Shown in pieces: positions 1 through 64,000 of a stretch of DNA of 64,000 nt. Within the stretch, counting starts at the first letter, position 1. Each line of letters opens with the position of its first letter. The notes under the pieces were generated by a model. That model made no database searches. It saw only the letters and a list, made by a program, of their open reading frames with translations, and was not told where the DNA came from. Source of the DNA: a virus (Duplodnaviria; Heunggongvirae; Uroviricota; Caudoviricetes); the IMG/VR virus record IMGVR_UViG_2556921669_000003, positions 1 to 64,000 of that record. The stretch is one strand, 5' to 3'. The position numbers and the translations under genes are program-made.

Positions 1-327
1 TCATGTGTCATGGTTGCCTCCTGGGTAGGCTCCGCCCGTGCTTGGGGTGGGTTCCTCGGCCCAATGATGCGTGGTGCCGAAATAGGTGGAGCCTTCCTTG
101 ATCGGAAAGGCTTCCATGACGCCCGGCACCTTCGATTGCGGGATTTCGACCATCAGCCGATTGTGGCCTTCGATCGAGAAGCGAGACTTCGCGATGCCGT
201 GCGCCATGAGAGCGTCGGCGTGATCCCGCGCGTCCTGGTTTTCGAGATAGCCGAGATCGACAATCACCGGCTTCGGTCCGTCGCCGTGGCTGGCATAGAC
301 CGTCTTGAGCATAAGGCTGCGGGTCAT
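1..327 (-). CDS. hypothetical protein (108 aa)
   Basis: Non-repetitive ORF; its ATG overlaps the stop of the upstream gene (ATGA coupling). Confidence 0.4.
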   Translation of the reverse strand: MTRSLMLKTVYASHGDGPKPVIVDLGYLENQDARDHADALMAHGIAKSRFSIEGHNRLMVEIPQSKVPGVMEAFPIKEGSTYFGTTHHWAEEPTPSTGGAYPGGNHDT

Positions 328-521
328 TCGTCACCGCCGATCGTGTTTCTGGTGGTGCGCCCAAGGATGCGACGGGCGATCCGGTCTTTTTCGTCGGCCA
401 GAACTTCCGCGATACCGGGGCCGCCCGGTTCGTCCCCCGACGCGAATTCTGCGTTGAGCACGTAGTTCGCGAAGTGTTCACGCAGCCATTGCCGCGCCTG
501 CCGTTTGGTCGTTTCAGCCAT
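324..521 (-). CDS. hypothetical protein (about 65 aa; start at internal ATG of the 324..641 ORF)
   Basis: Internal Met (MAETTKRQ...) preceded by a GGGGGCGATC SD-like sequence; the upstream part of the ORF is low-complexity. Confidence 0.3.
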   Translation of the reverse strand: MAETTKRQARQWLREHFANYVLNAEFASGDEPGGPGIAEVLADEKDRIARRILGRTTRNTIGGDE

Positions 522-891
522 GATCGCCCCCGGCGCCCTTTGATAATGTGGCGGAACCGCCCGCCTCTGCACTGTCTGCGATACGGGTGGTGGGAGGATG
601 GGCGTAGAGTGGGGTGATGGCTTCATATCCGCGCGGGACAACGCTTCCCGTAATTATCGTGTTCGGTCCACGCCCATTGCTTGGTGTAATCTCGCGAACG
701 ATCCACGCCACCGGCTCCGTCTGTTCGATAGAGAGAGCTGCGATCTGATTTTTTAGCGTTGATATCGTGTTGATCGCCCTCAACATGGTCACATTGTTCG
801 TGCCCTTCATGTCGAATGCCAGACGAACGGCGGTAAGTTTCCGGACAACCCCGTCCAGTTTCTCCGACAGTGTTTGCTCATCCCTGCGCAT
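514..891 (-). CDS. hypothetical protein (about 125 aa; real part of the 514..1284 ORF)
   Basis: The N-terminal 130 aa of the long ORF are Arg/Ser/Pro low-complexity; the sequence from MRRDEQTL onward is protein-like and preceded by GGAGG. Confidence 0.35.
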   Translation of the reverse strand: MRRDEQTLSEKLDGVVRKLTAVRLAFDMKGTNNVTMLRAINTISTLKNQIAALSIEQTEPVAWIVREITPSNGRGPNTIITGSVVPRGYEAITPLYAHPPTTRIADSAEAGGSATLSKGAGGDHG

Positions 892-1402
892 CGGAGCCTC
901 CATTGAGGAGAGTGCGGGCGCGGGCAAAGAGAGCGTTGGGGACGTAGTCCGCATCGTGGTAATCACACAGCTTTGAGAGAAACGCCTCCAGTTCGGCAAT
1001 GCGGGCCTCTGCCGCCTCGCGGCGCTTCTGTTCATAAAGGCAATCGCTTGCCATGTCTGTGGCAAGTTGCGTTTCCCGTTTCCTATCCAGCCCCATCGCC
1101 TCCGCCTTACGGGCCTCTGCGAGGATGGCGGACATGGCGACGGGGTTGCAGGCCGCGAGGTAGGCAGCATCAGCCGAATGCTTGAAGGTGGCGATCCGTC
1201 CGAACTTCTTGCCGTCCTTGATGGCGCTGAGGTCGTGAGATGTGTCCCACGTCGAAAATGGCGTGCCGACAGCCTCGGGTGCATAGCTCGGGTGGAATTG
1301 CCCCCAGCGGCCCGGCGTCACGCCTTCCAGCGCTTTCTCGATGAGCTCTATGGCCGCGCGCGCCGAGTCCCCCCGGCGCGCTTCGTTCACCTCAACCATC
1401 AC
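878..1402 (-). CDS. hypothetical phage protein (possibly Ead/Ea22-like)
   Basis: 174-aa non-repetitive ORF in an operon-like chain of overlapping stop/start codons. Confidence 0.45.
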   Translation of the reverse strand: MMVEVNEARRGDSARAAIELIEKALEGVTPGRWGQFHPSYAPEAVGTPFSTWDTSHDLSAIKDGKKFGRIATFKHSADAAYLAACNPVAMSAILAEARKAEAMGLDRKRETQLATDMASDCLYEQKRREAAEARIAELEAFLSKLCDYHDADYVPNALFARARTLLNGGSDAQG

Positions 1403-1635
1403 GCGGCCCTCCGCCCGTGATTGTCATTGCTTGCGGCCAGTTGCCGGGCAACACGCCGCAGGGCGCCGGCGATGACCTTGTTGCGGTGCGGCCAGCGGTC
1501 TTCGTGCCAATCGGCAACCAGCCCGAGCACTTCGGCGTTGTTCGTCGATGGCGACAGGTTCGCGATGACCTCGAGGCCGTCGCCGGTGTAGGTGCTGGCT
1601 TGGGGCTGGCGGATGGTGGCTTTGGGTTTTCTCAT
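1399..1635 (-). CDS. hypothetical protein (78 aa) ending ...ASNDNHGRRAA
   Basis: Start ATG preceded by CCACCCACCACATGAGGAGAAAACG, the window-wide CACCAC-SD module; C-terminal SNDN..AA motif. Confidence 0.5.
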   Translation of the reverse strand: MRKPKATIRQPQASTYTGDGLEVIANLSPSTNNAEVLGLVADWHEDRWPHRNKVIAGALRRVARQLAASNDNHGRRAA

Positions 1636-1674
1636 CGTTTTCTCCTCATGTGGTGGGTGGTACAAAAGTGCCGA

Positions 1675-1827
1675 TCAGTAGACGGGCTCGTCGCCATTTC
1701 GGGCTCGGAACACGAACTTCGCCCGAATGAACGGCCTTGGTTCGAAGGGCGGGACAACCAGTGGTCCGGGCTTGGACATGATCTTGTCGATCGTGTCGAA
1801 CAGGGCCTCTATGATGGGTGGCATCAT
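1675..1827 (-). CDS. small hypothetical protein (50 aa)
   Basis: ATGA overlap with the stop of the SPFH gene; MMPPIIEALFDTIDK... Confidence 0.3.
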   Translation of the reverse strand: MMPPIIEALFDTIDKIMSKPGPLVVPPFEPRPFIRAKFVFRARNGDEPVY

Positions 1828-2735
1828 TTCAGACCGCCCAGATTCAGCATCGGCACTGAACCGTTCGGAAGCATGGTGTTCGGCAATTTGCCGTCCCATC
1901 GTTCGGCCTGCGTGAGATCGACGAGATTCGGGTTCTCTCGCAGGGCATCTCCCCGCGCCTTGATCGCCTTGGCGGCAGCTTGCCCCTTGATTTCGATCGC
2001 CTGCGCCTCTGCTTGCGCAGCGCGTTCGGTGGCGTAACCCTGGGCGTCCGCGATCGCCCGCTGGCTGTCAGCCTGAGCCTTCGCTTGCGTTACGGTGATT
2101 TCCGCCTGAACCTTTTCCCGCTCAGCATTTTGACGGAGCTTCTGAACCTCGACCTCGGCCTGCATCCGCTGCTCGATTGACTTCTCATAGGCGTCGGAGA
2201 AATCGATGTTCTCGACCTGCACCGAGGCGACCACTACCGGTCCCGCGACTGCACGCTTTATGGCGCTCGATACTTCTGCCGACAGTCGCGCCCGGTCCTG
2301 CACCGCCGTGATGGCATTGAACTTGCCGAAGACAATCTCGACCTGCTCATTGACCTGACGATCAACAACACGGGTCTGCAGCGCGTCCAGCGAGCCGTAT
2401 TCCGAGTACACTCGTGAAACCAAGTCGGCGGGAACGCTGTAGGTCAGCGAGAGCCGCAACGTAGCGGTCTGCTGGTCCTTTGAATAGGCCTGCACACCGT
2501 CGTAGCTAATCGTGTGTTGCTGCACGGAGATCCGGCGAACGGCTTCGAGCCAGGGCAGTTTGAAGCCAAGTCCCGGTTGTGCGACGCCGATAACCGCGCC
2601 GTTGCGGAGCAGTACGCCGCGTTCGCCTTGATCGATGGTGTACCAGCTACCAAAAGCAACCGGCAAGCCGATGAAAGCGACGGCTACTCCGGTCAGCGCG
2701 AGTTTCAGAATTCTGGAATTGATGGGGTTCATCAT
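1824..2735 (-). CDS. SPFH/band-7 (prohibitin/HflC-HflK-like) membrane protein
   Basis: N-terminal TM segment, then the conserved band-7 core and a long Ala/Glu/Gln-rich coiled coil; start preceded by TAACCACCACCACACTGAGGAGACA. Confidence 0.75.
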   Translation of the reverse strand: MMNPINSRILKLALTGVAVAFIGLPVAFGSWYTIDQGERGVLLRNGAVIGVAQPGLGFKLPWLEAVRRISVQQHTISYDGVQAYSKDQQTATLRLSLTYSVPADLVSRVYSEYGSLDALQTRVVDRQVNEQVEIVFGKFNAITAVQDRARLSAEVSSAIKRAVAGPVVVASVQVENIDFSDAYEKSIEQRMQAEVEVQKLRQNAEREKVQAEITVTQAKAQADSQRAIADAQGYATERAAQAEAQAIEIKGQAAAKAIKARGDALRENPNLVDLTQAERWDGKLPNTMLPNGSVPMLNLGGLK

Positions 2736-2757
2736 TGTCTCCTCAGTGTGGTGGTGG

Positions 2758-2865
2758 TTAGCGCGGCAGGCTGGCGAGCGTGTCAGCCCAGACCGTCACG
2801 GCGACGATGAAGGCGCAGCCGGAGAGGCCGGCGCAGATGTCTTGGATGGCGTCGCGGAGCTTCAT
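2758..2865 (-). CDS. small hydrophobic peptide (35 aa, MKLRDAIQDICAGLSGCAFIVAVTVWADTLASLPR)
   Basis: GGAGGG SD; TGATG overlap with the upstream gene stop; sits between the SPFH gene and the 2865 gene. Confidence 0.3.
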   Translation of the reverse strand: MKLRDAIQDICAGLSGCAFIVAVTVWADTLASLPR

Positions 2866-3188
2866 CACACAACCCTCCGACCAGCCGCGCCAATCCGGGC
2901 ATAGACTTCGAAATCCCCGCCGACCTCGACGGAAAGCCGTGCCGCCTCAGCAAGCACAGAACCATCGTCGGGATGTTCGAACGGCATGCCGTTCGGCGTC
3001 ACGCGACCGTGTTCGCCACGACGAAACACGAAAAAGCCTCCGCCCAGCGTCTCGCCGCGGCGTGGCTTCTTGATTCCGCGGCCCGGCTTCGGCCGCCCAT
3101 GCTTTTTTGCCTTGTGGTCGGGACGCAACATCGGCTCGTCGCTGTGGACGCCGGCGCATACGAAATCGTCTTCAGAAAGTCTGAACAT
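2865..3188 (-). CDS. hypothetical protein (107 aa)
   Basis: Start preceded by a hairpin with a CCACCACC loop followed by CACCACATCGAGGAGACAACCA. Confidence 0.45.
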   Translation of the reverse strand: MFRLSEDDFVCAGVHSDEPMLRPDHKAKKHGRPKPGRGIKKPRRGETLGGGFFVFRRGEHGRVTPNGMPFEHPDDGSVLAEAARLSVEVGGDFEVYARIGAAGRRVV

Positions 3189-3247
3189 TGGTTGTCTCCT
3201 CGATGTGGTGGGGATTGCTGCCGGCCACCACCGGCAGCAATGGAGCG

Positions 3248-3481
3248 TCAGGCGGCGATCTTGGAAAGCGCGCTGGCAGCCTTTTTCGCGGGGGAAAGAT
3301 CTTCCGTGCTTACGATGGCGTAAAGCGCGCCGCCTGTTGCCTTGTTGATCTTGCCGAGCGCCGCCTTGGCGCTGTCGCCAAACATGGTGAGACCAACGAC
3401 CTGCTTGGGGTTCGTCTGGCCGGCGAGCTTGCCGTGGGTGTAGGTGCCGTACACGTCGACTGTAACTTTGTGAGTCATCAT
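3248..3481 (-). CDS. hypothetical protein (77 aa), ends ...KIAA
   Basis: GAGGAGAGAATGATG initiation region; first gene of the leftward operon. Confidence 0.5.
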   Translation of the reverse strand: MMTHKVTVDVYGTYTHGKLAGQTNPKQVVGLTMFGDSAKAALGKINKATGGALYAIVSTEDLSPAKKAASALSKIAA

Positions 3482-3537
3482 TCTCTCCTCTTGCCGCTAT
3501 GGGCGTGGTGTCGCACCTGGTGCAGTGCGTGAGGAGA

Positions 3538-3566
3538 GATATAGACCTTCAGATTTGTGGAGTCAA
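3538..3566 (-). promoter_or_regulatory. sigma70-like promoter of the leftward operon (-35 TTGACT, 17-nt spacer, -10 TATATC)
   Basis: Read on the minus strand just downstream of the repressor terminator; the spacer contains an ACAAAT half-site. Confidence 0.35.
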
Positions 3567-3589
3567 CAAAAAGTTTGTTTGTTAAACGA

Positions 3590-3605
3590 GGCCCGCAGCC
3601 GGGCC
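3590..3605 (-). terminator. hairpin GGCCCG-CAGC-CGGGCC after the repressor gene
   Basis: 6-bp GC stem immediately 3' of the 3612 stop on the minus strand, followed by a U-rich stretch. Confidence 0.3.
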
Positions 3606-3611
3606 GACGAA

Positions 3612-4289
3612 TCAATAAGCGCCGGCCTGCACGATCAGATGGACGCTCACGACGTCGTCCTTGTCGAATTCAATGGGGATCGGCGGATTGTACTGCTCGA
3701 GCGTCAGGCGCGCGCCTTTCCAGCCTGTGAACTTCTTCACGAACCCGCGCGGTGGTTCGTCTTCACTCCGTGCGCGAATCTGCACAACGACGTGGTCGCC
3801 GTGCCTGACCGGCTTCGTTGGGTGGACGTATGCGATCTCGCGAGGGTAGTAGCGCGGCACCATCGATTCGCCGTCCAGAAAAACGGCATACGCGCCCGGA
3901 ACGTTGATAAGTGAGGGGATGCAGGGCACCCAATCCAGGATCTGGCCGTTGAAAATGTACTCGCCGTCCGCGCCGCCAACGGCTTCACCAAGTACCGGCA
4001 TCATCTTCGGAAGAGCGTTTGTCGGCACCTGGTTCAATGGCACGATGGTGGCGTTCGGGGCGGGGGAGGGGCGCCTGCCTTTTCGCTCGTCGATGAGTCG
4101 CTTCATTTCATCTTCCGGTATCTGCAGGGCGGCCGCCACCTCTCGCCAGATATGCGACCCTTTCACCTTGCCGGTCATGAAATTGTTGATGTTTTGCTGA
4201 TCCGTGCCGACGGCGCGCGCCAGCTCTGACTCGTTGCCGCCAAACGCGGCGTTGAGGCGTTCCCGGAGTCGCTCTTCGAGGCTGTCCAC
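3612..4289 (-). CDS. CI/LexA-like repressor: N-terminal XRE HTH plus C-terminal S24 peptidase domain with intact Ser (GESM) and Lys
   Basis: HTH in the first 60 aa; C-terminal ...FLDGESMVP...VKKFTGW... matches the LexA/CI autoproteolysis module. Confidence 0.8.
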   Translation of the reverse strand: MDSLEERLRERLNAAFGGNESELARAVGTDQQNINNFMTGKVKGSHIWREVAAALQIPEDEMKRLIDERKGRRPSPAPNATIVPLNQVPTNALPKMMPVLGEAVGGADGEYIFNGQILDWVPCIPSLINVPGAYAVFLDGESMVPRYYPREIAYVHPTKPVRHGDHVVVQIRARSEDEPPRGFVKKFTGWKGARLTLEQYNPPIPIEFDKDDVVSVHLIVQAGAY

Positions 4290-4352
4290 TTTTTATCTCC
4301 GTATTTTTTCAAGCGTTTACCACTCAGGGCAACAAAAAACAAACAAAGAAAT

Positions 4353-4380
4353 TGACAAAGAATTTGTGAATCGGTAGGGT
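4353..4380 (+). promoter_or_regulatory. variant operator-promoter (TTGACAAAGAATTTGTGAATCGG TAGGGT)
   Basis: TTGACA -35 plus a degenerate copy of the ACAAATTTGT palindrome; faces into the ORF-poor region. Confidence 0.3.
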
Positions 4381-4830
4381 TCAGTCACAAGAAACGAGGA
4401 CCTAGCATCGAGACGGTGGAACAAACGCCAGATCAATGCGGGACACAAGAAGACCGGAATAGCAGCAAGACGTGAAATGCGAAAGGAGCGCGGCCATCCG
4501 GCCGTAGCAAAAAGCCCACTAGAGGCAACTGCCCACCAAGAGGCAAAGAAGGAGACGGCAACATGCGGCAAACCTCCCAGGACGATCGCAGAAGAAGACT
4601 GACGGAAAAGCGAGGAGGCAGAAGAAGATACGTAGGGCGGGCGAGGGGCCCGCCGTAAGGGCCGCCATGATGACGGCCCATTTCCTGAGCGCCCTTTGGG
4701 GAGTTGAGGAAATGTGAGACGGGCGTAGTGCCCGCAACCCCGACCGACCGCTGTGGCTGCAACTTGGCGGTCGGTCGGGGGAGGAGGATGGGCCGTCCGG
4801 GCAACGCCGGGCGGCTTTGCTATTTATAGG
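4381..4830 (+). ncRNA. candidate non-coding RNA (purine-rich, T-poor transcript) in the immunity region
   Basis: About 260 nt with roughly 8% T on the plus strand; no credible ORF; ends at the perfect 14-bp inverted repeat CCCCGACCGACCGC..GCGGTCGGTCGGGG (4738..4780) followed by a T-rich tract. Confidence 0.25.
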
Positions 4831-5212
4831 AGCCGCGACCATGGCCCTATCACCACGGAAGAGGAGAGGTCATGGGTATTCAGCAAAGACAGATGGCTTA
4901 TCTTCAAACAAAGAAGATTACGGTCGAGGCGCTGTTCGCGATGCGGGCAGTGTCTACGGCCGGTTTTCGTTTTTCCAGCGGCCACCAACCGCGCAAGGCT
5001 GCGGCCACCACCTAGCTCGAAAGAGAGACGCAGCCGGCCTGGCTGACCGCCAGGCGAAATTCAACCCCCTTCAAAAGTTGACCCTAAGGCCGGCACCACC
5101 CGCTTAGCAACCAGTGAAGGGGTCCCTACTAGGACGAGGAGGAGGCGTGATGAGCGCCAGAACTCAGTCCGTTCGATACCGCCACCACAGCGGCAAGGAG
5201 TTGTTACTATAA

Positions 5213-5229
5213 CGGTACAAATTTGTCAA
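5213..5229 (-). promoter_or_regulatory. operator-promoter copy on the minus strand (TTGACAAATTTGTACCG)
   Basis: 14/17 identity to the PR operator; lies immediately 3' of the repressor-2 stop and points leftward into the ORF-poor region. Confidence 0.35.
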
Positions 5230-5247
5230 GCGTCACGCTACGGCAGC

Positions 5248-5874
5248 CTATGTGGCCACAGCGGTGAGTCGCTCCGCAAGGACGATGACGTGGATCGCCT
5301 CGATCGGCACGTCGAACTCGACAGCCCGTCCGTATTGCGCCAGCCGCGCCTTGTCGCCGTCGATGGAGACGAGGCGGCCAATCCACGCCACGCCCTTGCC
5401 GCTATGCACGAAGACCTCGTTTCCGGGCTTGGGGAAGGGGCGGCTGTCCACCCAGACCCTACAGCCGTAGAGGAGGGCGGGCTCCATGACGTTCGTGTCG
5501 ACGCGGACCACGTAGCGCCCATACGGCACGTAATTCGGACCGTAGCCCGACATGGCCGGTTCGAACTTGAACTTGCCTTCCTTGCGGTCAGCGATCTTTC
5601 CCTTCTCCTGCACCGTATCAAGCGTCGACATGTCGAGGGCGGTTCCGGCGCGAGCTTTCGCTTCCTCAGCCAGGCCATCCACTTCGGCACGCGGCACGCC
5701 CAGAAAGTCAGCCAGCCCATCTCGAACATCGTCGCGTGGTATCGTCCCGCGCTTCCAGCTATTGTAGGTCTGCTGCATCCATCCGTACTTCTCGCCGACG
5801 GCTCTATCCGTGAGCTTCAGCGCCTTCTGTCGGTCGGAAAGCATGAGGGCGAGGCGTGTTTTCTTCTTCACCAT
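5248..5874 (-). CDS. second CI-like repressor: XRE HTH plus S24-like domain lacking the nucleophile Ser (NVMEP in place of xSMxP)
   Basis: HTH MLSDRQKALKLTDRAVGEKYGWMQQTYNSWKRG; C-terminal LexA-fold alignment places Val at the catalytic Ser position. Start taken at MVKKK; the annotated TTG start lies inside the operator. Confidence 0.75.
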   Translation of the reverse strand: MVKKKTRLALMLSDRQKALKLTDRAVGEKYGWMQQTYNSWKRGTIPRDDVRDGLADFLGVPRAEVDGLAEEAKARAGTALDMSTLDTVQEKGKIADRKEGKFKFEPAMSGYGPNYVPYGRYVVRVDTNVMEPALLYGCRVWVDSRPFPKPGNEVFVHSGKGVAWIGRLVSIDGDKARLAQYGRAVEFDVPIEAIHVIVLAERLTAVAT

Positions 5875-5894
5875 GGAGGACTCGCAGAAAAAGC

Positions 5895-5923
5895 TTGACA
5901 AATTTGTAAAATGGTACTATAAA
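5895..5923 (+). promoter_or_regulatory. PR-like early promoter with operator: TTGACAAATTTGTAAAA, -10 TATAAA
   Basis: Consensus -35, 17-nt spacer and -10; the perfect palindrome ACAAATTTGT overlaps the -35; divergent from the repressor gene. Confidence 0.5.
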
Positions 5924-5992
5924 ATTCGACTGTCGGCAAGTCCACCAGACTCCGACCTGCGCGCAAGCGCACCACCACGCAGAGGAGAAACG

Positions 5993-6280
5993 ATGACGAT
6001 CATCACCAGCGATACGCTGGCGGATATGCGTGCTTGCCTGAATCGAGGCGAGACCATCGCAACCATCGCCAGACGATACGGCCTGAAAGACATGGCTGTC
6101 TACCAGCGTTTGCGCCGCGATCTCGGTGGGCCGCCCATTCCCGGCCCCGCAAACGACAACAACCCAGGCCGCGTGACCCGGATGACGCCGCACAACGGCG
6201 GCTGCTCGACGACGAGCGGCAAGATGCCCGTGACCCTGGTTCGCGTCCCGTCGGTTGATGGGGTGGCGGTGGCGGCATGA
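5993..6280 (+). CDS. small HTH DNA-binding protein (Cro-like early regulator), contains PANDN, ends ...VAVAA
   Basis: First gene after PR; GAGGAGAAACG SD; RGETIATIARRYGLKDMAVYQRLRR resembles an HTH. Confidence 0.55.
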   Translation: MTIITSDTLADMRACLNRGETIATIARRYGLKDMAVYQRLRRDLGGPPIPGPANDNNPGRVTRMTPHNGGCSTTSGKMPVTLVRVPSVDGVAVAA

Positions 6281-6579
6281 GCGACACCAGCAACACGACG
6301 CAGTGCGACTGCGACTACTTCGAGTTCGGCGACTGGGTTCGCTCTCGCCAAAATCCCAATCTCACCGGGCAGGTGATCGGCGAGCGAGGCTGGGGTGAGG
6401 AGTACGAAGTGCGCCTCGCCGACGGCCTCACCAAGACCTGGTGGAAAACCATTGAAATCGAGCACGACCCGGACGGCTCTCCGCCGGCCATGGAAGATGA
6501 CGACACGAACGTCGTCCGTGTGGATTTCACCAAACGGCGCGAACTGCGCGAGGATACGACAACGGGAGGGGCTGCGTGA
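6277..6579 (+). CDS. hypothetical protein (100 aa)
   Basis: ATGA overlap with the previous stop; acidic non-repetitive sequence. Confidence 0.5.
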   Translation: MSDTSNTTQCDCDYFEFGDWVRSRQNPNLTGQVIGERGWGEEYEVRLADGLTKTWWKTIEIEHDPDGSPPAMEDDDTNVVRVDFTKRRELREDTTTGGAA

Positions 6580-7940
6580 TGTACCAGAAGGGTCAGAATG
6601 TCAGAATGACGCGCGACTGCGATTGCGGCGGCTTCAAGAAAGGCGACGTGTTTATGCTGTCGAGAAGCCACAAGAGCGTCGCTTTCTTCGTTGACGCCGA
6701 CGGCGATGACCGTTGCCTCGAGCACAGCTTCGAACTCATCCCCGCCCTCATCATCGAACCAGGCAAGCACTACCGCACCCGCTCGGGCAAGCCGACGGGG
6801 CGTGTAACGGTTGGTGACACCGGCTTCGAAGCGGTCGTTGACGGGCGCGTGCGGATCTTCGACAAGGCCGGCGGCGCAGTTCATGGCGACGACGACATCG
6901 TCGAGGCGTGGGTGCCGAAGGTTGGGGAGCGGGTCGTAGAGGCCGAACCGAAGCAATACAACTTCCTCCGACACTGGTTCGACTACTGGCGGAGCGTCGA
7001 GGGCGTCCTGACGGACAACTCCTTCGTCGTCACAAAGGTGTGTGGTGCGACCGTTCATTACAGCAACCGTGTTGATGGGAACGGCCCCATAGCCGACATC
7101 GCTGACCTCGAACCGCTGCCCGTTGCCACGCAACCGGCAGCCCCGACCCTGAAAATCGAGGCGGGCCGCTACTACAAGACCCGCGATGGGCGGAAGGTTG
7201 GGCCAATGGTGCGAGCCGAAAACTGGCTGGCAGGATTCTATGATTCGGCGCGCCTAATCACTGGTCAGCGATGGGAAGGGGACGGATCCTTTATCGAGGG
7301 CCAAATCTCGAACCTCGACCTCGTCGCCGAATGGCAGGAAACCACCAACGTCGGCGCCCAGGTCGACACGCTGGCCGAGGAATACGGCTCGCCGCATCCC
7401 AGCAATGACAACGCGGCCAAGCCGAAGTTTAAGAAGGGCGATCGGATCAAGCTGGCGGCAGTCCACGAAATGGCGGGATATGGCCGCTTGGATGGCGAAA
7501 CAGGCACAGTGCTGGAAGATTCTTCTGTGCCCTACGTGAAGTGGGACAGGGATGGCGCGAAGCTCGCCATCTTGGAGAAGGAGGCGGACCTCATCGCCAC
7601 CACCCCGACCGTCACCACCTCCGCCATCGTCGCCCTCATCGAAAACGGCCAGCCCAAGCCTGCAGCCGTCCCGCACGTCCACGCTTCGGAAGCTGCCGCC
7701 ACCACGGAGGCGAACCGACTTGCCGGCGTTCACAAGGGCAAGCGGTTCGGCGTGTTCGTGCTGACCACGACAGCGGAAGAGGCGGCTCCGACCTACCGGC
7801 ACGAATGGCAGCGGCTGGCCGTTGCCGGCAAGAAAATCGACGCCATCCGAGAGCTTCGCGGCTTGACCGGGATGCAGTTGAAGCCGGCCAAGGATGTCGT
7901 CGAGCACTTCGTTGCCTACCCGTACGGGCAGGCCGCCTAA
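6576..7940 (+). CDS. hypothetical protein with a C-terminal ribosomal L7/L12-CTD-like domain
   Basis: C-terminal AGKKIDAIRELRGLTGMQLKPAKDVVE closely parallels the L7/L12 CTD core ([24 protein letters not shown]); internal repeated GxYYKTRxGxxVG motifs; contains SNDN. Confidence 0.6.
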   Translation: MMYQKGQNVRMTRDCDCGGFKKGDVFMLSRSHKSVAFFVDADGDDRCLEHSFELIPALIIEPGKHYRTRSGKPTGRVTVGDTGFEAVVDGRVRIFDKAGGAVHGDDDIVEAWVPKVGERVVEAEPKQYNFLRHWFDYWRSVEGVLTDNSFVVTKVCGATVHYSNRVDGNGPIADIADLEPLPVATQPAAPTLKIEAGRYYKTRDGRKVGPMVRAENWLAGFYDSARLITGQRWEGDGSFIEGQISNLDLVAEWQETTNVGAQVDTLAEEYGSPHPSNDNAAKPKFKKGDRIKLAAVHEMAGYGRLDGETGTVLEDSSVPYVKWDRDGAKLAILEKEADLIATTPTVTTSAIVALIENGQPKPAAVPHVHASEAAATTEANRLAGVHKGKRFGVFVLTTTAEEAAPTYRHEWQRLAVAGKKIDAIRELRGLTGMQLKPAKDVVEHFVAYPYGQAA

Positions 7941-8005
7941 CTCAACACCACCTCACCACCACAACAACCTGCTGCTGGTCCGCCAGCAGCAGGCGAGGAG
8001 ACGAT

Positions 8006-8260
8006 ATGTCGAAATCACCGGAAGTCGTCATCATCCATGAGACCGTCGCCAAGTCATGGCTGCGCGATCTCTCCACCTTCACACTGTTCGCTGCGCTCAT
8101 CGGGCTTGGCGTCCTGCTGGATAGCGGCGCGATGCAATGGATGGGCGCCATCATCGCATTCATCACTATCGTTGCGCGGGCGTCAGGTACGCACGGGCGG
8201 AGCCGGAAGACTATCGCGCAAGCTCGCCAGTTCCTTGACGATCTGGAGACAGCCGCTTGA
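8006..8260 (+). CDS. small membrane protein (84 aa, 2 TM)
   Basis: Start after a perfect 11-bp hairpin and GAGGAGACGAT; hydrophobic helices; ends ...ETAA. Confidence 0.45.
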   Translation: MSKSPEVVIIHETVAKSWLRDLSTFTLFAALIGLGVLLDSGAMQWMGAIIAFITIVARASGTHGRSRKTIAQARQFLDDLETAA

Positions 8261-8523
8261 CCCACCACCACAAGGACCCACCCGCTACCGAGACGCCGCG
8301 CGACTGGTGCGGCACCAAACACGGCTCGCTCTACAAGCCCCGCCGCACGCTCAAGCGGGCTGCAACTGCCTTCGTAGCGGCTGGCCTCACCGGCTTCACC
8401 TACGCCTTGCTGCCCGTGGCGTTCGCTGTTGGCGGGGCGGGCATCGGGCTCTGGTATGTCGGCGCCAAGTTCTACCAATGGCTCGACGCCGACCGCTCTG
8501 ACGAGGAGCCTCTGCGGTCGTGA
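8257..8523 (+). CDS. small membrane protein (88 aa, TTG start)
   Basis: TTGA overlap with the upstream stop; TM helices AATAFVAAGLTGFTYALLPVAFAVGGAGIGLWYVGA. Confidence 0.35.
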   Translation: MTHHHKDPPATETPRDWCGTKHGSLYKPRRTLKRAATAFVAAGLTGFTYALLPVAFAVGGAGIGLWYVGAKFYQWLDADRSDEEPLRS

Positions 8524-8613
8524 AGACCGTCCCGCTTAGGCTCGTTGTCGCCTTCGCAATCCTGCTGGTCCTTCTGGATCTGCTGACGTGACCACCCACC
8601 ACATGAGGAGAAA

Positions 8614-9435
8614 TTGATGTCAGTCTTTGACAGACTTGAACAAAAGCGAAAGCCGAAAGCTCCGGTCCTTGCCGTCTACGGTACGCCGGGCGTCGGCAAG
8701 ACCAGCCTTGCCTCTGAATTTCCAGACCCGCTTTACCTCTATGTCAACGGCGAGGAGCCGCCGGATGGCGTCGACATGCCGTCGGATGAAATCACGTCGT
8801 TCAACGGCCTGCTCGATACCTTCGGCGACCTCCTGACGGAAAAGCACCCTTTCCGCACCGTCATCATCGACAGCCTGGACAAGGTCGAGCCGATGGTCTG
8901 GGAGGAAACGTGCGCCCGGAACGGCTGGGACAACATCGACAGCAATGACAAGGGGGCTCCCACGGCGTTCGGCAAGGGCTTCCTCGGGGCCGACGTCGAA
9001 TGGCGAGAATACCACAACGCCGTCAGCGCACTTTCGCGCGCCGGAATCTACGTGATCCAGATCCTGCACAGCCAGACTAAGGCGTTCAAGGACCCCCTCG
9101 TGGATGACTACGACCGATATCGTCCCAAACTTCAGACCCGAGCTCTCGATCTCGTCATCGAGAACTGCAAGGCGCTGCTGTTCCTGAACCGCCGCACGTC
9201 CGTCAAGCAGGTGGACAAGGGCTTCGGCAAGAAGGAAGCAAAGCCGGAAGGCATGTCGGGATCCGAGCGCATCATCCACACCGACGAGCGCGCCGGGTTC
9301 CTCGCGAAGAATCGGCTGAACGGCGCACCGGCGACGATCCCGTACAAGCCGGGGCAGGGGTTCGCCGAGTTGTCGAAGTACTTCGCGGCCAACGACAACG
9401 TGGCTGACGAGCATGAAGAGCGGGAGGCGGCGTGA
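8614..9435 (+). CDS. Sak4-like / AAA_24 family ssDNA-annealing ATPase
   Basis: Walker A GTPGVGKTS near the N-terminus; size and position (next to an SSB-like gene) typical of Sak4; C-terminus ...FAANDNVADEHEEREAA. Confidence 0.7.
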   Translation: MMSVFDRLEQKRKPKAPVLAVYGTPGVGKTSLASEFPDPLYLYVNGEEPPDGVDMPSDEITSFNGLLDTFGDLLTEKHPFRTVIIDSLDKVEPMVWEETCARNGWDNIDSNDKGAPTAFGKGFLGADVEWREYHNAVSALSRAGIYVIQILHSQTKAFKDPLVDDYDRYRPKLQTRALDLVIENCKALLFLNRRTSVKQVDKGFGKKEAKPEGMSGSERIIHTDERAGFLAKNRLNGAPATIPYKPGQGFAELSKYFAANDNVADEHEEREAA

Positions 9436-9677
9436 TGTTTGTGCTGCCCGTCATCGCCGCCGCAGCGGCAAGCACCGCAATGGCTAGCAGAGCCTCAATA
9501 ATGAGCACCCACATCGCAATGGCTGGCCGGAGGGACTGCCGACGTCCGGGCGGAGGTGGCGGCGTCCGCATCCACCAAGACAGCGGACACGCAGTCTCCG
9601 TCCCGGTCTCAGCCCCAACCTCCGAGCCTCAACGTGATCCGATCGAATTCGACTCGTCGGCTTGGACGGGGCGCTAG
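9432..9677 (+). CDS. questionable small ORF (81 aa)
   Basis: GTGATG overlap with the upstream gene; hydrophobic N-terminus then Arg/Gly-rich; moderate GC3. Confidence 0.2.
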   Translation: MMFVLPVIAAAAASTAMASRASIMSTHIAMAGRRDCRRPGGGGGVRIHQDSGHAVSVPVSAPTSEPQRDPIEFDSSAWTGR

Positions 9678-9680
9678 CCC

Positions 9681-9830
9681 ATGTTCGAACGCGACACATG
9701 GTTCGCCTGGTTCCCGGTCCCGGCCCGGACCGCCTACGGAACGCGCCTCGCATGGCTGGAAACAGTCTTCCGCGAGCGCTTTGTGACAGCCAGTACCGCC
9801 AGCAAGTGGCGTTACTACATCACCGCCTAA
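9681..9830 (+). CDS. small hypothetical protein (49 aa, Trp-rich; not on the ORF track)
   Basis: Protein-like sequence MFERDTWFAWFPVPARTAYGTRLAWLETVFRERF...; its stop TAA is followed by the CCACCACAGCAGGAGAAG module of the next gene. Confidence 0.3.
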   Translation: MFERDTWFAWFPVPARTAYGTRLAWLETVFRERFVTASTASKWRYYITA

Positions 9831-9852
9831 CCACCACAGCAGGAGAAGTAAG

Positions 9853-10425
9853 ATGGCAAATCTCGGCCAGCGATTTAACGCTCAGGACCACGATACCGAG
9901 CAGAGAGACTATGCCGAACTTCCGAACGGCATCTACCAGATGGAAATCGAGGCGTCCGACGTCGGCCCGACCAAGGCGGGCAGCGGCATGATTCTCAAGA
10001 CGACGAACGTCGTCATCGCACCGGACGCGTACAAGGGTCGCAAGCTCTTCAACAACTATAACCTCGAGAACCCGAATCCGCAGGCCCAGGAAATCGGCCA
10101 GCGCCAATTCGCCAGCCTTTGCCGCGCCATCGGCGTGGACAGCGTGGAAGACAGCGAGGACTTGCACTTCAAGTCCTTCACCGTGAAGGTCAGCCTCGGC
10201 AAGGCGCAGAACGGGTATCCGGCCCGCGCCGAAATCAAGTCCTACTACTTCCCCGACCAGGGCAACGTGCCGGAACCGGCGATTGATGCCGTCCAGCCGG
10301 CCGCACAGCCCACCGCCGCCAACGACAACCGGCGCCCCGCTGCCAACGACAACCACCAGCAACAATCGGCCGCCCGTCCGGCTGCGGCAGCAACCGGCGC
10401 GCGTCCGTGGGGGCAGAAGAAGTAA
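9853..10425 (+). CDS. putative phage ssDNA-binding protein; low-complexity C-terminal tail with two AANDN copies
   Basis: Position after the Sak4-like gene; acidic/aromatic core, then ...TAANDNRRPAANDNHQQQ... Confidence 0.4.
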   Translation: MANLGQRFNAQDHDTEQRDYAELPNGIYQMEIEASDVGPTKAGSGMILKTTNVVIAPDAYKGRKLFNNYNLENPNPQAQEIGQRQFASLCRAIGVDSVEDSEDLHFKSFTVKVSLGKAQNGYPARAEIKSYYFPDQGNVPEPAIDAVQPAAQPTAANDNRRPAANDNHQQQSAARPAAAATGARPWGQKK

Positions 10426-10610
10426 TGTTCGGTCTGATCGAAAAAGCGGTCCGAGTTACCGCCAACGTCGTCACGCTTCCCGTCTCGCTGGCGGCTGACG
10501 CTGTCACGTTGGGCGGCGAACTCAACGACCGGCGCCAGAGCTACACCGGCTCGAAGCTGAAGCGCATTGGCCGGGACGCTTCCGACATCGTCGAGGACGT
10601 TGCGGGCTAA
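10425..10610 (+). CDS. hypothetical protein (61 aa)
   Basis: TAATG overlap with the upstream stop. Confidence 0.35.
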   Translation: MFGLIEKAVRVTANVVTLPVSLAADAVTLGGELNDRRQSYTGSKLKRIGRDASDIVEDVAG

Positions 10611-10671
10611 CCACACCACGGCGGCTGGTTGCACCACAACCGGCCGCCACTTCACCACGAAAGAGGAGAGA

Positions 10672-11106
10672 ATGATGAAACGACTTATCCTGGCCGCCAT
10701 GCTTGCGGCCGTCACGGTCCTCGCCGGCTGCACCGACGACGACGCCAAGATCGCGTCTGCGAACATCACCAAGGCGGCCGACAACTTCGAGATCAATCGC
10801 CGCGTCGTGTTCTACAACGGCATCACCAACAGCTACATCCTGTCGGTCGAAGGACTTTGCTCCATGGACCTGAACAGCGCCGGCACGGCGTTCAACGTGA
10901 TCTGCAAAGTTGGTCCCAGCCAGTACAAGCGCCATACGCTCGTGCTTTCCGACAACACCAGCGCGTTCGTCGAGCAGTTGGAGCCGGCCAAGGCTAGCGC
11001 CTACCACTACCGCGTGACCTTCAAGCCGCAGGCCATCCTGCCCGACATCGACTTCCGGGGCGATGCTGGTGAGCTGACCACCAACAGCAGCGAGGCGAAC
11101 CAGTGA
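10672..11106 (+). CDS. lipoprotein (signal peptide plus lipobox LAGC), possible superinfection-exclusion moron
   Basis: MMKRLILAAMLAAVTVLAGCTDD...; start preceded by a hairpin with a CACCAC loop and AGAGGAGAGA. Confidence 0.6.
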   Translation: MMKRLILAAMLAAVTVLAGCTDDDAKIASANITKAADNFEINRRVVFYNGITNSYILSVEGLCSMDLNSAGTAFNVICKVGPSQYKRHTLVLSDNTSAFVEQLEPAKASAYHYRVTFKPQAILPDIDFRGDAGELTTNSSEANQ

Positions 11107-11930
11107 CCGACTACAAGGCAGAAGCCTCCAAAATAAAGCAAGCTTGCTACCCGATTCCCGGCGCGTTCGCTGCCGGTGGAGCGGTGACGAGCGTTTTCAC
11201 CGGCAAGCCCATCAACGACGTTGACGTCTATTTCAAGAGCCGGGAAGCCTTTGAGGCTGCGGTGGCCTCGGCGTACGACGAGGGCTGGTGGTGCGTCTCG
11301 TCATCGAAGCGCGCTGTCACCTTCAGCGACAATGGCGGCACGCCCGTCCAGTTCATGCATTTCGACTTCTTCCCGACGGCGCACGCAATCTTCGACGCGT
11401 TCGATTTCACAGCCGTCATGGGAGCGTTGGATTTCGACACGGGCGAATTCGTCTTCCATGACGACTTCCTGAAGCACAACTCGCAGCGGTTCCTGCGTTT
11501 CCACCCCGGCACCCGCTTCCCGCTGGCATCGGCAACGCGCGTCCTGAAATACCAAGGCCGTGGCTATACGATCGGCAAGGGCGACGTCCTCAAGATCGTT
11601 CTGGCGGGCCGCAAGGTGAAGCTGGAATCCTGGGACGACCTGAAGGACCAGATCGGCGGCGCATACGGCGAAAAGGTCGTGTTCGGGACCGAGGGCAAGG
11701 AGTTCACGCTCGACGCGGCCATCGACGCTCTTACCGTGGATGACGCTGGCAAGGAAATCTGGATCGCGAACGACAACGACGCCCAGCCAGGCAGCGCCAT
11801 CGAACTGCACCGCAGGCTTTCCGCGTTGAAGGACGAGCAGTTCGACGCCAGCCGGTTCGAGGATGGCGAAGATGGGGATGGCTGGCCCGTTGGCTACGAG
11901 CATCCCGCCCGCATTCGTTGGGCCGCCTAG
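11103..11930 (+). CDS. nucleotidyltransferase-fold protein (Pol-beta-type GGx12DVD motif)
   Basis: GGAVTSVFTGKPINDVDVYF matches hG[GS]x9-13Dh[DE]h; downstream acidic FDAFDF; contains IANDN; ends ...RIRWAA. Confidence 0.45.
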   Translation: MTDYKAEASKIKQACYPIPGAFAAGGAVTSVFTGKPINDVDVYFKSREAFEAAVASAYDEGWWCVSSSKRAVTFSDNGGTPVQFMHFDFFPTAHAIFDAFDFTAVMGALDFDTGEFVFHDDFLKHNSQRFLRFHPGTRFPLASATRVLKYQGRGYTIGKGDVLKIVLAGRKVKLESWDDLKDQIGGAYGEKVVFGTEGKEFTLDAAIDALTVDDAGKEIWIANDNDAQPGSAIELHRRLSALKDEQFDASRFEDGEDGDGWPVGYEHPARIRWAA

Positions 11931-12006
11931 ATCAACCTGCCGCATGGCCACCACCATGCGGCAATCACCACACCACGGTAGCTACCCGCTACGAGAGGAG
12001 ACACCC

Positions 12007-13059
12007 ATGCACCTTGTGATCCACAAGGAGGACCTGACGCGCGTCCTAGGCGCTGTCGCCAAGGTCGTCGAAAGCCGCAACACCATCCCAATCCTGTCCT
12101 GCGTCATGCTGACAGCAGCAGCAAGCGGCGGCGCTGGCGGCCTGTCCGTCATGGCCACCGACCTTGATATCCTCGCTACGGCCGGTGCGCCTGCGACCGT
12201 CAACGCAGCGGGCAGCACCTGCGTCGAAGCGAAGCTGCTCACCGATATCGCCCGCAAGGCGACCGGCGACATCACCATGATCCTGGACGGCGACAAGTTG
12301 GTCGTGAAGTCGGGCCGGTCTCGCTTCAGCTTGCAGACCTTGCCGTCGTCAGACTTCCCGGATCTTGGTACGCACAAGTACGACGCCGAATTCGAGACGG
12401 ACCTTGCCGCACTGTTCGCGCCGGTGGCGTTTGCGATCTCGACAGAGGAAACCCGTTTCTACTTGAACGGCATCTACCTCGAGCCGACCGCCGCCACGGC
12501 AACGGACGGGCACCGATTGGGTACCAATGCGGCCGACCTGCCGGAGTTCGCACCGGTCATCGTCCCGCGCAAGCTTGTCAGCCTCGTGCCGAAGGGCGCC
12601 GTGAAGGTCTCTGTCAGCCAGCAGAAAATCCGGTTGGAGACCGCGGCGCTCACGCTCACTTCGAAGCTGATCGACGGTACGTACCCGGACTATCGCCGCA
12701 TCATGCCGAAGCAGAACGACAAGCTCATCACTGTCGATCGTGACGCACTCATGAAGGCTGCGGACCGCGTTTCAACGGTGTCGTCCGAGCGTGGCCGCGC
12801 GGTGAAACTCAGCATCGCGCCCGGCTCGATATCCTTGGCCGTCAGCAGCGTGGATGCGGGTACGGCTGAAGACGAAATCGAGGCGGACTACAGCGGCGAA
12901 CCGCTAGATATCGGCTTCAATGCCGCTTACCTCAAGGAGCTTCTAGGCGCTCTTCCCGCTGGCGAAGTGACGATCGCACTGGCGGACAGCGGCTCGCCGA
13001 CGCTGATCAAGGGCGGAACAGAGGGGCTTTCGTTAGTTCTGATGCCCATGCGGGTGTAG
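12007..13059 (+). CDS. dnaN: DNA polymerase III beta subunit (sliding clamp), phage-encoded
   Basis: 351 aa with the three-domain DnaN architecture; start ATG after GAGAGGAGACACCC. Confidence 0.8.
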   Translation: MHLVIHKEDLTRVLGAVAKVVESRNTIPILSCVMLTAAASGGAGGLSVMATDLDILATAGAPATVNAAGSTCVEAKLLTDIARKATGDITMILDGDKLVVKSGRSRFSLQTLPSSDFPDLGTHKYDAEFETDLAALFAPVAFAISTEETRFYLNGIYLEPTAATATDGHRLGTNAADLPEFAPVIVPRKLVSLVPKGAVKVSVSQQKIRLETAALTLTSKLIDGTYPDYRRIMPKQNDKLITVDRDALMKAADRVSTVSSERGRAVKLSIAPGSISLAVSSVDAGTAEDEIEADYSGEPLDIGFNAAYLKELLGALPAGEVTIALADSGSPTLIKGGTEGLSLVLMPMRV

Positions 13060-13061
13060 GG

Positions 13062-13340
13062 ATGGCTAGGTTTCACGTCGATTACACCTTCCATGGCCGC
13101 GCCAGCCGGACAATCGAGGCCTCTTCGAAAGAGGAGGCCGAGGAGCGGATTGAGGCGGAAGTCAACTCTGATGACTTCGAAATCGATGCCGATGACATCG
13201 ACGATGTAAAATTCACTGTCGCAGAGATGCATCCCGTTACTCGCGATGGTCGCGAGTTGTGGACGACTTACGTCCGGGCTGGAGATGTGCGTGGACACCA
13301 GTCTGCGCTGGCATCGTCACCATTGTTCGGTGGCTCGTGA
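13062..13340 (+). CDS. hypothetical protein (92 aa)
   Basis: Acidic non-repetitive ORF. Confidence 0.45.
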   Translation: MARFHVDYTFHGRASRTIEASSKEEAEERIEAEVNSDDFEIDADDIDDVKFTVAEMHPVTRDGRELWTTYVRAGDVRGHQSALASSPLFGGS

Positions 13341-13642
13341 TGGCCGTCGCAGAGCCAAAGATGACGATGGTCACCGCATACTCAAACGATGATCCAGCTT
13401 GCCCCCATTGCGGGGCAAGCATGTGGGAGGCGACTACGACCCTGGGCCACCTATTGGTCGGATGGCCGCACGGCGGATTCATCCACACGCGGGCCGACGG
13501 CTACGCTCACGCAGGAGACTATCTCGAAATGGATTGCGTCGAATGCCACAAGCCATCCGCCGTTCGGTTTGGTGAGCAAGGTGGAGTGACCCTACTCGCG
13601 GCGAGAACGCATGCTGACGAGCTACTGGCGGGGACGGTGTGA
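13340..13642 (+). CDS. Cys/His-rich (zinc-ribbon-like) hypothetical protein
   Basis: CPHCG...CVEC spacing; GTGATG overlap with the upstream stop. Confidence 0.4.
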   Translation: MAVAEPKMTMVTAYSNDDPACPHCGASMWEATTTLGHLLVGWPHGGFIHTRADGYAHAGDYLEMDCVECHKPSAVRFGEQGGVTLLAARTHADELLAGTV

Positions 13643-13914
13643 TGGCGTGGCCCCCAGCAGACGGCAGCCCCTTCCGCCCCGCCAACGGCACGGAAGGCTG
13701 CATCTTCGAAAGCCGGTATTGCGAGCATTGCTCTCGCGATGCCGCCTTCCGGCAGGACATGGAGAACAATGACGGCTGCGAAATTCTCGCGGCCGCTCAT
13801 GCCGGCGAGCAACCGACGCAGTGGGTCTATCGCGGCGGCATGGGTCACTGCACCAACTTCAGCGATGACCCGGCCAATCCGATCCGCTGCCTCACGACGA
13901 TGGAGATGTTTTGA
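13639..13914 (+). CDS. Cys-rich hypothetical protein (91 aa)
   Basis: Overlapping start/stop; CIFESRYCEHC... Confidence 0.4.
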   Translation: MMAWPPADGSPFRPANGTEGCIFESRYCEHCSRDAAFRQDMENNDGCEILAAAHAGEQPTQWVYRGGMGHCTNFSDDPANPIRCLTTMEMF

Positions 13915-14195
13915 TGCACGTCACGAACCACGGCGGAATGCGCGTCCGCGAGCGTCTCGGTATCCCAAAGAAGGCAGTCGAACGCATGGCGGCACTCGCG
14001 CTGTCCGAAGGAAAGCGACATGCCGACTTTGCGGGATCGATGAGGCGCTACCTCGATGGGGTCTTCCTAGAGCATCGGAGCGCGAACAACCTTCGCGTGT
14101 ATGCGCAACACGTCTTCGTATTTAGTGGGGAGGCCCTAATCACGGCATGGCAATTACCGGCCAAGTACCGCAACAGCAAGGCGGTTCTGTCGTAA
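13911..14195 (+). CDS. hypothetical protein (94 aa)
   Basis: Overlapping start/stop chain. Confidence 0.4.
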   Translation: MMHVTNHGGMRVRERLGIPKKAVERMAALALSEGKRHADFAGSMRRYLDGVFLEHRSANNLRVYAQHVFVFSGEALITAWQLPAKYRNSKAVLS

Positions 14196-15136
14196 TGGCC
14201 CCCATCCCGAAGCCAACGCCGTCAACGCTGCGCCTCATCCAGCAGAAACTGGAAGAGGACGGCGACCAATGGGAGTCCGTCGGCATTCCGGCGGGCGACC
14301 TCGGTGTGGAATGTGATCGCGCCGTCTGGCTTGCCTTTCGGCGCGCGTCCACGCCGGAAGGCATCGACTGGCGAAAGCGCCGGATATTCCAGCGAGGTGA
14401 GATCGAGGAAGAACGCCTCCTTGATTTGCTTCGCCTTGCCGGGGTTGAGGTCTGGGGGCAGCAAGACCGTGTTCGTGCCGCTGGCGGCCACCTGAGAGGG
14501 AAGATTGACGGTCGGGCGCTTGGCCTGCTCGAGGCTCCGGCCAAGGAGCACGTCGTAGAGTGCAAGTCCGCGAAGCAGGAAGTGTTTCGGAAAGTGGCAA
14601 AGGAGGGCGTCAAGCTCGGCAAGCCTGAGCACTACGCGACTTTCCAGTTCTACATGTACGGCCTCGGCATCGACCGGGTGCTGTACCTCATGTCGAACAA
14701 GAACGATGAGGATATTCATTACGAGCGCGTCCCGTATGACGCCGAGTTCGCGATGCGCTTGGTCGCTCGCGCTGAACGGTTAATCAGCATGCCGACGCCA
14801 CCGGGCCGGTTATGCACGAAACGGGACGACTTTCGCGGGCAATTCTGCCGCCAGGCCGCGGTCTGTTGGGGCGAGGAGCGCCCGCGCGTTCATTGCCGCT
14901 CGTGCATCCACTCCACGCCGCTCATGCACGGCAACGCCGGGTGGGATTGTGCGCGATGGTCAAAGCCCCTGAGCCTGGACGAGCAGGATGAAGGGTGCGC
15001 CGCCCATTTGTTCGTCCCGGAAATGCTTGTCGGCTACGAACAAGTTGATGCGGACGAGGCGGCGGAGACCATCACATACAGAACACCGAGCGGCGACCTA
15101 TGGACCGACGGCGCGCCGCAGCAGGAAGCAGCATGA
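14195..15136 (+). CDS. PD-(D/E)xK nuclease with C-terminal Cys cluster (Cas4/RecB-like exonuclease)
   Basis: EHVVECKSAK (E-x-K) core motif plus CxxC...C...C near the C-terminus; ends ...QQEAA. Confidence 0.6.
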   Translation: MAPIPKPTPSTLRLIQQKLEEDGDQWESVGIPAGDLGVECDRAVWLAFRRASTPEGIDWRKRRIFQRGEIEEERLLDLLRLAGVEVWGQQDRVRAAGGHLRGKIDGRALGLLEAPAKEHVVECKSAKQEVFRKVAKEGVKLGKPEHYATFQFYMYGLGIDRVLYLMSNKNDEDIHYERVPYDAEFAMRLVARAERLISMPTPPGRLCTKRDDFRGQFCRQAAVCWGEERPRVHCRSCIHSTPLMHGNAGWDCARWSKPLSLDEQDEGCAAHLFVPEMLVGYEQVDADEAAETITYRTPSGDLWTDGAPQQEAA

Positions 15137-15462
15137 GCCGCAAGCCCCGCCCAATATGCCCGGTATGTGGACAGCGCGCCGTTCGCTCTGAGACGAAGTA
15201 CGGACTTCGGCACGACTGCTGTGGCCTCTGGTCGTGGGGCAACAAGCCGCTAGCCGACGCGGATACTCATAAGGCACGCAGCGAGGCGCACCGGGTCTTC
15301 GACGTGCTGTGGAGATCCGGCCACCTGTCCCGCGGCGAGGCCTACCAAGCCTTGTCATGGGCGACCGGCTGGCCGGAGGCGGACTGCCACATGATGCATA
15401 TGCCGAAAGAACGCGCCGCCCTCGTTCCTGCCGCCGTGCGCAGGATTTGGGCAGCGCTCTAA
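15133..15462 (+). CDS. zinc-finger hypothetical protein
   Basis: CPVCG...CC motif; ATGA overlap. Confidence 0.4.
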   Translation: MSRKPRPICPVCGQRAVRSETKYGLRHDCCGLWSWGNKPLADADTHKARSEAHRVFDVLWRSGHLSRGEAYQALSWATGWPEADCHMMHMPKERAALVPAAVRRIWAAL

Positions 15463-15516
15463 CCATCACCGCCCGGCACCACCAACGCCGGCCGACACCA
15501 CATAGAGGAGAAACCA

Positions 15517-16020
15517 ATGAACAAAACCAAGACAACTACCACTGCTACAGCCCGCCCCGCCGACTTCGATGCTCGCGTCATGACGTACATGCCCGGCCTT
15601 CGACGCTTGGCCGCGAAGCACGTCCCGCGTCCGTATCGTGAAGACCTCGTGAATGACACCGTCATGTACGCGCTGGAGAACTGGCGGAACTATCGCGAAA
15701 CCGGCGCCATGTGGTCGTGGCTGGAGTGGACGATGCGCGGCATCGTCACCAACGCCGCAAAGAAGGCAGCCACGCGCGACAAGCACGTCCGTTTCGTGCC
15801 GCTCACCCATCAGGATTCTGCTGTAGCGCCCGCACAGGAAGGCTATGTCCGGCTTTCCGAGACCCTGCGCGGCTTGGCGGCCCACCGCCACGGGACTGTG
15901 CTTATGCGGCGCGCTATGGGCGACACGCTGAGAGAAATAGCGGCCGACCGCGGCGCGACCAAGGAGTGGGTGCGCCAGATGGAAGTGGCCGCCCGCCGCG
16001 AACTGAGGGCAGCAGCATGA
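15517..16020 (+). CDS. ECF-type sigma-70 family sigma factor
   Basis: Region 2-like DLVNDTVMYALENWRNY and region 4 HTH LREIAADRGATKEWVRQMEVAARRELR; ends ...LRAAA. Confidence 0.6.
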   Translation: MNKTKTTTTATARPADFDARVMTYMPGLRRLAAKHVPRPYREDLVNDTVMYALENWRNYRETGAMWSWLEWTMRGIVTNAAKKAATRDKHVRFVPLTHQDSAVAPAQEGYVRLSETLRGLAAHRHGTVLMRRAMGDTLREIAADRGATKEWVRQMEVAARRELRAAA

Positions 16021-16181
16021 CCCGCCCAGTCGATGTTATCGGAGCCGACGCTGTTGCGGCGCTGCGCGCGGCCGGTTGGATCGTTGTCCGCGAGGACGCC
16101 ATCCGACTCGCGCAGGCGCACGCCCGGAGTGAGCTTAAAGATAGCCGCCAGCATTGTGAAGATCGGCCGGGGCAGGTGTGA
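16017..16181 (+). CDS. small hypothetical protein (54 aa)
   Basis: ATGA overlap with the sigma gene stop. Confidence 0.3.
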   Translation: MTRPVDVIGADAVAALRAAGWIVVREDAIRLAQAHARSELKDSRQHCEDRPGQV

Positions 16182-16558
16182 TGCGCATCATCTCAGAATC
16201 CGAATTCGCGGCCCGCATCCGTGCGTTGCTCGCCGACACCCGACCCAACGTTGGTAGCGTCACCGGTCCGGGGCGCTCCGGCGCTATCGCTGCTGTCTAT
16301 GCCAGCCATATCCTGGGCGTGCCGTTCATTCCCTATGGGAGCAAGGTGCCCACGCACCTCGGCAGCCTCCTGATTATCGACACGGCCATGGAGAGCGGGG
16401 CGACCCTGCGCAAGGCGGAGCGCCGCTACGCTGAGGCGAGTCCGGTCGTGCTGGCCTGCTATGAGGAGCCGCCGCGCGTGGCGTTCTGGTATGAGGCGCG
16501 CAAGCCGCAGCGGTATAGGCACGAGAATGATAATGGGCCGATGTGGGAGGTGGCGTGA
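16178..16558 (+). CDS. type I phosphoribosyltransferase-fold protein
   Basis: PRPP-binding signature LLIIDTAMESGATL; C-terminus ...RHENDNGPMWEVA. Confidence 0.55.
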   Translation: MMRIISESEFAARIRALLADTRPNVGSVTGPGRSGAIAAVYASHILGVPFIPYGSKVPTHLGSLLIIDTAMESGATLRKAERRYAEASPVVLACYEEPPRVAFWYEARKPQRYRHENDNGPMWEVA

Positions 16559-16956
16559 TGCGGCTAGTTGTTACTGGCGGGCGCGACTACCGCGACACGG
16601 AGCGCGCGTTCGCGGCGCTGGATGACCTTCACGCGCGCCGCCCCGTGACAGTGGTCATCGAGGGGGAGGCAGATGGCTTGGACAAGCGCGCCAAGGCATG
16701 GGCCAGGCGGCGCGGCATCGCGGTCGAGCCGTATCCCGCAACGTGGGATGACGTGGACCATCCGGCGGCTGTGGTGCGCTACCGCCGCGACGGCAAGCCG
16801 TACGACGCAAACGCAGGCCCGCGTCGAAACCAGCAGATGATTGACGATGGCCGCCCGGACTACGGGATGGTGTTTCCGGGAGGGGCTGGCACGGCAGACA
16901 TGCGCTGCCGGCTCGTTGCGGCTGGCGTGCCGTTTGAGGAGGTTGATCGTGCTTGA
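16558..16956 (+). CDS. LOG/SLOG-family (DUF2493/YspA-like) Rossmann-fold protein
   Basis: VVTGGRDY...D and PGGAGTADM resemble LOG-family motifs GGGxxG and PGGxGTxxE. Confidence 0.5.
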   Translation: MRLVVTGGRDYRDTERAFAALDDLHARRPVTVVIEGEADGLDKRAKAWARRRGIAVEPYPATWDDVDHPAAVVRYRRDGKPYDANAGPRRNQQMIDDGRPDYGMVFPGGAGTADMRCRLVAAGVPFEEVDRA

Positions 16957-18727
16957 ACTCCGCTATTATCAACGCGCCAGTTTGGACGCATTGTATTCCT
17001 ACTGGCGCAATGGCGGCGGTAACGGCCTCATCGTGCTGCCAACCGGTGCTGGTAAGGCATTAGTTATTGCTAAATTAATTGAGGAACTGCTGGCCGACTA
17101 TCCGGACATGCGGATTCTCAACGTCACGCATTCCGCCAGTCTGGTAGGCCAAAACTTCGAGGAGTTCATTAAGCTCAGCCCGTTCGCGCCCGCTGGCATC
17201 TACTCGGCCGGCCTGAACCGCAGGGATGCGCACGCTCAGATTCTATTCTGCGGCATCCAGTCCATCTGGAACAAGGTCGACCAGCTTGGCCCGATTGATC
17301 TCGTCATTGTCGATGAGGCGCACGCCATCTCGCGGAACGCGAACACGCAGTATGGACAGTTCTTCAAGGCGGTTCGTGTCGCCAATCCGGACAGCCGAAC
17401 CTGTGGTACGACGGCCACCGACTACCGCATGGATTCTGGCCGTCTGACGGACGATCTGGAAGACGACGAGCCGCTTGCTGGTCTCGCCACCTTGCCGGAG
17501 TTCTACGATCCAGAAGTCGACTTGGTGAAGCCCGCCAAGTTCAAACTCTTCGACGACGTCGTGTATGAAATCGGCATCGGTGAACTGATCGAGCAGGGCT
17601 ATCTCACTCGCCTCACGAGTGCACGCACCGCATCGAAGATCGACCTAAAGGGCGTTGGCACACGCGGTGGCGAATACATCCCAGGCCAGATTTCTGCCGC
17701 TGCGGAACGCATCATCGAGGAGGCCGTGGCTGAGGACATGGTTCTGTCAGAAGGACGGCGAGCCGGTCTGTTCTTCAGCACGAGCAAGGACAACGCCAAC
17801 CACGTCGCGGAAGCAATCCGCCGGCACGGCCGGACCTGCGCCGTCCTGACAAGCGACAACGCGCACCAGACCAAGGAGATTTTTGAAGGCTTCCGGTCCG
17901 GTAAATACTGGGCGATCAGTTCAGTTTCAATGATCACAACGGGCACCAATTTCCCCTTCGTGGATTTCATCAGCTTGATTCTGTCGACGAAAAGCGCTGG
18001 AAAGTTGGTCCAGATATTGGGCCGCGGCACGCGCAACTCACCGGGGAAGACGGAATGCCTCATCGCGGACCATGGGAAGAATTTGGCCTACCATGGGCCG
18101 ATCGACCAGATTCGACCAAAGCCGCCCGGCAGCGGCGACGGAGAGGCGCCCCGCAAGACTTGTCCGTCTGAAGAGACGCCAGGTGCGGTGCGTGACGAGA
18201 ACGGCAACTTTGGCTGCGGGGAAAACATCCACGCTTCCGCCAAGACGTGCCACTGCTGCGGCTATGTCTTCCCGCCGAGCGAGGACGTGAAGATCACCGC
18301 GCAGGCCGCGGATGCGCCGGTGCTGTCCAATGCCCCGGCGGAATCCCGCATCGTCCGGAAGCGGACCTTCTGGCACCACGAAGGGAAGGGGGGCAAGCCG
18401 GACAGCGTCAAGGTGGTATACACCATAGGCATGAGCCTGGTTTCCGAATGGCTTTGCCCTGAGCATGAAGGCTATCCGCGCAGCAAGTCACAGCGATTCT
18501 GGAAGAAACATGGCGGAAGCACACCGTACCCTAAGACCGTCATGGAGTGGCTATCGCGCCAAAACGAACTGGCCGAGACGGCAGAGGTGTTGGTTGCCCC
18601 CCGCGATAAATACTGGGACGTGAAAGAATGGATCGTTAGTGTGGCGGCCAACGACAACGTGCCGGCTGCGGCAAATGAAAACCACTCAAAGCTTGAATGG
18701 GCGATGGACGACTCCATACCTTTCTAG
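16949..18727 (+). CDS. SF2 (DEAH) DNA helicase with internal Cys4 zinc ribbon; C-terminus ...AANDN...AMDDSIPF
   Basis: Walker A LPTGAGKAL, DEAH box VIVDEAHAI, motif VI QILGRGTR; GTG start after GAGGAGG; last six residues resemble the SSB C-terminal tip DDDIPF. Confidence 0.75.
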   Translation: MLELRYYQRASLDALYSYWRNGGGNGLIVLPTGAGKALVIAKLIEELLADYPDMRILNVTHSASLVGQNFEEFIKLSPFAPAGIYSAGLNRRDAHAQILFCGIQSIWNKVDQLGPIDLVIVDEAHAISRNANTQYGQFFKAVRVANPDSRTCGTTATDYRMDSGRLTDDLEDDEPLAGLATLPEFYDPEVDLVKPAKFKLFDDVVYEIGIGELIEQGYLTRLTSARTASKIDLKGVGTRGGEYIPGQISAAAERIIEEAVAEDMVLSEGRRAGLFFSTSKDNANHVAEAIRRHGRTCAVLTSDNAHQTKEIFEGFRSGKYWAISSVSMITTGTNFPFVDFISLILSTKSAGKLVQILGRGTRNSPGKTECLIADHGKNLAYHGPIDQIRPKPPGSGDGEAPRKTCPSEETPGAVRDENGNFGCGENIHASAKTCHCCGYVFPPSEDVKITAQAADAPVLSNAPAESRIVRKRTFWHHEGKGGKPDSVKVVYTIGMSLVSEWLCPEHEGYPRSKSQRFWKKHGGSTPYPKTVMEWLSRQNELAETAEVLVAPRDKYWDVKEWIVSVAANDNVPAAANENHSKLEWAMDDSIPF

Positions 18728-18729
18728 TC

Positions 18730-18758
18730 TTGACAAATTTGTAAAACAGTACTAAGTT
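18730..18758 (+). promoter_or_regulatory. operator-promoter copy TTGACAAATTTGTAAAA
   Basis: Exact 17-mer copy 3 nt after the helicase stop, followed by the CACCACATAGAGGAGAGA module of the next gene. Confidence 0.45.
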
Positions 18759-18806
18759 TCGGTTTCGCGCCTACCAAGCGCACGACTGCACCACATAGAG
18801 GAGAGA

Positions 18807-19244
18807 ATGATGAATCGTGAGAGAAGATGCCGGCTTGAACAATCAGGCGCACGCATTGAAAGCCTGATCTGGATTCCCGGCGCGACGGCAAGCGACGTGT
18901 TGCCGGGCGGCCTTAAAGATGCGATTTCCGAGGACCTCTACGAGAACAATGAGCAGGTCCTCTCAAAGGTGCCCGGCCTCGCTCACATTCTGACGAGCAA
19001 TGAGAGTCCGGATTTCGAGGAAGTTGCGGAAATCCTGTGCGATGTCGATGGCTTTCTGGCGCAGATCGCAGCGCCAATCCCAACGAAATTCTACGAAGGC
19101 GGCGGGTTCTCGTATAGCTGGGGCTACTACCAGACCAAGTGGGTTCACGCCGACAACCTTGATGAGTTGACCGCCTTGGCTGAAGAGTTCGGTAAGGATG
19201 TGGTCGAGCGAGCCCGCGCGAATGAACTGGCGGATGCAGCATGA
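18807..19244 (+). CDS. hypothetical protein (145 aa) under operator-promoter control
   Basis: Acidic protein; ends ...ELADAA. Confidence 0.5.
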   Translation: MMNRERRCRLEQSGARIESLIWIPGATASDVLPGGLKDAISEDLYENNEQVLSKVPGLAHILTSNESPDFEEVAEILCDVDGFLAQIAAPIPTKFYEGGGFSYSWGYYQTKWVHADNLDELTALAEEFGKDVVERARANELADAA

Positions 19245-19741
19245 CCGCCCGCAACATCTGGTTCATCAGCGACACCCATTTCGGCCACAACAACATCCTC
19301 GGCTATTGCCGCCCGCAGTTCGCCAACCTGGAAGAGATGGAGCAAACCATCATCGCCCGGTGGAATGCTGCGGTGAAGCCGCAGGATCTGGTCTATCACC
19401 TCGGCGATTTCGCATGGAAGACGGCGGACGCGAAGCGCGTTCGTCCGCTCTTGAACGGCTCGATCCGCCTCGTGGTCGGCAATCACGACGACATTCCATC
19501 ACTCGCTGCGGCCGGGCTTTTCCAGCGCATCTACCTCTGGAAGCAGTTTCGCGAGATCGGCTTCACCGCCTCGCATATCCCGATGCGGCTGGACCAGTTG
19601 CGGCACGGCGCGAAGAACCTCCACGGTCATGTCCACGGCGACTTGACCGGCCTTGAACCGTTCCACCGAGATGTCTCCGTCGAGAGCACGGGCTTTTGGC
19701 CGGTGCACTGGGATGATGTCGTCGCTTGGGCGGCAGCCTAA
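19241..19741 (+). CDS. calcineurin-like metallophosphoesterase (lambda-PPase/NinI-like Ser/Thr phosphatase)
   Basis: Motifs DTHFGH, GDF, GNHD, HGHVH; ends ...VVAWAAA. Confidence 0.75.
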   Translation: MTARNIWFISDTHFGHNNILGYCRPQFANLEEMEQTIIARWNAAVKPQDLVYHLGDFAWKTADAKRVRPLLNGSIRLVVGNHDDIPSLAAAGLFQRIYLWKQFREIGFTASHIPMRLDQLRHGAKNLHGHVHGDLTGLEPFHRDVSVESTGFWPVHWDDVVAWAAA

Positions 19742-19761
19742 CCACCACCACCGAGGAGACA

Positions 19762-20568
19762 ATGATGACAAGAACCCAAGGCGCCCCCGCTCTTGCTGCC
19801 ACCGCGCCCAACTTCAATCCCATGGCCGTCGCCAACACCGGCCCAGGTCACAACAACCCACCCGCCGAGCCGACGCCCTTCGATCTTCTCAAGCAGGAGA
19901 TCGAAGACCTCTACTCGACGGCCAAAGACTTCTGCGACGGCGAGCCGATCGATTCCGAGGCTATGGCCACCGTCATCACGGAACTGCATGACCGCATCCA
20001 CGAGTGCGGCAAGCGGGCCGAGGCGCTGCGCGTCGATGAGAAGAAGCCGCTCGACGACCAGATCGCGGAGATCCAGACCAAGTTCCACCCGCTGATCGGC
20101 AACACGAAGTCCGGCAAGGGCAAGGTCATCCTGGCGAAGGACGCCTGCCAGACGCTGCTGACTCCATGGCGCCAGAAGGTGGCGGCTGAAAAAGCGGCTG
20201 CCGCGGCAAAGGCTGCCGCAGAAGCAGAGGCCGCCCGCCGTACCGCTCAGGAAGCTATGCAGGCCAGCGCCGGCAATCTTGCCGAACGGGAAGCCGCAGA
20301 AGAGCTGCTGGCGGACGCCAATCGGCTGGAGAAGGGCGCGCGCCGGGCGGACAAGGCGGCGACTACCGGGCTGGGGCTGCGGACCGTTTGGGTGGCTGTG
20401 CTTGAAAATGAGGAAGTTGCGATGGACTGGCTGTGGGCGCGCGCCAAGGACGAAGTGCTGGCCGTTGCTCAGCGGAATGCCGATGAGGCTGTGCGCGCTG
20501 GCCTGCGGAAGGTGCCGGGGTTCCGGGTGGTTGAGGAGAAAGTGGCTGCTGCGGGACGGGCAGCATGA
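19762..20568 (+). CDS. hypothetical protein (268 aa, Ala-rich coiled coil)
   Basis: Start after TAACCACCACCACCGAGGAGACA; ends ...AAAGRAA. Confidence 0.45.
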   Translation: MMTRTQGAPALAATAPNFNPMAVANTGPGHNNPPAEPTPFDLLKQEIEDLYSTAKDFCDGEPIDSEAMATVITELHDRIHECGKRAEALRVDEKKPLDDQIAEIQTKFHPLIGNTKSGKGKVILAKDACQTLLTPWRQKVAAEKAAAAAKAAAEAEAARRTAQEAMQASAGNLAEREAAEELLADANRLEKGARRADKAATTGLGLRTVWVAVLENEEVAMDWLWARAKDEVLAVAQRNADEAVRAGLRKVPGFRVVEEKVAAAGRAA

Positions 20569-20786
20569 TGACGCACGAAGAAGCCATGGACATCATCAAG
20601 AGTGCAACGGCGTCCGACCGCGAGGCGGTTCGTGCCACTGCGCAACTTGTGCTCGCCGCCGTCAAGGCTGCGGGTGCCCTCAGTCTAATGCCCGCGCCTC
20701 ACCTTCCCAAATCCGGCCTCCTGCTGATGGTGCACCCCGAGGTTTATGAGCAGGTGCGACCGCTGACGAAAGAGGATGCAGCATGA
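20565..20786 (+). CDS. hypothetical protein (73 aa)
   Basis: ATGA overlap; ends ...KEDAA. Confidence 0.4.
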   Translation: MMTHEEAMDIIKSATASDREAVRATAQLVLAAVKAAGALSLMPAPHLPKSGLLLMVHPEVYEQVRPLTKEDAA

Positions 20787-21433
20787 CCGACACCTACAAA
20801 CCCGACCAAGACACCTTCCTGCGCGACGTGGCCGACCACAAGATGACCGGCCACGTCATTGACGGCGTCTACCGCCACATCACCTTCGGCCGTCCGGGGT
20901 CTTCGACCTATCGGTTCCACATCACGACGTGGCCCGGATATCTCTGCATCAGCGGCGACATGGGCTGCTTCGTCTTTTCGCGGCTCACCGACATGTTCGA
21001 GTTCTTCCGCGATAAGTGGATCAACCCTTGCTACTGGGCGGAGAAAATCCAGGCGACCAACAAGCACGGCGGACATCGCAAATTCAGTGACGACCTTTTG
21101 AAGCAGGCCGTGGCAAACGATTTCGAGCGGTGGGTCTTCGAGTCCGACGAGCAAAAGGCCGAGGCGTGGAAGGAGATCGACGACGAGTGGGGCGGCCTTT
21201 TCTACAGTGCCTGCGGTAGCGACCACCACCACGCCATTCGTGAGGTCATGGACTGGAAGTGCCCGATCACCGGTCAGCGGTTCGAAGACTTCTATGAGCA
21301 CGATCTGGAGGACTACACCTATCACTACATCTGGTGCTGCCGGGCGATCCTCTGGGGCATCGAGCAATTCGATGCCGGACGGGCGGCTATCGAGGCTGCG
21401 AATGACAATGAGGAAGCGAGGGTGGCGGCGTGA
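20783..21433 (+). CDS. hypothetical protein (216 aa), C-terminus ...EAANDNEEARVAA
   Basis: Trp/Cys-rich globular protein; the C-terminus is the closest match in the window to the alphaproteobacterial SsrA tag ANDNYAEARLAA. Confidence 0.5.
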   Translation: MTDTYKPDQDTFLRDVADHKMTGHVIDGVYRHITFGRPGSSTYRFHITTWPGYLCISGDMGCFVFSRLTDMFEFFRDKWINPCYWAEKIQATNKHGGHRKFSDDLLKQAVANDFERWVFESDEQKAEAWKEIDDEWGGLFYSACGSDHHHAIREVMDWKCPITGQRFEDFYEHDLEDYTYHYIWCCRAILWGIEQFDAGRAAIEAANDNEEARVAA

Positions 21434-21639
21434 GCGACCTGAAGCACAAGACGCCGGCCGAGCTCCGTGCCGAAATCACCAGCATCTCGAGATGGCGGGC
21501 CGGCAAGGAGAGGGAAGCCACCGAGAAGGAGGCGCTGGCCGCATCTCTGCTTGTTGAGGCCAGTCAATTGCGACAACGGGCGCACAACATGGGGCAGTGC
21601 GAGGCGTGGGCGCGAATCTATTTGGCGGAGAAGACATGA
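21430..21639 (+). CDS. hypothetical protein (69 aa, GTG start)
   Basis: GTGA overlap. Confidence 0.35.
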   Translation: MSDLKHKTPAELRAEITSISRWRAGKEREATEKEALAASLLVEASQLRQRAHNMGQCEAWARIYLAEKT

Positions 21640-21878
21640 CCAAAACCATCATGATCGATAATGGCCGTACCGGCATGCAGCTTGCCCGCCTTGCTGCTAC
21701 CAGAAGAACACCCCCGCCCACCCGCGCCGAGACGCCGGCCGTGCAGCTCGAAATCGCAGCCATGTGGCTGCACGAGGCGGCGATGCGACTGACCGAGCTG
21801 AAGCACGTGGACTTGTCGATGAACCTGACGCGCGTCGGGCATGATTGTGAAGCGATGGCGAGGAGGGCAAGTCAGTGA
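21636..21878 (+). CDS. hypothetical protein (80 aa)
   Basis: ATGA overlap. Confidence 0.35.
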   Translation: MTKTIMIDNGRTGMQLARLAATRRTPPPTRAETPAVQLEIAAMWLHEAAMRLTELKHVDLSMNLTRVGHDCEAMARRASQ

Positions 21879-22213
21879 ACACGGTGACGGAAAAAGTGAA
21901 AACGTACGGCTATGACGGTGATGCAGACCTGCCGCGCTCTCTAGTCGACGCCGTTCAGACGCTCAGCGAGGACTTGCTTTCGATTCCCGCCGAGTACCGA
22001 GAGGACGCTGAAATCGATTTCGAGCCGGGCTTTGAGTATGGCGAGTCCTATGCCCGAGTCCGCATCACCTATGAGCGACCGGAGACCCCGGAAGAGACGG
22101 CTGAGAGGCTTGCCGGTGAGCGCGGGCATTGGGAGGGGCAATTGAACCAGGCGCGGTCTCGCGTCGATTACTGCCTGGCGCAGATTGATGGGCTGGGTGA
22201 GGGGAGGGCATGA
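21875..22213 (+). CDS. hypothetical protein (112 aa)
   Basis: Acidic, non-repetitive. Confidence 0.4.
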   Translation: MNTVTEKVKTYGYDGDADLPRSLVDAVQTLSEDLLSIPAEYREDAEIDFEPGFEYGESYARVRITYERPETPEETAERLAGERGHWEGQLNQARSRVDYCLAQIDGLGEGRA

Positions 22214-22587
22214 CCCTCTACCTCTACGATCCCGGCTTCTGCGAATACACACCACAGCCATCGTTGGACGCCGCCATGACCGCCGCAACCACCCTCATCA
22301 GCGCCTACCGTGATCAGTGCGGCCCGGAGTGGCCGGAATATGTCGAGGGCATCATGATCTGCGATTCCACCTACCCGGAAGAGGCGGAGGTTTTGGCGCG
22401 CTCAGTCGAGCACAATCGGATTGAGCGGCCCGACGACGTAGACGAAGACGGTTATTCGCCCTCCTGCGACCTGTGGTTCAATCAGGTCGATTTCTATGTC
22501 GACTATAGGATGGAAATCGTCTGCATCACCGTAACGAACCAAGAGGTGCCGCTGATCGCTCCGATGTTTTCGCACTTGGCCCGATAA
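22210..22587 (+). CDS. hypothetical protein (125 aa)
   Basis: ATGA overlap. Confidence 0.4.
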   Translation: MTLYLYDPGFCEYTPQPSLDAAMTAATTLISAYRDQCGPEWPEYVEGIMICDSTYPEEAEVLARSVEHNRIERPDDVDEDGYSPSCDLWFNQVDFYVDYRMEIVCITVTNQEVPLIAPMFSHLAR

Positions 22588-22699
22588 CCCGGCATTATCG
22601 TTCATAAGGCTTGTCGAAACGACCAGTGCGCTTATAGCGCCAAAAACCACCGATTTCCGCACGCTACCAATGTGCGGGACACCACACTGAGGAGAAGAG

Positions 22700-24004
22700 A
22701 TGACGAGCATTACGATGCACGACGGCAGAGTCGTGCTGCACCAGGCTGACTGCCGCGAAGTCCTGCGCGGGCTAGCCGACAACTCGATTGATAGCGTCGT
22801 GACGGACCCCCCGTATGCGCTGGTCTCCATCCAGAAGCGTTTCGCAAACAGCCCCCGCAGCGAGACGACTGAGAACCCGGTGAATCCGTATGGACGCACC
22901 GGGCGCGGCTTTATGGGCAAAACTTGGGATAACGGCGAGACCGCATTCAGCGAGGCGTTCTGGGCCGAAGTGCTGCGTGTTCTCAAGCCTGGCGGCCACG
23001 TCGTCGCATTCTCAGGCACGCGGACATATCACCGCATGGCCGTTGCGATCGAGGATGCCGGGTTCGAAATCCGCGATCAGTTGGGCTGGGTTTATGGGTC
23101 TGGGTTTCCGAAGTCGCACAACCAGCATGGAGATTGGGAAGGTTGGGGCACGGCCCTGAAACCGGCATGGGAACCGATCTGCTTGGCGCGCAAGCCGCTG
23201 GCCGGGACGGTTGCGGCCAACCTCGACGAGTGGGGCGTGGGGGCAATCAATGTCGATGGATGCCGGATCGGCGATGAGGAACGTTTCAACCCTTCCGCCA
23301 GCCACAACGAGACCTACGGCCAGTTCAAGGGTGCAGAGGATGGCGGCCCGTCCGCCATCGGCCGCTGGCCAGCCAACATCGTCCACGACGGCAGCGATGA
23401 GGTGTTGGCGGCGTTTCCGGACACGAAGAGTGGTCTGATGAAGGCCGGGACTCTGCGAGCGGCGCAGGACGCGCCGGGTTCCGTCGTGTATGGCGTCTAT
23501 GGCGGTGATGCTGCCAAGGCAGACACTTATGGCGACTCCGGATCCGCCGCCCGCTTCTTCTACTGCGCCAAGGCTAGCCGTGCTGACCGGGATGCTGGGT
23601 TGGAGCACCTGCCGAAAAAAGCAGGCGGCATGGTTTCCGAGACCAGCGGTCAGCATATTACTCGCCGGGAGGCCGACTACAAGCCAGAGCCTCGCGCCAA
23701 CACCCACCCGACCGTCAAGCCCACCAGCCTCATGCAGTGGCTCTGCCGCCTCGTCACACCGCCCGGCGGCGTCATTCTGGACCCGTTCATGGGCTCGGGC
23801 AGCACGGGCAAGGCTGCCGTGCTCGAAGGATTCCAGTTCGTCGGCTGCGAGCGCGAAGATGAATACATGCCGATCGCCACGGCTCGCATCGCGTGGGCAA
23901 TCGGGGCGGCCAGCAAAGAGGAGCGCCCCGCAGAGCGGCCAGCAGTTGCCCCGCAACAGCCCGCCGCGAATGACAATGACCTGTTTTCGGCGGCGGCAGC
24001 ATGA
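22700..24004 (+). CDS. beta-class N6-adenine/N4-cytosine DNA methyltransferase (CcrM-like, orphan)
   Basis: Motif IV VVTDPPY near the N-terminus and motif I FMGSGSTGKAA near the C-terminus (circularly permuted beta class); C-terminal tail ...QQPAANDNDLFSAAAA. Confidence 0.8.
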   Translation: MTSITMHDGRVVLHQADCREVLRGLADNSIDSVVTDPPYALVSIQKRFANSPRSETTENPVNPYGRTGRGFMGKTWDNGETAFSEAFWAEVLRVLKPGGHVVAFSGTRTYHRMAVAIEDAGFEIRDQLGWVYGSGFPKSHNQHGDWEGWGTALKPAWEPICLARKPLAGTVAANLDEWGVGAINVDGCRIGDEERFNPSASHNETYGQFKGAEDGGPSAIGRWPANIVHDGSDEVLAAFPDTKSGLMKAGTLRAAQDAPGSVVYGVYGGDAAKADTYGDSGSAARFFYCAKASRADRDAGLEHLPKKAGGMVSETSGQHITRREADYKPEPRANTHPTVKPTSLMQWLCRLVTPPGGVILDPFMGSGSTGKAAVLEGFQFVGCEREDEYMPIATARIAWAIGAASKEERPAERPAVAPQQPAANDNDLFSAAAA

Positions 24005-24384
24005 CAAGGCTCCCCGGCAAGCCAATCCTCCCGATCGCGCCGACCGAAGACGAGCACGGCAACCCGACCGTCTGTCGCGTCTGCTCCATGCGGGCGTTCG
24101 GCGTAGGGGTCGGATACCAGCATCGCGGCGACAAGGATCCAGGCTACCTCTGCCTCGAATGTGCCGCCCTCATCGAAACCGTCCGCGACATGCGGCGGTT
24201 CGATCTTTACGAACTCAAGGCGCTCGACGGATGCCTGGAAGAGCTTGGCGCAATCATCGATGAGCGTGGCATTTCCGATCTGAACCACTTCGATGAGCTT
24301 GATGCCAAGATGATGTGCAAGCGCATCGTGATGGCGTTCGGGGACACGTTGCGGCGGTTGTTGCGGAGCGAGGCGCCTTTCTAA
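24001..24384 (+). CDS. hypothetical protein (127 aa)
   Basis: ATGA overlap with the methyltransferase stop. Confidence 0.4.
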   Translation: MTRLPGKPILPIAPTEDEHGNPTVCRVCSMRAFGVGVGYQHRGDKDPGYLCLECAALIETVRDMRRFDLYELKALDGCLEELGAIIDERGISDLNHFDELDAKMMCKRIVMAFGDTLRRLLRSEAPF

Positions 24385-24445
24385 ATCGCGACTCCGCGGC
24401 ACGGCCCACCAACCCGTACCGCTTCACCACATGAGGAGTAGATGA

Positions 24446-24640
24446 TCACCAATCCAACCCTGCCGCCCTCAGGCGCTCCCATGCGTGAAGCAGCACAGGG
24501 ACCCACGGCGGTATTTCGCGGTCACCGGCCTTCCATCGTCGAACTGTTCGCGCGTCCACACCGCTGTGGCGTGCGAAAGCCGTTTGCCAGTTTGGGCCAA
24601 AGAGGGCGGCACAACGTGTTTCCAGATCGGCAGGGGTCAC
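24446..24640 (-). CDS. HTH DNA-binding protein (64 aa), second gene of the opposite-strand cassette
   Basis: ARHSGVDARTVRRWKAG helix-turn-helix; ATGA-type overlap with the upstream gene. Confidence 0.45.
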   Translation of the reverse strand: MTPADLETRCAALFGPNWQTAFARHSGVDARTVRRWKAGDREIPPWVPVLLHAWERLRAAGLDW

Positions 24641-24864
24641 AGCGCGGCCACGTAGACTTCAATGACGCGAACCTCGGCGTTTGTCTCGCGGCTCTTCAGG
24701 ACCTTGCCGACTTTGCGCTTCTCGCCAATGGCGTAGTTCTCAGCCTGACCGCGCGTCTCTGTCTCGAACTTTCGGCTGGTGCCGTCAGCGAAGAGCGTGA
24801 CGACTTCGAACTGCTTCGGAGCGGCAAGGCGGCGGGCAAGCAGTGCGGCGATTTCGGGGCTCAC
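24637..24864 (-). CDS. hypothetical protein (75 aa), first gene of an opposite-strand cassette
   Basis: High GC3; GTG start after TTCACCACCACCACAGAGGAGACCGAC on the minus strand. Confidence 0.4.
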   Translation of the reverse strand: MSPEIAALLARRLAAPKQFEVVTLFADGTSRKFETETRGQAENYAIGEKRKVGKVLKSRETNAEVRVIEVYVAAL

Positions 24865-24894
24865 GTCGGTCTCCTCTGTGGTGGTGGTGAATTA

Positions 24895-24923
24895 CATATA
24901 GGACCATTGGTCCTAATTAGCAA
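24895..24923 (-). promoter_or_regulatory. minus-strand promoter (-35 TTGCTA, -10 TATATG) whose 17-nt spacer is the palindrome TAGGACCATTGGTCCTA
   Basis: A perfect 8+1+8 palindrome exactly fills the spacer, upstream of the 24864 cassette. Confidence 0.4.
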
Positions 24924-24994
24924 GAACTATTTTTGGAGTGCAGCATGACCCCACTCAAAACAGCCATGTCCTACGTCGCGGCGGGGGGAACGCC

Positions 24995-25480
24995 ATGACC
25001 TACACAATCAAAGCTATCCCAACGACCTACGCTGGCGTCAATTTCCGCTCCCGCCTCGAAGCGCGATGGGCAGCTTTCTTCGATCTGTGCGGATGGAAGT
25101 GGGACTATGAGCCATTAGACTTGGAAGGATGGGCGCCGGATTTCTTGCTCAGGACGGTCCTCGGCCCAGTGCTGGTAGAGGTGAAGCCCTATGACGTTGT
25201 GGCCAAACTGGACGAGGAATTGGCGCGCGGCCCGTCGGTCGGTCGAATTTCGGAATACGATAAGGCGGCCAATCACGGAAAGCATCACCAGGTTCTTTAT
25301 CTGGGATTGTCTCCACTTTCCGACGGATATCCTGTCGGCTTCCCCGCAATCCCGCCTCTAAACGCACCATATCCCTATGCCGTGATGCTAGACGCCATAA
25401 CAGTCAACCGGCCTGAACACCTTTGGGCGGAGGCGGGAAATATCGTGCAATGGCATCCATCAAGGAGGGCCGCAGCCTAA
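24995..25480 (+). CDS. PD-(D/E)xK restriction-endonuclease-fold nuclease (phage-associated)
   Basis: APDFLL ... LVEVK (D...ExK) arrangement; ends ...SRRAAA. Confidence 0.45.
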   Translation: MTYTIKAIPTTYAGVNFRSRLEARWAAFFDLCGWKWDYEPLDLEGWAPDFLLRTVLGPVLVEVKPYDVVAKLDEELARGPSVGRISEYDKAANHGKHHQVLYLGLSPLSDGYPVGFPAIPPLNAPYPYAVMLDAITVNRPEHLWAEAGNIVQWHPSRRAAA

Positions 25481-27603
25481 TGGCAAAGCTGAACTTCAAG
25501 ATTCCCGCGTGGGAAAAGTCCGCAGTCGAAGTCGCCCGCTCATACATTGCAGCGGGCATAGCCGTTTTTCCGTGCCGAGAGCAGGACGGCGAGGGGATTG
25601 ACCACTCGACGGGCGAGATCGTCGACTTTCCTGAAAAGTCGCCGTTGACGGCGCACGGGCTCAAGGACGCGACAACGTCCCGCCGCATCATCGATATCTG
25701 GTTTGGCGAGAGACACCCTACGGCCGCCATCGGCGTTCCTACCGGCGAAAAACTCGGCGGGTGGGTCCTCGATATCGATAGACATGGCGATAGGGACGGC
25801 CATGCGTGGCTGGCCGAGATGGAGACAAGGCACGGCCGGCTGCCTGCCACCGCTCGCGCCACAACGGCGAACGGCGGCACGCACATATTCTTCGCCCATC
25901 ATCCTGGCGTCCGTAACCGTGCCGCGCTAGCTCCCGGCGTAGACACTCGAGGAGATGGCGGATATGTCCTGGCGCCCGGTAGCGTCATGGCTGACGGACG
26001 CCGATACGCTTGGATCGATCATGACGGGTCCGATATGCCCGCGTTCGAGCCCGCGCCGGAATGGCTGCTTGAACTCGTCCTGCCGAAGGCTCCCGAGCCG
26101 GCCGCCACAACCAAGCGCGAATACACCTATCAGCCGGAGCCCAACACCGGTGCTGAGCGGTATGCGTCTCGCGCGTTCGAAATGGAACTGGACCGGCTTG
26201 CATCCGCCCCCAAGGGGCAGCGCGGGCAACAACTGTTCTCCAGCGCTTGCTCTATCGGGGAGTTGGTGGCAGCCAACCTAGTGTCCCGGTCGGAAGCCGA
26301 AGCGGGCCTCTATGATGCCGCGGCGTCAAACGGTCTGGTTGCTACCGATGGTGAGCGGCAATGCCGGGACAAGATCCGACGTGGCTTGGACAAAACAGCC
26401 AATTCACCGCGGCAGATACCGGAGCGGCAGCACGACAATGACAACACGACGCCCATACCGTCGGACACCATTGATGCGCTGGTTGCGAAGGCGAGGGCAA
26501 AAGTGGCGGGAGGAGTGCCAGATGATGAGCCGGACGAACCCGTCGCCCAACCCAAGAAGCGCGGGCGCTTCGAACTAACGTGGTTCGACGAAATCGAGGA
26601 AGGCAAGCCGAAGGAGACAATCCTCAAGGGGTGGTTGGGCGTAGGGGAGTTCACGACCATTTCCGGTCTGCCCGGCACCGGCAAGAGCGTCGTGACGACG
26701 GACCTTGCTTGCCATATAGCTGCCGGTATGGATTGGCACGGGCTGCCAGTGCGGCAGGGCCTGGTCGTCTACGTGGCCGCTGAGCGCAAGAAGCTCACGG
26801 AGCGGCGCATGATGGCGTTCCGCTCTTATCATGGCGTCAAGGACGTGCCGCTGCTCGTGGTTGGCGGTATGCTGGACTTCACCCGTGATGAGAAGGACGC
26901 CGAAGCAATCATCGGTGTCATCCGGGAGGCGGAAACCATCACCGGCCACAAGTGCGTCTGGGTGATCATCGACACGCTTACTCGCGTGTTTGGTGCCGGC
27001 GACCAAAACGCCAGCAAAGACATGGTGAAGTTCGTGCGGTCATGCGACCTCATTCTCACCGAAACCGGGTCGCACGTTACAGCCATCCACCACAGCGCCT
27101 GGAGCGGTGAGCGAGGCAAGGGCGCGATCGATCTCGACGGTGCGGTGGATGCGAGCTTCATGGTCAAAAAGGATGGCAACCGACACAAGCTGGTCTGCGA
27201 CGGAACGAACGACGGGGAGGAGGGTGATGTACTGTCCTTCACCATGAAGTCGGTCGAAGTAGGTCGCGGTGAAGACGGCGAGCCGACAACGGCGCCCGTC
27301 GTGGTGAAGGCTGGAGAAGAGCAGACACTGACCAGCGGCTCACTCAAGGGGTACAAGGGTGACGTATTGGCTGCTCTGCGTGTGGCTATCACGGCCGATG
27401 GTGTGGAGCCTGACGGCCATGCCTTCCCCGATGATATTCTCGTTGTCGATGAGCCTACGTGGAAAAAGCACTTCTTCGCCGGGCGGGATATGGACATCGC
27501 CACGGTAGCGGCCACGGCGAAGAAGCAGTTCCAACGGGCACCGGCAGACCTCGTGAAGGCCGGCCATGTCAATCAAATCGGCCAATGGTATTGGCCTGCT
27601 TAG
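25480..27603 (+). CDS. replication protein: bifunctional primase-polymerase (PrimPol) N-terminal domain fused to an AAA_25/RepA-like ATPase
   Basis: N-terminus IAVFPC...LTAHGLKDAT...WVLDIDRHGD (prim-pol); Walker A GLPGTGKSV in the C-terminal half; followed by iterons. Confidence 0.8.
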   Translation: MAKLNFKIPAWEKSAVEVARSYIAAGIAVFPCREQDGEGIDHSTGEIVDFPEKSPLTAHGLKDATTSRRIIDIWFGERHPTAAIGVPTGEKLGGWVLDIDRHGDRDGHAWLAEMETRHGRLPATARATTANGGTHIFFAHHPGVRNRAALAPGVDTRGDGGYVLAPGSVMADGRRYAWIDHDGSDMPAFEPAPEWLLELVLPKAPEPAATTKREYTYQPEPNTGAERYASRAFEMELDRLASAPKGQRGQQLFSSACSIGELVAANLVSRSEAEAGLYDAAASNGLVATDGERQCRDKIRRGLDKTANSPRQIPERQHDNDNTTPIPSDTIDALVAKARAKVAGGVPDDEPDEPVAQPKKRGRFELTWFDEIEEGKPKETILKGWLGVGEFTTISGLPGTGKSVVTTDLACHIAAGMDWHGLPVRQGLVVYVAAERKKLTERRMMAFRSYHGVKDVPLLVVGGMLDFTRDEKDAEAIIGVIREAETITGHKCVWVIIDTLTRVFGAGDQNASKDMVKFVRSCDLILTETGSHVTAIHHSAWSGERGKGAIDLDGAVDASFMVKKDGNRHKLVCDGTNDGEEGDVLSFTMKSVEVGRGEDGEPTTAPVVVKAGEEQTLTSGSLKGYKGDVLAALRVAITADGVEPDGHAFPDDILVVDEPTWKKHFFAGRDMDIATVAATAKKQFQRAPADLVKAGHVNQIGQWYWPA

Positions 27604-27651
27604 ATGCTGCATTAATGCATTGCTTCGCTCTGTCGCCATGCATTTCTTGCA

Positions 27652-27894
27652 GGGACAAGCGGGACAAGAAAAAACGGCCTTGTCCCGCTGTTTGTCCCGC
27701 TAATATACGAGTTTCGGGACAAGGCCGGGACAAAGATCGAAAAATCGGCGTAAGTAAAATCAACCACTTACGAGTAGTTTTGTCCCGTTTGTCCCTTTTG
27801 TCCCGGACATTTGTCCCCGGAAGCACCTCTAGGGACAAAACTCCACACCCCTTTAGGGGTGGGGTTTGTCCCGAGCTTGTCCCGGCCGATTGAA
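27652..27894. repeat. replication origin iterons: about 13 copies of GGGACAA/TTGTCCC in both orientations plus the palindrome CACCCCTTTAGGGGTG
   Basis: Dense 7-mer repeats read directly, immediately 3' of the PrimPol gene; no ORF. Confidence 0.6.
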
Positions 27895-27954
27895 GAAACG
27901 AAAAATAAGCCACCCCGGCCTCACCAGCCAACCACCACCACAGAGGAGATCACG

Positions 27955-28461
27955 ATGGCCCGCTCCACCACCAAGCAAACCCAAACCACCCGCATCAACG
28001 GCAAGCGTGTCCGTATCGTCACGACGGACGGCAAGGTCGCCATCCAGGCAGCCCCGCCGCTCGAAAGCGATCTACAGGCTGCACAAGTCGTCGCGCTGCG
28101 CCGCATGCCGGAACACCGTGATCGGTTCGTCATAGCCGGCGACATGAACGCGGAACGCCGTGGGCCGAAGGCGCGAGCGATTGCCCTCGCGACCGGTATG
28201 GCTTCCGGCGAGCCGGACCTGCGCGTCTATGCGGAACGCGGCAGGCTGTTGCTGATTGAGAACAAGGTCGGCAATCCGGCGACTGGGGGTGGCGGCAAGC
28301 TCAGCCCGGCGCAGAAGCTGCGGCACGACGATCTGGGGCGGCTCGGCTACCGTGTCGAGGTGGTTCGGTCCATGACACCCGAAGACGCCGCACAGCGGGC
28401 CGTGAGCCTGGTGCGCGAATGGCTGGCGGCCAATGACAACCACCGCGAGGAAAAACCTTGA
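27955..28461 (+). CDS. VRR-NUC domain nuclease
   Basis: ...LLLIENKVGNPATGGGGKLSPAQK... fits the VRR-NUC core; C-terminus ...WLAANDNHREEKP. Confidence 0.55.
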   Translation: MARSTTKQTQTTRINGKRVRIVTTDGKVAIQAAPPLESDLQAAQVVALRRMPEHRDRFVIAGDMNAERRGPKARAIALATGMASGEPDLRVYAERGRLLLIENKVGNPATGGGGKLSPAQKLRHDDLGRLGYRVEVVRSMTPEDAAQRAVSLVREWLAANDNHREEKP

Positions 28462-28486
28462 CAAATTTGTAAAAACGATCTATATA
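28458..28486 (+). promoter_or_regulatory. operator-promoter copy TTGACAAATTTGTAAAA, -10 TATATA
   Basis: Exact 17-mer overlapping the upstream stop codon. Confidence 0.45.
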
Positions 28487-28529
28487 TCATCGGCGGCTAC
28501 CAACCGCAAGCACCACGATAGAGGAGAGA

Positions 28530-29150
28530 TTGATGACGAGACGGGATTTGTATTTCGCCGTTGAGGGCGGCAGGACGCTGGAAATTGCCAGGAAGCATGT
28601 GGCGGAGCGTGCTGCGGTGGAGGAAGTCAATCGCGCGCTGGCCAAAGAGCTCGGGGCCGAGCGGTACGCGGTCGATTTCTTAACGGGCGTACTGTGCGGC
28701 GTCATTTTCCCCGGCAAGCCGCACGCCGATTTCAAGAAGCCAAACAAGAATGGAGTTTCCAGTCCTCGCGCGAGAACCGCGTGGGATGCGCGTCTCGCCT
28801 CGATGAAGGGATATGACAGGCGCGGCTTTTCGCTTGCAAAGGCCCTAGGCGTGCCGACGGACATCTCATACCGCAAGGGTGACGCAGTGCGCGGCGGCTC
28901 GGCCATTGCTGGCGGCTTCTCGTCCGGTGTTGGCTTCCTCTACCTCTCCGAAGACGGCCCGTTTGCACTCTACGTCCCGGATGTAGCGTATGTTGTCGCT
29001 GACTATGAGGATCGGGGCTACACCGTCTGCGACGAGTGCAAGAACTTCAAGCCTGAGTTCGACGGTGCGCGCCCAATCCTGAAGGAAGAGTGGGAGTTGG
29101 TCGTCGCTCGTCACAAGTTGGCTGAGGCTGAGAAGAAGGTGGCGGCATAA
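28530..29150 (+). CDS. hypothetical protein (206 aa), ends ...EKKVAA
   Basis: CACCACGATAGAGGAGAGA initiation module. Confidence 0.5.
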   Translation: MMTRRDLYFAVEGGRTLEIARKHVAERAAVEEVNRALAKELGAERYAVDFLTGVLCGVIFPGKPHADFKKPNKNGVSSPRARTAWDARLASMKGYDRRGFSLAKALGVPTDISYRKGDAVRGGSAIAGGFSSGVGFLYLSEDGPFALYVPDVAYVVADYEDRGYTVCDECKNFKPEFDGARPILKEEWELVVARHKLAEAEKKVAA

Positions 29151-30049
29151 TGGTACGTCATTCTTCCCTCGCAGATCAGCTCACTGCGCTTCGCTCTTAC
29201 GTCACCGAGCCGGACCATGAGCCGGAGCCCGTTCAAACCAACTGGACCACGGTGCCGGGCAACGACAACGACCCTGAAGACGTTGAGGACCTACACGTCG
29301 AGCGCCGCTGGCGCATGAAGCCTTCCGTCGAAGAGATCATGCGGCAAGTCGCGACGGGCGATATTGAGTGTAACGACGCGGGGCAGGTGGTGCGCATAGG
29401 CAAACTCCACTTCAGCGACGGCACGCAGACCGAGGCGGGCTTTAAACTGGTCATGGGCGAGCCAGTGGCTGCACGCATCAGGATGCCGGTCGGCGCGATG
29501 CTCGGAACGAAGGACGCAGAAGAGGGCCAACTTGGCGGCGAGGTGGATCCCCAACACATCACGGCCAGCAACGAGTACTTCGCCGCGGCGTTCGATGTTA
29601 AGCCCCGCGCCTACAAGTCGGGTGGTCGGAGAAAGCGGGGACGGAATATCAGCCACGCTGAGGCGAAGGCGATGCTTGCCGAGGCTTATGCCAACACGGA
29701 CATGTCCAAGGTTACGTTCACGCGATACCCCGACGGCCTGCCGGCCGGCTCGCCGAAAGTGTCTGAGAATTTCCTCGGGCTGCAGAAGACCACATGCGGC
29801 GATAGGGGCTCGACCATGTGGCAGGACATTGTGTCGGCGAAGGCGGACAGGAAGGAATGGTTCGACGCCGTCGACGCCTTGAAGGCAAAAGACCGCGAAG
29901 TGCTGGAAGCGGCGAAGACGGCGAGGACCATGAGGGCAGTTGGCGTTTCCATGGGGTACACAGGCAAGACGGCCGAGCGGCGAGGGAAGCGCGCATTGAT
30001 CGCCGCGAATGACAACCTCATGGCGGCAATTGACGCATACGCGGCCTGA
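29150..30049 (+). CDS. hypothetical protein (299 aa) with N-terminal PGNDN and C-terminal ...IAANDNLMAAIDAYAA
   Basis: TAATG overlap; strongly SsrA-like C-terminal tail. Confidence 0.5.
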   Translation: MVRHSSLADQLTALRSYVTEPDHEPEPVQTNWTTVPGNDNDPEDVEDLHVERRWRMKPSVEEIMRQVATGDIECNDAGQVVRIGKLHFSDGTQTEAGFKLVMGEPVAARIRMPVGAMLGTKDAEEGQLGGEVDPQHITASNEYFAAAFDVKPRAYKSGGRRKRGRNISHAEAKAMLAEAYANTDMSKVTFTRYPDGLPAGSPKVSENFLGLQKTTCGDRGSTMWQDIVSAKADRKEWFDAVDALKAKDREVLEAAKTARTMRAVGVSMGYTGKTAERRGKRALIAANDNLMAAIDAYAA

Positions 30050-30775
30050 CTGTCCCTTTCCGCAATCTCGGCGGGTGTATAGGTGAAGGGGTGTCGCAAC
30101 TACGTTGCGCGCCCCACACCTATCCGGGCGCACAGATTGTTTTGCGACGGACGCTCGGCCAGCGATGAGCCGGGCGTAACTATCCCACCTGCCGACGCGA
30201 GCCGCATGGCCGCGTTTGCAGGGGCGGAAGCCCCAAGGGGTTTTCGCGAAATCTAGAGGAGATGACGATGAAAACGACGACCTTTTCGCTGCGAGGCATC
30301 GAGACGGTGGTGATGCGTGGTGATGGCGGGACGATTTTCCATCGCGGCGTCGATATCGGCGCAATTCGGCGCGGTCCTGGCCCTATCAAGATCTAATCAG
30401 CGGAGCCGGGTTCACCCACACGGCTCTCGCCCACGAAGATGCTGCGGACCGGTGACGGTTGCCGCCATAGGGCTATCAGCCGCAGTGCAAGCGCGGACGC
30501 CGACTAACGATGCACGTTGACTTGCGCGTGCATCCATCTTCGTGCCTCTTCCCCATCCCCTGGCGCCTCCTCTCTCCTCGGCGACAGGTGATCGTGCGGC
30601 TGCTCCTCCGTTCTGCGGAGTTGAGCGGCCGCTTTTGTGTTCATGTCACGGCCACCGCCTCTGCGCCATGCGCATGTGTTCGGAGCTTGCCGATGGTGCA
30701 GTCATGCTGCATCGTGGCCTTCTTCTTCGCGCTATATGCGCTCTCCCGGCACCGGGCGTTCGTGGTGCACTCTTT

Positions 30776-30851
30776 TGCGGGCTAGAGAAACGGTATCTCG
30801 TCGGGCTCATATCCCGAAGACACCCGGTTCGACTCCGGGGCTCCGCAACCA
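30776..30851 (+). tRNA. tRNA-like element, anticodon CAU (Met; initiator-like GGG/CCC anticodon stem), acceptor stem with one bulged U, encoded CCA
   Basis: Hand-folded. D arm GAGA-aacggta-TCTC, anticodon arm TCGGG-ctCATat-CCCGA, variable loop 5 nt, T arm CCCGG-TTCGACT-CCGGG, acceptor UGCGGGC/GC(U)CCGCA, then A-CCA. Coordinates ±1. Confidence 0.4.
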
Positions 30852-30868
30852 CTTTCAGGACCGCGCCC

Positions 30869-31486
30869 ATGTCGGCAATCCAGATCAGTTGGCACGGCAA
30901 CGGCCTGAAGCTTCTTGAGCGTGCCACCGAAGCACTCGGCTCGGAAGCCAAAGGCAAGCGCGCGTTTGCCATGGCGCTCAACAAGACCATCCGCACGGTC
31001 AACACCGATGTGAAGCGCGCTCTGGCTGCGCAGATGGGGATGACCCAACGGCTCGTTGTCAAGCACGGCGGCATGGTGATCAAGCCGGCGTCTGCCGGCA
31101 ACCTCAATGCGCTGATAGATGTACGAGGCGGCTACATGCCGCTTAAGGACTTCAACCCGTCGCAGGGTCGCAAAGGTGTTCGTGCAGGCGCATGGGGAGT
31201 GCGTCGCCTGTATGACGGTACATGGATCAACCGAGGCAAGCGTGCTGCGTCTGGCATAGGGCCGGCGGCCAAAGCTAGCGCGGGCGGACACGTCTTCAAG
31301 AACACTGGCAAGTTTAACAAGGTCTCCAAGCGCAAGAACGGTATTGAGGCTCTATGGGGTCCGGCTGTTCCCGTCGAAGTCGTGAAGGACGAGAGCGCCA
31401 AGACGTTCTATCGGATCGCCGACACGCGCATGCCTCTCGAGATAGAGCGCGCGATCAAGGCGCTGACCAAGGGTGTTATCAGTTAA
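30869..31486 (+). CDS. lambda gpZ-like tail completion protein
   Basis: AFAMALNKTIRTVNTDVKRALAAQMG...VIKP parallels lambda Z (AAMAINRVASSAISQSASQVARETKVRRKLV...). Confidence 0.5.
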   Translation: MSAIQISWHGNGLKLLERATEALGSEAKGKRAFAMALNKTIRTVNTDVKRALAAQMGMTQRLVVKHGGMVIKPASAGNLNALIDVRGGYMPLKDFNPSQGRKGVRAGAWGVRRLYDGTWINRGKRAASGIGPAAKASAGGHVFKNTGKFNKVSKRKNGIEALWGPAVPVEVVKDESAKTFYRIADTRMPLEIERAIKALTKGVIS

Positions 31487-31538
31487 AGCATTAAATGAAG
31501 AAATTTTCGTAATATTGCGATTTTCTTCAAAAAAGGCG

Positions 31539-31567
31539 TTGACATGGGTTCGGATATGGGGTATGAT
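31539..31567 (+). promoter_or_regulatory. consensus-like sigma70 promoter ahead of the packaging/head operon (TTGACA, 17 nt, TATGAT)
   Basis: Located in an AT-rich patch between the gpZ-like gene and terS. Confidence 0.35.
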
Positions 31568-31687
31568 GTGATGGGGCACTGCATGCCGGACGCCCCCACC
31601 TTAGGGACCGTACCCCGTTTCTGACCCCCTGCGGGTACGCAGCCGCCGATTGTCTGCGATTATAGATTTTGAAAAGGGGGTAACACC

Positions 31688-32311
31688 TTGTTACCTGTTG
31701 CGATGAATCAGGCCGGCTTTGCGGCCCATCGGCGCGTGAGCCGAAAGACCGTCACCGGCTGGAAACAGAGGGGGTTGCTCGTTCTCCTCCCTGATGGCCA
31801 GGTGGATGTTGCCGCTTCGGATCGCGCACTCGAGCGTCACGGCATTTCGTTACCCAAGGTAACAGCCCTAGAACCGGACGACGACCAGGTAACGCCCGAA
31901 GCCTCCCTTGAGGAGGAAGCCCGTCTCCTGGTGTCCGCAGACGGCGAAGAGCTACTTTCGAAGGCGGAAGCCGAGCGTCTAAAAGAGAACTACGCGGCTC
32001 GCTTGAAGCAGCTCGAATATGACCGTGAGGTCGGGCTCGTCGCGGAGATCGACGATGTCGTCGCCGCGGTCGCGAGCGAATACGCAATTGTCCGTAACAG
32101 ACTGCTGGGCATCGGCTCCAAGGTGGCGCCGTCCGTCGCCGTGCTGAATTCGGCGGAGGAGATCAAGGCCCTTATCGACAAAGAGGTGGCGCGCGCTCTG
32201 GGGGCTTTGACGGTGGATGTCCATGGAGAACAGGACTTCGGCAAGGTCCGAGAGTCGATACAGAAGCGGTTCGGACCAGCTTCTGAAGAGGCTGCGCCTA
32301 GCCCGCAGTGA
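31688..32311 (+). CDS. terS: terminase small subunit (N-terminal HTH DNA-binding domain plus oligomerisation domain)
   Basis: Immediately upstream of and overlapping terL; N-terminus NQAGFAAHRRVSRKTVTGWKQRGLL; preceded by the inverted repeat GGTAACACCTTGTTACC. Confidence 0.6.
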   Translation: MLPVAMNQAGFAAHRRVSRKTVTGWKQRGLLVLLPDGQVDVAASDRALERHGISLPKVTALEPDDDQVTPEASLEEEARLLVSADGEELLSKAEAERLKENYAARLKQLEYDREVGLVAEIDDVVAAVASEYAIVRNRLLGIGSKVAPSVAVLNSAEEIKALIDKEVARALGALTVDVHGEQDFGKVRESIQKRFGPASEEAAPSPQ

Positions 32312-34190
32312 GGCTCTCAAAGCCCCGCCGATACTGACTCTCAGCCAGTGGGCGAATGAATACGCCTATCTTTCGCGCGAGAACAGCGCTGATACGGGCA
32401 AATACGAGTCGTTCGGCTACCAGAATGGCATGATGGATGCGGTCACGGACCCGTCTGTCTCGCGGATTACGGTCATGAAGAGTGCCCGCGTCGGGTACAC
32501 GAAAATGATTGACCACATGGTTGGATATCACATCCACCAGGATCCGGCGCCCATGATCATCGTTCAGCCCACCGAGGCTGACGCGCTCGACTACAGCGAC
32601 CGTGAAATCGCGCCGATGCTGCGTGATACGCCGGTTCTGGCCGAGACAGCGGGGGATCTGAGCAAGCGATCGTCAAAGCAGACGCTGGCCGTTCGCTCAT
32701 TTCGCAACGGCGCGTCGATCAAGTTCATCGGTGCGAACAGCCCGAACGGCTTCCGCCGCGTCACGGCCCGCATCGTCGCGTTCGACGAGGTGGACGGCTA
32801 CCCGGAACAGGGCGCCGGCGATGACGGCGACCAGATCTCGCTCGGCGAAAAGCGCACCGAGACGTTTTGGAACAGCAAGATCATTCTTGGGTCGACGCCT
32901 CTCGTTAAGGGGGTTAGTCGCATCGAAAAATCGTGGGAAGCAAGCGACCAGCGCCGCTACCATGTCCCGTGTCCCCATTGTGGTGTCAAACAGACGCTGA
33001 AGTGGGAGAACTTCAAGTGGGACAAGGCCGAGAACGGCAAGCACCTTCCGGAAACGGCTCACTTCCGCTGTGAGGCGGAGGGGTGCGGCAAGCGGATCGA
33101 GGAACACGATAAGAAGTTCATGATCGACAATGGCGAGTGGGTGGCTGAGAAGTCATTCAACGGTCATGCCGGTTTTCACATCTGGACGGCTTACAGCCTC
33201 TTCCCGAAGGCCGCCTGGCGGTTCCTCGCGGCGGAATGGCTCGAAGTCTATAAGGACGAGAACCGGAAGAAGTCGTTCATCAACCTGACGCTGGGGCTTC
33301 CGCATCAGGAAGTCGTCAACGTAGCCGATCCGGACGTTCTGAAGCAGCGCTGTGAGCCTTATAACTGGGAAACGCTACCTTCCGACGTGCAGTTCATCAC
33401 AGCCGGAGCGGACACACACCCTGGGCGTCTCGAAGTGACGCTTGTTGGGTGGGGTAAGGACGAAGAGGCGTGGGTAGCGCGGCACGAGGTGCTGGACGGC
33501 GATGCCTCGAACCTGCAGGTGTGGCGAGAACTGGACGAGCTGCTGGCGACACCGTGCGAAACTGACGATGGCCGGAAGCTGTTGGTGCAGGCTGTCTGCA
33601 TAGACAGCGGCGGCCACAACTCCGAAATGGTCCACAAATACGCTCGTGAGCGCAAACGGCGCCGGATTTATTCTATTATCGGCCGCGGCAACCCGAATCC
33701 AAAGGCTCCGCGCATGATCTGGCCCAAAACGGCCAGCCGAACGAAGAATTCCGGCGACAAGCCCTATGTGATCGGTGTCGATACGGCAAAGGACGAGCTT
33801 TCGTCCCGTTTGGCGATCGTCCCGCATGAAGAGCATCCGACGCCTCGCTCCATCCACTTTCCGGACATGCAGTACAGCCTGAGCGCCGATTACTTCGACC
33901 AATTGACGGCAGAACACGCTGTTACGCGGAAGAAGGGCAGTCTTACGACCCGAAAATGGGAAAAGAAGACTGTCGGCGCGCGAAACGAGGCCTGGGACTG
34001 TCTGGTTTACGCACTGGCGGCTCGCATGTCTCTTCCGAAGAAGCTCAGCAAGGCTCCGAAGGCGCCGCGTGCTGGGGGCGCGCCCCGTCCAGAGCCGGCA
34101 AACGACAATCGCGAGCCGGAAGCGCGCACAGAGAAACCGGTTGAACCCGCTAAAAAGCGAGAACGCAGGCGGTTTGGAGCCTATAAATGA
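32217..34190 (+). CDS. terL: terminase large subunit (lambda gpA family)
   Basis: Long collinear similarity to lambda A (e.g. VMKSARVGYTKMI vs VVKSARVGYSKML); C-terminal tail contains EPANDN. Confidence 0.9.
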   Translation: MSMENRTSARSESRYRSGSDQLLKRLRLARSEALKAPPILTLSQWANEYAYLSRENSADTGKYESFGYQNGMMDAVTDPSVSRITVMKSARVGYTKMIDHMVGYHIHQDPAPMIIVQPTEADALDYSDREIAPMLRDTPVLAETAGDLSKRSSKQTLAVRSFRNGASIKFIGANSPNGFRRVTARIVAFDEVDGYPEQGAGDDGDQISLGEKRTETFWNSKIILGSTPLVKGVSRIEKSWEASDQRRYHVPCPHCGVKQTLKWENFKWDKAENGKHLPETAHFRCEAEGCGKRIEEHDKKFMIDNGEWVAEKSFNGHAGFHIWTAYSLFPKAAWRFLAAEWLEVYKDENRKKSFINLTLGLPHQEVVNVADPDVLKQRCEPYNWETLPSDVQFITAGADTHPGRLEVTLVGWGKDEEAWVARHEVLDGDASNLQVWRELDELLATPCETDDGRKLLVQAVCIDSGGHNSEMVHKYARERKRRRIYSIIGRGNPNPKAPRMIWPKTASRTKNSGDKPYVIGVDTAKDELSSRLAIVPHEEHPTPRSIHFPDMQYSLSADYFDQLTAEHAVTRKKGSLTTRKWEKKTVGARNEAWDCLVYALAARMSLPKKLSKAPKAPRAGGAPRPEPANDNREPEARTEKPVEPAKKRERRRFGAYK

Positions 34191-35857
34191 ATTTCATAGA
34201 TAGGCTTTTTGGCCGTTCCGCCGCTCCGAAACGGGCGCGGGCGCAGTATCTGCGCGACAATAGCTCAGGAATCCTGACCATGAGGCGCGCCGTCACCCGT
34301 GATGGCGCGTCTGCAGTGCGTGAAAGCGCCGAGCGTGCCTCGGCCCTGGCATGGGACTTCATCCGAAATTCCGGCTGGATCGCCGGCGCCGTTGACCAGA
34401 TCATCACCGATACTATCGGCGACGAACTGAAGCTGAGTGCGCGGCCGAAGTTGGCGCGGCTGGGCTGGTCGGCTGAGGAAATCACGGTATGGTGCCGTCT
34501 AGTTGAGGAGGAGTGGTATCTCCACGTATGGAGTGCGCGGGAGTACAGCCTTGACGGCTCGTCAACGCTTGCGGAGCACCTCGACGGCGTGATGCGCTTC
34601 TACATGGCGAGTGGCGAGGCTTTCGGCGCGGTCGACTTCATGCCGATCAGCATGCGCAAGCGTCACGGCGTGACAAGCGGCACGAAGGTTTCCTTGATTG
34701 CGCCTCACCGCGTGAAGCGGGAGACGGACGAGTACAATAACCTCGACCAGGGTGTCTTTCTTGATCCCGAATTGAGGCGGCCCGTCCAGTATCGGACAGT
34801 GGCGCGCAAGGATGGGCAGGATTTCGACCTCGATATCCCGGCATGGAACGGCCCGCTCAGGCGCGTCATCCACGTCATGGACCGGGGGGAAAATCCGGAC
34901 AGCGTCCGCGGCATTTCGCTGCTGGCACCAGTCGCGAAAGTGATCGCGCAGTTTGACCAGCTTGCTGATGCCACCTTGACGACGGCGCTGATTCAGACGG
35001 CTTTTGCGGCGACGATTAAGTCGCCAGAGCCGTCAGTCGATGCGTTTCAGGCGATTTCCGAGCTTGAAGACGACGACGCCGACCTTGCCGGCGACCTTCG
35101 CGATATCTGGGCGGCTCGCATCGAGGCGCTTTCCGAAAAGGGCATCTCCATGGGCGACCATGGCAAGATTAATCATCTTGGCCCCGGCGAAGAGTTCCAC
35201 ATCCACACGGCGGCGACGCCGGGCAACAACTACCTCCCGTTCTCGCAGAACCTCCAGCGTGAAATCGCACGGCGGCTAGGCATCACGTTTGAATCGTTCG
35301 CAATGAACCATTCCAACGCGAACTATTCGTCGGTGCGGATGGCCATGTCGTCGATCTGGCCGATCGTGAAGCGGCGCCGCGAGCGCATTGCTGCTCCGTT
35401 CTGTCAGGCGGTCTACGAAAACTGGCTGGACGAGATGATCGGCTCCGGCCGCATTCCATTCAAGGGTGGCTACGCTGCCTTCGCCGCGAACCGGGCACTT
35501 GTCTGTGACGCGGAGTGGCCCGGTCCGGCTCAGCCGGTGGCCGACGACTATAAGGCCGTCATGGCGGCTGCCAAGCGCGTCGAACTCGGTCTTTCCTCGA
35601 TGGAAGACGAAGCGGCGCTCATGGGCAGGGATGCCAGCGTGACGCGCGAGAAGATCGCAGCCGAAATCATCGACATGGAAGCCAAGCGGATCCCCATTCC
35701 GTTTGGGCGCAGTGTCGGTGGTGGCGGTCCGAGCGGTGCGGCGATGCCTTCAGAGGGCAGGGCGGCCGGTGCACAGGCGAGAATGGAGGCCGAATTGCTG
35801 AAAGAGCTTGAGGACTCCTTGACCGCAGACGGCAAGACAAGGGCGGAGGCCGCATGA
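34187..35857 (+). CDS. portal protein (lambda gpB family)
   Basis: 556-aa protein directly after terL with the lambda-type portal order; ends ...TRAEAA. Confidence 0.85.
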   Translation: MNFIDRLFGRSAAPKRARAQYLRDNSSGILTMRRAVTRDGASAVRESAERASALAWDFIRNSGWIAGAVDQIITDTIGDELKLSARPKLARLGWSAEEITVWCRLVEEEWYLHVWSAREYSLDGSSTLAEHLDGVMRFYMASGEAFGAVDFMPISMRKRHGVTSGTKVSLIAPHRVKRETDEYNNLDQGVFLDPELRRPVQYRTVARKDGQDFDLDIPAWNGPLRRVIHVMDRGENPDSVRGISLLAPVAKVIAQFDQLADATLTTALIQTAFAATIKSPEPSVDAFQAISELEDDDADLAGDLRDIWAARIEALSEKGISMGDHGKINHLGPGEEFHIHTAATPGNNYLPFSQNLQREIARRLGITFESFAMNHSNANYSSVRMAMSSIWPIVKRRRERIAAPFCQAVYENWLDEMIGSGRIPFKGGYAAFAANRALVCDAEWPGPAQPVADDYKAVMAAAKRVELGLSSMEDEAALMGRDASVTREKIAAEIIDMEAKRIPIPFGRSVGGGGPSGAAMPSEGRAAGAQARMEAELLKELEDSLTADGKTRAEAA

Positions 35858-36072
35858 GCATAGACCACTGTGCCGAGGCGGTCCGCCTCCGCGCGCTGCT
35901 TGTCGCCATCGCGTCCGGTGACGGCGTCCAGCAAGCCCGCTTCGGCGAGGACGAAGTGCGGTACTTCGCGGCCGACAAAGCCGAGTTGAAGCAGCAAATC
36001 GCCTACCACGAGAGCATCTGCGCCGGAAAGCGCAGGAGGTTCGCGGTTCGTGGCCGTTTTCGCGCCTACTGA
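35854..36072 (+). CDS. gpW-like head-tail joining protein
   Basis: 72 aa, basic C-terminus, position between portal and protease. Confidence 0.4.
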   Translation: MSIDHCAEAVRLRALLVAIASGDGVQQARFGEDEVRYFAADKAELKQQIAYHESICAGKRRRFAVRGRFRAY

Positions 36073-36084
36073 CAGGAAAATAGT

Positions 36085-37149
36085 ATGACTGTTCAAGTCA
36101 ACGGCCAGGAGGTGACACTTTCTGGCACGGTCGGCGTCGATTGGTTTGACGACGGCTTCACGCATGCGGAGGTCGTGACCGCGCTTGCCGGGCTGGATGG
36201 CGACATCACGGTCCGGCTGAATAGCGGTGGCGGCATTGCAGCCGACGGCGCAGCTATTCATGCGGCGCTGGCGACTTACGACGGCAGCGTGCACATCGTG
36301 ATTGAGGGCATTGCGGCCAGCGCCGCCAGCCTGATTGCGATGGCGGGTGACCGGATCACCATGGCCGACGGCGCCGTGATGATGATCCACGACCCGCTCA
36401 ACGTCACGTACGGCAATTCTGCGGACCACGCGAAGACCATCGAGGAACTCGAGGCCTACGCCACCGCCTACGCCAAGGTCTACGCGCGCCGCAGCGGCAA
36501 GCCAGCCGCGGAATGCCGCGACATCATGAAGGCGGAGACCTGGTACGACGGCGATGAAGCCGTCGCGGCGGGCTTTGCCGATGACACGGGTGAGCAGAAG
36601 GCCAAGCCGATCGCCGCTTATGACTACCGCGCCTATGCAAACGCTCCGAAGCGTTTCGCCGCTCAGGCCAAGGCCAAAGGTTGGTCGATGGCGAAGGTTA
36701 ACACAGAGGCGGCCCCGTCCGCTGCCAATCAGAAGGATTCTGACATGAACGACAAAGAACGTGCGGACGCGCTTGCTGCCGAACTCGCCACGCTCAAGGC
36801 TGAAACGGCCACCGCCGAAGCCAAGGCGAAGGCCGATCTGGACGCCGCAACGGCCGCTACCGCTGACGCCGTAAAGGCTGACCGAGAACGCCGCGCCGCC
36901 ATCATGAAGCTTGATGAGGCCAAGGGCCGCGAGGCGCTTGCCGAACACCTGTTCGCGGCCGGCAACACCGTCGAGCAGGCCAAGGCTACGCTGGCAGTTG
37001 CTCCCGCGGCCAATGCTGAGACGCCTGAGAACTACGAAGCCACCCGCATGGCTGGCGCTGAACTCAATGGCGGTGGCGACAAGCAGACCGACACCAAGGC
37101 CTCGTGGTCCAAGGTCATCGCACGCGCTAACAAGCGCTTCAACAAGTAA
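36085..37149 (+). CDS. prohead protease (S49/ClpP-like) fused to an Ala-rich scaffold-like C-terminal domain (lambda C/Nu3-like)
   Basis: SGGG...IAASAASLIAMAG...MMIHDP protease core, then a long coiled-coil C-terminus. Confidence 0.8.
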   Translation: MTVQVNGQEVTLSGTVGVDWFDDGFTHAEVVTALAGLDGDITVRLNSGGGIAADGAAIHAALATYDGSVHIVIEGIAASAASLIAMAGDRITMADGAVMMIHDPLNVTYGNSADHAKTIEELEAYATAYAKVYARRSGKPAAECRDIMKAETWYDGDEAVAAGFADDTGEQKAKPIAAYDYRAYANAPKRFAAQAKAKGWSMAKVNTEAAPSAANQKDSDMNDKERADALAAELATLKAETATAEAKAKADLDAATAATADAVKADRERRAAIMKLDEAKGREALAEHLFAAGNTVEQAKATLAVAPAANAETPENYEATRMAGAELNGGGDKQTDTKASWSKVIARANKRFNK

Positions 37150-37166
37150 TCGGAAGGTGTGTCTAG

Positions 37167-37826
37167 ATGACCATTCTCACTGAGGGCCGCCACGCCGGCG
37201 AATTCATCCTGTCCGAGGGCGACGCGGGTTACAGCCGCGACAACCTCAAGATCGCGGCGGAGCAGACCGTCGAACCCGGCACGGTTCTCGCCGCCAAGGT
37301 TGTTCTGGCCGACGCCACTTCGGCAGCCTCCGCTGCAGCCGGCAACACGGCATCGTCTGGCACGATTGCCATGGACGCCACCCCGCTGACCTCCGCCGCA
37401 AAGAACGGCCGCTACGTTGGTGTCGCTTCCGCCGCCACCAAGGTCGACTGGACCGATCCAGACGGTGTGCAGATCGGCGTGTCGACGCACGGCTCGCTGT
37501 TCAATAAGGGCGGCATCCGCTTCACCATCACGGCTGGCGGCACACCGAACGTCGTTGGCGACACCTTCTACGTCGACGTCGGCGTCGAACCAGGCGACCT
37601 GCAGTACGTGGTCTACGACCAGGATGGTACGGACGGTTCGCAGGTGGCCAAGGCTATCGCGATCAGCGGCGTGACCACTGGCGTCGGTGCTACCGCAAAG
37701 GTCGCGGGCATCACGCGCATGGCGCAGGTCAAGGGCGCTGCTCTTGCTTGGCCGGCGGACATCACGGCGGCCGAAAAGGCGCTTGGTGTTAGCCAGCTTG
37801 CGGCCCAGGGCATCATCGTCCGCTAA
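37167..37826 (+). CDS. head decoration protein (gpD-like) candidate
   Basis: Position between protease and capsid gene; Ala/Gly/Thr-rich with a gpD-like C-terminus. Confidence 0.4.
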   Translation: MTILTEGRHAGEFILSEGDAGYSRDNLKIAAEQTVEPGTVLAAKVVLADATSAASAAAGNTASSGTIAMDATPLTSAAKNGRYVGVASAATKVDWTDPDGVQIGVSTHGSLFNKGGIRFTITAGGTPNVVGDTFYVDVGVEPGDLQYVVYDQDGTDGSQVAKAIAISGVTTGVGATAKVAGITRMAQVKGAALAWPADITAAEKALGVSQLAAQGIIVR

Positions 37827-37896
37827 CGGACGCTCCTCCCAGACAATCCCCATTACGGCCACCCATCGGGTGGCCTTTATTTTAGGAGCTTCCTAA

Positions 37897-38295
37897 ATGA
37901 CTATGCTCAATATCTTCAAGGATGACGCGTTCAGCCTCACTTCGCTGACCGACTCCATCAACGAGATCGAGTACCGCTCGAGCCGAATTCAGGAGTTGGG
38001 CCTTTTCGAGGAAAAGGCAGTTGCCACGACCACGATTGCGATCGAGCGCATCGGCGACAAGATCCAGCTCGTTCCCCCGGCACCTCGTGGCGGTAAGGGT
38101 GACGTGAAGGAAAAGCAGAAGGCAACTGCCAAGCCCTTCGCGATTCCCCACTTTCCTCGCGAATGGTCCGTGTTGGCCGATGAAGTTCAGAACGTCCGCG
38201 CATTCGGCTCCGAGTCTGAAGTCGAAACGGTCATGTCCGTTGTCCTTGACAAGATCATGGACAACATGGCCGACATCGATGTGACGCATGAGTAT
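37897..38295 (+). pseudogene. major capsid protein (lambda gpE family), 5' portion (aa 1-133), interrupted by the insertion
   Basis: N-terminal similarity to lambda E stops at ...DIDVTHEY; the ORF then reads through AT-rich foreign sequence (..SGVSLKYRKKPRIYNN..). Confidence 0.75.
38284..38295. repeat. attL core: ACGCATGAGTAT (direct repeat, in frame T-H-E-Y)
   Basis: Identical 12-mer at 51772..51783, each at the break point of the capsid reading frame. Confidence 0.6.
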
Positions 38296-38465
38296 TCTGG
38301 GGTTAGCCTCAAATATAGAAAAAAACCACGAATATACAACAACTTAGCTCGGCGCAAGTCGGGCTATTTTGTTGCCCGACGGGCAACAACCTCCCCGAAC
38401 AAAAACAATGACTTACGGAAAGTCCGGGCAAACCCGCGCGACTTTCTTGCGACAAGGATTGCAGC

Positions 38466-38666
38466 ATGAGCACCAACGAAAAGGCTGACCTCCTTTATGG
38501 GGTGGCCAGCATCGCCAAGCACTTGGGCATTACCGAACGTCGAGCGCTCTACCTGAAGGAAAAGGGAAGCATTCCCACCTTCCAGATCGATCGTACCGTC
38601 TGTGCCCGAAAGACCAGCCTCAACGCTTGGCTTGCCGAGCAGGAAGCGAAGGGGAGGGGCGAATGA
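38466..38666 (+). CDS. xis: AlpA-family excisionase / DNA-binding regulator
   Basis: 66 aa; LLYGVASIAKHLGITERRALYLKEKGSIPTF is a typical AlpA/Xis winged HTH; sits about 170 nt inside the left junction after arm-like repeats (TTGTTGCCCG-A-CGGGCAACAA). Confidence 0.7.
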   Translation: MSTNEKADLLYGVASIAKHLGITERRALYLKEKGSIPTFQIDRTVCARKTSLNAWLAEQEAKGRGE

Positions 38667-38950
38667 CGAGGGGCCGCACCAAGGAAGCGCAGGACGCCTT
38701 CATTCAGAAGTTGCTTCACCCCGAAGCCGCCCCGGTGGAAGCCGACATTCCGCAACCGGATCCCGCGCCGCAAGAGGACGAGGAAGGCACGGATTATGAC
38801 CTGACCTTTGAGCAGATGAGCGTTGACCAGCTAAACGCGGTCCTCGCATGGAACGAAGGTGACGCCCAGATGACCTTGGACTTCCTTGCTGAGTTTCGCC
38901 CGTATGTGGAGGCCCGTCGCCGCGGCGAGCCCGTGAGGTGGCAGGAATGA
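38663..38950 (+). CDS. hypothetical protein (95 aa)
   Basis: ATGA overlap with the xis stop; acidic. Confidence 0.4.
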   Translation: MTRGRTKEAQDAFIQKLLHPEAAPVEADIPQPDPAPQEDEEGTDYDLTFEQMSVDQLNAVLAWNEGDAQMTLDFLAEFRPYVEARRRGEPVRWQE

Positions 38951-39153
38951 ATGCCATGGAGCGCATCTTGGCCGCCATGGCGGAAGGCCGGAGGAACGAC
39001 CCACCACATGAAGAGCTAAGTCTGCTGGACGCGCTTCGCTGCATGCTCCCGGCGGCGGAAGCGGATGCGGCGGAATCGCAAGGCCAACTTGATTTCTTGC
39101 GCGCGGAAATCGCCAAACTTGAGGCGGCGAAAGAGGAATCGGAGATGACGTGA
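38947..39153 (+). CDS. hypothetical protein (68 aa)
   Basis: ATGA overlap. Confidence 0.4.
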   Translation: MNAMERILAAMAEGRRNDPPHEELSLLDALRCMLPAAEADAAESQGQLDFLRAEIAKLEAAKEESEMT

Positions 39154-40394
39154 CATACCAAGAAGGTTCACGGGAGGAGTATGAGGCACACCTCGCTTCA
39201 ATTAGCGATGCGGAATGGAAGCGCCGCACTCAGGACGCCGTATGGTTTTCCAAAGACCCGCCCCGCCTTGGACCGGACCCGCCGCTGACCTTCCACAAGA
39301 ACTTCACGGCAATCCAGCCCAAACGGTATGTGGTGGGCGACTTCCTCGCGGAAGGCGAGGTGTCATGTTTCTTCGGTGAGCCCGGCGCGACTAAGGGCAC
39401 CATTGCGGTGGACATTGCCTGCCACGTCGCGGCCGGTCTGCCTTGGATGGGCCGCACGGCAGGGGGGCACCTTGACCCTTGGGAGAGGAAGGCGCTGGGC
39501 AAGGAGAGTATGCCGGCGGGCGTGCTCTATATCGCGCTCGAGCGCTCTACCCAGGTACAGCGCCGCGTTGAAGCGTTCACGGATGAGCACGGAATTCAGG
39601 AACCACTTGACCTTGCTATATGGTCCGGTCCGCTCGATCTAGTTGGTAGCGAAAGAGACGACATCCTCTCCGCCGTCTACGCGCATGAGCGAGCGCAGGA
39701 GGAGGACGAGGAAGGCGAGGGTAGCTACCGCGAAGTGCGACTCGTGGTGATTGACACCCTTGCCCGCGCCTTCGGCTCCGGTTCGGATAGCGGCGGCGAA
39801 GAGACGGCGGCGGTGGCGAGAAAGTTTGAGCGCGTTCTCCGGTTCCGTCCTGACCTGCATATCTTGGTGGTGCACCATACCCCGATAGGTGATGACTCCC
39901 GCCTTCGCGGCCACGGCAACCTGCTTGCCGCCTTTGACCAGACGGTGCGGGTACGCAAGCACAAGGTAGGTTCCACCGCCACGGTGATGAAGGACAACGA
40001 CACGGCGGAAGAGGGCAAAGCCCGGTTCGCCTATGCGCTCAAGAGTCGCGTCATCCACGTTGCCAAGGACGGCAAGGAAACCACCGCGCCTGTTGTGGTG
40101 CCGCTCCCGGCCGAGGCCGTCAAGCACGCCATGCCGAAGGTCAGCGTGAAGGCGGCGGGACCGAAGGCCAGCAAGAGCGAGCAACCGCTCCTAGATGCTC
40201 TTGAGGGGTTGGGTGGCTCTGCCACCGAAGCGGACTGGCGAGTGGCGTTTGATGCCGCAAGGCAGGATGGCCTATCACCAAGCGCTCACCGAAAGCGCTG
40301 GTCCGTCGGCCGGCCCGCCCTAGAGGCGAAGGGGCTGGTCCAAAAGGATTCCGAAGGGCGTTACCGCGTTACCGTTACCAACGTTACGGAATAA
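39150..40394 (+). CDS. RepA-like / AAA_25 replication initiator-helicase loader of the inserted element
   Basis: GEVSCFFGEPGATKGTIAVDIACHVAAGLPWMG parallels the helper PrimPol C-domain GEFTTISGLPGTGKSVVTTDLACHIAAGMDWHG; C-terminal wHTH-like region; GTGA overlap. Confidence 0.7.
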   Translation: MTYQEGSREEYEAHLASISDAEWKRRTQDAVWFSKDPPRLGPDPPLTFHKNFTAIQPKRYVVGDFLAEGEVSCFFGEPGATKGTIAVDIACHVAAGLPWMGRTAGGHLDPWERKALGKESMPAGVLYIALERSTQVQRRVEAFTDEHGIQEPLDLAIWSGPLDLVGSERDDILSAVYAHERAQEEDEEGEGSYREVRLVVIDTLARAFGSGSDSGGEETAAVARKFERVLRFRPDLHILVVHHTPIGDDSRLRGHGNLLAAFDQTVRVRKHKVGSTATVMKDNDTAEEGKARFAYALKSRVIHVAKDGKETTAPVVVPLPAEAVKHAMPKVSVKAAGPKASKSEQPLLDALEGLGGSATEADWRVAFDAARQDGLSPSAHRKRWSVGRPALEAKGLVQKDSEGRYRVTVTNVTE

Positions 40395-40510
40395 GAATGG
40401 TAACGCTTTTGGTAACGTAACGTTTTCAGACGGGGTTAGGGCGCACAGCGTTACCAACGTTACCGTTACTACCCCCCTCTTTAGAGGGGGAGTAAGTAAC
40501 GTAACGCTTG
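40360..40510. repeat. satellite origin: about 10 GGTAACG/CGTTACC iterons plus the palindrome CCCCCCTCTTTAGAGGGGG
   Basis: Iterons begin within the last codons of repA (..RVTVTNVTE) and continue for about 120 nt with no ORF. Confidence 0.5.
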
Positions 40511-40550
40511 GTGCGCTTCGCCCCGTGAAAAATCCGTAAGGGTGAAGATC

Positions 40551-40862
40551 ATGGAAATTGATGATGTAGAGCTCGCTGTCTCTCGGGCTTTGCGGGATGG
40601 CGCAGGAAACAAACCCGCGCAAGAATTCGGATTTGCTATCCAGCCCTTCCGGGGCACGCGCCTATGTGGCGGCGAGTTTGAGGACGCCGTGGCCGTTGTC
40701 GGCGTGCACTTCAACGGCAAGGGTGACTACAGCTTCATTTGTGTCGCGTCGGACGGCGTGGGCGAGACCTACGTCACTCAGGAGGAGAACCTTCTGGGCG
40801 TGGATCTTCCTTACGGCTTTCCACCGGCTCCGGCGCAGGACGCCAACCCGTCTGATCCATAG
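40551..40862 (+). CDS. hypothetical protein (103 aa)
   Basis: Follows the ori; AGGGTG SD. Confidence 0.4.
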   Translation: MEIDDVELAVSRALRDGAGNKPAQEFGFAIQPFRGTRLCGGEFEDAVAVVGVHFNGKGDYSFICVASDGVGETYVTQEENLLGVDLPYGFPPAPAQDANPSDP

Positions 40863-41016
40863 CCGCCATGAGCAAGGCGAGGAGGCGAGGAACGTCTCGC
40901 GTCCCGCTCTCAAACTCCGAAATGCGGACCTTGCTTCCGTACCCCAGAAGCGCCGCAAGCGCCTCCTGCTTATAGCCGAGGCGCTTGCGGATTGCTTTGA
41001 ACTCTTCGCTGGTCAT
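40774..41016 (-). CDS. XRE-family HTH transcriptional regulator
   Basis: LGYKQEALAALLGYGSKVRISEFESGTRDVP helix-turn-helix. Confidence 0.6.
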   Translation of the reverse strand: MTSEEFKAIRKRLGYKQEALAALLGYGSKVRISEFESGTRDVPRLLALLMAAMDQTGWRPAPEPVESRKEDPRPEGSPPE

Positions 41017-41231
41017 CGTGCGGCCCGCAGGTAATCCATGCCATAAACGTCAATGGTCCAATCGCCGTCTTCGGCGACTTCCATGGCCTGCATTACCAGC
41101 TTCCAAGCCTTTTCGCGAGAGACTTCGCGGTACACGTCACCGTCGACCTTCACGTCAAATGCATAGACCTTGCACTGGCCGTCGAAGCGGCGGGTGATGT
41201 TGACCTTGATGTCTGCGGTGCCGGTGTTCAT
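41013..41231 (-). CDS. small hypothetical protein (72 aa) co-transcribed with the XRE regulator
   Basis: GGGAGAG SD; ATGA overlap with the XRE gene; its promoter carries the GTAACGCATTTGCGTAAC palindrome. Confidence 0.45.
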   Translation of the reverse strand: MNTGTADIKVNITRRFDGQCKVYAFDVKVDGDVYREVSREKAWKLVMQAMEVAEDGDWTIDVYGMDYLRAAR

Positions 41232-41259
41232 TTCGCTCTCCCTTGCCGTTGGATTATTA

Positions 41260-41277
41260 GTAACGCATTTGCGTAAC
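41260..41277. promoter_or_regulatory. 18-bp palindromic operator GTAACGCATTTGCGTAAC in the spacer of the regulator-operon promoter (-35 TTGCTA)
   Basis: Reverse-complement copy (20/21 identity) of the site in the integrase promoter at 50358..50375. Confidence 0.45.
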
Positions 41278-41395
41278 TTTAGCAAGGGCGAATTTCAAGA
41301 ATTCGGTGCCGCATTCGTCTCCTGCGGACGGTGCCGGGCCGGGGAGTCGCGTCTCCTCTTTCTCCTCGGCCACCCCTTCAACAATAGGAAATCAC

Positions 41396-42337
41396 ATGAA
41401 CCACGTTGACCAAGAAAGGCTTGAGGCGCACGCCAAGGGCCTCCCTCTCCAAACCCGGCGCAAGCTGCCCGCGCTCATTGACGCCTCCGTTGACGCCATG
41501 ACGGCGTTCGGGGGTGCCAATGACACTGCCCGCGAAGCTCATACGGCTTACATTGATTCGCGGCTCCGCTTTATCAACCGCTGGAACGTCGAAGAGGCAC
41601 AAGCTCCTACCGGCGAACCAATCTTCACCTACGTGCCTGCCCGAAGGAACGAAGTGCCTGAGTTTCGCTTTGAAAGCGAACGTGAAGGCGTCATCGAGAA
41701 ATGGCAGGTCTGGCAGCGCCGAAAGCGTGCGCGGGACAAGGCAGACGTTGTTCGCGCGGGCAACGAATATCTTCAGGATATCCTGGGCTGGCTCCGCGAC
41801 AATCCCGGCCCCTTCAAGTCGGCCGCCATGCCGCCGGCGAAACTCGGTAAAGGCCAGACGCACCACCAGGCAGTGGAAGATATCCGCGAACGTCTGATCC
41901 GCATTGACGAGAAAGTCGCGGCCACAGAGTACGCTCCGACGCCGGCCGAAGACCTGATAGCCCGCGCCCATGCTGCCGTTGATGACTTAGCCCACCGGGG
42001 CAAGGTCCATATCTATACCAACAACCGGGACGGCTCGCCGGTGAACCTTTCGGGGAGCGGCAGGCTGACAGGCGTGACGGGCATTCTGCCAGAAACTCTG
42101 GTCTGGCTCCTGGCCGATGAAATCAAGGCCAGCGTTTCCGCCAAGATCCGCGAAGTCGCGTCCAAGGACGCAATCAGCGACTTTGACCGCGCTGCCGAAC
42201 TGTCCGCCCTAGCCGCTGACAAGCTTGCTTTGGAGCGGCTGGAAGAAGCCCACATTCTCGCGGCCGCCGAAATCGGCCAAATCATCCACCGACGCCGTGA
42301 AGCCAATCCGCGCGCAATTCTGGAACTTGAAGCATGA
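41396..42337 (+). CDS. hypothetical protein (313 aa) upstream of the satellite protease
   Basis: Start ATG after AGGAAATCAC; ATGA overlap with the downstream protease gene. Confidence 0.45.
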   Translation: MNHVDQERLEAHAKGLPLQTRRKLPALIDASVDAMTAFGGANDTAREAHTAYIDSRLRFINRWNVEEAQAPTGEPIFTYVPARRNEVPEFRFESEREGVIEKWQVWQRRKRARDKADVVRAGNEYLQDILGWLRDNPGPFKSAAMPPAKLGKGQTHHQAVEDIRERLIRIDEKVAATEYAPTPAEDLIARAHAAVDDLAHRGKVHIYTNNRDGSPVNLSGSGRLTGVTGILPETLVWLLADEIKASVSAKIREVASKDAISDFDRAAELSALAADKLALERLEEAHILAAAEIGQIIHRRREANPRAILELEA

Positions 42338-42957
42338 TCCAACTCGACATGATGGGCACGGTGGGCGAAGATTTCGACGCTGCAACCGTCAAGTTTGCCC
42401 TTGCGCAAGGTGGTGACGTGCATGTCACCCTCAATAGCGGGGGCGGGTTCGCGGCAGAGGGCGCCGCTATCTATGCCTTGTTGGACGCGCACCCCGGCCG
42501 GGTTCGCGTGGATATTGTTGGCATTGCGGCCAGTGCTGCAAGTCTCATTGCCATGGCGGGCGACAGCATCGTCATGTTTGATGGCGCGGTCATGATGATT
42601 CATGATCCGCTCAATATCACCATTGGCAACTCGGCGGCCCACGCCAAGACCATCGAGGAACTGGAAAGCTATGCGAAGGCATATGCGGCGATCTATGCCA
42701 AGAGAGCGAAGATCAGTCCTGCTGCGGCGCGAGCAATCATGCAGGCAGAAACTTGGTATGACGGCGAAGCCGCCGTGAAAGCCGGGTTCGCAACTGCCAA
42801 GTCTTCGAACGCTTCTGCCGCTTGGGCGAAGTTTGACTATGACAAATACCAAAAGGGTGCGGCGGCTGTAGCCGGTGCGAGCAGCACGCGTGCATCATGG
42901 AAACAGACAATCATGCGCCGCAAGGCATATGAAGACGCATTCGTAATCAGGGGATAA
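42334..42957 (+). CDS. S49/ClpP-like prohead-protease paralog (no scaffold domain)
   Basis: LNSGGGFAAEGAAIYALLDAHPGRVRVDIVGIAASAASLIAMAGDSIVMFDGAVMMIHDPLNITIGNSAAHAKTIEELESYAKAYAAIYAKRA is about 60% identical to helper protease 36085 residues 40-150. Confidence 0.7.
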   Translation: MIQLDMMGTVGEDFDAATVKFALAQGGDVHVTLNSGGGFAAEGAAIYALLDAHPGRVRVDIVGIAASAASLIAMAGDSIVMFDGAVMMIHDPLNITIGNSAAHAKTIEELESYAKAYAAIYAKRAKISPAAARAIMQAETWYDGEAAVKAGFATAKSSNASAAWAKFDYDKYQKGAAAVAGASSTRASWKQTIMRRKAYEDAFVIRG

Positions 42958-42962
42958 ATCAC

Positions 42963-43250
42963 ATGGCTACCACTCGACTATTCAATCTGCCCGCTGATGC
43001 ATGGACGCTTGTTGCGTCCGGTGCGGCCAGCATAACCATCAAGCCTATCACCAACGTGGCTATCCGTGCCTATGTCGGTCGTACCCTGCTGGAGGATACC
43101 AATGAGGCGCTTACCCTTGGCGGCCTGGGGGCTGTGCTAACGCTGGATAACCCGTCCGACGCTGACCATGTGTACCTCAAGCCAGCAGAGCGCACAGAGG
43201 TAGAGGTAGGCGTGGGCATGGCTTATCGCGCCTTGCTGCCGGGGGCCTGA
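42963..43250 (+). CDS. hypothetical protein (95 aa), possibly capsid-associated
   Basis: Directly after the protease paralog. Confidence 0.4.
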   Translation: MATTRLFNLPADAWTLVASGAASITIKPITNVAIRAYVGRTLLEDTNEALTLGGLGAVLTLDNPSDADHVYLKPAERTEVEVGVGMAYRALLPGA

Positions 43251-43383
43251 CCCGCCCCTGGCATAGGGACCGTTTGGCCTGTCCAAACCGATAGCGGGCG
43301 CGACACCCTCGCCGGTCGGACTTTATCTAGTTCAAAAACAGGGTAACAGAATGCGGACACCCCCGAAAATGGAGGCGAAACCC

Positions 43384-43578
43384 ATGGTTGCATACTTCGT
43401 CAACCAAGCGGCCTACGCCGAACACCAGAAGGTTTCAAGAAAGACTGTAACCATCTGGAAACAAAAGGGATACCTTGTTTTGAATTCGGCAGGACGAGTC
43501 AATGTCGCCGCATCAGATAAGCGTCTTTTGGACGCCTTCGGCGAACGTCGCCGCGTGTTACCCCCTGTCCGCAGGTAA
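43384..43578 (+). CDS. TerS N-terminal (HTH DNA-binding) domain paralog, stand-alone 64 aa
   Basis: VNQAAYAEHQKVSRKTVTIWKQKGYLVLNSAGRVNVAASDKRL vs helper TerS MNQAGFAAHRRVSRKTVTGWKQRGLLVLLPDGQVDVAASDRAL; GGAGG SD. Confidence 0.5.
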   Translation: MVAYFVNQAAYAEHQKVSRKTVTIWKQKGYLVLNSAGRVNVAASDKRLLDAFGERRRVLPPVRR

Positions 43579-43618
43579 CACCAACTGCGGACACCCCCAT
43601 CACCTTCACCATCCACGA

Positions 43619-43640
43619 CCCGCCGAAGCGCGGGTTTTTT
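43619..43640 (+). terminator. rho-independent terminator CCCGC-cgaagc-GCGGG plus TTTTTTGTTG
   Basis: GC stem followed by a T6 run, after the TerS-domain paralog. Confidence 0.5.
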
Positions 43641-43661
43641 GTTGTCCAGAAAGGACCACCC

Positions 43662-43928
43662 ATGACCGTAACCTACACCCTCCGCACTCCCGTTGAACAT
43701 GCTGGCACGACCTACCAGGAACTGACATTCCGCGAGGCCACGACGGGCGACATGATTGTTGCTGACAAGTTCGACGGCCCGAACGGCAAGCTCATCGCCA
43801 CCTTCGCCGCCATGTCTGACGTGCCGCTGCCCGCCTTCAAGAAGGTGAGCATGCGCGACTTCAACAAGATCGTCCTGGCGGTGGCTGACCTCATGGGGGA
43901 GGACGAAGCGGCGGATGGCGCGGCCTAG
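43662..43928 (+). CDS. tail assembly chaperone (lambda gpG-like)
   Basis: 88-aa acidic protein immediately upstream of the tape measure gene. Confidence 0.55.
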   Translation: MTVTYTLRTPVEHAGTTYQELTFREATTGDMIVADKFDGPNGKLIATFAAMSDVPLPAFKKVSMRDFNKIVLAVADLMGEDEAADGAA

Positions 43929-44121
43929 TCGCGGTCATCGCCTCAGAGCTCAATACCCCGATTCACGTCATTGAGCAGTGGCCGCCTGACAAGACCCTCG
44001 ACTGGTATCAGGCGGCCATTGAACTCATTGCGCTGAAGAACGGGCAGCATCCCCCCGAGCCATCTGAGGCTCACACGGCCATGAGCGCCACCATAAAAGC
44101 GAAAAAGGAAGCGCGGCATGA
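43928..44121 (+). CDS. gpT-like extension, probably expressed as a G-T fusion by -1 frameshift
   Basis: The -1 frame after the G stop is open and encodes ...VIEQWPPDKTLDWYQAAIELIALKNGQ..., typical of tail assembly protein T; slippery site not confidently identified. Confidence 0.35.
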
Positions 44122-46559
44122 GTAAAAGGTCCGCAGAACTCGTCCTGTCTCTCACCGATAAGGTGAGCGGCAGGGCGAAAGGCGTCCATGCCGCCCTTGC
44201 CAAACTCCAGATGATGGCGGCCCGTAATGCAGCCGCCATGGACGCCATGCAGAGCCGCATGGTGACTGCTGTCGCTATGGGCTACACCCTGGCCCAGAGC
44301 CTGAGCGCGCCTATCAAGTCGGCCGTGGCGTTCGAATCAAAGCTGGAGGATATCGGCCAGAAGGCGGACATTCCCCAGAAGCGCCTTGCGGAATTGGGGA
44401 AGCAGCTTCGGATTGTCGGGCGGGAGACGAACCAGGCCGGATCCGAAATGGCGAAAGGGATGGATACCCTTCTCGGTCTTGGTGCCTCTGAGGGTGACGC
44501 GCTGAAGCTCTTGCCCAATATCGGCAAGGCGGCTTTTGCCTACAAGGCCAGCATTGAGGACCTGAGCGCCGCCGGCTATTCCACCCTGAGCAATCTGAAG
44601 GTTCCGGCAGATCAATTCGGCAAGTCCCTAGACGCCATGGCTACGGCCGGAAAAATGGGCGCCTTCGAACTCAAGGACATGGCCCAGTATTTTCCTGCCC
44701 TTGGCGCGGGATATCAAGCACTTGGTCAGACCGGCGTGCCGGCCGTTGCCGACCTTTCGGCAGCCCTGCAGGTGGTTCGCGGGGCGACAGGTGATTCCGC
44801 CTCGGCCGCGACAAACCTCGGCAACGTCCTGCAGAAGATCAACTCGCCCCAGACAGTCAAAGCCTTCAAGAAACTGGGCGTGAACCTCGAGCGCGAGCTG
44901 AAGAAGCGTGCCGAAGCTGGCATGAGTCCAATCGAGGCCATCGCGGACATCACCAACAAGACCCTGAAGGGTGACCTCAGCAAGCTTGGCAATCTTTTCG
45001 AGGATTCACAGGTCCAGCAGGGCCTTCGTCCGCTCATCCAGAACATGGAGGAATACCGTCGTATCCGGGCGGCGGCCATGGCAGCGTCTGGCACGGTTGA
45101 GTCCGACTTCCAGCGCCGTATGAAGACATCGGAAGGAGCGCTTCTGCGGATGCAGGCCGCCCTGGAGAACGTATCTGCCTCCATCGGTGCAGCCCTGTTG
45201 CCCGCCCTCAATCAGGTGATCGACAAGGTTGCGCCCGTTGTCACCGGGATTGCTGACCTTGCGGAACGGTATCCCGAAGCCACCTCCGCAATCGTCGCCG
45301 CAACGGCTGCTGTGGTGGGCTTCAACGTTGCAATGACGGCCACCCGGTTCGCCTTCCTGTGGACGAAGGGCGGTATCCTGTCCATGGTGATTCCGGTGGC
45401 GCGGTTGGCCACCCACTTCGGCACGGCGGCGACGGAAGCCGTTGCGCTTCAGCGGTCCCTCAAGGCGCTCTCCACGTCGAAAAACGCCGGCATGGCCGCC
45501 ATGCTTGACGGGGGTCTCAACGGCGCGGGCCTAACCAAGCTTGAAACGGTTCGTACCGCTCTTGGTGGCATGGCCGCCGCCGTGCCGGGCGTTACCGCAA
45601 TCGGCGGGGCTCTCAGTACCGTTGGTGCTGCACTGGCCACCATCTCCGCGCCGGCATGGTTCGCCATTGGCGCGGGTGTTGCTCTTGTTGCCGGTGCTGG
45701 CCTTGCGCTCTGGCAAAACTGGGATCGTATCAGCAGCATAGTGACAGGCGTTGCTCGCGCGATCGGCGAGGAACTTCAGCCTGCCATCGACTTTCTATGG
45801 CCGGTGCTCGATCCCTTCGCGCAGTCGTTCTCCGCATTGGGGGATGCTGCAAAATGGGCGTGGGAGCAGTTCAAAGAGGCGGCTAGCTGGCTCGGCTCGT
45901 TGTTCCAGTCGAATGACCTGACGCGCCAGCACCAAATGGTCATCGAGGACAACGCCTATGCCGTAACCCGCAAGCTTATCGACGGCTTTAAAGCGCTGAA
46001 TTCTGCGATGTTCCAGGCCGGCGTGGACATGATTCAGGGCATCATTGATGGCGTCGTGGCCAAGGCGGGCGAACTTCTGGCTTGGTTTACCTCCCTGCCG
46101 GACAAAATCAGGGCGGCGATCGGCAGGATCGATCTCAGTAACATCATCTCGTGGCCAAAAATGCCGACATGGCTTGGAGGCGGCGAAGAAGCTCCTGCAC
46201 AAAAGCCAGCCGTCGACGGAGCTCGCGCCAAGGGCGGCCCAGTCCGGAGCGGTGGGCTCTATGTCGTTGGCGAGCGCGGGCCGGAGTTGTTCAGTCCCGG
46301 CAGCGGCGGGATGATCAGCCCGAACGACGCCTACCGGGCAGCAGCAGCCGGTGCGTCCAGTGGTGGCGGTTCCCGTTCTGGCGGCGGCGGAAACACTTTC
46401 AACATCCAGCCAGTAATTCACATCCCCGTAAATGCACCAGTTGGCGGCGATCCCGACGCATTCGCGCGAAACGTTTCCGACAAGGTGGGCGACTACGTCA
46501 TACGGCAGCTTGAGGGCTCCTTTGGATTTGAGCTGGCAGACAACATGACCTACAGGTGA
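44118..46559 (+). CDS. tail tape measure protein (813 aa)
   Basis: Long Ala/Gly/Leu-rich alpha-helical protein with TMP core motifs, after the G/GT chaperones. Confidence 0.85.
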   Translation: MSKRSAELVLSLTDKVSGRAKGVHAALAKLQMMAARNAAAMDAMQSRMVTAVAMGYTLAQSLSAPIKSAVAFESKLEDIGQKADIPQKRLAELGKQLRIVGRETNQAGSEMAKGMDTLLGLGASEGDALKLLPNIGKAAFAYKASIEDLSAAGYSTLSNLKVPADQFGKSLDAMATAGKMGAFELKDMAQYFPALGAGYQALGQTGVPAVADLSAALQVVRGATGDSASAATNLGNVLQKINSPQTVKAFKKLGVNLERELKKRAEAGMSPIEAIADITNKTLKGDLSKLGNLFEDSQVQQGLRPLIQNMEEYRRIRAAAMAASGTVESDFQRRMKTSEGALLRMQAALENVSASIGAALLPALNQVIDKVAPVVTGIADLAERYPEATSAIVAATAAVVGFNVAMTATRFAFLWTKGGILSMVIPVARLATHFGTAATEAVALQRSLKALSTSKNAGMAAMLDGGLNGAGLTKLETVRTALGGMAAAVPGVTAIGGALSTVGAALATISAPAWFAIGAGVALVAGAGLALWQNWDRISSIVTGVARAIGEELQPAIDFLWPVLDPFAQSFSALGDAAKWAWEQFKEAASWLGSLFQSNDLTRQHQMVIEDNAYAVTRKLIDGFKALNSAMFQAGVDMIQGIIDGVVAKAGELLAWFTSLPDKIRAAIGRIDLSNIISWPKMPTWLGGGEEAPAQKPAVDGARAKGGPVRSGGLYVVGERGPELFSPGSGGMISPNDAYRAAAAGASSGGGSRSGGGGNTFNIQPVIHIPVNAPVGGDPDAFARNVSDKVGDYVIRQLEGSFGFELADNMTYR

Positions 46560-47104
46560 GGATCAACATGGCAGGAACACTAGATGGGCTTCTCCGAAGC
46601 ATGGGGGAACGCATTCAGGATCTGGAGCGGCGGAACAATAATCGCCGCCGCACCGGCACCATTGCGGAAGGCCCTGATGAAAAGGGCCGGTATCGCGTCA
46701 ACATCTCAAAACAGGCCAGGGCGGATCAGCCGTATCTGACGCCATGGATACGCCCTAAGACCGTCGGGGCCGGCGCGGTCAAGATGGACGTGGTTTACGC
46801 CATTGGAGAGCAGGTCGATATTGTCTCAGAGAACGGGGATCTTACAGATGCCCGTATCGATTTCGGGATGTATTCCGACGACAACCCGCGCGAGAATGGC
46901 GAGAACGTGCCGCTCCGGCTGAAGGTAGGCGACTCCATCATCGAGGTGAGCGGGGGGGGCATCACCCTGAAGGCCACCAAGATCGTCCTAGACGGCACCG
47001 TGCACCTTGGAGGCGAAGGTGGGCAACTCCTCCACCGTAAGGGGGACGCAGATAGCGACGGCGATACGGCAGTCGGTTCGGCCAGCCGAGTCTACGCGGT
47101 GTAA
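46556..47104 (+). CDS. gpV-like baseplate spike/hub protein paralog
   Basis: N-terminal OB-fold region similar to helper gpV (53889); C-terminal 35 aa [41 protein letters not shown] is nearly identical to the helper copy. Confidence 0.65.
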   Translation: MRINMAGTLDGLLRSMGERIQDLERRNNNRRRTGTIAEGPDEKGRYRVNISKQARADQPYLTPWIRPKTVGAGAVKMDVVYAIGEQVDIVSENGDLTDARIDFGMYSDDNPRENGENVPLRLKVGDSIIEVSGGGITLKATKIVLDGTVHLGGEGGQLLHRKGDADSDGDTAVGSASRVYAV

Positions 47105-47106
47105 TC

Positions 47107-47754
47107 ATGCTCAAAATCGACATCAAGGGCGACGGTCTCGCCCTCTTCACCAAGGCGACGGCGGCCCTCAAGTCGCCCCGCAAGGCCGGCCAAGTCTTCA
47201 GCCGCGCCATCAATGAAACCGGACGGGTTGGGGGCACGGCTGCCGCCCGCGCTCTTGCCGTACAAACCGGACTGCCCCGCAAGACCACACTGAAGGCCGT
47301 GCGCCGCAACGTGTCGAAGTCGACTCCCGCCACCCTCTCCTATGTGATCCACGGACAGGGTGGCGACGTGAGCCTGAAATACTTCAAGCCGCGCGAAACC
47401 AGGGCCGGTGTAAGCGCCGCCCCGCGCGGCGTGCGGCAGGTATTTCCCGGTTTGTTTCAGAGGGCTGGCTGGTGGCCGAAACGTGTCGACAAGCCTGCCT
47501 GGAACAGGCAGATCTTCGTCCGCATTGGCGATGGCCACAGTTACAATCTCGCCAAGTCAAACCCGTTTGTGAAGTCCGGTCAGCAGAAGCGTGAGCGCGT
47601 CGGCACCAAGTTCGCCAAGCAAAAATCAGGCGTATTTATCCCAGTCGAGATGCTTCGCGGGGAGACGGCCAAGGTTTGGGATCAGACGTCCGCGCGCCTC
47701 GAGCCTCGGGTGATCCACCATATCAACCGGATGACGGGCGGGTTGTTCACATGA
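47107..47754 (+). CDS. gpZ-like tail completion protein paralog
   Basis: Collinear weak similarity to helper 30869 and lambda Z. Confidence 0.45.
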   Translation: MLKIDIKGDGLALFTKATAALKSPRKAGQVFSRAINETGRVGGTAAARALAVQTGLPRKTTLKAVRRNVSKSTPATLSYVIHGQGGDVSLKYFKPRETRAGVSAAPRGVRQVFPGLFQRAGWWPKRVDKPAWNRQIFVRIGDGHSYNLAKSNPFVKSGQQKRERVGTKFAKQKSGVFIPVEMLRGETAKVWDQTSARLEPRVIHHINRMTGGLFT

Positions 47755-47886
47755 TCACGGCAACCTCGGCAACACGGGCAACGGCGTTGCCGAGGTTGCC
47801 GGGCCTGTGCCTAGACCGACGCCGGGGCGTCCGACCCGCATTGGCCCCGTTGGGGCTGGAACAGTCTCTAACCCACCGGGGGTCTC

Positions 47887-48123
47887 ATGATCCGCATAAG
47901 CCACATGAACCCGGCGCGCGGCAGGATCGCCGCAACATTCACGGCAACGGTTGGGGAGCTAGTGCTCCCCGGCTGCGCCTTGATCAGGCGGGACGGCGGC
48001 TTCGGCTTGTCGGTGCCGCGCCTGACTGGCGAAGGCGGGACGCGGCGAGCCCCGCTATCCGATGCAATGGAAGCAGAACTTCTCAGGGTGGCAATAGCCA
48101 CGCACACAACCTCGGAGCAATGA
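47887..48123 (+). CDS. hypothetical protein (78 aa)
   Basis: Follows a perfect 16-bp inverted repeat (about 47757..47800). Confidence 0.35.
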   Translation: MIRISHMNPARGRIAATFTATVGELVLPGCALIRRDGGFGLSVPRLTGEGGTRRAPLSDAMEAELLRVAIATHTTSEQ

Positions 48124-48503
48124 TGACCAAATTCACCATTTCTAATATGAAGCCCTCACATCATGCCGGCAGCACGCTTGCCACCTTTAATGTGCACCTG
48201 CGCGAATTAGGGATTAGCCTGCGCGGGATCACCCTGTCCCGTCCTTCGCACGTCCCCGTGCCTGAGACGCGGCTATACTTCCCTGACCAAAGGAAGGTAA
48301 GCGACACCGCATACTACATCGGTCCCTGTGAACTTCGAACCAGGATCGGCGCCGCTGCTTGTGCCGCTTACACGGCAATGACGGGGGAGCCCGCATCATT
48401 CATTCCGAAAGAGGCAATCGACGACAGCACCGAAGATGAGGCTGCCGGCATGATGCGCTTCATTGGCGCGGAAAACGAAACGCTGCGCAAGGCGGGGATC
48501 TAG
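48120..48503 (+). CDS. hypothetical protein (128 aa)
   Basis: ATGATG start overlapping the upstream stop. Confidence 0.4.
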   Translation: MMTKFTISNMKPSHHAGSTLATFNVHLRELGISLRGITLSRPSHVPVPETRLYFPDQRKVSDTAYYIGPCELRTRIGAAACAAYTAMTGEPASFIPKEAIDDSTEDEAAGMMRFIGAENETLRKAGI

Positions 48504-48512
48504 GAGAACACC

Positions 48513-48848
48513 ATGAACGCAATCGAACGTTGGTCAGCTATCATGGCGCTGCCCGAATACAACGAACAGCTTCATGCTATGGCTGCGCTGCTCTTCAAGG
48601 ATGAGCAGTTGTCGGTAGAGCAGGTGCAAGCAACGCTTGCTGTGGCGAAGCGAAGCGCGCCGGCTGCCAGCAAGGTGGAGACGCCTGAGAGCTATGACGC
48701 CTATAGGGCACGGATGGCGCAGGCCGCTGGCGACGAGCTAGAAATTGCGGGCGCACGACTTAGTGACGGTCGCTCAGCCAAGGACATCTCCACGAAGGCA
48801 CTCTGGGCCAAGGCCATTGCCGAGGTCAATGCGCGCCGCCAACCTTGA
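48513..48848 (+). CDS. hypothetical protein (111 aa)
   Basis: Non-repetitive; its stop lies inside the next operator-promoter copy. Confidence 0.45.
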   Translation: MNAIERWSAIMALPEYNEQLHAMAALLFKDEQLSVEQVQATLAVAKRSAPAASKVETPESYDAYRARMAQAAGDELEIAGARLSDGRSAKDISTKALWAKAIAEVNARRQP

Positions 48849-48873
48849 CAAATTTGTAAAAGGATACTATGCC
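48845..48873 (+). promoter_or_regulatory. operator-promoter copy TTGACAAATTTGTAAAA inside the satellite
   Basis: Exact 17-mer identical to the helper PR operator; followed by the CACCACAAGAGGAGACT module. Confidence 0.45.
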
Positions 48874-48919
48874 TCTTGATGCCGGTGCACCAACCCGGCA
48901 ATCACCACAAGAGGAGACT

Positions 48920-49075
48920 ATGATGACCGACGAACGCAGAATGTCTGCCCTTAAGCTTGTCATTGAGGCGCGGCGGCTTTGGGGCAACACGGTTGCTCAA
49001 GAGCTATGGCGGCACTTAGGACTGCCAGCGGTTCCAGCCATGCTGTTGCCACCATGTGCGGTGGAGAAGGACTAA
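48920..49075 (+). CDS. small hypothetical protein (51 aa) under the helper-type operator
   Basis: MMTDERRMSALKLVIEARRLWGNTVAQELWRHLGL... Confidence 0.4.
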   Translation: MMTDERRMSALKLVIEARRLWGNTVAQELWRHLGLPAVPAMLLPPCAVEKD

Positions 49076-49083
49076 CGGGAGAA

Positions 49084-49106
49084 CCCGGCTTCGGCCGGGT
49101 TTTTTA
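49084..49106. terminator. bidirectional rho-independent terminator CCCGGC-ttcg-GCCGGG plus TTTTTT
   Basis: Located between convergent genes 48920 (+) and 49104..49409 (-). Confidence 0.45.
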
Positions 49107-49409
49107 TTGTTTGGTCTTGTATTCCGGACGGGCCTTCGCCGGCGGCTTGAAGGAAGCGCAAGCCTCGTCTACGGATGGCGCGCGGGCGTACTGCTCCCTG
49201 ATATAGGTCCGGTCCTTCGCCACCAACTGGGGGTCTGATCCGTTGATGGTCATGCTCGCCACCATGACCCCCAGGGAATGCTCCTGGCTGAAGTCGCAAT
49301 GAGCGACCATCCATTCAAGGGCAAGCGCGCCTTGCAGGTGCGTGAACTCCTCCGCATGCGCGGGGGCGGCGAGGGCAAGGGCGGCTGCTAGCGGAAGAGC
49401 GATTCTCAT
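49104..49409 (-). CDS. secreted small protein (signal peptide MRIALPLAAALALAAPAHA)
   Basis: GGGAGGA SD; Sec-type signal peptide plus an 80-aa mature domain with 2 Cys; opposite strand to its neighbours. Confidence 0.5.
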   Translation of the reverse strand: MRIALPLAAALALAAPAHAEEFTHLQGALALEWMVAHCDFSQEHSLGVMVASMTINGSDPQLVAKDRTYIREQYARAPSVDEACASFKPPAKARPEYKTKQ

Positions 49410-49901
49410 ATTTGTATCCTCCCTAAAATTAGTGACGCGCGAACCGCCCGTCCTTGCCGGGACGGGTGTTGCGTTTGTGAACGAATAGGGTGAATATGTT
49501 CGCGGAGCTTCAGAACTCCCGCATCGGTCCCTTGCCGGGGATTGCGATGCTAACCGCGATAGGCGTGCGCTGCGGCTTGCCGGCCGAGGTACGCTGAAAA
49601 CTTGACGAGACAACGCCGTTGTCCCGACCGGCTCACTATTGCCGGGAAGGCCACGGTCGTCAAGAGGTAACTCTTGGCCTTGCATAAGCCCGAAAGGGTG
49701 AAGGTCGTGGCGCATGTCTTCGCGGGCATGTTCTGAACTTCCCGGCGCCAGCCTGCTGCTGGCTTGCCCTTCACGTTCGCCTTCAGAAGCGCCGTGACGG
49801 AAGTAACCGCGAGCAAAATCTCTATGCACAAGAGCCTATATTTTGAAAGCCCACCTCCCGCATTCCAGCGTGAGGAGGAAGAGCCTTCCGACGTTCCAAG
49901 A

Positions 49902-50261
49902 ATGGCGGAGCTATCCAGCCGGTTGCGCACCTCCATGAGGGACTACGCGCCAATGCCCGACGCTGCCATGAACGACATGAACCGCGCCCACACCGCCGTG
50001 ATCCATGCGCTCATAGCCGCGCCTATTTCCAAATCCCGTGACGTGGCATGCAAGCTTCGCGTCCTAGCTGATCTTGTTGAGGGGGACGAAGGCGGCGTGC
50101 TGGTCCATGAGGAGGACATGCTTGTGGCGTGCCTCCATGACCTTGGGGCCTTGCGTATCCGTGACGCGCTTACGCTCGGCTTTGGCTGGGTTGAGAGCAT
50201 CTATGGTGATCTCCTTCAACTTCGTGGCGGCGGGTTTAGCGAACTCGACGTAGCGGGATAG
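49902..50261 (+). CDS. hypothetical protein (about 120 aa)
   Basis: Internal Met of ORF 49764; the upstream part lacks coding character. Confidence 0.4.
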   Translation: MAELSSRLRTSMRDYAPMPDAAMNDMNRAHTAVIHALIAAPISKSRDVACKLRVLADLVEGDEGGVLVHEEDMLVACLHDLGALRIRDALTLGFGWVESIYGDLLQLRGGGFSELDVAG

Positions 50262-50357
50262 CTCCGCCGGTGCCGGTGCTCGCGTAGTGCCGGCCAAGAG
50301 AGGGCCGTCCGCTTCATATGGAGGCGGGCGGTCTCTTTCGTTTTAGGGGTTGCAAAA

Positions 50358-50375
50358 GTTACGCAAATGCGTAAC
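50358..50375. promoter_or_regulatory. 18-bp palindromic operator GTTACGCAAATGCGTAAC in the integrase promoter spacer (-35 TTGCAA)
   Basis: Same architecture and sequence as the site at 41260..41277 in inverted orientation. Confidence 0.45.
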
Positions 50376-50401
50376 ATGGCGTTATCAGATTTCGATAGGA
50401 G

Positions 50402-51751
50402 ATGATCATGGCTAGTGTAAGAAAGCGGTTCCCGGATGACCCGAAGTCGCCTTGGGTTTGCGACTATGTAGATCAGTCGGGCACGCGCCGACTAAAGACG
50501 TTCAAGATGAAGAAGCTCGCCGACGCTTTTCGGATGAAAATGGAAGCGGAGATATCTGAGGGCATTCACACGTCAGACAGAGAAAGCGTGACGGTCGCAC
50601 AGGCCGCCGACGCCTTTATCAGGGACTGCGAACGGCGACACCACATAGGTGACGAGATGTCCGGTTCGTCCCTGGCCGCTTACCGTGGCGCCGTAAAGGT
50701 CGTGAAGCTTCGGTTCGGCAGCATGCTGGTGAAAAACCTGACAACCATTGCCGTGCAGGCGTGGGTGGACGAGTTGTCGGTGCAAAGGAAGCGCAACACC
50801 CTCCACAGTAGGTATCGCGCGCTTCGCATGATATTGACGTTTTCGGTGCGCAAGGGATGGATCAAGCGAAGCGTGCTCAAGGACGAACCGGCCCGTCTGC
50901 CGGCACTCGGCAATGAGCGGGTCCGAATTCCAACGAAGGCTGATATCGTCAAGGTCATCGACGCTACGCGAAAGGAAAAAAAGCCCGGCCGACATTACAA
51001 CACCGTCCTAGTCAACCGCGCGATTGTGCTGCTTGGCTTTCACTGCGGAATGCGTATCGGTGAGATAGCAGGACTCCAGTGGGAGAACGTCGATTTTACC
51101 AATGACACCGTTGCCGTGCGTCACAGTCATTCGCGCGAAGACGGGTTGAAGGCGCCGAAGTCATCTGCGGGGAATCGAGATATTCCCATGTCTCCCGATG
51201 TGCGGGCGGCACTCATGGACTTGTGGCAATACTGGACATTGAGGGCGCGTGTCGTGAAACTTGACGCGGGCGGCTACTCCAAGGGCAAGTGCACGCCGAA
51301 GGCGACATTCACCCGTCGCCGCAATCAGTTGGAACGGGCGCTTGCGCAGCCGTTCTCGGCGCACGAAGTTGATGAACCTCTTGAAGGTTTCGTCATGCGT
51401 TCAATTGCCGCCAACGGCCGGCACGGCTTTGAGCATTATGACCCGGCCGGGGTGGCAAACCTGCAAGCGTCCAACTGGCACACAATCATGTCGGACGCCG
51501 GCCTTCTAGACGACGACGGAAAACCTCTGTTCTCTTCGCACAAGATGCGACATGCGGCAGTCAGCCTCATGATTGAAAGCGGGCTTCCCGCACTCAACCT
51601 AAAGACGGTTATCGGTCACAAGAATATCAACACCACGATGTCCGTTTACGCGCATCTATTCCCTGATGATCAGCGCTCCAAGATCGCCATAGAAGGGATT
51701 GCGGCGGCCTTGGACGCGACAAGGGTGCGACAAAATAACGTAAGTATCTGA
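50402..51751 (+). CDS. int: tyrosine site-specific integrase
   Basis: C-terminal catalytic region with the R...HxxR...Y pattern (..HKMRHAAVSLM...MSVYAHL); 20 nt inside the right junction. Confidence 0.85.
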   Translation: MIMASVRKRFPDDPKSPWVCDYVDQSGTRRLKTFKMKKLADAFRMKMEAEISEGIHTSDRESVTVAQAADAFIRDCERRHHIGDEMSGSSLAAYRGAVKVVKLRFGSMLVKNLTTIAVQAWVDELSVQRKRNTLHSRYRALRMILTFSVRKGWIKRSVLKDEPARLPALGNERVRIPTKADIVKVIDATRKEKKPGRHYNTVLVNRAIVLLGFHCGMRIGEIAGLQWENVDFTNDTVAVRHSHSREDGLKAPKSSAGNRDIPMSPDVRAALMDLWQYWTLRARVVKLDAGGYSKGKCTPKATFTRRRNQLERALAQPFSAHEVDEPLEGFVMRSIAANGRHGFEHYDPAGVANLQASNWHTIMSDAGLLDDDGKPLFSSHKMRHAAVSLMIESGLPALNLKTVIGHKNINTTMSVYAHLFPDDQRSKIAIEGIAAALDATRVRQNNVSI

Positions 51752-51771
51752 ATTACTTAGCTGTCAGAATA

Positions 51772-51783
51772 ACGCATGAGTAT
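51772..51783. repeat. attR core: ACGCATGAGTAT
   Basis: Second copy of the 12-mer; in frame with the downstream capsid C-terminal reading frame. Confidence 0.6.
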
Positions 51784-52422
51784 CACCGTCTCGGCGCCAT
51801 TCAGGGCCTCGTGACCTACGCTGACGGGACGACGCTTGATCTTTTCAGCGAATTCGCTGTCTCGCAGGCCGCAGAACTCGACTTCGATCTCGACAACGCC
51901 AACCCAGCGGAAGGCGTACTTCGCAAGGCTTGCTCCAATGTCGTCCTCAGCACGCGCAACGCGATGGGCGGCTCGCCGTTTGCTCGCGTTCACGCATTTG
52001 TGGGTGACACGTTCTTTGACCAGTTGATTTCCCATAAGGAAGTCCGCGAGACCTACAAGGGGTGGTCGGAAGCCGCCATCCTTCGTGATAGCTACGTCAG
52101 TCCTGATCGAGGCGGCAACGACATCTTCTCCTTCGGTGGCATCGCGTTTGAGCGGTACGGCGCAGCCACCTCTGTAGGCGACGGCGCCAAGATCGGCATA
52201 GAGGCTACCAAGGCGAAGTTCTTCCCGGTCGGCGCCCGTGGCATGTTCAAGACGTATTACGCGCCGGCTCCGTACATGGAGACGGTGAACACGCTGGGTC
52301 GTCCGTTCTACGCCAAGCAGGCTCTGCTTGACCTGGACAAGGGCGTCTACGGCGAAACGCAGATGAACGCTCTGGACATCTGCACACGTCCGAAGGCGCT
52401 GATGCGCGCCAAGAACACCTAA
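51784..52422 (+). pseudogene. major capsid protein (lambda gpE family), 3' portion (about 212 aa)
   Basis: Collinear with the C-terminal half of lambda E; reading frame continuous through the 12-mer; fusion with 37897..38295 gives a 345-aa protein (lambda E is 341 aa). Confidence 0.75.
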
Positions 52423-52453
52423 CGAATGAAACGGGCGGCAGGAGGCCGAAATA

Positions 52454-52837
52454 ATGCCAGTTGCTGCCCGTTTTCACGACCTGCGCGACAAAGTGCTGGC
52501 CGGTGTGGACCATGTCTTCGCCGAGCCAGTGCGCTTGTCGTTCTTCAAGAGTGGGGTGCTGGACCCATCAAGACCAGCGATTGAGATCGAAGCCGTCTTC
52601 CGGGTCGGCGAGGGGAAGACGACCAGCGTAGACGGCGGCCGGGCGCAAAGCTGGCGCAGCCGGATCGTCGCCGACAAGGCGCAACTGCACATCGATCGGG
52701 CCGCTTATAGCGGGCCGCAGCCTAATACTGGCGACAAGGTCCGCGCCCTAGCGAGGCACGGCCAGCCGTGGTTTGAAGTCGCCGACGTCGATGACCGCAG
52801 CCACACACGGCTGGTTTTGAATTTGAATGAGGCGTAG
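52454..52837 (+). CDS. putative head completion / head-tail adaptor protein
   Basis: Position directly after the capsid gene; 127 aa. Confidence 0.4.
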   Translation: MPVAARFHDLRDKVLAGVDHVFAEPVRLSFFKSGVLDPSRPAIEIEAVFRVGEGKTTSVDGGRAQSWRSRIVADKAQLHIDRAAYSGPQPNTGDKVRALARHGQPWFEVADVDDRSHTRLVLNLNEA

Positions 52838-52841
52838 GTCG

Positions 52842-53033
52842 ATGGCAGCCACTCCGAAGGATTGGATGAAGCCGTTCCTGCTTCTGGCGAACTCCGATGG
52901 CGTCCGTGCGTTCTACCGCGAGATGCCAAGCGAACAACTCGTTTGGCTGCGCAGCCAGCTTCCGAACGCCTCGGTTGATGAGTTTGAGCAACCCGACAGG
53001 CAACGCGTCGTAGAGTTCCGCACTTATAGCTAG
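52842..53033 (+). CDS. small hypothetical virion-module protein
   Basis: Internal ATG of ORF 52827. Confidence 0.3.
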   Translation: MAATPKDWMKPFLLLANSDGVRAFYREMPSEQLVWLRSQLPNASVDEFEQPDRQRVVEFRTYS

Positions 53034-53040
53034 GTGATCA

Positions 53041-53892
53041 ATGTCCCTGAATCGCATCGCAGCCCGCATCGCCGCGGTGCGGGCCCTGCGTGGGCGCACG
53101 CTGGTGGGCGACAACGTGCTGGACAGCCAGATTGGCGCGCTCGATGTCGCTGCCGACGGCTCGCTCCGGACCGATGAGGACCGCCCGTTTATCTCAGTCT
53201 ACGCCGACGCGGCGAAGTCTGACGACAACGTGTTGCGGTCTTGGGTCGACAACGGCCCTACCGAGTTTCTGTTCGAGATGGGCATCACGGCCGCCCATAC
53301 TGAAATGGACGAGGCCACTGGCGAGACGACACTACTGGGTGTCGGGATTCCGGCGACTGACGCCAACTTTGAGTTCACGTTGGACGTGGTTGCGCGCCAG
53401 GTAGGCGACACACTGACCGACCCGAAAAACGAATGGGCGGAGATATTCCGCAAGTTCCTGCGCGGCATCGATCGCATCGAGCGTGCCAGAACCAGCGGCG
53501 ACGGTTCCGGCATTCGCTTGGCCGCGCAGCAGCTAAAAGTCACTGGCGACCTAATTGCCGACCCCGTTCGCGGCGTGGAGCTGAAGCCGGCTCACCCGCT
53601 GGCCATGTTCTTCGCGAAGGCGGCTACGGTGACGGTGCCTAATCCTGCACACGATCCTGACGACGAGAACAGTCCCGCCACCATTCCAGATCCGGTTGTG
53701 GCCGCCCAGGTCACACTCATGCAAGCGCAGCTCTTCGCCAACGAATTCCAGTGGCAGACGGACATGCGCCGCTACGGCATGACGCGCACCGAGGCCGACA
53801 ATCTGCTTCTCATTCCGCCAACGGGCGCCGAGGCCGACATCACCGTCGTGAACGTCGATGCTTCGCCAGCCACGCCGGTAGGTGCACCGTGA
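53041..53892 (+). CDS. hypothetical virion-module protein (283 aa)
   Basis: Between head and baseplate genes; GTGA overlap with gpV. Confidence 0.4.
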
Positions 53893-54422
53893 TCCCGAAC
53901 ACGATTGAAGGTCAAATTGCTGACCTTTACCACCGGCACGCAGAGAGTGAGCGGCGCGCCCGCAATCGCAAGCGCACCGGCACGGTGGTCGAAGGGCCGG
54001 ACGACAAGGGCCGGTATCGGGTGAAAATCTCCGAGCAGGGCGGCACGCCGTACCTGTCTCCATGGGTAAAGCCTAAGACCTACGCCGCCGGCGGGGTCAA
54101 GATGGACGTGGTCTACACCGTAGGCGAGCAGGTCGATCTGGTTTCCGAAAGCGGCGACCTGACCGATGCCGTTATCGAGATGTCGACCTATTCCGAGGCG
54201 AACGCCCGCGAAAACACCGGCAACGTCCCGCTGCATATCAAGATCGGCTCGACGGTGATTCAGGCGGGCGGTGATGGCGTGACGATTACCGCCGGCAAGA
54301 TCGTGCTGGATGGCGAGGTTCATCTGGGCGGTGAGGGCGGTCAACTGCTCCACCGCAAGGGCGACGCCGACAGCGATGGCGACACGGCCGTGGGCTCTGC
54401 GACGCGGGTCTACGCGGTCTAG
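53889..54422 (+). CDS. gpV-like baseplate spike/hub protein (helper copy, GTG start)
   Basis: P2-like order V-W-J-I follows; OB-fold N-terminal domain plus conserved C-terminal tip. Confidence 0.7.
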
Positions 54423-54453
54423 TTTCTGGCTTCGGCCAAAAAGGACACCCCAC

Positions 54454-54828
54454 ATGGCCGATTCAACCGGCGTGAACGCGGCCACTGGCGCTGCGCTCAC
54501 GGGCTGGGCGCATGTCCAGCAGTCAATCAGCAAGATCCTGCGGACGCCGATCGGCTCCCGTGTCATGAGGCGCGATTTCGGTTCGGACCTGCCGGACCTG
54601 GTCGACGCGAAGATGACGCAGCGCAACGTGCTGGCGGTCTATTCCGCCGCGGCCACGGCAATTGCCCGCTGGGAGCCTCGCTTCCGCATGCGCGGCGGGG
54701 CGGTCCAGCGCGCCGAGGCGACCGGGCTCCTGGCTCTCGCGATTTACGGAACCTATTACCCGCGCGGCCATCTCGGCGACTACACGGTCGCAGAGGACGC
54801 CACGGCGCGGGTTGTTTTTGAGAGGTAG
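54454..54828 (+). CDS. gpW / gp25-like baseplate wedge protein
   Basis: 124-aa protein with GPW_gp25 lysozyme-like fold features (..RMRRDFGSDLPDLVD..). Confidence 0.7.
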   Translation: MADSTGVNAATGAALTGWAHVQQSISKILRTPIGSRVMRRDFGSDLPDLVDAKMTQRNVLAVYSAAATAIARWEPRFRMRGGAVQRAEATGLLALAIYGTYYPRGHLGDYTVAEDATARVVFER

Positions 54829-54830
54829 GC

Positions 54831-55721
54831 ATGGCTGACGCGGCGAGTTCGCTGGACCTATCGTCTTTGTCTGCGCCAATCATAATCGAGCAAATCGATT
54901 ACGAGGTGATCTTTCAGCGATATGTCGCCAAATTCAAGGAAATCTGGGCAGTATTGCGGGCGGCCAATCCAGACCTCCCGGACTATGATGTCCAGATGCT
55001 GGAGACTGATCCGGCCATTGTAATCAAGCAGGCTGCGGCGTACGTCGAGGCACTCCTCCGCGCAGATGGCAATGACAAGGCCAAGGGTCTGCTACTGGCT
55101 TACGCCACCGGCTCGGCGCTCGACCACATCCTGGCAACGTATCACAGAACGCCCCGACTGCCGAACGAAAGTGACGACGCCTATCGCGCGCGCGGTCAGT
55201 TGGCGCCCGAGGCCATGGCAGATCTCGGAGTGACCCATGGGGGTTACATATTTCGCGTTCGCACGGCGTTCTCAAACGAGATCAAAGACGTTCGGCCGAT
55301 CCGACGAGGCGCGGGGCGCATCGAACTCCGGGTCCTTGGGAAGAGCGAAACGGGCATCGTTCCAAGCGCGACACTTGCGGCAATCATTCGCTCGTTCGAG
55401 CCGGAGCACGCGACACAGTCGACCGACATCCTCACGGTCATGCAGGCCGATATCGATGAGCGGCACGTCACGATTAACCTGAAAATACCCCGTGGGCCCG
55501 ACCCGGCGTCCGTTAAGGCCGCATCGCGCAAGAAGCTCGATGCGTATGCAGCGGCGGTCCACCAAATCGGTTCAGGCCTCTATGTCGACGCTCTTTATGC
55601 GGCGGCGCATGTCTCTCCCGTTATTACCGTCGCCATCACTGGCCTTTCGGCAGATGTGCTGCCGCGTCCGGAAGCCGCAATCAAGCTGGTCATAGACGAC
55701 GTCCTGACAGAGGTACTGTGA
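54831..55721 (+). CDS. baseplate protein J (P2 gpJ-like)
   Basis: 296 aa after gpW; conserved gpJ N-terminal region. Confidence 0.75.
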   Translation: MADAASSLDLSSLSAPIIIEQIDYEVIFQRYVAKFKEIWAVLRAANPDLPDYDVQMLETDPAIVIKQAAAYVEALLRADGNDKAKGLLLAYATGSALDHILATYHRTPRLPNESDDAYRARGQLAPEAMADLGVTHGGYIFRVRTAFSNEIKDVRPIRRGAGRIELRVLGKSETGIVPSATLAAIIRSFEPEHATQSTDILTVMQADIDERHVTINLKIPRGPDPASVKAASRKKLDAYAAAVHQIGSGLYVDALYAAAHVSPVITVAITGLSADVLPRPEAAIKLVIDDVLTEVL

Positions 55722-56932
55722 TGACCAGCCCTGCCACGTTGCTTCCTTCCAACTCCGGTCTTTACGAAAAGGCAGTTGCCGAGAGCATCGAGATCGATCC
55801 CGCCGTTCTTGCGCCGATCGGTACGATGGCCGACCCGTTGAGGATACCGGCGTCAGCCCTGCCGCATCTCGCGTGGGGCTGGTCTACGGATTACTGGCGG
55901 GACGGGTGGCCGGAGCATCGCAAGCGTCAGGTGGTTCTGGAGCAGCCGGCGTTTCACCGCCTGAAAGGTACGATCGCCGCAGACCGGATGGCGTGCGACT
56001 ACGCAGATGCCGAACTGATCAACTATCACCTGCCGCGCGACGGTTTCATGATCGGTCGGTCTCCCACGCCGGAGGCCTACGAAGCATGGCTGCGCGCGCT
56101 CCCCGAGATCCGCATCTATCCGCTTCCGCCACGCGCAACGAAGTCTCCGCCTCTGGGTGGAGCGGTCGGACGTCATCCTGTGTTTCGTGGCTCTCCGGTC
56201 CCGCAGGCGCGCCGGGCGGAACTGCGCAAAGGCGACCAGGTGGTGGCGCTTGTCGTCTCCGGGGAGACGTTCGATCCGGACGGCCAAGCGCTTGCCGAGA
56301 TCGAGCGCGTCTCGGTTCCAGCGCCACCAGAGATAACCCTTGCGGCAGGGCGGGGAAAATTTAGTAGGCCGATCGGCAAGCCGGCATCCACGCGACGCGT
56401 GTTTGATTTCGACTGGCGGCCCACCTCGCGCGATCCGTTCGACCTGAAGCCGGGCGTTCCGTCGCTGGTGCCCGCCGAAGCGCACCCCCGCATCGTGCCG
56501 ATTTCGCGACCAAGCCGTGGTTGGCGCGTTGCCGTGGGCCGCACGTCGATGGGTGGAGCTGTTTCCCCGGCTCCGGCACGGGCGGACTTCTATCTAGCGC
56601 TCCGAGTGGCTGACGGAACCGGCCCTTCCGGCTCGCGGCCTCGCACAGGTTCGGTCGGTCGATCCAGGATGCCTCGTGCGCCATTCACTAAGGAACTGGC
56701 GGTGCTGGTCGCAAGACCGAGCAAGCGAGGATTTCCGTTCTCTGGGCGCCGCATCGCGCCGGACCCGGCGGCAAAAACCAAAGACGTATTGTCCGCAATC
56801 GCGAGCGCACAGAGCGCGCGCGATGTCGTGACCGTCAACTTCAACGTTGTTCGCGAACTCACCGTGGCGGACCTCAATGACATCGATGAGACCACCCGCA
56901 TCGGCGCGGTGAAACTCATGAGCAGGAGATAG
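55718..56932 (+). CDS. tail protein I (P2 gpI-like)
   Basis: Position after J; N-terminal conserved region; ATGA overlap. Confidence 0.6.
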   Translation: MMTSPATLLPSNSGLYEKAVAESIEIDPAVLAPIGTMADPLRIPASALPHLAWGWSTDYWRDGWPEHRKRQVVLEQPAFHRLKGTIAADRMACDYADAELINYHLPRDGFMIGRSPTPEAYEAWLRALPEIRIYPLPPRATKSPPLGGAVGRHPVFRGSPVPQARRAELRKGDQVVALVVSGETFDPDGQALAEIERVSVPAPPEITLAAGRGKFSRPIGKPASTRRVFDFDWRPTSRDPFDLKPGVPSLVPAEAHPRIVPISRPSRGWRVAVGRTSMGGAVSPAPARADFYLALRVADGTGPSGSRPRTGSVGRSRMPRAPFTKELAVLVARPSKRGFPFSGRRIAPDPAAKTKDVLSAIASAQSARDVVTVNFNVVRELTVADLNDIDETTRIGAVKLMSRR

Positions 56933-56936
56933 GCTT

Positions 56937-59285
56937 ATGTATCAGCGCGTCACCATTGGTGAAGGCGAGCACTTCCGCGAGCAGGATGTGTCGAATCTCG
57001 GCACGTTCCCGCAGGTTGGGGACGAGATGCTCACTGAAGACTGGCTGGGCACGGCTCGCTATCGCGGCTTTGCGACGGTTAAGGATGGGCAGAATGCCGC
57101 CGTGGTTTCGACCGGCGCGGCCTACGTGAACTTCCGGCAATACGCCCTGGAGGCAGCTGTAACGATCAGCCTTGTCGCGGAAAAGCCGCTGATCGCCGGG
57201 CAGAAACGCGTTGTCATCCTCGCCGCACAAGGCGTTGATGATCGTCCGGCACCCGCCACTTCGCGCGATAAGACGGTGGAGGTGCCGGATGGTGCCGGCG
57301 GCACGACCACGCAGGACATCGTCGTAACGACATCGCCATATGTGCGCAACGTCGTCGAGGTGGCTAAGCTCGCGAGCGGCCTTTCGACGCAGGAACTCGA
57401 CCCCGTCGTTCCGGCCAACGTCGTCCCGTTCTGCCGTATCGTGCTGGACGTCAACGGCATCGTGGGCGATCCGGAAATGCTCGACGACCACCGCATCAAG
57501 TCGGTCAACGATCTCGACGCGATCATCTCGCAGCAGGGTGCCGTTTTGGACGTCGTGCGCGGTGAGGTTCAGGCACTGCGGAACGATCTGGTTGGCATTT
57601 CCGGTTTCCTGAAGTCGACCGTCAGCTATGCCACGCTTGACCAGATTATCTACGACGTCGCCACGCTGAAGGATGTCAATGATATCGGCGACACCGGCGC
57701 GCCCTATGCACTCGATCGCCTTGCCAACGACAGCGAGGTCAACACCGCGCATCCGGACTTCAAGGGTCGTGTCGACGAGGGCTTGCAGGCGCCCTATGCG
57801 GCGGAGGACCGCGTTCCGCTCTCGCTGTTCAACGCCAATGACATCCGCCTGATGCACCAGGACAAGGGCGTCCTGTTCCCTGCCTACGATCCGGAGATCG
57901 GGCATATCGTTCATTCGACGGGCCAGACCGCGCCGCTCGGCGGAACGGTGACGCAGACCATGCAGCTCGTGCGCATGCACATGACCCGTGTTCGTATCCG
58001 CTATGGCGGCTACTACCACTACATGAACCCGCTGCTCTGGCACCCTCTGCGCTACCAGACGGACATCGTTTACCGCGTGTGGGCGCAGCAGGCCGAGGCG
58101 TTTGCATACCCCTACGGCTACTACATCAACCGCTACCCGTACTGGAACCGCTACTGGCGCTATGGCGTCATCGTGGACCGGTACGTCTACAGCTACGACG
58201 TCTGGCGCAAGACGAACCTGACGATCCAGGGCGTCATCAAGGGCCAGACCTGGCTTCAGTCGCAGGAACGCTATATTCCGGCGATCCGTCTCGGCCTTAT
58301 CAACTGGGAGAACGGCGCGGAGATAACTGTCGCGCTCTGCAAGCTGCGCGCCGATGGTTCACCGGACCCGGAGAAGGTGCTTCAGACGGTCACGCTTACC
58401 TCGTCCAGCTTCGTGCGTTACGTGCGCGGCAAGGACGCCACTATGACGCGCTTTGCCTTCCCGGTTCCGGCCCATGTCGGCCGTGAAGGCGTCGGCTACC
58501 TGACTTCTGTCACGGGTAACGTCACCGTGGCCATGGCGACGGGCGACCAGTTCCTTGGCGGAAACTACTTCGAAAGCACGGACGGCAACTTCTTTGTCGG
58601 ATCGATCACGCAGGACATGGCCCATGCCGTGGAGTACTGCAAGTTCCGCGCGACGACGCTCGACGTTCGCCTCAACAATCTGTCCCTTTCCGGCGGCGTC
58701 CAGAACGTCGACATCAACTGCCCGGCCATCGTTCCGGACAATACCGGCGTTGCCTGGCAGGCCAACTCGGGCGGCGCATGGAAGACGATGGCGAACCTGC
58801 CCGCAGACGAAACCGCACCCGATCCGGACCCTACCGAAGTGTTCGGCGTGGGGACCACGGCGACCTATGACTTCCGGGCCTTCCTGACGGGTAATGAGTG
58901 GGTGATGCCGGTACTTGAGCTTTCGGGTTCGGAACGCACCGCGTTCCGGTCGGATGACGACGTCCATTACATCAGCATTCCGCGCTCGGTCCCCTCTGGC
59001 ACCACGTGGGCGAAGGTTGTCGTTACAGCGACGATCCCGAAGTACGATGCGGTACGTCACACGCTTAGCGCCAAGATCCACCATGGCACGGCGCTGACGA
59101 CGGTCGTCAATCCCGATGGTGCGCCGGTCATCAAGCCTGTTCCGGAGAACAACGCCGTCGAGGTGACGTGGGAATTCACGGTTGATCCCGCAAACGACGT
59201 CTATGAGACGCACGTGCTGGCTGCAACCAACAACATCGCTTTCCCGATTGCGGTCTCTAAGGTGTTTAGCAAGGTAATCGAATAA
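56937..59285 (+). CDS. tail fiber / host-specificity protein (782 aa)
   Basis: Large beta-rich protein after the baseplate genes; aromatic-rich central region. Confidence 0.5.
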   Translation: MYQRVTIGEGEHFREQDVSNLGTFPQVGDEMLTEDWLGTARYRGFATVKDGQNAAVVSTGAAYVNFRQYALEAAVTISLVAEKPLIAGQKRVVILAAQGVDDRPAPATSRDKTVEVPDGAGGTTTQDIVVTTSPYVRNVVEVAKLASGLSTQELDPVVPANVVPFCRIVLDVNGIVGDPEMLDDHRIKSVNDLDAIISQQGAVLDVVRGEVQALRNDLVGISGFLKSTVSYATLDQIIYDVATLKDVNDIGDTGAPYALDRLANDSEVNTAHPDFKGRVDEGLQAPYAAEDRVPLSLFNANDIRLMHQDKGVLFPAYDPEIGHIVHSTGQTAPLGGTVTQTMQLVRMHMTRVRIRYGGYYHYMNPLLWHPLRYQTDIVYRVWAQQAEAFAYPYGYYINRYPYWNRYWRYGVIVDRYVYSYDVWRKTNLTIQGVIKGQTWLQSQERYIPAIRLGLINWENGAEITVALCKLRADGSPDPEKVLQTVTLTSSSFVRYVRGKDATMTRFAFPVPAHVGREGVGYLTSVTGNVTVAMATGDQFLGGNYFESTDGNFFVGSITQDMAHAVEYCKFRATTLDVRLNNLSLSGGVQNVDINCPAIVPDNTGVAWQANSGGAWKTMANLPADETAPDPDPTEVFGVGTTATYDFRAFLTGNEWVMPVLELSGSERTAFRSDDDVHYISIPRSVPSGTTWAKVVVTATIPKYDAVRHTLSAKIHHGTALTTVVNPDGAPVIKPVPENNAVEVTWEFTVDPANDVYETHVLAATNNIAFPIAVSKVFSKVIE

Positions 59286-60436
59286 TGGCTAACAACCCCG
59301 CTTCACTGCTCGAAGTCCGCGACAGTTTGCTGCTCGACGCGGTGAAGCGGGCGCTCAGCCAGCTTCACGAGCGGACGGAAGCTGTAGAGGCCTCGACTGC
59401 CGCACTCAAAGTTGGGCAGGTGCAGGCCGTCGATGATCTCGTGGCGCAAATCACGACGAACTTTTCTGACTTGTTCACAGATGCATCCGTCGTGGTAAGT
59501 GCCCTTCAGGAGGGCCACTACACCTCGGCCGATATCGACGGTCCGGTGATTTTCGATGTGCAGAACGGGCTTTCCCTCTCGCTCGACGTCTCCGGCCCGA
59601 TCGGTTTTTCGCCGGCTCCGATCGTCATGATCGGCCGCAAGGCCAATCGGGACGATCTGGCCGTCTGCCGTGTCGTGAGCTGGAGCAAGGAGACAAACAC
59701 CCTTGTCGTCGACGTCCTTGCTGTCGCGGGCGACGACGGGCCGCATGTCGATTGCTACGTCGAGGTCGGGCTTCTGTCCGCTCTGGGCGAAGCTGCGATG
59801 CTGGAACAGGTGCAGGCGCTCCTGGTCGAGACGCAAGGCGTGCGCGATGTTGCGGCAGGACATGCCGGCGCGGCGTCCAGTTCCGCTGATGTCGCAGCCG
59901 GGCATGTCGTCGCAGCTGGTGAGGAGCGCGAGGCGGCCGAGACCGCGCGTGACGCGGCCGAAGGTTCCGCTGACGCCGCGCTTGGCTTCCGCGACGAAGC
60001 CGCCGGTCACGCTGAAGCCGCCGAGGATGCGGCGGCGCTGGCTGCGACTTTCGTCCCCTCGAATTTCTACAACAAAGGCGAGGTCGATGACGCGCTGTCT
60101 GCGCGCGACGACAATATATCGGAGGTCGCTACTGCTATCGCCGATGCAAGAGCAGATGCCGCCACTGTCATTGCCGAGGACGTCACTGCCGTCGCCGGCG
60201 ACAAGCTCATTGTCAATTCGGCAGGCGGTGCGATCGTTGTCACCCTCCCGTCCGCGCCTGCCGCCGGCACGCCCGTCCGCGTGTTTCGAGATGGCGCCAG
60301 CAACGTCACGATCGCGCGCAATGGCTCGACGATCGAGGGCGCGTCTGAAGACCTCGTCCTCGACGAGGACAAACGCGGCGTTCGGATGACGTACCTGTTT
60401 GGGACGTGGAAAGCTTTTCCAGAGGTGCTTGCATGA
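59285..60436 (+). CDS. tail fiber protein with Ala-rich AAGHA fibre repeats
   Basis: Repeated A-A-G-H-A..S/A..A motif typical of P2 gpH-like fibre repeats; TAATG overlap. Confidence 0.5.
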   Translation: MANNPASLLEVRDSLLLDAVKRALSQLHERTEAVEASTAALKVGQVQAVDDLVAQITTNFSDLFTDASVVVSALQEGHYTSADIDGPVIFDVQNGLSLSLDVSGPIGFSPAPIVMIGRKANRDDLAVCRVVSWSKETNTLVVDVLAVAGDDGPHVDCYVEVGLLSALGEAAMLEQVQALLVETQGVRDVAAGHAGAASSSADVAAGHVVAAGEEREAAETARDAAEGSADAALGFRDEAAGHAEAAEDAAALAATFVPSNFYNKGEVDDALSARDDNISEVATAIADARADAATVIAEDVTAVAGDKLIVNSAGGAIVVTLPSAPAAGTPVRVFRDGASNVTIARNGSTIEGASEDLVLDEDKRGVRMTYLFGTWKAFPEVLA

Positions 60437-61461
60437 ATTACTCCACTCTTTTCGGTTCTACGGCGGCGGGCGGCGTCGAGTATCAGTTTGTCCTGTCGGC
60501 CAGGACGTGGACAGCCCCGCGCGATTGCACGGTAAAGATTTCCGCGTTCGGCGCGTCCGGCAGTGGCGGCGTGTTGCGCCGCGCCGGTGGCAATGCGACG
60601 GGCGGCGGTGCTGGTGCGCGTTGCACCAAAACGGTGAAGCTCAAGGCTGGCGATGTGTTGACCTTGACGCCCGGTGCGGGCGGCGCGGCCGTCACAACGA
60701 CAAATGGCGTCGTTCAGGGCAACTCCGGCGGAAACACCACCGTGACCGGTCCGGATGGATTGAACCTGTCTGCCGGCGGCGGCGAAGGCGGCAAGGCGAA
60801 TGCCGATGGAACCGTGGCTCTTACGGGCGGTGCGGGTGGGCTGGCAACGGGTGGCGACGAGAACGTTGCGGGCGGGCGCGGTGGAAACATTTCCGCTGCC
60901 TCGCAGGCGTCTTATCTAAGAGCGAGCGGCGGCGGAGCGCTTCCACTCTTTGATGTCGGACATCGCGGTGGTGACATCGCTAGCAATAGTAACATGATGT
61001 CCACCGGCGGCGCTGGCGTCGGGGGTAATGGCGGAGATACCAGCGGTTCTCTTGGAGCAGTGACCGGCGGCGGAAGCGCCCATGGCAGTGCGCCCTCTAC
61101 CAATAACTCCACTCCCGGCGAAGGTGCCGGCGTATTCTCTTCGTTTGCGGTCCTCGTAGAGTGGATACGAGGTATCGGCGCAGGGTCGGCTGGCGTGAGC
61201 GGAGCAGGCGTAGCAGCGTCACCTGGCGGCATCGGCGCGGGGGGTGGCGGCTCGACCGCTTCCGGCACCTCCACGACATCCGGCGGTCCCGGCCTCTTCG
61301 GCGGCGGCGGCGGTGCGTCCAGTTCAAGCTCGGCCACCGCGCTCGCGAAAGGTGGAGCCGACGCGGTCTGCGGCGGTACGGGCGGTGCTGCCTCATCGAC
61401 CGGCTCTTCCGCGACCTCGGAAAAGGGCGGCGACGGCTTCATCCTCTTGGAGGTCTATTGA
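60433..61461 (+). CDS. glycine-rich tail fiber / collar-like protein
   Basis: GGAGG/GGxG repeats throughout; ATGA overlap. Confidence 0.4.
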   Translation: MNYSTLFGSTAAGGVEYQFVLSARTWTAPRDCTVKISAFGASGSGGVLRRAGGNATGGGAGARCTKTVKLKAGDVLTLTPGAGGAAVTTTNGVVQGNSGGNTTVTGPDGLNLSAGGGEGGKANADGTVALTGGAGGLATGGDENVAGGRGGNISAASQASYLRASGGGALPLFDVGHRGGDIASNSNMMSTGGAGVGGNGGDTSGSLGAVTGGGSAHGSAPSTNNSTPGEGAGVFSSFAVLVEWIRGIGAGSAGVSGAGVAASPGGIGAGGGGSTASGTSTTSGGPGLFGGGGGASSSSSATALAKGGADAVCGGTGGAASSTGSSATSEKGGDGFILLEVY

Positions 61462-61844
61462 TGCGGTACAAAATCTTCGACAGCGAAGGAAACCACGTCA
61501 ACTCGATCGTCGCTGATGAGGCTTTCGTAGAGGAGCATTTTCCCGGTCGATACGAGCTTTTGCCAGAGCCGCCTGTTCCCCCTCCGCCTGTGCCTGGCCC
61601 CCTTTCGCCGATCTCGCCGCGCCAGATGCTGATCGGTCTCCTGTCGATCGGCATCACCGAGGCGATGGTGCTCGCTGAGCTGGAAGCCATTGCGGACCCG
61701 CAGGAGAGGGCTATCGCCTTAATCGAATGGCAGCGTGCCGGGACCATTGATCGCGGCCACCCACTCGTTGACGAGCTTGCCGCGACCTTCGAACTTCCGC
61801 CCGAACAGGTCGATGATTTGTGGCGGTGGGCGGCAGGGCTTTAA
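61461..61844 (+). CDS. tail fiber assembly chaperone
   Basis: MRYKIFDSEGNHV... N-terminus typical of tfa proteins; directly after the fibre genes. Confidence 0.5.
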   Translation: MRYKIFDSEGNHVNSIVADEAFVEEHFPGRYELLPEPPVPPPPVPGPLSPISPRQMLIGLLSIGITEAMVLAELEAIADPQERAIALIEWQRAGTIDRGHPLVDELAATFELPPEQVDDLWRWAAGL

Positions 61845-61866
61845 CCCCCATCCAAAGGACACTCTC

Positions 61867-61998
61867 ATGACCCGCATCCTCGCGGCGGCTCTGTGCTGCC
61901 TGCTTTTGGCTTCCTGCGGTTCGCTCAGCGACCGCCAGCGCGACGCCGATTGGGGTCAGTCTGGCGGCGTCCTCAACTACACGGAGCGCACCCGATGA
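61867..61998 (+). CDS. small lipoprotein (43 aa, lipobox LASC)
   Basis: MTRILAAALCCLLLASCGS... Confidence 0.35.
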   Translation: MTRILAAALCCLLLASCGSLSDRQRDADWGQSGGVLNYTERTR

Positions 61999-62303
61999 TC
62001 GGTGAATTCAAAATCGACAAGTCGTTCTTCGGGCACATCCTCGAAAGCCAGCTTATCGCCATCATCATGGCGGCCATCCTCAGCCCATGGTTCGCCCTCT
62101 GGCCCGCCTACCTCATGGGCGGCGCGCTCGGCGTGGCCTTCTATGTTGGCCGTGAGAAGCGCGACACCGAGACCGGCCTCAAGCTTGACGCCGGCTCGCC
62201 CAAGGCGTGGCTGCTCATGTGGCGGCGCTGGTCGAACCTTACCGACGTCGCCGGCCCCATCCTGGCCTATGGCGCGGGCTGGGCAGTTTATCTGCTCCAA
62301 TAG
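61995..62303 (+). CDS. small membrane protein (3 TM), holin-like
   Basis: ATGA overlap with the lipoprotein gene; three hydrophobic helices. Confidence 0.35.
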   Translation: MIGEFKIDKSFFGHILESQLIAIIMAAILSPWFALWPAYLMGGALGVAFYVGREKRDTETGLKLDAGSPKAWLLMWRRWSNLTDVAGPILAYGAGWAVYLLQ

Positions 62304-62341
62304 CGTTCACGTCTAGCCCCATCCACACACCACCGCACTAA

Positions 62342-62366
62342 CCCGCCCCACCAAGGCGGGTTTTTT
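62342..62366 (+). terminator. rho-independent terminator CCCGCC-ccaccaa-GGCGGG plus TTTTTTGTTG
   Basis: GC stem, 7-nt loop, T6 run; followed by the CACCACACACTACGGAGGAGG module of the sheath gene. Confidence 0.5.
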
Positions 62367-62414
62367 GTTGCCCGCACAGCCGGGCTTTCACCACACACTA
62401 CGGAGGAGGCCCGC

Positions 62415-64000
62415 GTGGTCGATCTTTCCTATAAACACGGCGTGACGGTCGTCGAAAGCCCGGACACGCCGTCGCTTCTGCGCGCCGTGAATTTCGGCAT
62501 CACGTTCTTCAACGGCACTGCGCCGGATGCTGACGACGCGACCTATCCGCTCAATACCCCGACGCTCGTAACGTCGCTTTCCAAGGCCAGCCTCCTTGGC
62601 GACAGCTACCTCAAGTCGGCGCTGGAAACCTACTTCGGCGAGGGCGGTTCCTATGCGATCGTCAACCGCGTTGCGGTGGGCGCTGACGCGGACGAAACGC
62701 AGGCCAACCTTATTGGTGATGCCTCCGCCAAGACCGGCATCTATGCCGCTCTCCGCGCCAAGGCGCTTCTCAGCTACCAGCCGCGCGTCCTCGTTTCCGA
62801 AGGCGACACCGGCACCTACACCGAGGACGGTGTTGTGTCGGTCACGCTGACCAACAACGGCAACGACTACACGTCTGCGCCGAGCGTCAGCTTCTCCGGT
62901 AGCGGCGACGCCGCGGCAACCGCGACAGTCAACAAGCACCGCGTCTCGGCTATCACGATCGTCAACGCCGGCCAGGACTACGCGACCGCCCCGACGCTTA
63001 CCATTGCCGCTCCGCCGGCTGGCGGCGTGCAGGCCACCGCGACCTGCACCGTGGCCGATGGCGCGATCGACGCCATCACGATCACCAACAAGGGTTCCGG
63101 CTACCTGACCGCTCCGGCCATCACGGTCGAAGGTGGCGGCGGCAACTCGGCAAGCCTGACGGCTGTTCTCGGCGGCCCGCTCACCGGTATCACGGTCACG
63201 GCGGCTGGCGAGAACTACGTATCCACGCCGACGGTCACGATTTCCGGCGGCGGCGGGTCCGGTGCGACGGCCATCGCCAACCTCGGCGACGTGGCAAACG
63301 CCTTCGTCTCTGCCTTCAACACCGTAGCGCCGCAGCTTCGCGCCCGCGCTTATGTGGAAGGCCCGAACACGACTGACGCCGAAGCGGTCCGCTATCGCAA
63401 CACGATCAACGGCGGTCGCGTTCTCGTCATCGACCCGAAGACGTTGAAAAACGTCAACGGAACGCCAGTCATCAAGCCTGTCGCTCCGGTCTTCGCAGGT
63501 GTGCGCGCCCGCGTCGTGGCTTCGGCGGAAGGCGTGTCTGGCTCGGTCTCTAACAAGAGAATCAGGACCATCGACGGCGTCGCCCGCACGGTGCAGTACC
63601 CCGGCGATGCGAACTACCTCAACGAAAACTGCGTCAACACGATCATCAACGAGCGTGGCGGTTTCCGCACCTGGGGTTCGCGTCTCGCGACGGATGACGA
63701 GATCTGGCAGTTCGACTCGGTCCGCGCCACGGCCGACATGATCAACGAGGCGCTTGAAGACCTCTACTTCAAGTACGTGGACCGCAAGTTCACGAAATAC
63801 AACCTCAAGATGATGATCGAGGACGGCAACGCCGCGCTTCGTGTCTTCCAATTCAACGACGACATCCTCGGCGGCCGTGTTTGGCTGTCCGATCTGAACG
63901 AGCCCACGCTCAACGCGCAGGGCAAGGTCTTCCTTGATGTCGAGTTCGAGCCGGTCGGGCTGATGGAGCAGATCCACGTCACGACCTACCGGAACATCGC
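62415..64000 (+). CDS. contractile tail sheath protein (partial, GTG start, runs off the window); contains four tandem inserted repeats of about 30 aa
   Basis: Open plus-strand frame, not on the ORF track; N-terminus VVDLSYKHGVTVVESPDTPS...ITFFNG and C-terminal ...NTIINERGGFRTWGSR... are sheath-like. The track's 62388..63977 ORF is antisense. Confidence 0.7.
   Translation, partial: MVDLSYKHGVTVVESPDTPSLLRAVNFGITFFNGTAPDADDATYPLNTPTLVTSLSKASLLGDSYLKSALETYFGEGGSYAIVNRVAVGADADETQANLIGDASAKTGIYAALRAKALLSYQPRVLVSEGDTGTYTEDGVVSVTLTNNGNDYTSAPSVSFSGSGDAAATATVNKHRVSAITIVNAGQDYATAPTLTIAAPPAGGVQATATCTVADGAIDAITITNKGSGYLTAPAITVEGGGGNSASLTAVLGGPLTGITVTAAGENYVSTPTVTISGGGGSGATAIANLGDVANAFVSAFNTVAPQLRARAYVEGPNTTDAEAVRYRNTINGGRVLVIDPKTLKNVNGTPVIKPVAPVFAGVRARVVASAEGVSGSVSNKRIRTIDGVARTVQYPGDANYLNENCVNTIINERGGFRTWGSRLATDDEIWQFDSVRATADMINEALEDLYFKYVDRKFTKYNLKMMIEDGNAALRVFQFNDDILGGRVWLSDLNEPTLNAQGKVFLDVEFEPVGLMEQIHVTTYRNI

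Follow-up and report, generated by a model that had tools for sequence, protein, structure and literature searches.

Early proteins of the phage analyzed here end in Ala-Ala (AA) far more often than expected by chance, and we regard this enrichment as confirmed. ClpX engages the SsrA tag at its terminal Ala-Ala-COOH, and SspB-alpha binds the conserved ANDN start of the alpha-proteobacterial tag, tethering tagged proteins to ClpX. Since AANDN accompanies AA ends on several early proteins, the phage seems to write the host degradation tag into its own genes. With a probability of roughly 0.6, the tails are gene-encoded mimics of the SsrA tag that would give early proteins a short life, AA-COOH being read by ClpX and AANDN by SspB. 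The sequence-only reading of this DNA had suggested SsrA-like degrons. That suggestion was supported; all computational tests capable of refuting it left it standing.

The window (the whole 64,000-nucleotide stretch of viral DNA that was analyzed) represents a temperate phage or prophage of rhizobia that resembles phage 16-3. It encodes an S24 repressor, a terminase and portal of the lambda type, and a ClpP-like prohead protease. An earlier description of its genes as "helper" genes was without support, the gene set being instead that of a 16-3-like phage or prophage. ARAGORN detected no tmRNA gene in the window. The tails are in-frame parts of open reading frames followed by ordinary stop codons and are not templated by a tmRNA.

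Ala-Ala ends and the ANDN motif

In a curated gene list, AA ends were found in 18 of the 40 early genes (45%; 5993-36072), as opposed to 2 of 29 genes in the late region (p = 5e-4). Thus, nearly half of the early genes, which serve replication and recombination, are AA-ended. Two of the nine genes of the left arm also ended in AA, bringing the number outside the early region to four. The host sample consisted of 400 kb of Sinorhizobium meliloti 1021 pSymB with 320 genes, called as in the window. There, 15 of the 320 genes (4.7%) ended in AA (Fisher p = 4e-11 against the early genes), a figure that comes from one replicon of one Sinorhizobium strain and may differ from that of the true host's proteome. 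With automatic calling and the host thresholds applied, the corresponding counts were 12 of 26 among the early genes and 15 of 320 in the host (p = 2e-8). The comparison of phage and host frequencies proposed earlier therefore did not return the similar values named as refuting.

All 15 AA tails quoted in the sequence-only reading are present in the window. Fourteen lie on the positive strand within 5993-35857, the range given for them, and one, GRRAA, lies outside it (1399-1665, negative strand). Four further AA ends had gone unlisted: TGGAA (6277-6579), QQEAA (14147-15136), LADAA (18807-19244), and FWSAA (24442-24948). The last of these genes is doubtful, with a coding score of 3.3 and no PHROG match.

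On the positive strand, the gene ending in VAVAA (5993-6280), with PANDN 42 aa upstream of its end, has an ATGA overlap, the TGGAA gene has a GTGA overlap, and the KKVAA gene (28530-29150) ends at a TAATG junction. The YGQAA gene (6576-7940) closes with GCC GCC TAA and does not overlap the start of a following gene, and the IRWAA gene (11103-11930) ends in GCC GCC TAG and carries IANDN 53 aa upstream of its end. The QQEAA end belongs to a Cas4-domain exonuclease, LRAAA (15517-16020) to a sigma-70-like factor, and SRRAAA (24938-25480) to a phrog_21138 match with a weak coding score. Five consecutive genes (18807-21433) are AA-ended, with the tails LADAA, AWAAA (a metallophosphatase), AGRAA (an exonuclease), KEDAA, and ARVAA. 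RAEAA terminates the lambda-family portal protein (34187-35857), but a degron is doubtful in this late, ATGA-overlapped gene. A portal protein is expected to be stable, and its AA end counts against the degron reading.

The ANDN motif, noted earlier as lying upstream of the AA ends, proved to be real. The 18,344 aa encoded by the window contain 11 copies as opposed to 0.14 expected (Poisson 8e-18), all of them 9 to 53 residues from a C-terminus and written with differing synonymous codons; none was found in the 113,068 aa of the host sample. ANDN is followed in most tails by R, V, N, T, D, or E, and only rarely by Y or F. The aromatic residue (Y or F) that follows ANDN in alpha-proteobacterial tags is thus generally missing from the phage tails, and binding to SspB-alpha could be weak if that residue is required.

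Several ANDN-bearing proteins of the window have other ends, namely, RPWGQKK, DDSIPF, and EEKP. Two AANDN copies (10315-10353, positive strand) lie in the C-terminal linker of a DUF669 protein (9853-10425) that ends in RPWGQKK, and its orthologues have the same architecture. In a ResIII/DEAD helicase (16841-18727), AANDN precedes an acidic terminus resembling that of SSB, WAMDDSIPF (18644-18724, positive strand), and orthologues of the helicase end in DD[DE][IV]PF. A VRR-NUC nuclease (27811-28461) has the tail AANDNHREEKP (28426-28458, positive strand) with no AA end, and the terminase large subunit (32217-34190, positive strand), which ends in GAYK, carries PANDN 29 aa upstream of its end.

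Tails with both parts of the tag

The tails had been described as complete bipartite SsrA-like degrons. The resemblance was supported, with both parts found in only four to five tails of the window; about 13 tails carry AA alone. NDN lies 9 to 14 residues from the end in the two-part tails of the window, and in relatives this distance peaks at 9 to 12, compared to 11 in the tag.

Two-part tails are encoded by five genes. The AAA_24 ATPase (8614-9435) ends in AANDNVADEHEEREAA (9385-9432, positive strand), a tail to which the AF2 model assigns a pLDDT below 50; among its homologues, 87 of 120 are AA-ended and 34 of 120 carry NDN 9 to 16 aa from the end. The host tag, AANDNYAEARLAA, is copied most closely by the tail AANDNEEARVAA (21395-21430, positive strand) of gene 20783-21433 (phrog_4657), for which 55 of 120 homologues are AA-ended after a hypervariable linker. 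An N6/N4 DNA methyltransferase (22700-24004) has the tail AANDNDLFSAAAA (23963-24001, positive strand), which also contains a DLF motif resembling those that bind the sliding clamp, and its orthologues end in ANDN..[DS]LFG[DE]AA. Gene 29150-30049 (phrog_36072), whose stop has no overlapping downstream start, ends in AANDNLMAAIDAYAA (30002-30046, positive strand). ANDN is found in 116 of 120 homologues of this gene, exactly 13 aa from the end in 92 of them. Against the degron reading, AF2 predicts this tail to be a helix (pLDDT of ~88), although within a poor overall model (pTM of 0.28). The fifth tail, AASNDNHGRRAA (1402-1437, negative strand), is that of gene 1399-1665, the source of GRRAA. 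In three of the families (AAA_24, 29150-30049, and 20783-21433), the stretch after the final conserved residue of the domain differs in both length and sequence with AA kept, and ANDN has come and gone sporadically. The tails behave as a short linear motif.

The pattern extends to phages 16-3 and AP-16-3 and to prophages across Rhizobiales. In 80 related IMG/VR contigs, whose counts are phylogenetically non-independent, ANDN occurred 267 times as opposed to 1.8 expected, with 87% of the copies no more than 60 aa from a C-terminus, and 30% of the genes ended in AA. Among 83 unique tails with ANDN no more than 17 aa from the end, 57 were AA-ended and 66 were A-ended; elsewhere the AA rate was 27% (p = 3e-14; p = 0.001 for nonoverlapping genes alone). 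The tails of relatives include FAANDNFAETANAA and VSANDNYAAKAAA. A related contig with independent database gene calls had 11 AA ends among 33 genes and likewise contained ANDN tails.

We propose the following mechanism. Many early proteins (an ATPase, exonucleases, a methyltransferase, a sigma-like factor, a phosphatase, and small proteins without known function) bear variable short C-terminal extensions that appear to copy both conserved ends of the host trans-translation tag, [A/P]ANDN and Ala-Ala-COOH. The tail would be exposed and its AA end gripped by ClpXP, and SspB, bound to ANDN about 9 to 14 residues upstream, would raise the local concentration of the protein at ClpX, making it short-lived. 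Both the dependence on ClpXP and the binding of SspB are inferred from the resemblance to the tag. If the proposal is correct, early and potentially toxic DNA enzymes would likely be cleared after early transcription ends, leaky expression in lysogens would likely be mopped up, and virion proteins, which lack the tails, would likely remain stable.

Alternative explanations

Eleven of the 18 early AA ends sit at ATGA or GTGA stop-start overlaps. The AA ends might be by-products of nucleotide-level constraint, imposed by a high G+C content and Ala-rich composition, by the overlaps, and by the Shine-Dalgarno sequence and spacer of the downstream gene (as in GAG GCN GCN TGA), with no selection on the protein. 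Such constraint has left traces. The penultimate Ala at overlaps favors GCA (8 of 14, as opposed to a background of 13%), and the string GCAGCATGA was found eight times. Position -3 of the overlaps is rich in codons starting with G and in E, R, G, and V, whose codons yield GAGG- or GGNG-like Shine-Dalgarno cores. AA is, moreover, the most frequent C-terminal dipeptide in the host sample. The codon preferences indicate that an RNA-level Shine-Dalgarno and spacer constraint is superimposed on the protein signal. The overlaps had earlier been taken to explain the AA ends in part mechanically. They do dictate the last codon's third base, but Ala-Ala itself is left unexplained, as it is found at only 3 of 55 host overlaps (5.5%) compared to 11 of 18 in the window (p = 2e-6). 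Among overlapped late genes of this phage, 1 of 10 is AA-ended, and seven overlapped junctions of the window function without AA. As had been claimed, AA also occurs at nonoverlapping stops: in 5 of 17 cases in the window (p = 0.002) and 102 of 522 in the 80 related loci (p = 5e-9), compared to 12 of 255 in the host, a 4- to 6-fold enrichment. AA ends in the related loci use all four Ala codons. In the window, the last Ala codon is GCC in all six nonoverlapping genes, whereas overlapped genes are forced to use GCA or GCG. Thirteen of the AAA_24 orthologues from 15 genomes are AA-ended, with GCC, GCG, GCA, and GCT codons, either TGA or TAA as the stop, and gaps ranging from -4 to +233 nt; conservation of the amino acids across varying codons, stops, and junction layouts indicates selection at the amino acid level. 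Finally, ANDN lies at least 30 nt upstream in varying codons and is left unexplained. AA as a by-product of stop-start overlap was therefore rejected, and the broader nucleotide-level explanation, largely refuted by host overlaps, free stops, and orthologues, is highly improbable.

Selection for AA-COOH might instead have a reason other than ClpX, such as efficient termination and reinitiation when the last residue is small, or protection from another C-terminal-specific activity. The frequency of AA in the 80 loci, 40% at coupled junctions and 20% at free stops, is in line with this idea, but we know of no established mechanism by which termination favors Ala-Ala. The early/late contrast inside one phage, the link between AA and ANDN, and the frequent L, I, or A before AA at free stops of relatives (LAA/IAA-type ends) are also left unexplained, making this alternative improbable.

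ANDN, and perhaps AA, might also be docking motifs for a nonproteolytic partner in a phage or host replisome or recombination hub (e.g., the phage sliding clamp, SSB, or the DUF669 protein), in which case any resemblance to SsrA would be coincidental or secondary. Most motif bearers are enzymes of replication and recombination, the phage has a beta-clamp gene of its own (11863-13059; phrog_947; annotated in phage 16-3), several tails carry clamp-binding-like motifs such as [DS]LF, and the phage tails do not retain the aromatic residue found in the genuine tag. ANDN is also found on proteins ending in RPWGxK or DDxIPF and near N-termini, so its role does not always require AA-COOH. However, the five-residue identity of AANDN, the tag-like spacing, and the association with AA-COOH (p = 3e-14) would hardly arise by chance, and AA ends are common in the absence of any further motif. 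ANDN also lacks a hydrophobic residue, which, to our knowledge, known clamp- or SSB-tail-binding motifs contain. We consider docking unlikely.

Comparison with known systems

We found no paper describing such mimicry of the SsrA tag by early proteins. The S. meliloti tmRNA tag is given as (A)ANDNYAEARLAA in the supplement of PMC10117765; counting the Ala carried by tmRNA, AANDN is its exact start. The Caulobacter tag is AANDNFAEEFAVAA, which, when appended to Caulobacter CtpA or LpxC, led to rapid degradation, and deletion of sspB slowed the loss (PMC9393093). SspB has reportedly been found in Caulobacter and alpha-proteobacteria (Lessner 2007; Chien 2007; both as cited elsewhere). The phage tails share with this system the N-terminal AANDN, the C-terminal Ala-Ala-COOH, the NDN-to-end spacing, and SspB-alpha and ClpX as expected readers. 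They differ in being gene-encoded rather than added from tmRNA to stalled chains, in having a variable middle that usually lacks Y or F after ANDN, and in that many carry only one of the two parts. AANDN upstream of AA is found in the four to five window proteins and the 57 unique tails of relatives.

AA-ended ClpXP substrates exist in Caulobacter, for example, CtrA. In natural ClpXP substrates of the SsrA-like "C-motif 1" class (Flynn et al. 2003, cited in PMC8138137), a free nonpolar Ala-Ala C-terminus likewise acts as the ClpX recognition signal. By sequence, the 18 early and four other AA-ended genes of the window have this type of end. Those substrates are scattered single host proteins, whereas the phage ends are concentrated in one module and are frequently paired with a copied adaptor site.

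The closest phage parallel is the integration-dependent immunity of mycobacteriophages, in which, according to the account in PMC9635641 of Broussard et al. 2013, Int and Rep bear ssrA-like C-terminal tags and integration inside the repressor gene removes the tag. In both cases a C-terminal ssrA-like tag is phage-encoded, and host ClpXP sets, or here would set, the level of a phage protein. The window does not match an immunity system of that type, as the S24 repressor homologue (3612-4289), which ends in VQAGAY, and the HTH protein (5248-5901), which ends in AVAT, are untagged and the tags lie on replication genes. The mycobacteriophages, in that account, tag two regulators, whereas here a third to half of the early proteins, mostly DNA enzymes, are AA-ended, the tails also copy the part that binds the adaptor, and the host is an alpha-proteobacterium.

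Early genes of a 16-3-like phage and their Ala-Ala ends

The window has a G+C content of 61% and, at the DNA level, weakly resembles Sinorhizobium phage AP-16-3 and Rhizobium phage 16-3. When 24 kb of it was compared with the phage collection by Megablast, only short matches to 16-3-type phages came up, with no near-identical annotated record, and an exact look-up of one window protein in the assembly index gave no match. The window comes from a 16-3-like temperate phage or prophage whose host is of the Sinorhizobium/Ensifer type; its content lends no support to the label "helper" given to its ORFs by the sequence-only reading. The left arm contains an S24 LexA-like repressor (3612-4289, −) and an HTH protein (5248-5901, −); adjoining this immunity region is an SPFH/Band 7 family gene (1824-2735, −), which could be a lysogenic-conversion or defense gene. 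The early operon starts at 5993 and runs rightward, encoding an AAA_24 ATPase, a DUF669 protein, a phage beta-clamp, a Cas4-like exonuclease, a sigma-like factor, a ResIII helicase, a metallophosphatase, a second exonuclease, an N6/N4 methyltransferase, a primase-polymerase and a VRR-NUC nuclease. A tRNA-Met (CAT; 30776-30851, +) separates the early operon from the terminase genes, and the long ORF overlapping it (30542-31486) is, as called, probably not a gene. The late genes comprise a lambda-type terminase (32217-34190), the portal (34187-35857) and a ClpP-like prohead protease (36085-37149), followed by other virion genes. Two late proteins (46556-47104 and 53889-54422, both +) have in common a near-identical 21-residue C-terminal stretch, suggesting that a module in tail or tail-fiber genes was duplicated or exchanged.

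In the hand-curated gene list, for which Pfam/PHROGs and the database gene calls of a relative served as checks, 18 of 40 early proteins ended in Ala-Ala (p = 4e-11 versus host). In the host sample, 400 kb of S. meliloti 1021 pSymB analyzed with our own gene caller, which may differ from the proteome of the true host, the count was 15 of 320 (4.7%). Ala-Ala is the commonest C-terminal dipeptide of that sample, yet it is rare there, and the host frequency is thus not similar to that of the early genes. Curation by hand was needed for overlapping ORFs, where greedy calling favored an antisense ORF over 11103-11930; automatic calling at the host thresholds gave 12 of 26 early genes (p = 2e-8 versus host). 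Only 2 of the 29 late genes (p = 5e-4 versus early) and 2 of 9 genes in the left arm had such ends. All 15 Ala-Ala tails originally quoted for the range 5993-35857 exist and 14 lie within it; the GRRAA tail is outside, at 1399-1665 (−), and four more in the window had been missed.

Overlapping stops and codon choice

The ATGA or GTGA overlap of stop and start codons, to which part of the enrichment had been attributed, constrains only the third position of the final codon. It does not supply Ala-Ala itself, which was found at 3 of 55 overlapped stops in the host sample as opposed to 11 of 18 in early phage genes (p = 2e-6); among overlapped late genes of the same phage, the count was 1 of 10. 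As had also been claimed, genes without overlap show these ends too. At free stops, Ala-Ala occurred in 5 of 17 early genes versus 12 of 255 host genes (p = 0.002), and in 102 of 522 genes from 80 related viral loci of IMG/VR (p = 5e-9 versus the same host set).

Internal Ala codons in the window are GCC (38%), GCG (34%), GCT (15%) and GCA (13%). The last Ala codon is GCC at six of six free stops and is forced to GCA or GCG at overlapped ones. Among AAA_24 orthologs from 15 genomes, 13 have an Ala-Ala end, and the genes use all four Ala codons and TGA or TAA stops, with gaps to the next gene ranging from −4 to +233 nt. At overlapped Ala-Ala ends, the penultimate Ala is encoded by GCA in 8 of 14 cases despite the rarity of this codon, which suggests that the spacer preceding the downstream start favors A at its wobble positions. 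Codons forming the GAGG/GGNG Shine-Dalgarno core are favored at position −3 of overlapped junctions, and the exact string GCAGCATGA occurs at eight coupled junctions (genes 14147-15136, 15517-16020, 18807-19244, 19726-20568, 20565-20786, 22700-24004, 24442-24948 and 37897-38469). An RNA-level signal is superimposed on the ends; it shapes wobble bases and position −3, not Ala-Ala itself.

A C/A-rich motif, (TAA)CCACCACC, lies directly 3' of several non-overlapping stops and 5' of the next ribosome-binding site (7941-7963, 8259-8269, 9828-9838, 10611-10618, 15460-15470 and 19739-19752; 2750-2760 on the − strand). With up to two mismatches, TAACCACCACC was found 28 times in the window as opposed to 8.7 expected, a count reached by none of 100 shuffles. 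Possible roles of the motif are those of an intergenic signal or of an unstructured enhancer of translation.

The ANDN motif in the window and its relatives

Ala-Ala-COOH is the end of the SsrA (tmRNA) tag that ClpX recognizes, and AANDN, the conserved start of the tag, is reportedly bound by SspB-alpha. A six-frame search of the window found 11 copies of ANDN, as opposed to 0.14 expected (P = 8e-18), and none was present in 113,068 aa of the host sample. All 11 lie in real plus-strand genes, 9 to 53 residues from the C-terminus. Their Ala and Asn codons differ, and this synonymous variation identifies a peptide motif and rules out a DNA-level repeat; a CcrM GANTC site and an Hfq ARN motif were ruled out on codon inspection. 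Real tmRNA tagging was likewise ruled out, since a tmRNA gene is absent from the window and the tails are read in frame with their genes.

The Caulobacter tag is AANDNFAEEFAVAA, and that of S. meliloti is ANDNYAEARLAA, or AANDNYAEARLAA with the tmRNA-carried Ala (supplement of PMC10117765). Both elements of the tag occur together in five window tails (AANDNEEARVAA, AANDNVADEHEEREAA, AANDNDLFSAAAA, AANDNLMAAIDAYAA and AASNDNHGRRAA), and for these the earlier description as complete bipartite SsrA-like tails holds. Other ANDN copies stand on different endings: RPWGQKK in the DUF669 protein, which has two copies, DDSIPF in the helicase, EEKP in the VRR-NUC nuclease, and a non-Ala-Ala ending in the terminase.

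Ala-Ala ends were found in 16 of 59 annotated CDS of phage AP-16-3, 13 of 50 of phage 16-3, and 11 of 33 database gene calls on the related contig L031; AP-16-3 has at least nine ANDN tails, and such tails were seen in the other two. Phage PBC5, an unrelated S. meliloti phage, has no ANDN and only 5 of 45 Ala-Ala ends. Thus, the trait is specific to the 16-3-like lineage, not universal among rhizobiophages. The 80 IMG/VR loci yielded 1,093 unique tails, 327 (30%) of them with Ala-Ala ends, and 267 copies of ANDN as opposed to 1.8 expected. The pattern was found in prophages of Ensifer, Rhizobium, Agrobacterium, Brucella/Ochrobactrum, Mesorhizobium, Pseudohoeflea, Borborobacter and Ferrovibrio; in loci at greater distance, Ala-Ala ends are kept and ANDN is absent.

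In the IMG/VR loci, 87% of the ANDN copies are no more than 60 aa from a C-terminus, and the distance to the end peaks at 9 to 12 residues versus 11 in the tag. Where ANDN is within 17 aa of the end, 57 of 83 tails end in Ala-Ala and 66 of 83 in Ala (association, p = 3e-14), and some are near-copies of real tags, e.g., FAANDNFAETANAA and VSANDNYAAKAAA. Another 21 copies are near the N-terminus. Small proteins of the related loci L009, L012, L016 and L031 carry ANDN 4 to 6 residues from the N-terminus (MIPANDN, MIKPANDN, MDAANDN, MRAANDN; MRAANDNI... in L031, 19200-19619), so the motif marks either terminal tail.

In three protein families, what follows the final conserved residue of the domain differs in length and sequence between members, while the end is kept. 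Ala-Ala ends were present in 87 of 120 AAA_24 proteins (NDN in 34), 57 of 120 phrog_36072 proteins (plus AS, SA and VA ends) and 55 of 120 phrog_4657 proteins. ANDN occurs in 116 of 120 phrog_36072 proteins, exactly 13 residues from the end in 92, and was gained sporadically in phrog_4657, where Ala-Ala ends are rarer in distant homologs from outside the alpha-proteobacteria. In AF2 models, the AAA_24 tail has a pLDDT below 50, and a helix is predicted for the tail of 29150-30049, the rest of that model being poor.

The phage has its own sliding clamp (phrog_947; 11863-13059, +), annotated as a processivity factor in phage 16-3, and several ANDN tails contain clamp-binding-like motifs (DLFS, QADLFGEAA, QASLFGDAA, LPLFS), chiefly those of the methyltransferase (tail 23963-24001) and a neighboring gene, with examples in the related loci L012, L013, L015, L017 and L018. 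The ResIII/DEAD helicase (16841-18727, +) ends in ...WAMDDSIPF, an acidic DD[DE][IV]PF tail resembling that of bacterial SSB, with one or two ANDN copies ahead of it; orthologs are found in L010-L019 and in the IMG/VR loci, where 68 unique tails have a PF end. In DUF669 proteins (9853-10425, +, and orthologs in related loci), one or two ANDN copies lie in a poly-Ala/Pro linker, and the terminal RPWG(x)K motif is conserved. A small protein (24001-24384, +; DUF6511 in a relative) ends in SEAPF, and its [ET]APF end, a further conserved terminal motif of this module, is kept in the distant relatives L023, L025, L027, AP-16-3 and L031.

Proposed encoded tag mimics and their precedents

The simplest account of these sequences is that the Ala-Ala and ANDN tails would be gene-encoded mimics of the SsrA tag; every computational test available supports this candidate interpretation, which the sequence-only reading had proposed. 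In Caulobacter, encoded tags of this kind destabilize proteins, and deletion of sspB slows their degradation (PMC9393093). The early-late contrast in Ala-Ala ends would be consistent with tails that help to remove early DNA enzymes and to guard lysogens against leaky expression. Against mimicry, the phage tails mostly lack the aromatic residue that follows ANDN in real tags, ANDN also occurs without an Ala-Ala end and at N-termini, and the portal protein ends in Ala-Ala.

A further and rather unlikely proposal is that dozens of abundant AANDN...AA early proteins, beyond their own shortened life, form a joint competitive load on SspB and ClpXP. Phage development could then be coupled to the capacity of host trans-translation and proteolysis, with early phage proteins stabilized whenever ClpXP would be occupied by real SsrA-tagged chains. 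ClpXP-dependent host processes, such as cell-cycle proteolysis, antitoxin turnover and defense systems, could also be jammed during infection, and ANDN at N-termini or without an Ala-Ala end would act as a pure SspB decoy or tether.

If the mimics do function as degrons, the temperate Rhizobiales phages concerned, a large and widespread group that includes the classic model 16-3, would encode the host quality-control tag, adaptor-binding half included, in a third to half of their early genes and use the SsrA/SspB/ClpXP pathway at proteome scale. This would give a simple account of the switch-off of early functions and of the tolerance of lysogens to leaky nucleases and methylases. The tails would also offer dozens of naturally occurring tag variants, with differing spacers, for study of SspB-alpha/ClpX specificity, and ready-made tunable degrons for alpha-proteobacterial genetics; the reading is testable by reporter fusions.

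The SsrA/SspB/ClpXP system itself is one of the closest known parallels; the others are the natural ClpX substrates whose C-terminal motif is SsrA-like, and mycobacteriophages with integration-dependent immunity, whose Int and Rep carry ssrA-like tags, the only case found in the literature on ANDN or ssrA-like tails of phage proteins. In the literature searched, no description of the present pattern was found. Relative to these precedents, it is new in scale (a third to half of the early proteins), in also copying the adaptor-binding half of the tag, in its spread over prophages of Rhizobiales, and in the types of protein that bear the tails.

Follow-up and report, generated by a model that had tools for sequence, protein, structure and literature searches.

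An early protein of 454 aa from a 16-3-like rhizobial prophage ends in a segment that sequence comparison marks as a genuine relative of the helix 4-turn-helix 5 hairpin of the bL12 C-terminal domain (CTD). The hairpin is carried by a patchwork of mobile phage modules, and the gene lies in a window of 64,000 nt, the whole stretch of DNA analysed here (IMG/VR record IMGVR_UViG_2556921669_000003, positions 1 to 64,000).

Gene, family and genome context

The open reading frame of the protein, present as the initial annotation had described it, has a GC3 of 0.78 in its frame and begins with a GTG codon that overlaps the stop codon of the upstream gene; the NCBI start is an ATG at 6579, which gives 453 aa. 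The product is 100% identical to SHLA_4c000950 of Shinella sp. DD12, a hypothetical protein, and matches phrog_4317 with E=1.3e-20. A database search yielded 569 homologues, and metagenomic relatives were found down to E=1e-223. The core of SH3-like barrel and YKTRDGRKVG...DLIAEW module, together with the position of the gene, places the protein among the p074-like early proteins of 16-3-like rhizobiophages (phrog_4317).

Its description as an early phage protein agrees with the genome context: the gene belongs to the rightward early operon of a 16-3-like prophage of siphovirus type. Two S24-type repressors are encoded upstream on the minus strand, and a Sak4-like annealase, an SSB-like protein, a beta-clamp, a primase, terminase, portal and tape measure follow downstream, in a gene order that agrees with Rhizobium phages 16-3 and RHph_X2_25. 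The slot of the family, flanked by the immunity region and the Sak4-like annealase gene, is syntenic in both of these phages and in metagenomic contigs. An Rfam scan of 4000-10000 returned no matches, and a promoter and terminator scan gave background levels only. A role in defence or anti-defence was rejected, with no hits in PADLOC and only a sub-threshold L12 match in NCBIfam. A 'putative GTP-binding protein' of a related phage was considered as a phage-specific partner and dismissed, the orthologue in the window being a SLOG/YAcAr protein and not a GTPase.

Modular architecture

The protein is built of SH3-like barrels, two copies of a module of approximately 60 aa that we term the R-module, a linker and a composite C-terminal part (Table 1). 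The internal GxYYKTRxGRKVG repeats that had been noted before correspond to the two R-modules, which share a GxYYKTRDGRKVG repeat and align with each other in a pairwise BLASTP comparison (residues 58-112 versus 192-255, E=2e-6). The second copy is the best-conserved part of the family, with G197, Y200, G205 and W253 invariant and a match to phrog_23578, and modules of its type also occur as stand-alone phage proteins of 100-125 aa. Searched against the PDB, the R-module profile gave only spurious WD40 matches (E>=0.007), and a database search with the module found only unnamed small phage proteins. Barrel 2 belongs to the conserved core of the family (G117 and V120 invariant); in barrel 3, F285 and D289 are invariant and an SH3_12 match lies at the equivalent place in the homologue P0004. 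Foldseek comparison related the barrels to the multi-KOW region of Spt5 (E=1e-5), the SH3 repeats of Mind bomb and Tudor domains, and homologues of the protein have Pfam matches to SH3_15 and SH3_12.

Table 1 Coding sequence and modules of the 454-aa protein, in window coordinates
Feature	Position	Strand	Details
CDS	6576..7940	+	454 aa; mosaic early protein, p074-like, phrog_4317; 16-3-like rhizobial prophage
SH3/KOW/Tudor-like beta-barrel 1	6576..6740	+	Residues 1-55; FKKGD motif; AF2 strands E8-54
R-module copy 1	6747..6911	+	Residues 58-112; IEPGKHYRTRSGKPTG...DIVEAW; in about 22 of 120 homologues
SH3-like barrel 2, helix inserted	6912..7130	+	Residues 113-185; PKVGERV motif; AF2 pLDDT 91-96
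R-module copy 2	7137..7343	+	Residues 188-256; IEAGRYYKTRDGRKVGP ... variable loop ... DLVAEW
Disordered linker with SNDN	7344..7421	+	Residues 257-282; pLDDT <50 at residues 257-279
SH3-like barrel 3	7422..7595	+	Residues 283-340; KPKFKKGDRI motif; AF2 strands 290-339
Small alpha/beta unit	7614..7766	+	Residues 347-397; beta-beta-alpha-beta; AIVALIENGQPKP...FGVFVL
Three-helix mini-domain	7794..7916	+	Residues 407-447; helix YRHEWQRLA, then L12-like helix 4-turn-helix 5
C-terminal Ala-Ala, ssrA-like terminus	7932..7937	+	Residues 453-454

An L12-like hairpin at the C terminus

The initial annotation had likened the last approximately 40 residues to the helix-turn-helix core of the L7/L12 CTD, and Pfam and PDB profile comparisons indicate a likeness that goes beyond chance and is limited to that core. 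Positions 9-36 of the 67 in Pfam PF00542 (gathering threshold, 25.9 bits) match residues 417-444, with 22.6 bits (E=1.4e-4) on the full protein, below the cut-off, and 25.9 bits (E=1.3e-5) on the last 86 aa. Close homologues reach 27-28 bits and come with PF00542 as a precomputed label; the match is partial in every case. Searching the PDB with the single sequence (phmmer) retrieved bL12 chains at E~0.03, and a profile built across the family from the last 55 aa reached E=5.5e-7, with the best 15 matches all to bL12 and none other significant. Grounds for abandoning the likeness had been named in advance as the lack of any L7/L12 profile match combined with predicted disorder; what we found were the PF00542 and bL12 matches and a confidently folded C-terminal segment (predicted pLDDT 91-98, and 95-98 for the three-helix mini-domain).

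Residues 415-444 (nt 7818-7907) align without gaps to residues 60-89 of E. coli L12, with 14 of 30 identical, among them K65, I69, R73, T76, G77, L80, K81, K84, D85 and E88 of L12. The helix 4-turn-helix 5 surface of bL12 is thus conserved in the phage protein. K65, V66, I69, K70, R73, L80 and K84 of L12, which we take to be the factor-contacting positions and for which Helgstrand 2007 and Kothe 2004 are reportedly the source, are kept or conservatively replaced as K420, I421, I424, R425, R428, L435 and K439, respectively. Within the family, K420, I424 and K439 are invariant, and I421, R428 and L435 are nearly so.

It is very improbable that the resemblance arose by chance from a pair of amphipathic helices rich in Ala and Lys. 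A full-length Pfam score under the gathering cut-off and single-sequence PDB E-values of only about 0.03 would fit such an origin, but many homologues exceed the Pfam cut-off, and the reading is ruled out by the PDB family profile, headed by 15 bL12 chains, together with an hhalign match to hairpin repeats whose own PF00542 scores rise to 156 bits. This hhalign comparison of the terminal unit with tandem L12-hairpin repeats gave a probability of 99.1% and E=1.4e-18 over 41 columns. Also rejected was a hairpin of the EF-Ts N-terminal/UBA-like or helix-hairpin-helix (HhH) type, as Pfam reported only Ribosomal_L12 at E<=10 and the PDB profile only bL12.

Extent of the likeness and the three-helix unit

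The proposal that the protein displays a whole L12 CTD did not hold, the PF00542 match being confined to the positions given above; the chain stops 10 residues past helix 5 and does not form the complete beta1-alpha4-alpha5-beta2-alpha6-beta3 arrangement in sequential order. A Foldseek search with the C-terminal model found no L12 (best E 0.5) and no ClpS, and the match of the small alpha/beta unit to ClpS is short (48 residues) and lacks sequence support. TIGR00855, for which the cut-off is 84.4, scored 16.8 bits, over positions 65-94 of 125 only. An L12 N-terminal domain was not found, Pfam at E<=10 reporting PF00542 alone, and the N-terminal 340 residues consist of SH3-like barrels and R-modules in place of the dimerisation/uL10-binding domain and hinge of a bL12 equivalog. 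Because this domain is absent, the protein cannot join the ribosomal stalk in the way L12 does. That it is nevertheless built into the host stalk as a functional bL12 substitute is therefore scarcely credible: mass spectrometry did identify one peptide of a phage bL12-domain protein in purified E. coli 70S/100S ribosome fractions, but tagged phage bL12 could not serve to affinity-purify ribosomes (Mizuno et al. 2019, Nat Commun 10:752; PMC6375957), and here a mere 30 residues represent the CTD and the missing N-terminal domain effectively refutes the idea.

The three-helix unit is an autonomous, widespread module of about 41 residues, in which a lead-in helix precedes a KIxAIKxxRxxTGxGLKEAKDxVE hairpin, as it does in the 454-aa protein. 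A phmmer search (E<=1e-3) found it in 933 cluster representatives, many of which repeat it 3-8 times in tandem, and many non-ribosomal bacterial proteins carry it as tandem repeats. A permuted L12/ClpS-like domain, with AIVALIE as a beta1-like strand followed by beta-alpha-beta and the hairpin at the end, is unnecessary as an explanation, since other proteins contain the unit by itself. A search that used just the 115-aa C-terminus as query gave only six relatives, owing to the word prefilter.

Within the family, the L12-like module is accessory. Of 120 homologues, about 96 have the hairpin, about 10 keep a helix pair without the L12-type residues, and 14 have unrelated C-terminal modules, with the gene position unchanged in all. 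As many homologues lack the hairpin, including p074 of phage 16-3, the core function of the family is independent of it.

Ala-Ala termini and likeness to the SsrA tag

The SNDN motif, correctly reported in the initial annotation, occupies residues 276-279 (nt 7401-7412). Of 120 homologues, 89 have NDN, in most cases within A[SA]NDNA, and the motif is 16-fold over-represented in the proteins of the window. The 454-aa protein ends in ...YGQAA and thus has the free C-terminal Ala-Ala of an ssrA-like (C-motif 1) ClpXP degron, an ending shared by 118 of 120 homologues whatever their C-terminal module. In the window, 19 of 72 genes end in Ala-Ala, compared with 2-3 of 72 in offset controls and 0 of 55 in a control Pseudomonas phage of 64% GC. 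The host tmRNA tag is ANDNYAEARLAA, and several proteins of the window, neighbouring early ones included, end in near-copies of it; an AA tail and an ANDN motif are common to the Sak4-like, methyltransferase and exonuclease proteins of the phage.

These endings could have been by-products of stop/start overlap (GCATGA or GCGTGATG). We rejected this origin, as codons and stop codons vary and several AA-ending genes, 6576-7940 among them, have no overlapping downstream start; the offset controls and the Pseudomonas phage also argue against it. Recent capture of the tmRNA tag as DNA was ruled out because the codons differ.

Judged by its Ala-Ala ending and the NDN motif of its linker, the protein may be kept short-lived by ClpXP of the host together with SspB, and the encoded SsrA look-alikes and Ala-Ala termini suggest a proteome-wide use of host ClpXP by the phage. 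We consider it possible in principle, if unlikely, that early and replication proteins of 16-3-like rhizobiophages mimic the host SsrA tag (AANDN...AA), split here into NDN linker and Ala-Ala, and so wire much of the early proteome to SspB/ClpXP; the L12-hairpin protein would then act for a defined period after induction as a short-lived adaptor on a translational GTPase, or as a titrant of something that recognises the L12 stalk, for instance a toxin that depends on it. It is decidedly unlikely that the main role of the protein lies in the host Clp system, as a substrate, decoy or adaptor, with NDN docking SspB, Ala-Ala engaging ClpX and the ClpS-like alpha/beta unit contacting Clp components, so that host proteolysis early in infection is timed or saturated. 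The frequencies of the two motifs among homologues and the near-copies of the host tag in neighbouring early proteins fit such a function, but AA and ANDN occur in many functionally unrelated phage proteins and look like a general turnover signal, about 175 residues separate NDN from the C-terminus, and the ClpS match is the short one described above.

Proposed role of the hairpin

The explanation that we prefer, tentatively, is that the hairpin serves as a soluble docking surface for a translational GTPase, or for some other partner able to recognise the L12 CTD; the barrels and R-modules would add a further binding activity specific to the phage, and ClpXP with SspB would set the turnover of the protein. 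The hairpin appears to keep the face, charged and hydrophobic, with which L12 touches the G domains of translational GTPases, and the protein would be a tether or adaptor and not an enzyme. GTPase docking is plausible. Stoichiometric sequestration of EF-Tu is unlikely, because the hairpin is single-copy and belongs to an early protein that, with its Ala-Ala C-terminus, is probably turned over fast. The isolated L12 CTD binds factors weakly, which makes a single copy a poor sequestering agent. Docking or recruitment is thus more defensible than sequestration.

Several observations run counter to docking: the L12 resemblance covers about 30 residues only, some of its conserved hydrophobic positions (I421, I424 and L435) may simply form the core of a three-helix bundle, many homologues lack the hairpin, its motif also fits an HhH-like pattern, and the gene adjoins recombination and replication genes, not translation genes.

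A further possibility, somewhat doubtful, is that the three-helix unit, though related to L12, has been re-used as a small, generic, HhH-like module for interaction or for binding nucleic acids; its ligand would be DNA, RNA or a replication or recombination protein of phage or host, and the 454-aa protein would be an early replication/recombination scaffold with no link to translation. The gene slot, with the immunity region on one side and the Sak4-like annealase, SSB-like, beta-clamp, Cas4 exonuclease and helicase genes on the other, is kept in the window, 16-3 and RHph_X2_25 and is consistent with a scaffold of this kind, as are the nucleic acids or peptides that are common ligands of SH3/Tudor/KOW-type barrels and the replacement of the hairpin by unrelated C-terminal modules. 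The LTGMQLKPAKDVVEHF stretch, read by eye, fits the HhH pattern hxxhxGhGxxxAxxhh. However, Pfam reported no HhH, HTH or UBA family even at E<=10, only Ribosomal_L12, the PDB profile was significant for bL12 only, and the L12-type surface lysines and arginine are conserved across unrelated hairpin-repeat proteins, which points to a shared L12-like ligand.

If the hairpin does dock translational GTPases, the protein would offer a tractable case, in a temperate phage, of a virus that has borrowed the tip with which the ribosomal stalk recruits factors, in a large family (more than 560 homologues, in Rhizobiaceae prophages) for which phage 16-3 is a natural 'no-hairpin' control. More may be learned from the SsrA-tag look-alikes and from the Ala-Ala termini throughout the prophage than from the L12 likeness.

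Comparison with known systems

Compared with the bL12 CTD (PF00542; PDB 1CTF, 1RQU), the phage protein keeps the K-I-x-x-I-[KR]-x-x-R...T-G-x-x-L-K-x-A-K-D-x-V-E signature, whereas it has neither the N-terminal dimerisation/uL10-binding domain nor the hinge, its strand beta1 is non-contiguous, no beta2-alpha6-beta3 follows the hairpin, and the carrier is a 454-aa phage protein. ClpS and the L12 CTD share the SCOP 'ClpS-like' fold; with ClpS, the ClpAP adaptor (PDB 3O2O, 4YJM), the likeness amounts to the short match of the alpha/beta unit.

The unit recurs in tandem 'L12-hairpin' repeat proteins (P0128, P0136, P0138 and P0200, the last being Clostridium gasigenes QSW21420.1), which contain the same 41-residue three-helix unit, are auto-named ribosomal protein L7/L12 and likewise match PF00542 in part (positions 8-40 of 67). 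They differ in having 3-8 copies and no SH3-like barrels, and often carry ahead of the repeats an N-terminal hydrophobic segment that looks membrane-spanning from its sequence.

The closest named relatives belong to the same family: the 'ribosomal L7/L12 domain-containing protein' QWY83257.1 of Rhizobium phage RHph_X2_25 (41% identity over 74% of the query) and prophage proteins of Rhizobium, Sinorhizobium, Mesorhizobium and Agrobacterium that PGAP names 'ribosomal protein L7/L12'. These and p074 of phage 16-3 share the gene position and vary in the numbers of barrels and R-modules; p074 has a Lys-rich helical C-terminus in place of the alpha/beta unit and L12 hairpin.

Domains of bL12 inside large phage polypeptides that keep the EF-G/EF-Tu contact residues have been described before, for example, in Salmonella phage FSL SP-076 (AGF88397) and Erwinia phage Ea9-2 (AHI60108), and a GTPase-linked role has already been proposed for them (PMC6375957). 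Our prophage protein shares with these a PF00542-type segment within a larger polypeptide, its patchy occurrence among homologues and the retained factor-contact residues, but differs in protein family, host clade and genome context, and has the hairpin only, at the extreme C-terminus, known from sequence. As the resemblance is already present in public annotation and the literature, the 454-aa protein adds a well-dissected case of a known phenomenon and not a new concept.

Target gene and genomic setting

The ORF at 6576-7940 (+) translates into a 454-aa protein, and we took its frame as the coding one because GC is 0.78 at third versus 0.44 at second codon positions; the long antisense ORFs are an ordinary by-product of 62% GC. 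The protein is 100% identical to SHLA_4c000950, a hypothetical protein of Shinella sp. DD12 whose database entry (453 aa) starts at the ATG at 6579. At least 569 homologues were found, almost all in Rhizobiaceae and Phyllobacteriaceae genomes, prophages and soil metagenomes, and for many of them 'ribosomal protein L7/L12' or 'ribosomal L7/L12 domain-containing protein' is already the assigned name.

A siphovirus-type prophage makes up the window. In its immunity region, a 1-kb stretch of low coding potential separates two S24/LexA-type repressor-like genes (table below). A rightward operon starts with an HTH protein, a phrog_28502 protein (6277-6579), the target gene and two small hydrophobic proteins that probably sit in the membrane, and continues with a Sak4-like annealase, a DUF669/SSB-like protein, a beta-clamp, a Cas4-type exonuclease, a sigma factor, an SLOG protein, a helicase, an exonuclease, a methyltransferase and a primase; the primase is followed by the genes for large terminase, portal and tape measure. 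The same gene order is found in Rhizobium phage RHph_X2_25, in Rhizobium phage 16-3 (PR, p072, p073, p074, p075, p076, then Sak4-like) and on metagenomic contigs whose target-gene variant has a different C-terminus. Because of this position, the designation as an early phage protein in the initial annotation is well supported.

In RHph_X2_25, the SLOG orthologue carries the annotation 'putative GTP-binding protein'. An inverted repeat lies in the interval from the target-gene stop to the Shine-Dalgarno sequence of the next gene, whose ATG is at 8006. It is preceded by the CA-rich tract CACCACCTCACCACCACAACAAC; similar tracts, CCACCACCAC, come after the stop codons of 8006-8260 and 19241-19741.

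Features of the window and of the target protein (domain boundaries from AlphaFold2; residue pairs from the family-profile versus PDB alignment)
Feature	Position	Strand	Remark
S24/LexA-type repressor-like gene (phrog_4)	3612-4289	-	immunity region
S24/LexA-type repressor-like gene (phrog_4)	5248-5901	-	immunity region
Perfect 10-bp inverted repeat CTGCTGCTGG-TCCG-CCAGCAGCAG	7969-7992		without T-run
DNA polymerase III beta-clamp	11863-13059		phage-encoded
Sigma-70-family factor	15517-16020		phage-encoded
SLOG/YAcAr protein	16543-16956		phage-encoded
tRNA-Met (CAT)	30776-30851		within prophage, between replication and packaging modules
SH3-like barrels	residues 1-55, 113-185, 283-340		
R-modules	residues 58-112, 192-255		
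Single disordered linker	residues 257-279		
C-terminal strands	residues 350-356, 359-362, 390-395		confident
C-terminal helices	residues 372-385, 410-416, 420-431, 435-447		confident
Target K420	E. coli L12 K65		
Target I421	E. coli L12 V66		
Target I424	E. coli L12 I69		
Target R425	E. coli L12 K70		
Target R428	E. coli L12 R73		
Target T431-G432	E. coli L12 T76-G77		
Target L435	E. coli L12 L80		
Target K436	E. coli L12 K81		
Target K439	E. coli L12 K84		
Target D440	E. coli L12 D85		
Target E443	E. coli L12 E88		
AA-ending genes	1399-1665, 3248-3481	-	
AA-ending genes	6277-6579, 6576-7940 (target), 8614-9435, 11103-11930, 14147-15136, 15517-16020		
AA-ending genes	18807-19244, 19241-19741, 19726-20568, 20565-20786, 20783-21433, 22700-24004		
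AA-ending genes	28530-29150, 29150-30049, 34187-35857, 37897-38469, 43662-43928		
C-terminal end ASNDNHGRRAA	1399-1665	-	near-copy of host tmRNA tag
C-terminal end AANDNVADEHEEREAA	8614-9435		Sak4-like; near-copy of host tmRNA tag
C-terminal end AANDNEEARVAA	20783-21433		near-copy of host tmRNA tag
C-terminal end AANDNDLFSAAAA	22700-24004		methyltransferase; near-copy of host tmRNA tag
C-terminal end AANDNLMAAIDAYAA	29150-30049		near-copy of host tmRNA tag
(A)ANDN in C-terminal tail	9853-10425, 16841-18727, 27811-28461, 32217-34190, 11103-11930, 5990-6280		without AA end

Domain architecture

In an AlphaFold2 model built on a 65-sequence alignment (whole protein: mean pLDDT 82, pTM 0.41), the target protein is organized as beads on a string. 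Foldseek with the whole model against the PDB retrieved Spt5 multi-KOW regions (E=1e-5), Mind bomb SH3 repeats, tandem Tudor and NusG, and Pfam SH3_12 and SH3_15 matches in homologues agree with these barrel matches. The GxYYKTRxGRKVG repeats reported initially correspond to two copies of a ~60-aa unit, here the R-module, that match each other at E=2e-6 (pairwise BLASTP); the YKTRDGRKVG...DLIAEW module (copy at 7137-7343) contains a hypervariable middle loop. The R-module has neither a Pfam family nor a solved structure, and it also occurs as stand-alone proteins of 100-125 aa in phages and metagenomes (database proteins P0250-P0369), for example in Brucella phage EF4. The SNDN motif lies at residues 276-279, where 89 of the 120 best homologues have NDN. 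Modelled separately, the C-terminal 115 residues gave a confident fold (pLDDT 90.9, pTM 0.60); Foldseek with this model found nothing, L12 included (best E 0.5), and the C-terminal alpha/beta part is without any PDB sequence match.

The protein carries an L12-type hairpin as an exchangeable tip

The initial annotation placed a module resembling the L7/L12 C-terminal domain (CTD) at the end of the protein. This module, the repeats and the SNDN motif are all confirmed as sequence observations, and the interpretation is supported in part: the homology is real, but it covers a hairpin instead of the full CTD. PF00542 (Ribosomal_L12) aligned residues 417-444 with profile positions 9-36 of 67, scoring E=1.4e-4 and 22.6 bits for the full protein, slightly under the cut-off of 25.9 bits, and E=1.3e-5 and 25.9 bits for the last 86 aa. 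In the PDB, bL12 chains ranked first for the target protein (phmmer, E~0.03), and a profile built from the C-terminal 55 residues of 28 family members reached E=5.5e-7, with bL12 as every one of the best 15 matches, aligned gap-free onto E. coli L12 residues 60-89. The L12-like piece is the loop-helix 4-turn-helix 5 part only. Between the target tip and E. coli L12, 14/30 residues are identical; across the family K420, I424 and K439 are invariant and I421, R428 and L435 near-invariant. Chance resemblance to L12 is essentially excluded. So is replacement of the ribosomal stalk protein: the L12 N-terminal domain is absent (TIGR00855, 16.8 bits versus a cut-off of 84.4), and the target is therefore not a stalk protein.

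We counted C-terminal modules over the best 120 of at least 569 homologues. The alpha/beta unit plus L12-type hairpin is present in ~96, a helix pair that no longer has the L12-type residues in ~10, and unrelated modules in 14, among them a Lys-rich helix (as in p074 of phage 16-3) and an extra SH3-like unit; 3 end directly after the alpha/beta unit. Because the hairpin is absent or replaced in part of the family, whose conserved core is barrel 2 and R-module 2, these alignments identify it as an exchangeable accessory tip.

With the last 55 residues as query, phmmer matched 933 proteins at E<=1e-3 among 1.84 billion cluster representatives. Outside the target's family, the highest-ranking matches are mostly non-ribosomal proteins that carry the unit in 3-8 tandem copies (P0127-P0245). 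In those inspected (P0128, P0129, P0130, P0136, P0138, P0200, P0245, P0133), the repeats often follow an N-terminal hydrophobic segment that is probably membrane-spanning; one hairpin-repeat protein has 4192 aa with 8 stretches matched, and P0133 fuses LRV/HEAT repeats with six complete L12 CTDs. PF00542 matches the hairpin-repeat proteins over an equally partial range (8-40 of 67), and annotation pipelines label them 'ribosomal protein L7/L12'. Aligning the phage-family C-terminus with the repeat units by hhalign gave 99.1% probability (E=1.4e-18, 41 columns) and took in the lead-in helix (YRHEWQRLA in the phage, ERDLRQLLA in the repeats). The tandem repeats and this match indicate that the tip is an autonomous three-helix unit, for which the remainder of the L12 CTD is not needed; it is derived from, or of common ancestry with, the L12 hairpin. 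The main rival explanation takes the unit for a small interaction or nucleic-acid-binding module that has been re-used in the service of the neighbouring replication and recombination genes, a reading that we regard as serious yet rather doubtful.

Sequence comparison and modelling together show a tip homologous to the L12 hairpin, with a confidently predicted fold and L12-type surface residues kept, on a protein of modular barrels. Work by Helgstrand (2007), Kothe (2004) and Diaconu (2005) reportedly describes the roles of L12 residues in G-domain contact. The tip would act as a soluble copy of the L12 surface for G-domain contact (with EF-Tu, EF-G, IF2 and RF3), and the barrels and R-modules would have a different binding partner. 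With the tip serving GTPases and the other modules another partner, we tentatively predict a tether or adaptor that offers its L12-like tip to translational GTPases. Sequestration of EF-Tu in bulk seems implausible for a hairpin in single copy.

Ala-Ala termini and tmRNA-tag look-alikes

An Ala-Ala (AA) C-terminus is found in 118 of the 120 best homologues, regardless of the last module. Of the 72 GC3-supported genes in the window, 19 have this end (background AA dipeptide frequency 1.9%, binomial P ~1e-16; offset controls 2-3/72), all within 1.4-44 kb (1399-43928) and none beyond 44 kb. Such ends occur in 11/82 genes of phage 16-3 and 7/26 of the RHph_X2_25 region, where in both phages three consecutive genes, at the target position and its two upstream neighbours, all end in AA; Pseudomonas phage D3112 (64% GC) has 0/55. 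That the codons and stop codons of these ends vary suggests selection at the protein level.

The motif NDN occurs 16 times in ~16,100 residues of window proteins versus 0.97 expected, mostly as AANDN within C-terminal tails. The host tmRNA tag, identified by ARAGORN on Rhizobiaceae and Mesorhizobium loci (L011, L049, L050, L068, L072), is ANDNYAEARLAA, and several window proteins end in near-copies of it. Recent DNA capture of the tag is ruled out by codons unlike those of the tmRNA gene, and this difference points to mimicry at the protein level. The (A)ANDN tails without an AA end include those of the SSB-like protein (AANDNRRPAANDNHQQQ) and the large terminase; the helicase tail, AANDNVPAAANEN...DDSIPF, carries (A)ANDN and has an SSB-tip-like end, and such tails are also present in the Cas4 exonuclease and helicase of 16-3 and RHph_X2_25. 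At locus L004, tails of this kind are encoded by 45017-45967 and 46996-48735.

The ClpX determinant of the ssrA tag is the terminal Ala-Ala-COOH, and the tag-like ends look like SsrA-tag mimics written into the genes themselves, which would make them SspB/ClpXP degrons. The Caulobacter ssrA tag, AANDNFAEEFAVAA, is an experimental degradation tag (PMC1233412). Published papers on how ClpXP recognizes the ssrA tag include PMC7652416. In a limited literature search, we found no account of encoded SsrA-like tags in rhizobiophages. The SNDN linker motif and AA terminus of the target protein fit the phage-wide pattern, which suggests that its lifetime may be limited by SspB/ClpXP; a role for the protein itself as a Clp-directed decoy or adaptor is improbable. 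The pattern of AA ends and putative tag mimics is arguably of more interest than the L12-like tip.

Relation to known phage bL12 proteins

Phage bL12 domains lie within large polypeptides, are patchy among homologues, retain the EF-G/EF-Tu contact residues and were possibly acquired independently several times (Mizuno et al. 2019, PMC6375957). Mass spectrometry of purified 70S/100S ribosome fractions detected one phage bL12 protein when it was expressed in E. coli, and the same authors proposed that the domains might give translation factors interfaces (PMC6375957). The target protein adds no novel kind to these phage bL12 proteins; it is another, well-resolved case of them.

Follow-up and report, generated by a model that had tools for sequence, protein, structure and literature searches.

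The palindromes in the putative replication origins of a 16-3-like helper prophage and of the satellite within it are, with a probability that we put at roughly 0.6, the central, cruciform-capable hairpin module of a single origin architecture, which is served by an AAA_25 (RSF1010 RepA-like) initiator-helicase carrying a winged helix and is shared by the two elements through descent. Both lie in one 64,000-nt stretch of viral DNA, hereafter the window. A preliminary description of this DNA had proposed that the satellite origin reuses the helper motif. Instead, the hairpin proved to be family-wide in origins served by AAA_25 helicases, including those of relatives that encode only RepA, and sequence comparison shows that helper and satellite owe it to the common descent of their replication modules, not to copying by the satellite from its present helper. 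This corrects the view of the satellite as mimicking the helper origin. It also provides a recognizable origin signature (a helicase gene, opposed iterons and a hairpin with a pyrimidine arm, a TTTA loop and a purine arm) that covers alphaproteobacterial phage and satellite replicons and extends to Roseobacter and Vibrio phages. The literature that we searched yielded no description of these origins, nor any experiment that identifies the regions as origins or demonstrates a need for the hairpin.

Putative origins of the helper and the satellite

Both sites are origin-like, as had been suggested, in that fields of iterons lie directly 3′ of a gene for a PrimPol-helicase in the helper and for a helicase-only RepA in the satellite (Table 1). 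The helper replication ORF opens at 25423, with MAKLNF at 25480 as its likely start. Its product matches Pfam Prim-Pol (2.5e-33) and AAA_25 (9.9e-33), is 66-68% identical to phage 16-3 p101 and to its counterpart in RHph_X2_25, and matches the RepA of PDB entry 1g8y with E=1e-3. The helper iterons begin 48 nt past the stop at 27603: TTGTCCC/GGGACAA is present in 20 copies in the window, a number reached by 0 of 100 shuffles, and 13 of these lie within 27652..27883. An A+T-richer stretch of this origin (27735..27779) contains one of the two window matches to the IHF-like consensus WATCAANNNNTTR; of the 17 helper-type origins, 7 have an IHF-like site approximately 87-95 nt 5′ of the loop, and the Vibrio phage origin has one too. 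In both origins of the window, the innermost inverted iterons enclose the G+C-rich hairpin. The VRR-NUC gene that follows the helper origin adjoins it likewise in 16-3 and X2_25.

The satellite is flanked by 12-bp core copies, across which excision would restore the capsid reading frame. The helper capsid gene is split, such that positions 1-122 of Pfam Phage_cap_E match at 37897..38469 and positions 132-329 at 51811..52422. An HTH_17/AlpA-like ORF of 66 aa is found at the left end of the satellite and an integrase gene (50402..51751) at the right end. Satellite RepA is 29% identical to the helicase domain of the helper protein (E=1e-26). Its AF2 model (pLDDT 80) ends in three helices (residues 345-353, 360-369 and 377-394) followed by two strands (397-399 and 405-407), and Foldseek returned RecA, RadA and RSF1010 RepA folds for it (1nlf_A, TM 0.61). 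No primase domain was detectable in any satellite ORF, which makes dependence on an outside primase plausible. The last codons of repA (..VTVTNVTE) are already iteron-encoding, and the iterons thus begin inside the gene; GCGTTAC has 11 copies in the window, five of them within 40358..40507. The GGGTTAGGGCG motif of this origin has close matches in the window and in the relatives L005, L025, L031 and L033, and looser ones in L026, L027, L028 and L036. The half-site of the satellite iterons had been reported to recur in an operator of the satellite. That identification fails on the wording of the two elements, GCGTAAC in the operator and GCGTTAC in the iterons; GCGTAAC is no more frequent than chance predicts (6 copies against 6.2 expected) and has no copy in the satellite origin.

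Table 1. Positions in the window of the putative origins, their genes and the ends of the satellite
Feature	Position	Strand	Remarks
Helper replication gene	25480..27603	+	Prim-Pol domain, AAA_25 (RSF1010 RepA-like) helicase, C-terminal iteron-specificity domain of ~95 aa
Helper origin (putative)	27651..27884		13 TTGTCCC(G)/(C)GGGACAA iterons in opposed groups
IHF-consensus-like site AATCAACCACTTA	27758..27770	+	A+T-richer centre of the helper origin
Helper extended palindrome	27832..27872		Inverted iterons (GGGACAAA ... TTTGTCCC) around the core hairpin; DNA fold -15.5 kcal/mol, z -4.6
VRR-NUC nuclease gene	27955..28461	+	First gene 3′ of the helper origin; Pfam VRR_NUC 8.9e-05
Left attachment core ACGCATGAGTAT	38284..38295	+	Within the helper major capsid gene (codons ..THEY)
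Satellite RepA	39150..40394	+	AAA_25 helicase and C-terminal winged helix (predicted); Pfam AAA_25 6e-25
Satellite origin (putative)	40355..40510		GCGTTAC(C)/GGTAACGC and GTAACG iterons in opposed groups
GGGTTAGGGCG motif	40434..40444	+	~45 nt upstream of the loop; common to satellite-type origins
Satellite extended palindrome	40458..40506		Inverted iterons (CGTTACCGTTAC ... GTAACGTAACG) around the core hairpin; -17.0 kcal/mol, z -6.3
18-bp palindrome GTTACGC-AAAT-GCGTAAC (GTTACGCAAATGCGTAAC)	50358..50375		The 'operator' of the preliminary description; flanked by the integrase gene and a divergent 77-aa gene
Right attachment core ACGCATGAGTAT	51772..51783	+	Excision predicted to rejoin the capsid frame (..DVTHEY|HRLGAIQ..)

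Form, pairing and distribution of the hairpin

Both palindromes exist, and each sits within its own field of family-specific iterons, as the preliminary description held. The helper hairpin, CACCCC-TTTA-GGGGTG, occupies 27846..27861 (the position first assigned to it, 27856..27871, lies about 10 bases too far downstream); the satellite hairpin, CCCCCTC-TTTA-GAGGGGG, occupies 40473..40490, and the string originally noted for it, CCCCCCTCTTTAGAGGGGG, corresponds to 40472..40490. In both cases the C-rich arm leads on the + strand. Each hairpin is located shortly 3′ of the helicase gene between inward-facing iterons; these inverted iterons supply the outer arms of a longer imperfect palindrome, with the hairpin at its centre. 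In DNA folding, a single palindrome gives a hairpin on each strand. The stems of the two differ and the loop alone is common to them. The hairpin is specific to these sites: the window contains 33 perfect hairpins with a 4-nt loop and a stem of 6 or more, of which these two alone have TTTA, and all 21 TTTA-loop hairpins with stems of at least 6 in 442 kb (the window and the fetched loci) are origin hairpins at homologous positions, with none elsewhere.

When 22 distinct hairpins were compared, 93.9% of the cells were paired and five of the six pairs had changed on both sides, values reached by 0 of 500 shuffles; taken alone, such covariation reads equally as a DNA hairpin, an RNA hairpin or a symmetric site with co-changing halves. 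The sequences thus compared indicate that base pairing of the stem is selected and that the palindrome common to the two origins is a real element under selection. Its general form is a pyrimidine-rich arm, a loop of T and A that is nearly always TTTA, and a purine-rich arm. On the gene strand the loop reads TTTA with few exceptions (TAAA once), and the whole hairpin of one relative, L035, is inverted relative to the gene. The exact satellite stem, CCCCCTC/GAGGGGG, is also found in the helper-type phages L007, L009 and L010.

The hairpin is present at the same place in 16-3, in RHph_X2_25, in 17 of 19 IMG/VR relatives of the helper protein and in all 10 distinct RepA-only relatives (35-66% identity) with a readable origin, counts in which many IMG/VR loci are close relatives and do not represent independent events. 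Homologous satellite-type hairpins were found in L005, L025-L029, L031 and L033-L036; the duplicates L004, L030, L032 and L037, which were kept out of the count of 10, agree. None of the distinct RepA-only relatives with a readable origin lies inside a 16-3-like capsid gene. Roseobacter phage CRP-821 and Vibrio phage 1.210.O carry the hairpin as well, and it always lies 100-350 nt beyond the stop codon with an inverted iteron on either side. L024 has an iteron palindrome only, with no G+C hairpin, and the fetched stretches of RHph_X2_26, MW202711, Caulobacter GB2A and Gordonia Upyo contain no such hairpin; therefore, it is neither universal nor strictly essential in the wider AAA_25 family.

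Protein partner and proposed function

Comparison among relatives places the hairpin with the AAA_25 initiator-helicase and not with PrimPol. The helper and satellite helicases are homologous. The hairpin is absent, and TTATCCA repeats are present, in a phage that has DUF3987 joined to a PrimPol 41% identical to that of the helper. The hairpin is present with the helicase-only protein of L035, which is 43% identical to the helper helicase, in CRP-821, which has AAA_25 and no Pfam Prim-Pol match, and in the complete Vibrio phage, which has a helicase-only protein and no primase annotated. The identity of the C-terminal domains follows iteron type (0.60 versus 0.31), and in satellites the residues of the recognition helix change with it; the stem type co-varies with no protein domain. 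The two iteron-linked patterns and the winged-helix model predict that the iterons are read by the C-terminal winged-helix domain, in agreement with the earlier proposal that the satellite draws its specificity from its own RepA. Two modules thereby appear separable, iterons with the winged helix supplying specificity and the hairpin serving as a generic structural element, which predicts the parts that could be exchanged between elements.

We propose that this architecture, in the order helicase gene, short iterons in opposed groups and hairpin between two inward-facing iterons, would function as follows. The winged-helix domain would dock the initiator-helicase on the inverted iterons, conferring specificity, and the duplex would be opened at the palindrome between them, where extrusion would leave one hairpin per strand. 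By analogy with ssiA/ssiB of RSF1010, the hairpin would mark the place of access of the ring helicase to a single strand, of synthesis of the first primer, or of both; it is probably a point of melting, loading or priming. The stem would be read as shape rather than sequence, while the loop and its polarity would matter. Precedents for such a mechanism are the SaPI Rep origins (PMC9371898) and RSF1010 ssiA/ssiB (PMC8567376).

The preliminary description suggested that the satellite origin may recruit a helper replication factor such as PrimPol through the palindrome, with its own RepA giving specificity. In a fuller form of this model, the hairpin would serve as a signal at which the helper PrimPol, acting in trans, primes a satellite that has no primase, with RepA and the iterons giving specificity. 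No primase domain was found in RepA-only relatives either, and because the satellite resides inside the helper, PrimPol is made in the same cell; the L031 relative also adjoins a PrimPol-encoding phage region. The AEP-type primase RepB′ of RSF1010 needs hairpin signals in oriV (PMC8567376), and PLE exemplifies a satellite that supplies only an initiator and borrows the phage replisome (PMC7145576). Furthermore, the stem sequence matches no helper protein domain, so that all hairpins of this kind could be used by all PrimPols of the family. The comparative data point elsewhere, and we consider recruitment of PrimPol through the hairpin doubtful: the hairpin is absent beside the DUF3987-fused PrimPol, present in CRP-821 and the Vibrio phage, and found in RepA-only elements outside 16-3-like capsid genes, and within the window its stems differ. 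The loop hardly varies in any of the elements, so that no matching to the particular helper can be seen.

A broader and slightly less probable idea is that the TTTA hairpin is a universal start socket, recognized by shape independently of sequence, which primase-less satellites keep in order to exploit the PrimPol or the replisome of any induced phage of the family. If so, an own helicase-initiator and iterons would suffice for the identity of a satellite, which could draw replication capacity from the very helper whose capsid gene it interrupts. These considerations frame the question of how a primase-less satellite inside the helper capsid gene is primed.

It is unlikely that the palindrome is instead bound in double-stranded form by a symmetric host factor or phage regulator, its arms changing in parallel with no hairpin being formed. 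The fully symmetric variant CCCCCTC-TTAA-GAGGGGG in L007, L009 and L010 would suit such a site, the covariation counts cannot tell dyad symmetry from pairing, and the nearby IHF-like site implies that host proteins are probably used at the helper origin. However, arm sequences vary freely among phages that have identical iterons and encode nearly the same neighbouring proteins. Because only arm composition and the loop are kept, recognition of shape fits better than readout of bases, and the single polarity of the asymmetric centre is neither random nor expected of a symmetric double-strand site. Less probable still is a role at the RNA level, in which the replication-gene transcript would end in a terminator, an attenuator or a processing hairpin. 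The location between the helicase gene and the gene that follows it in the same orientation would allow it, as would the TTTGT that follows the stem in 16-3-like phages with TTTGTC iterons, but neither hairpin was called as a terminator or matched Rfam, no T run follows the hairpin in the satellite or in GCCAGACA-iteron phages, and both the constant placement between inverted iterons past the stop codon and the inverted hairpin of L035 argue against it. Chance likeness of two unrelated palindromes, as might be supposed from cores of just 16-18 nt with different stems, was rejected as vanishingly improbable in view of the loop, which only these two of the 33 hairpins have, the homologous positions in iteron fields and the strong covariation.

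Relation to known replicons and satellites

Four known systems come closest to the one described here. The Rep and Pri-Rep proteins of SaPI/PICI satellites (PMC9371898) resemble those described here in that the helicase doubles as initiator through a C-terminal winged helix (predicted here), short iterons in two opposed groups lie directly 3′ of the rep ORF, and versions with a fused primase exist alongside versions in which it is separate or absent. These too are phage satellites. However, SaPI Reps are SF3 AAA+ helicases and the SaPI origin has an A+T-rich centre (PMC9371898), whereas the present proteins have the RecA fold of AAA_25 with no SF3 core, a G+C-rich TTTA hairpin centres the inward-facing iteron pair (the helper origin also has its A+T-richer stretch), and the hosts are Alphaproteobacteria. 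RSF1010 and other IncQ plasmids (PMC8567376) use a helicase of the same family, as judged by the matches to Pfam AAA_25, 1g8y and 1nlf, and its hexameric type is predicted here. Their AEP-type primase RepB′ may have a counterpart in the Prim-Pol domain of the helper and has none detectable in the satellite, and their oriV likewise combines iterons with inverted repeats that form one hairpin per strand once opened. In RSF1010, RepC is a separate initiator for 20-bp iterons (PMC8567376), while here the helicase itself carries the DNA-binding domain and the iterons measure 7-8 bp; initiator, helicase and, in the helper, primase form one polypeptide, unlike RSF1010 RepA, RepB′ and RepC. The two 40-nt ssi sites of RSF1010 (PMC8567376) contrast with the one compact palindrome here, to which they are likened by form and not by sequence.

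HE-PICIs of Enterobacterales, such as 11capE in a lambda-E-type capsid gene, are also inserted within, and co-oriented with, the helper major capsid gene, require excision for its restoration and have their own origin (PMC10111431). Their plan comprises the order int-alpA-pri and a single integrase clade limited to Enterobacterales (PMC10111431). The present satellite differs in having an alphaproteobacterial host (Shinella sp. DD12), a 16-3-like helper, an integrase at the right end, a RepA-type helicase instead of a PICI primase, and cargo of tail-related genes. For dependence on a helper, the Vibrio cholerae PLE/ICP1 study (PMC7145576) provides a precedent, in which the satellite has its own initiator and needs replication proteins of the phage. 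PLE RepA is described there as a RepA_N DNA-binding initiator without helicase activity, unlike the helicase considered here, and the abstract of that study describes no origin hairpin common to the two elements. Helper dependence of the present satellite is plausible.

A helper-embedded satellite, its helper and the hairpins of their origins

The prophage related to Sinorhizobium phage 16-3 occupies roughly 20-38 kb and 52-64 kb of the window, with a PrimPol-helicase that shares 66-68% identity with 16-3 p101 and the RHph_X2_25 protein. Its head module is lambda-like (gpA terminase, lambda-type portal, ClpP-type protease, gpD-like decoration protein and gpE-type capsid), and the capsid gene is in two pieces, with Pfam Phage_cap_E positions 1-122 at 37897..38469 and 132-329 at 51811..52422. 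Recombination between two 12-bp direct repeats regains the capsid frame (..DVTHEY|HRLGAIQ..). The 13.5 kb between these repeats (38284..51783), which encode an integrase, a RepA-type helicase matching a Shinella sp. DD12 protein at 100% identity, and tail/head accessory genes, are a helper-embedded satellite. The same type of position is known from satellites of Enterobacterales (PMC10111431), but here the host group is new, the configuration being found in Shinella with a 16-3-like helper. The labels "helper" and "satellite" of the preliminary description are thus justified. The satellite is co-oriented with the interrupted lambda-E-type major capsid gene, whose frame would be restored by excision. 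Its cargo of tail-related genes and a ClpP-type protease (41306..47754) is unusual for a satellite, and the satellite has no capsid, portal or large terminase gene. A tRNA-Met gene at 30776..30851 separates the early and late regions of the helper.

Both hairpins lie within iteron fields that begin directly 3′ of a helicase gene: 13 of the 20 window copies of the helper iteron TTGTCCC/GGGACAA fall at 27652..27883, and 5 of the 11 copies of the satellite iteron GCGTTAC at 40358..40507. Each hairpin forms the core of an extended, imperfect palindrome in which inverted iterons make up the outer arms (Table), and these two are the only TTTA-loop members among the window's 33 perfect hairpins with 4-nt loops. 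The unique loops, the iteron fields and the folding z-scores confirm that the pair is far beyond chance. Thus, the earlier report of a palindrome in both origins stands as to its presence, TTTA loops and iteron setting, while the true helper site lies ten bases to the left of where it had been placed.

Table. Features of the window and of relatives' loci (L numbers, loci fetched for comparison)
Feature	Location	Remark
Helper hairpin CACCCC-TTTA-GGGGTG	27846..27861	+ strand, C-rich arm first
Satellite hairpin CCCCCTC-TTTA-GAGGGGG	40473..40490	+ strand, C-rich arm first
Helper extended palindrome	27832..27872	DNA folding z-score -4.6
Satellite extended palindrome	40458..40506	DNA folding z-score -6.3
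Direct repeat ACGCATGAGTAT	38284..38295 and 51772..51783	12 bp, att cores
ClpP-type protease	42334..42957	satellite
Tail assembly chaperone	43662..43928	satellite
Tape-measure-like protein	44118..46559	satellite, 813 aa
Baseplate-V-like protein	46556..47104	satellite
Neck or tail-completion-like protein	47107..47754	satellite
Palindrome GTTACGC-AAAT-GCGTAAC	50358..50375	perfect, 18 bp; between divergent 77-aa gene (50064..50297, minus) and integrase gene
IHF-consensus-like site	window 27758..27770; L002 4954; L007 5431; L008 5403; L009 5375; L010 5404; L016 5432; L042 ~5157	
GGGTTAGGGCG-like motif	window 40434..40444	corresponding position in L005, L025, L031, L033
Inner GTTAC...GTAAC flanks	L005 1975..2010; L028 11285..11320; L036 1575..1610	

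Conservation and covariation of the hairpin

Of the 19 helper-protein relatives from IMG/VR, which share 58-76% identity with the helper protein and include L015, a duplicate of the 16-3 genome, 17 have one TTTA- or TTAA-loop hairpin at the corresponding place. In phage 16-3 this position is taken by CACTCC-TTTA-GGAGTG among GCGTGACA iterons, and RHph_X2_25 has the same iterons with CACCCC-TTTA-GGGGTG. Stems of the TTTA-loop hairpins include CACCCC, CACACC, ACACCC and CCCCTTTC, and a further helper-type hairpin, CCCCCTC-TTAA-GAGGGGG, has exactly the stem of the satellite. The iteron types of these relatives (CGGGACAA, GCGTGACA, GCCAGACA and CCATACA) assort independently of the stem types. The helper-type locus L024 has an iteron palindrome only (5190..5250) and no G+C hairpin; there the inverted CCATACA iterons directly adjoin one another, as CATACATAC-TTCTACAG-TATGTATG. 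The stretches examined of RHph_X2_26, MW202711, Caulobacter GB2A and Gordonia Upyo, whose origins may lie elsewhere, showed no such hairpin.

Homologues of the satellite RepA that lack a primase domain (RepA-only) were drawn from IMG/VR, genomes, metagenomes and assemblies, with three loci coming from the genome-contig scan and few more from the metagenome and IMG/VR scans. All ten distinct loci with readable downstream DNA (L005, L025/L029, L026, L027, L028, L031, L033, L034, L035 and L036; L038, which ends within the gene, is not counted) share the satellite-like layout, though iterons and stems differ, e.g. CACTC-TTTA-GAGTG, CCCCTC-TTTA-GAGGGG, CCCCCTC-TTA-GAGGGGG, ACACCCC-TAAA-GGGGTGT, CCCACCCTTC-TTA-GAAGGGTGGG and CCCCTGTCC-TATAG-GGACAGGGG. 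Solely RepA and a small HTH_17-like ORF are shared between these loci and the satellite. In the fetched loci, no window-type helper capsid, portal or terminase gene lies upstream of repA, so that none of the ten lies inside a 16-3-like capsid gene. No other RepA-only relative was found in an E-type capsid gene, with 10-kb flanks that are too short to reach any helper origin, which leaves the window as the one satellite-helper pair in which the hairpins are compared.

In L031 (Rhizobium pusense, 4580..11300), the RepA-only element begins directly after a tRNA-Met gene (9447..9523), which is preceded by phage early genes with PrimPol-DUF3987 and VRR-NUC; portal, protease-capsid, and small and large terminase genes follow the RepA module. 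Possibly this is a second satellite, situated in or next to a prophage. The tRNA-Met genes of L031 and of the window differ in sequence and so give no support to a shared att logic.

Across 22 distinct hairpins, standard pairs occupy 93.9% of cells and two-sided changes occur in 5 of 6 stem pairs (29 cells), values reached by none of 500 shuffles, while sliding the register lowers the paired cells to 32-74%. In 442 kb of window and fetched loci, TTTA-loop hairpins with stems of 6 or more number 21, and every one of them is an origin hairpin of this kind. Chance resemblance is ruled out by these counts, by the loop count within the window, and by the covariation relative to shuffles.

Association of the hairpin with the AAA_25 helicase

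The helper helicase domain is homologous to the satellite RepA (29% identity, E=1e-26), and both belong to Pfam AAA_25. The helper protein matches RSF1010 RepA in the PDB; because PDB searches with the satellite RepA sequence or its profile gave no match, a fold search was needed, which placed RSF1010 RepA among the targets best covered by its predicted RecA fold. Helicase and primase can be told apart in four natural comparisons. In the phage region neighboring the L031 element, a PrimPol 41% identical to that of the helper is fused to DUF3987 instead of AAA_25 and followed by a VRR-NUC homologue, and the region downstream of it has TTATCCA repeats and no hairpin. The helicase-only protein of L035, which resembles the helper helicase (43%) more than the satellite RepA (35%), is accompanied by the hairpin. 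Roseobacter phage CRP-821, whose AAA_25 protein has no Pfam Prim-Pol match, carries AAACCC-TTTA-GGGTTT flanked by inverted TGTATAAA iterons. Finally, Vibrio phage 1.210.O, with a 494-aa helicase-only protein and no primase annotated in its 48-kb record, has CCCCCTA-TATA-TAGGGGG flanked by inverted iterons (GGACA/TGTCC) and a AAAATCAATGACTTACGA site resembling that of the rhizobial phages. These sequence comparisons indicate that the hairpin is a feature of the AAA_25 initiator-helicase origin, whether or not a primase domain is present in cis.

The C-terminal 95 residues of helper-type proteins follow the iteron type (identity 0.60 vs 0.31), and stem type is associated with no domain of these proteins. 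The satellite-type C-terminal domain is modeled as a winged helix, in which the predicted recognition-helix residues vary with iteron type. Our studies establish the architecture, its conservation, the compensatory change and the helicase-family association, as well as a modular split that sets iterons and C-terminal domain apart from the hairpin. An exception to the link between iteron type and C-terminal domain is the helper-type locus L016 (origin 5200..5560), where CGGGACAA iterons accompany a C-terminal domain resembling those of 16-3 and X2_25, phages with GCGTGACA iterons.

Proposed function, competing readings and accessory sites

The origin belongs to a known class, the iteron origin of a self-loading initiator-helicase, in which the conserved, covarying central hairpin is a new distinguishing mark; neither the 16-3 origin nor this hairpin was found described in the searched literature. 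We propose that the inward-facing iterons would be docking sites for initiator-helicase molecules, much as opposed iterons are for SaPI Reps (PMC9371898), and that the duplex would open at the palindrome between them. The extruded hairpins, one per strand, might then mark where the ring helicase enters and/or where priming first takes place, a role like that of ssiA/ssiB in RSF1010 (PMC8567376).

Because the satellite has no detectable primase and phage AAA_25 helicases are usually accompanied by a PrimPol, its dependence on the helper PrimPol is a reasonable hypothesis, for which PLE and ICP1 offer a precedent (PMC7145576). The palindrome, from which PrimPol recruitment had been suggested, gives this idea no specific support: it is not helper-derived, its stem differs from the helper's, hairpins occur without a visible PrimPol, and none is present beside a related PrimPol that is paired with a different helicase (DUF3987). 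What emerges is an origin signature that is solid and open to testing, together with a clean experimental question of how a primase-less satellite is primed, rather than a new principle.

The palindrome could instead act as a symmetric duplex operator, which is improbable: the polarity of the asymmetric loop is nearly constant while arm sequences drift freely, favoring a strand-specific structural role. The DNA tetraloop formed by TTTA on a C-G closing pair is stable and well studied. A terminator is rejected, as neither hairpin was called by consensus scans and relatives lack a T run, as is a known RNA family, the sole Rfam match in 27000..41500 being a tRNA.

The perfect palindrome beside the integrase gene is probably a regulatory site of the satellite; the idea that the iteron half-site recurs in this operator fails, since the words differ (GCGTAAC in the operator, GCGTTAC in the iteron) and GCGTAAC occurs at chance frequency.

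In many helper-type origins the hairpin loop is preceded, ~85-95 nt upstream, by a site resembling the IHF consensus, (A)AAATCAAnnACTTA(CGA), and a nearly identical site is present in the Vibrio phage origin. Satellite-type origins share another motif, similar to GGGTTAGGGCG and with TTTCnCA before it, which lies ~45 nt upstream of the loop and is absent from helper-type origins. The last repA codons (..RYRVTVTNVTE, 40355..40394) contain the first satellite iterons, so that the same bases encode the C-terminal VT repeats and the predicted binding sites of RepA; relatives likewise carry their own iterons within the end of the gene. In satellites with outer GCGTCACA iterons, an inner GTTAC...GTAAC directly flanks the hairpin, and this inverted repeat is therefore conserved independently of the outer iteron type.
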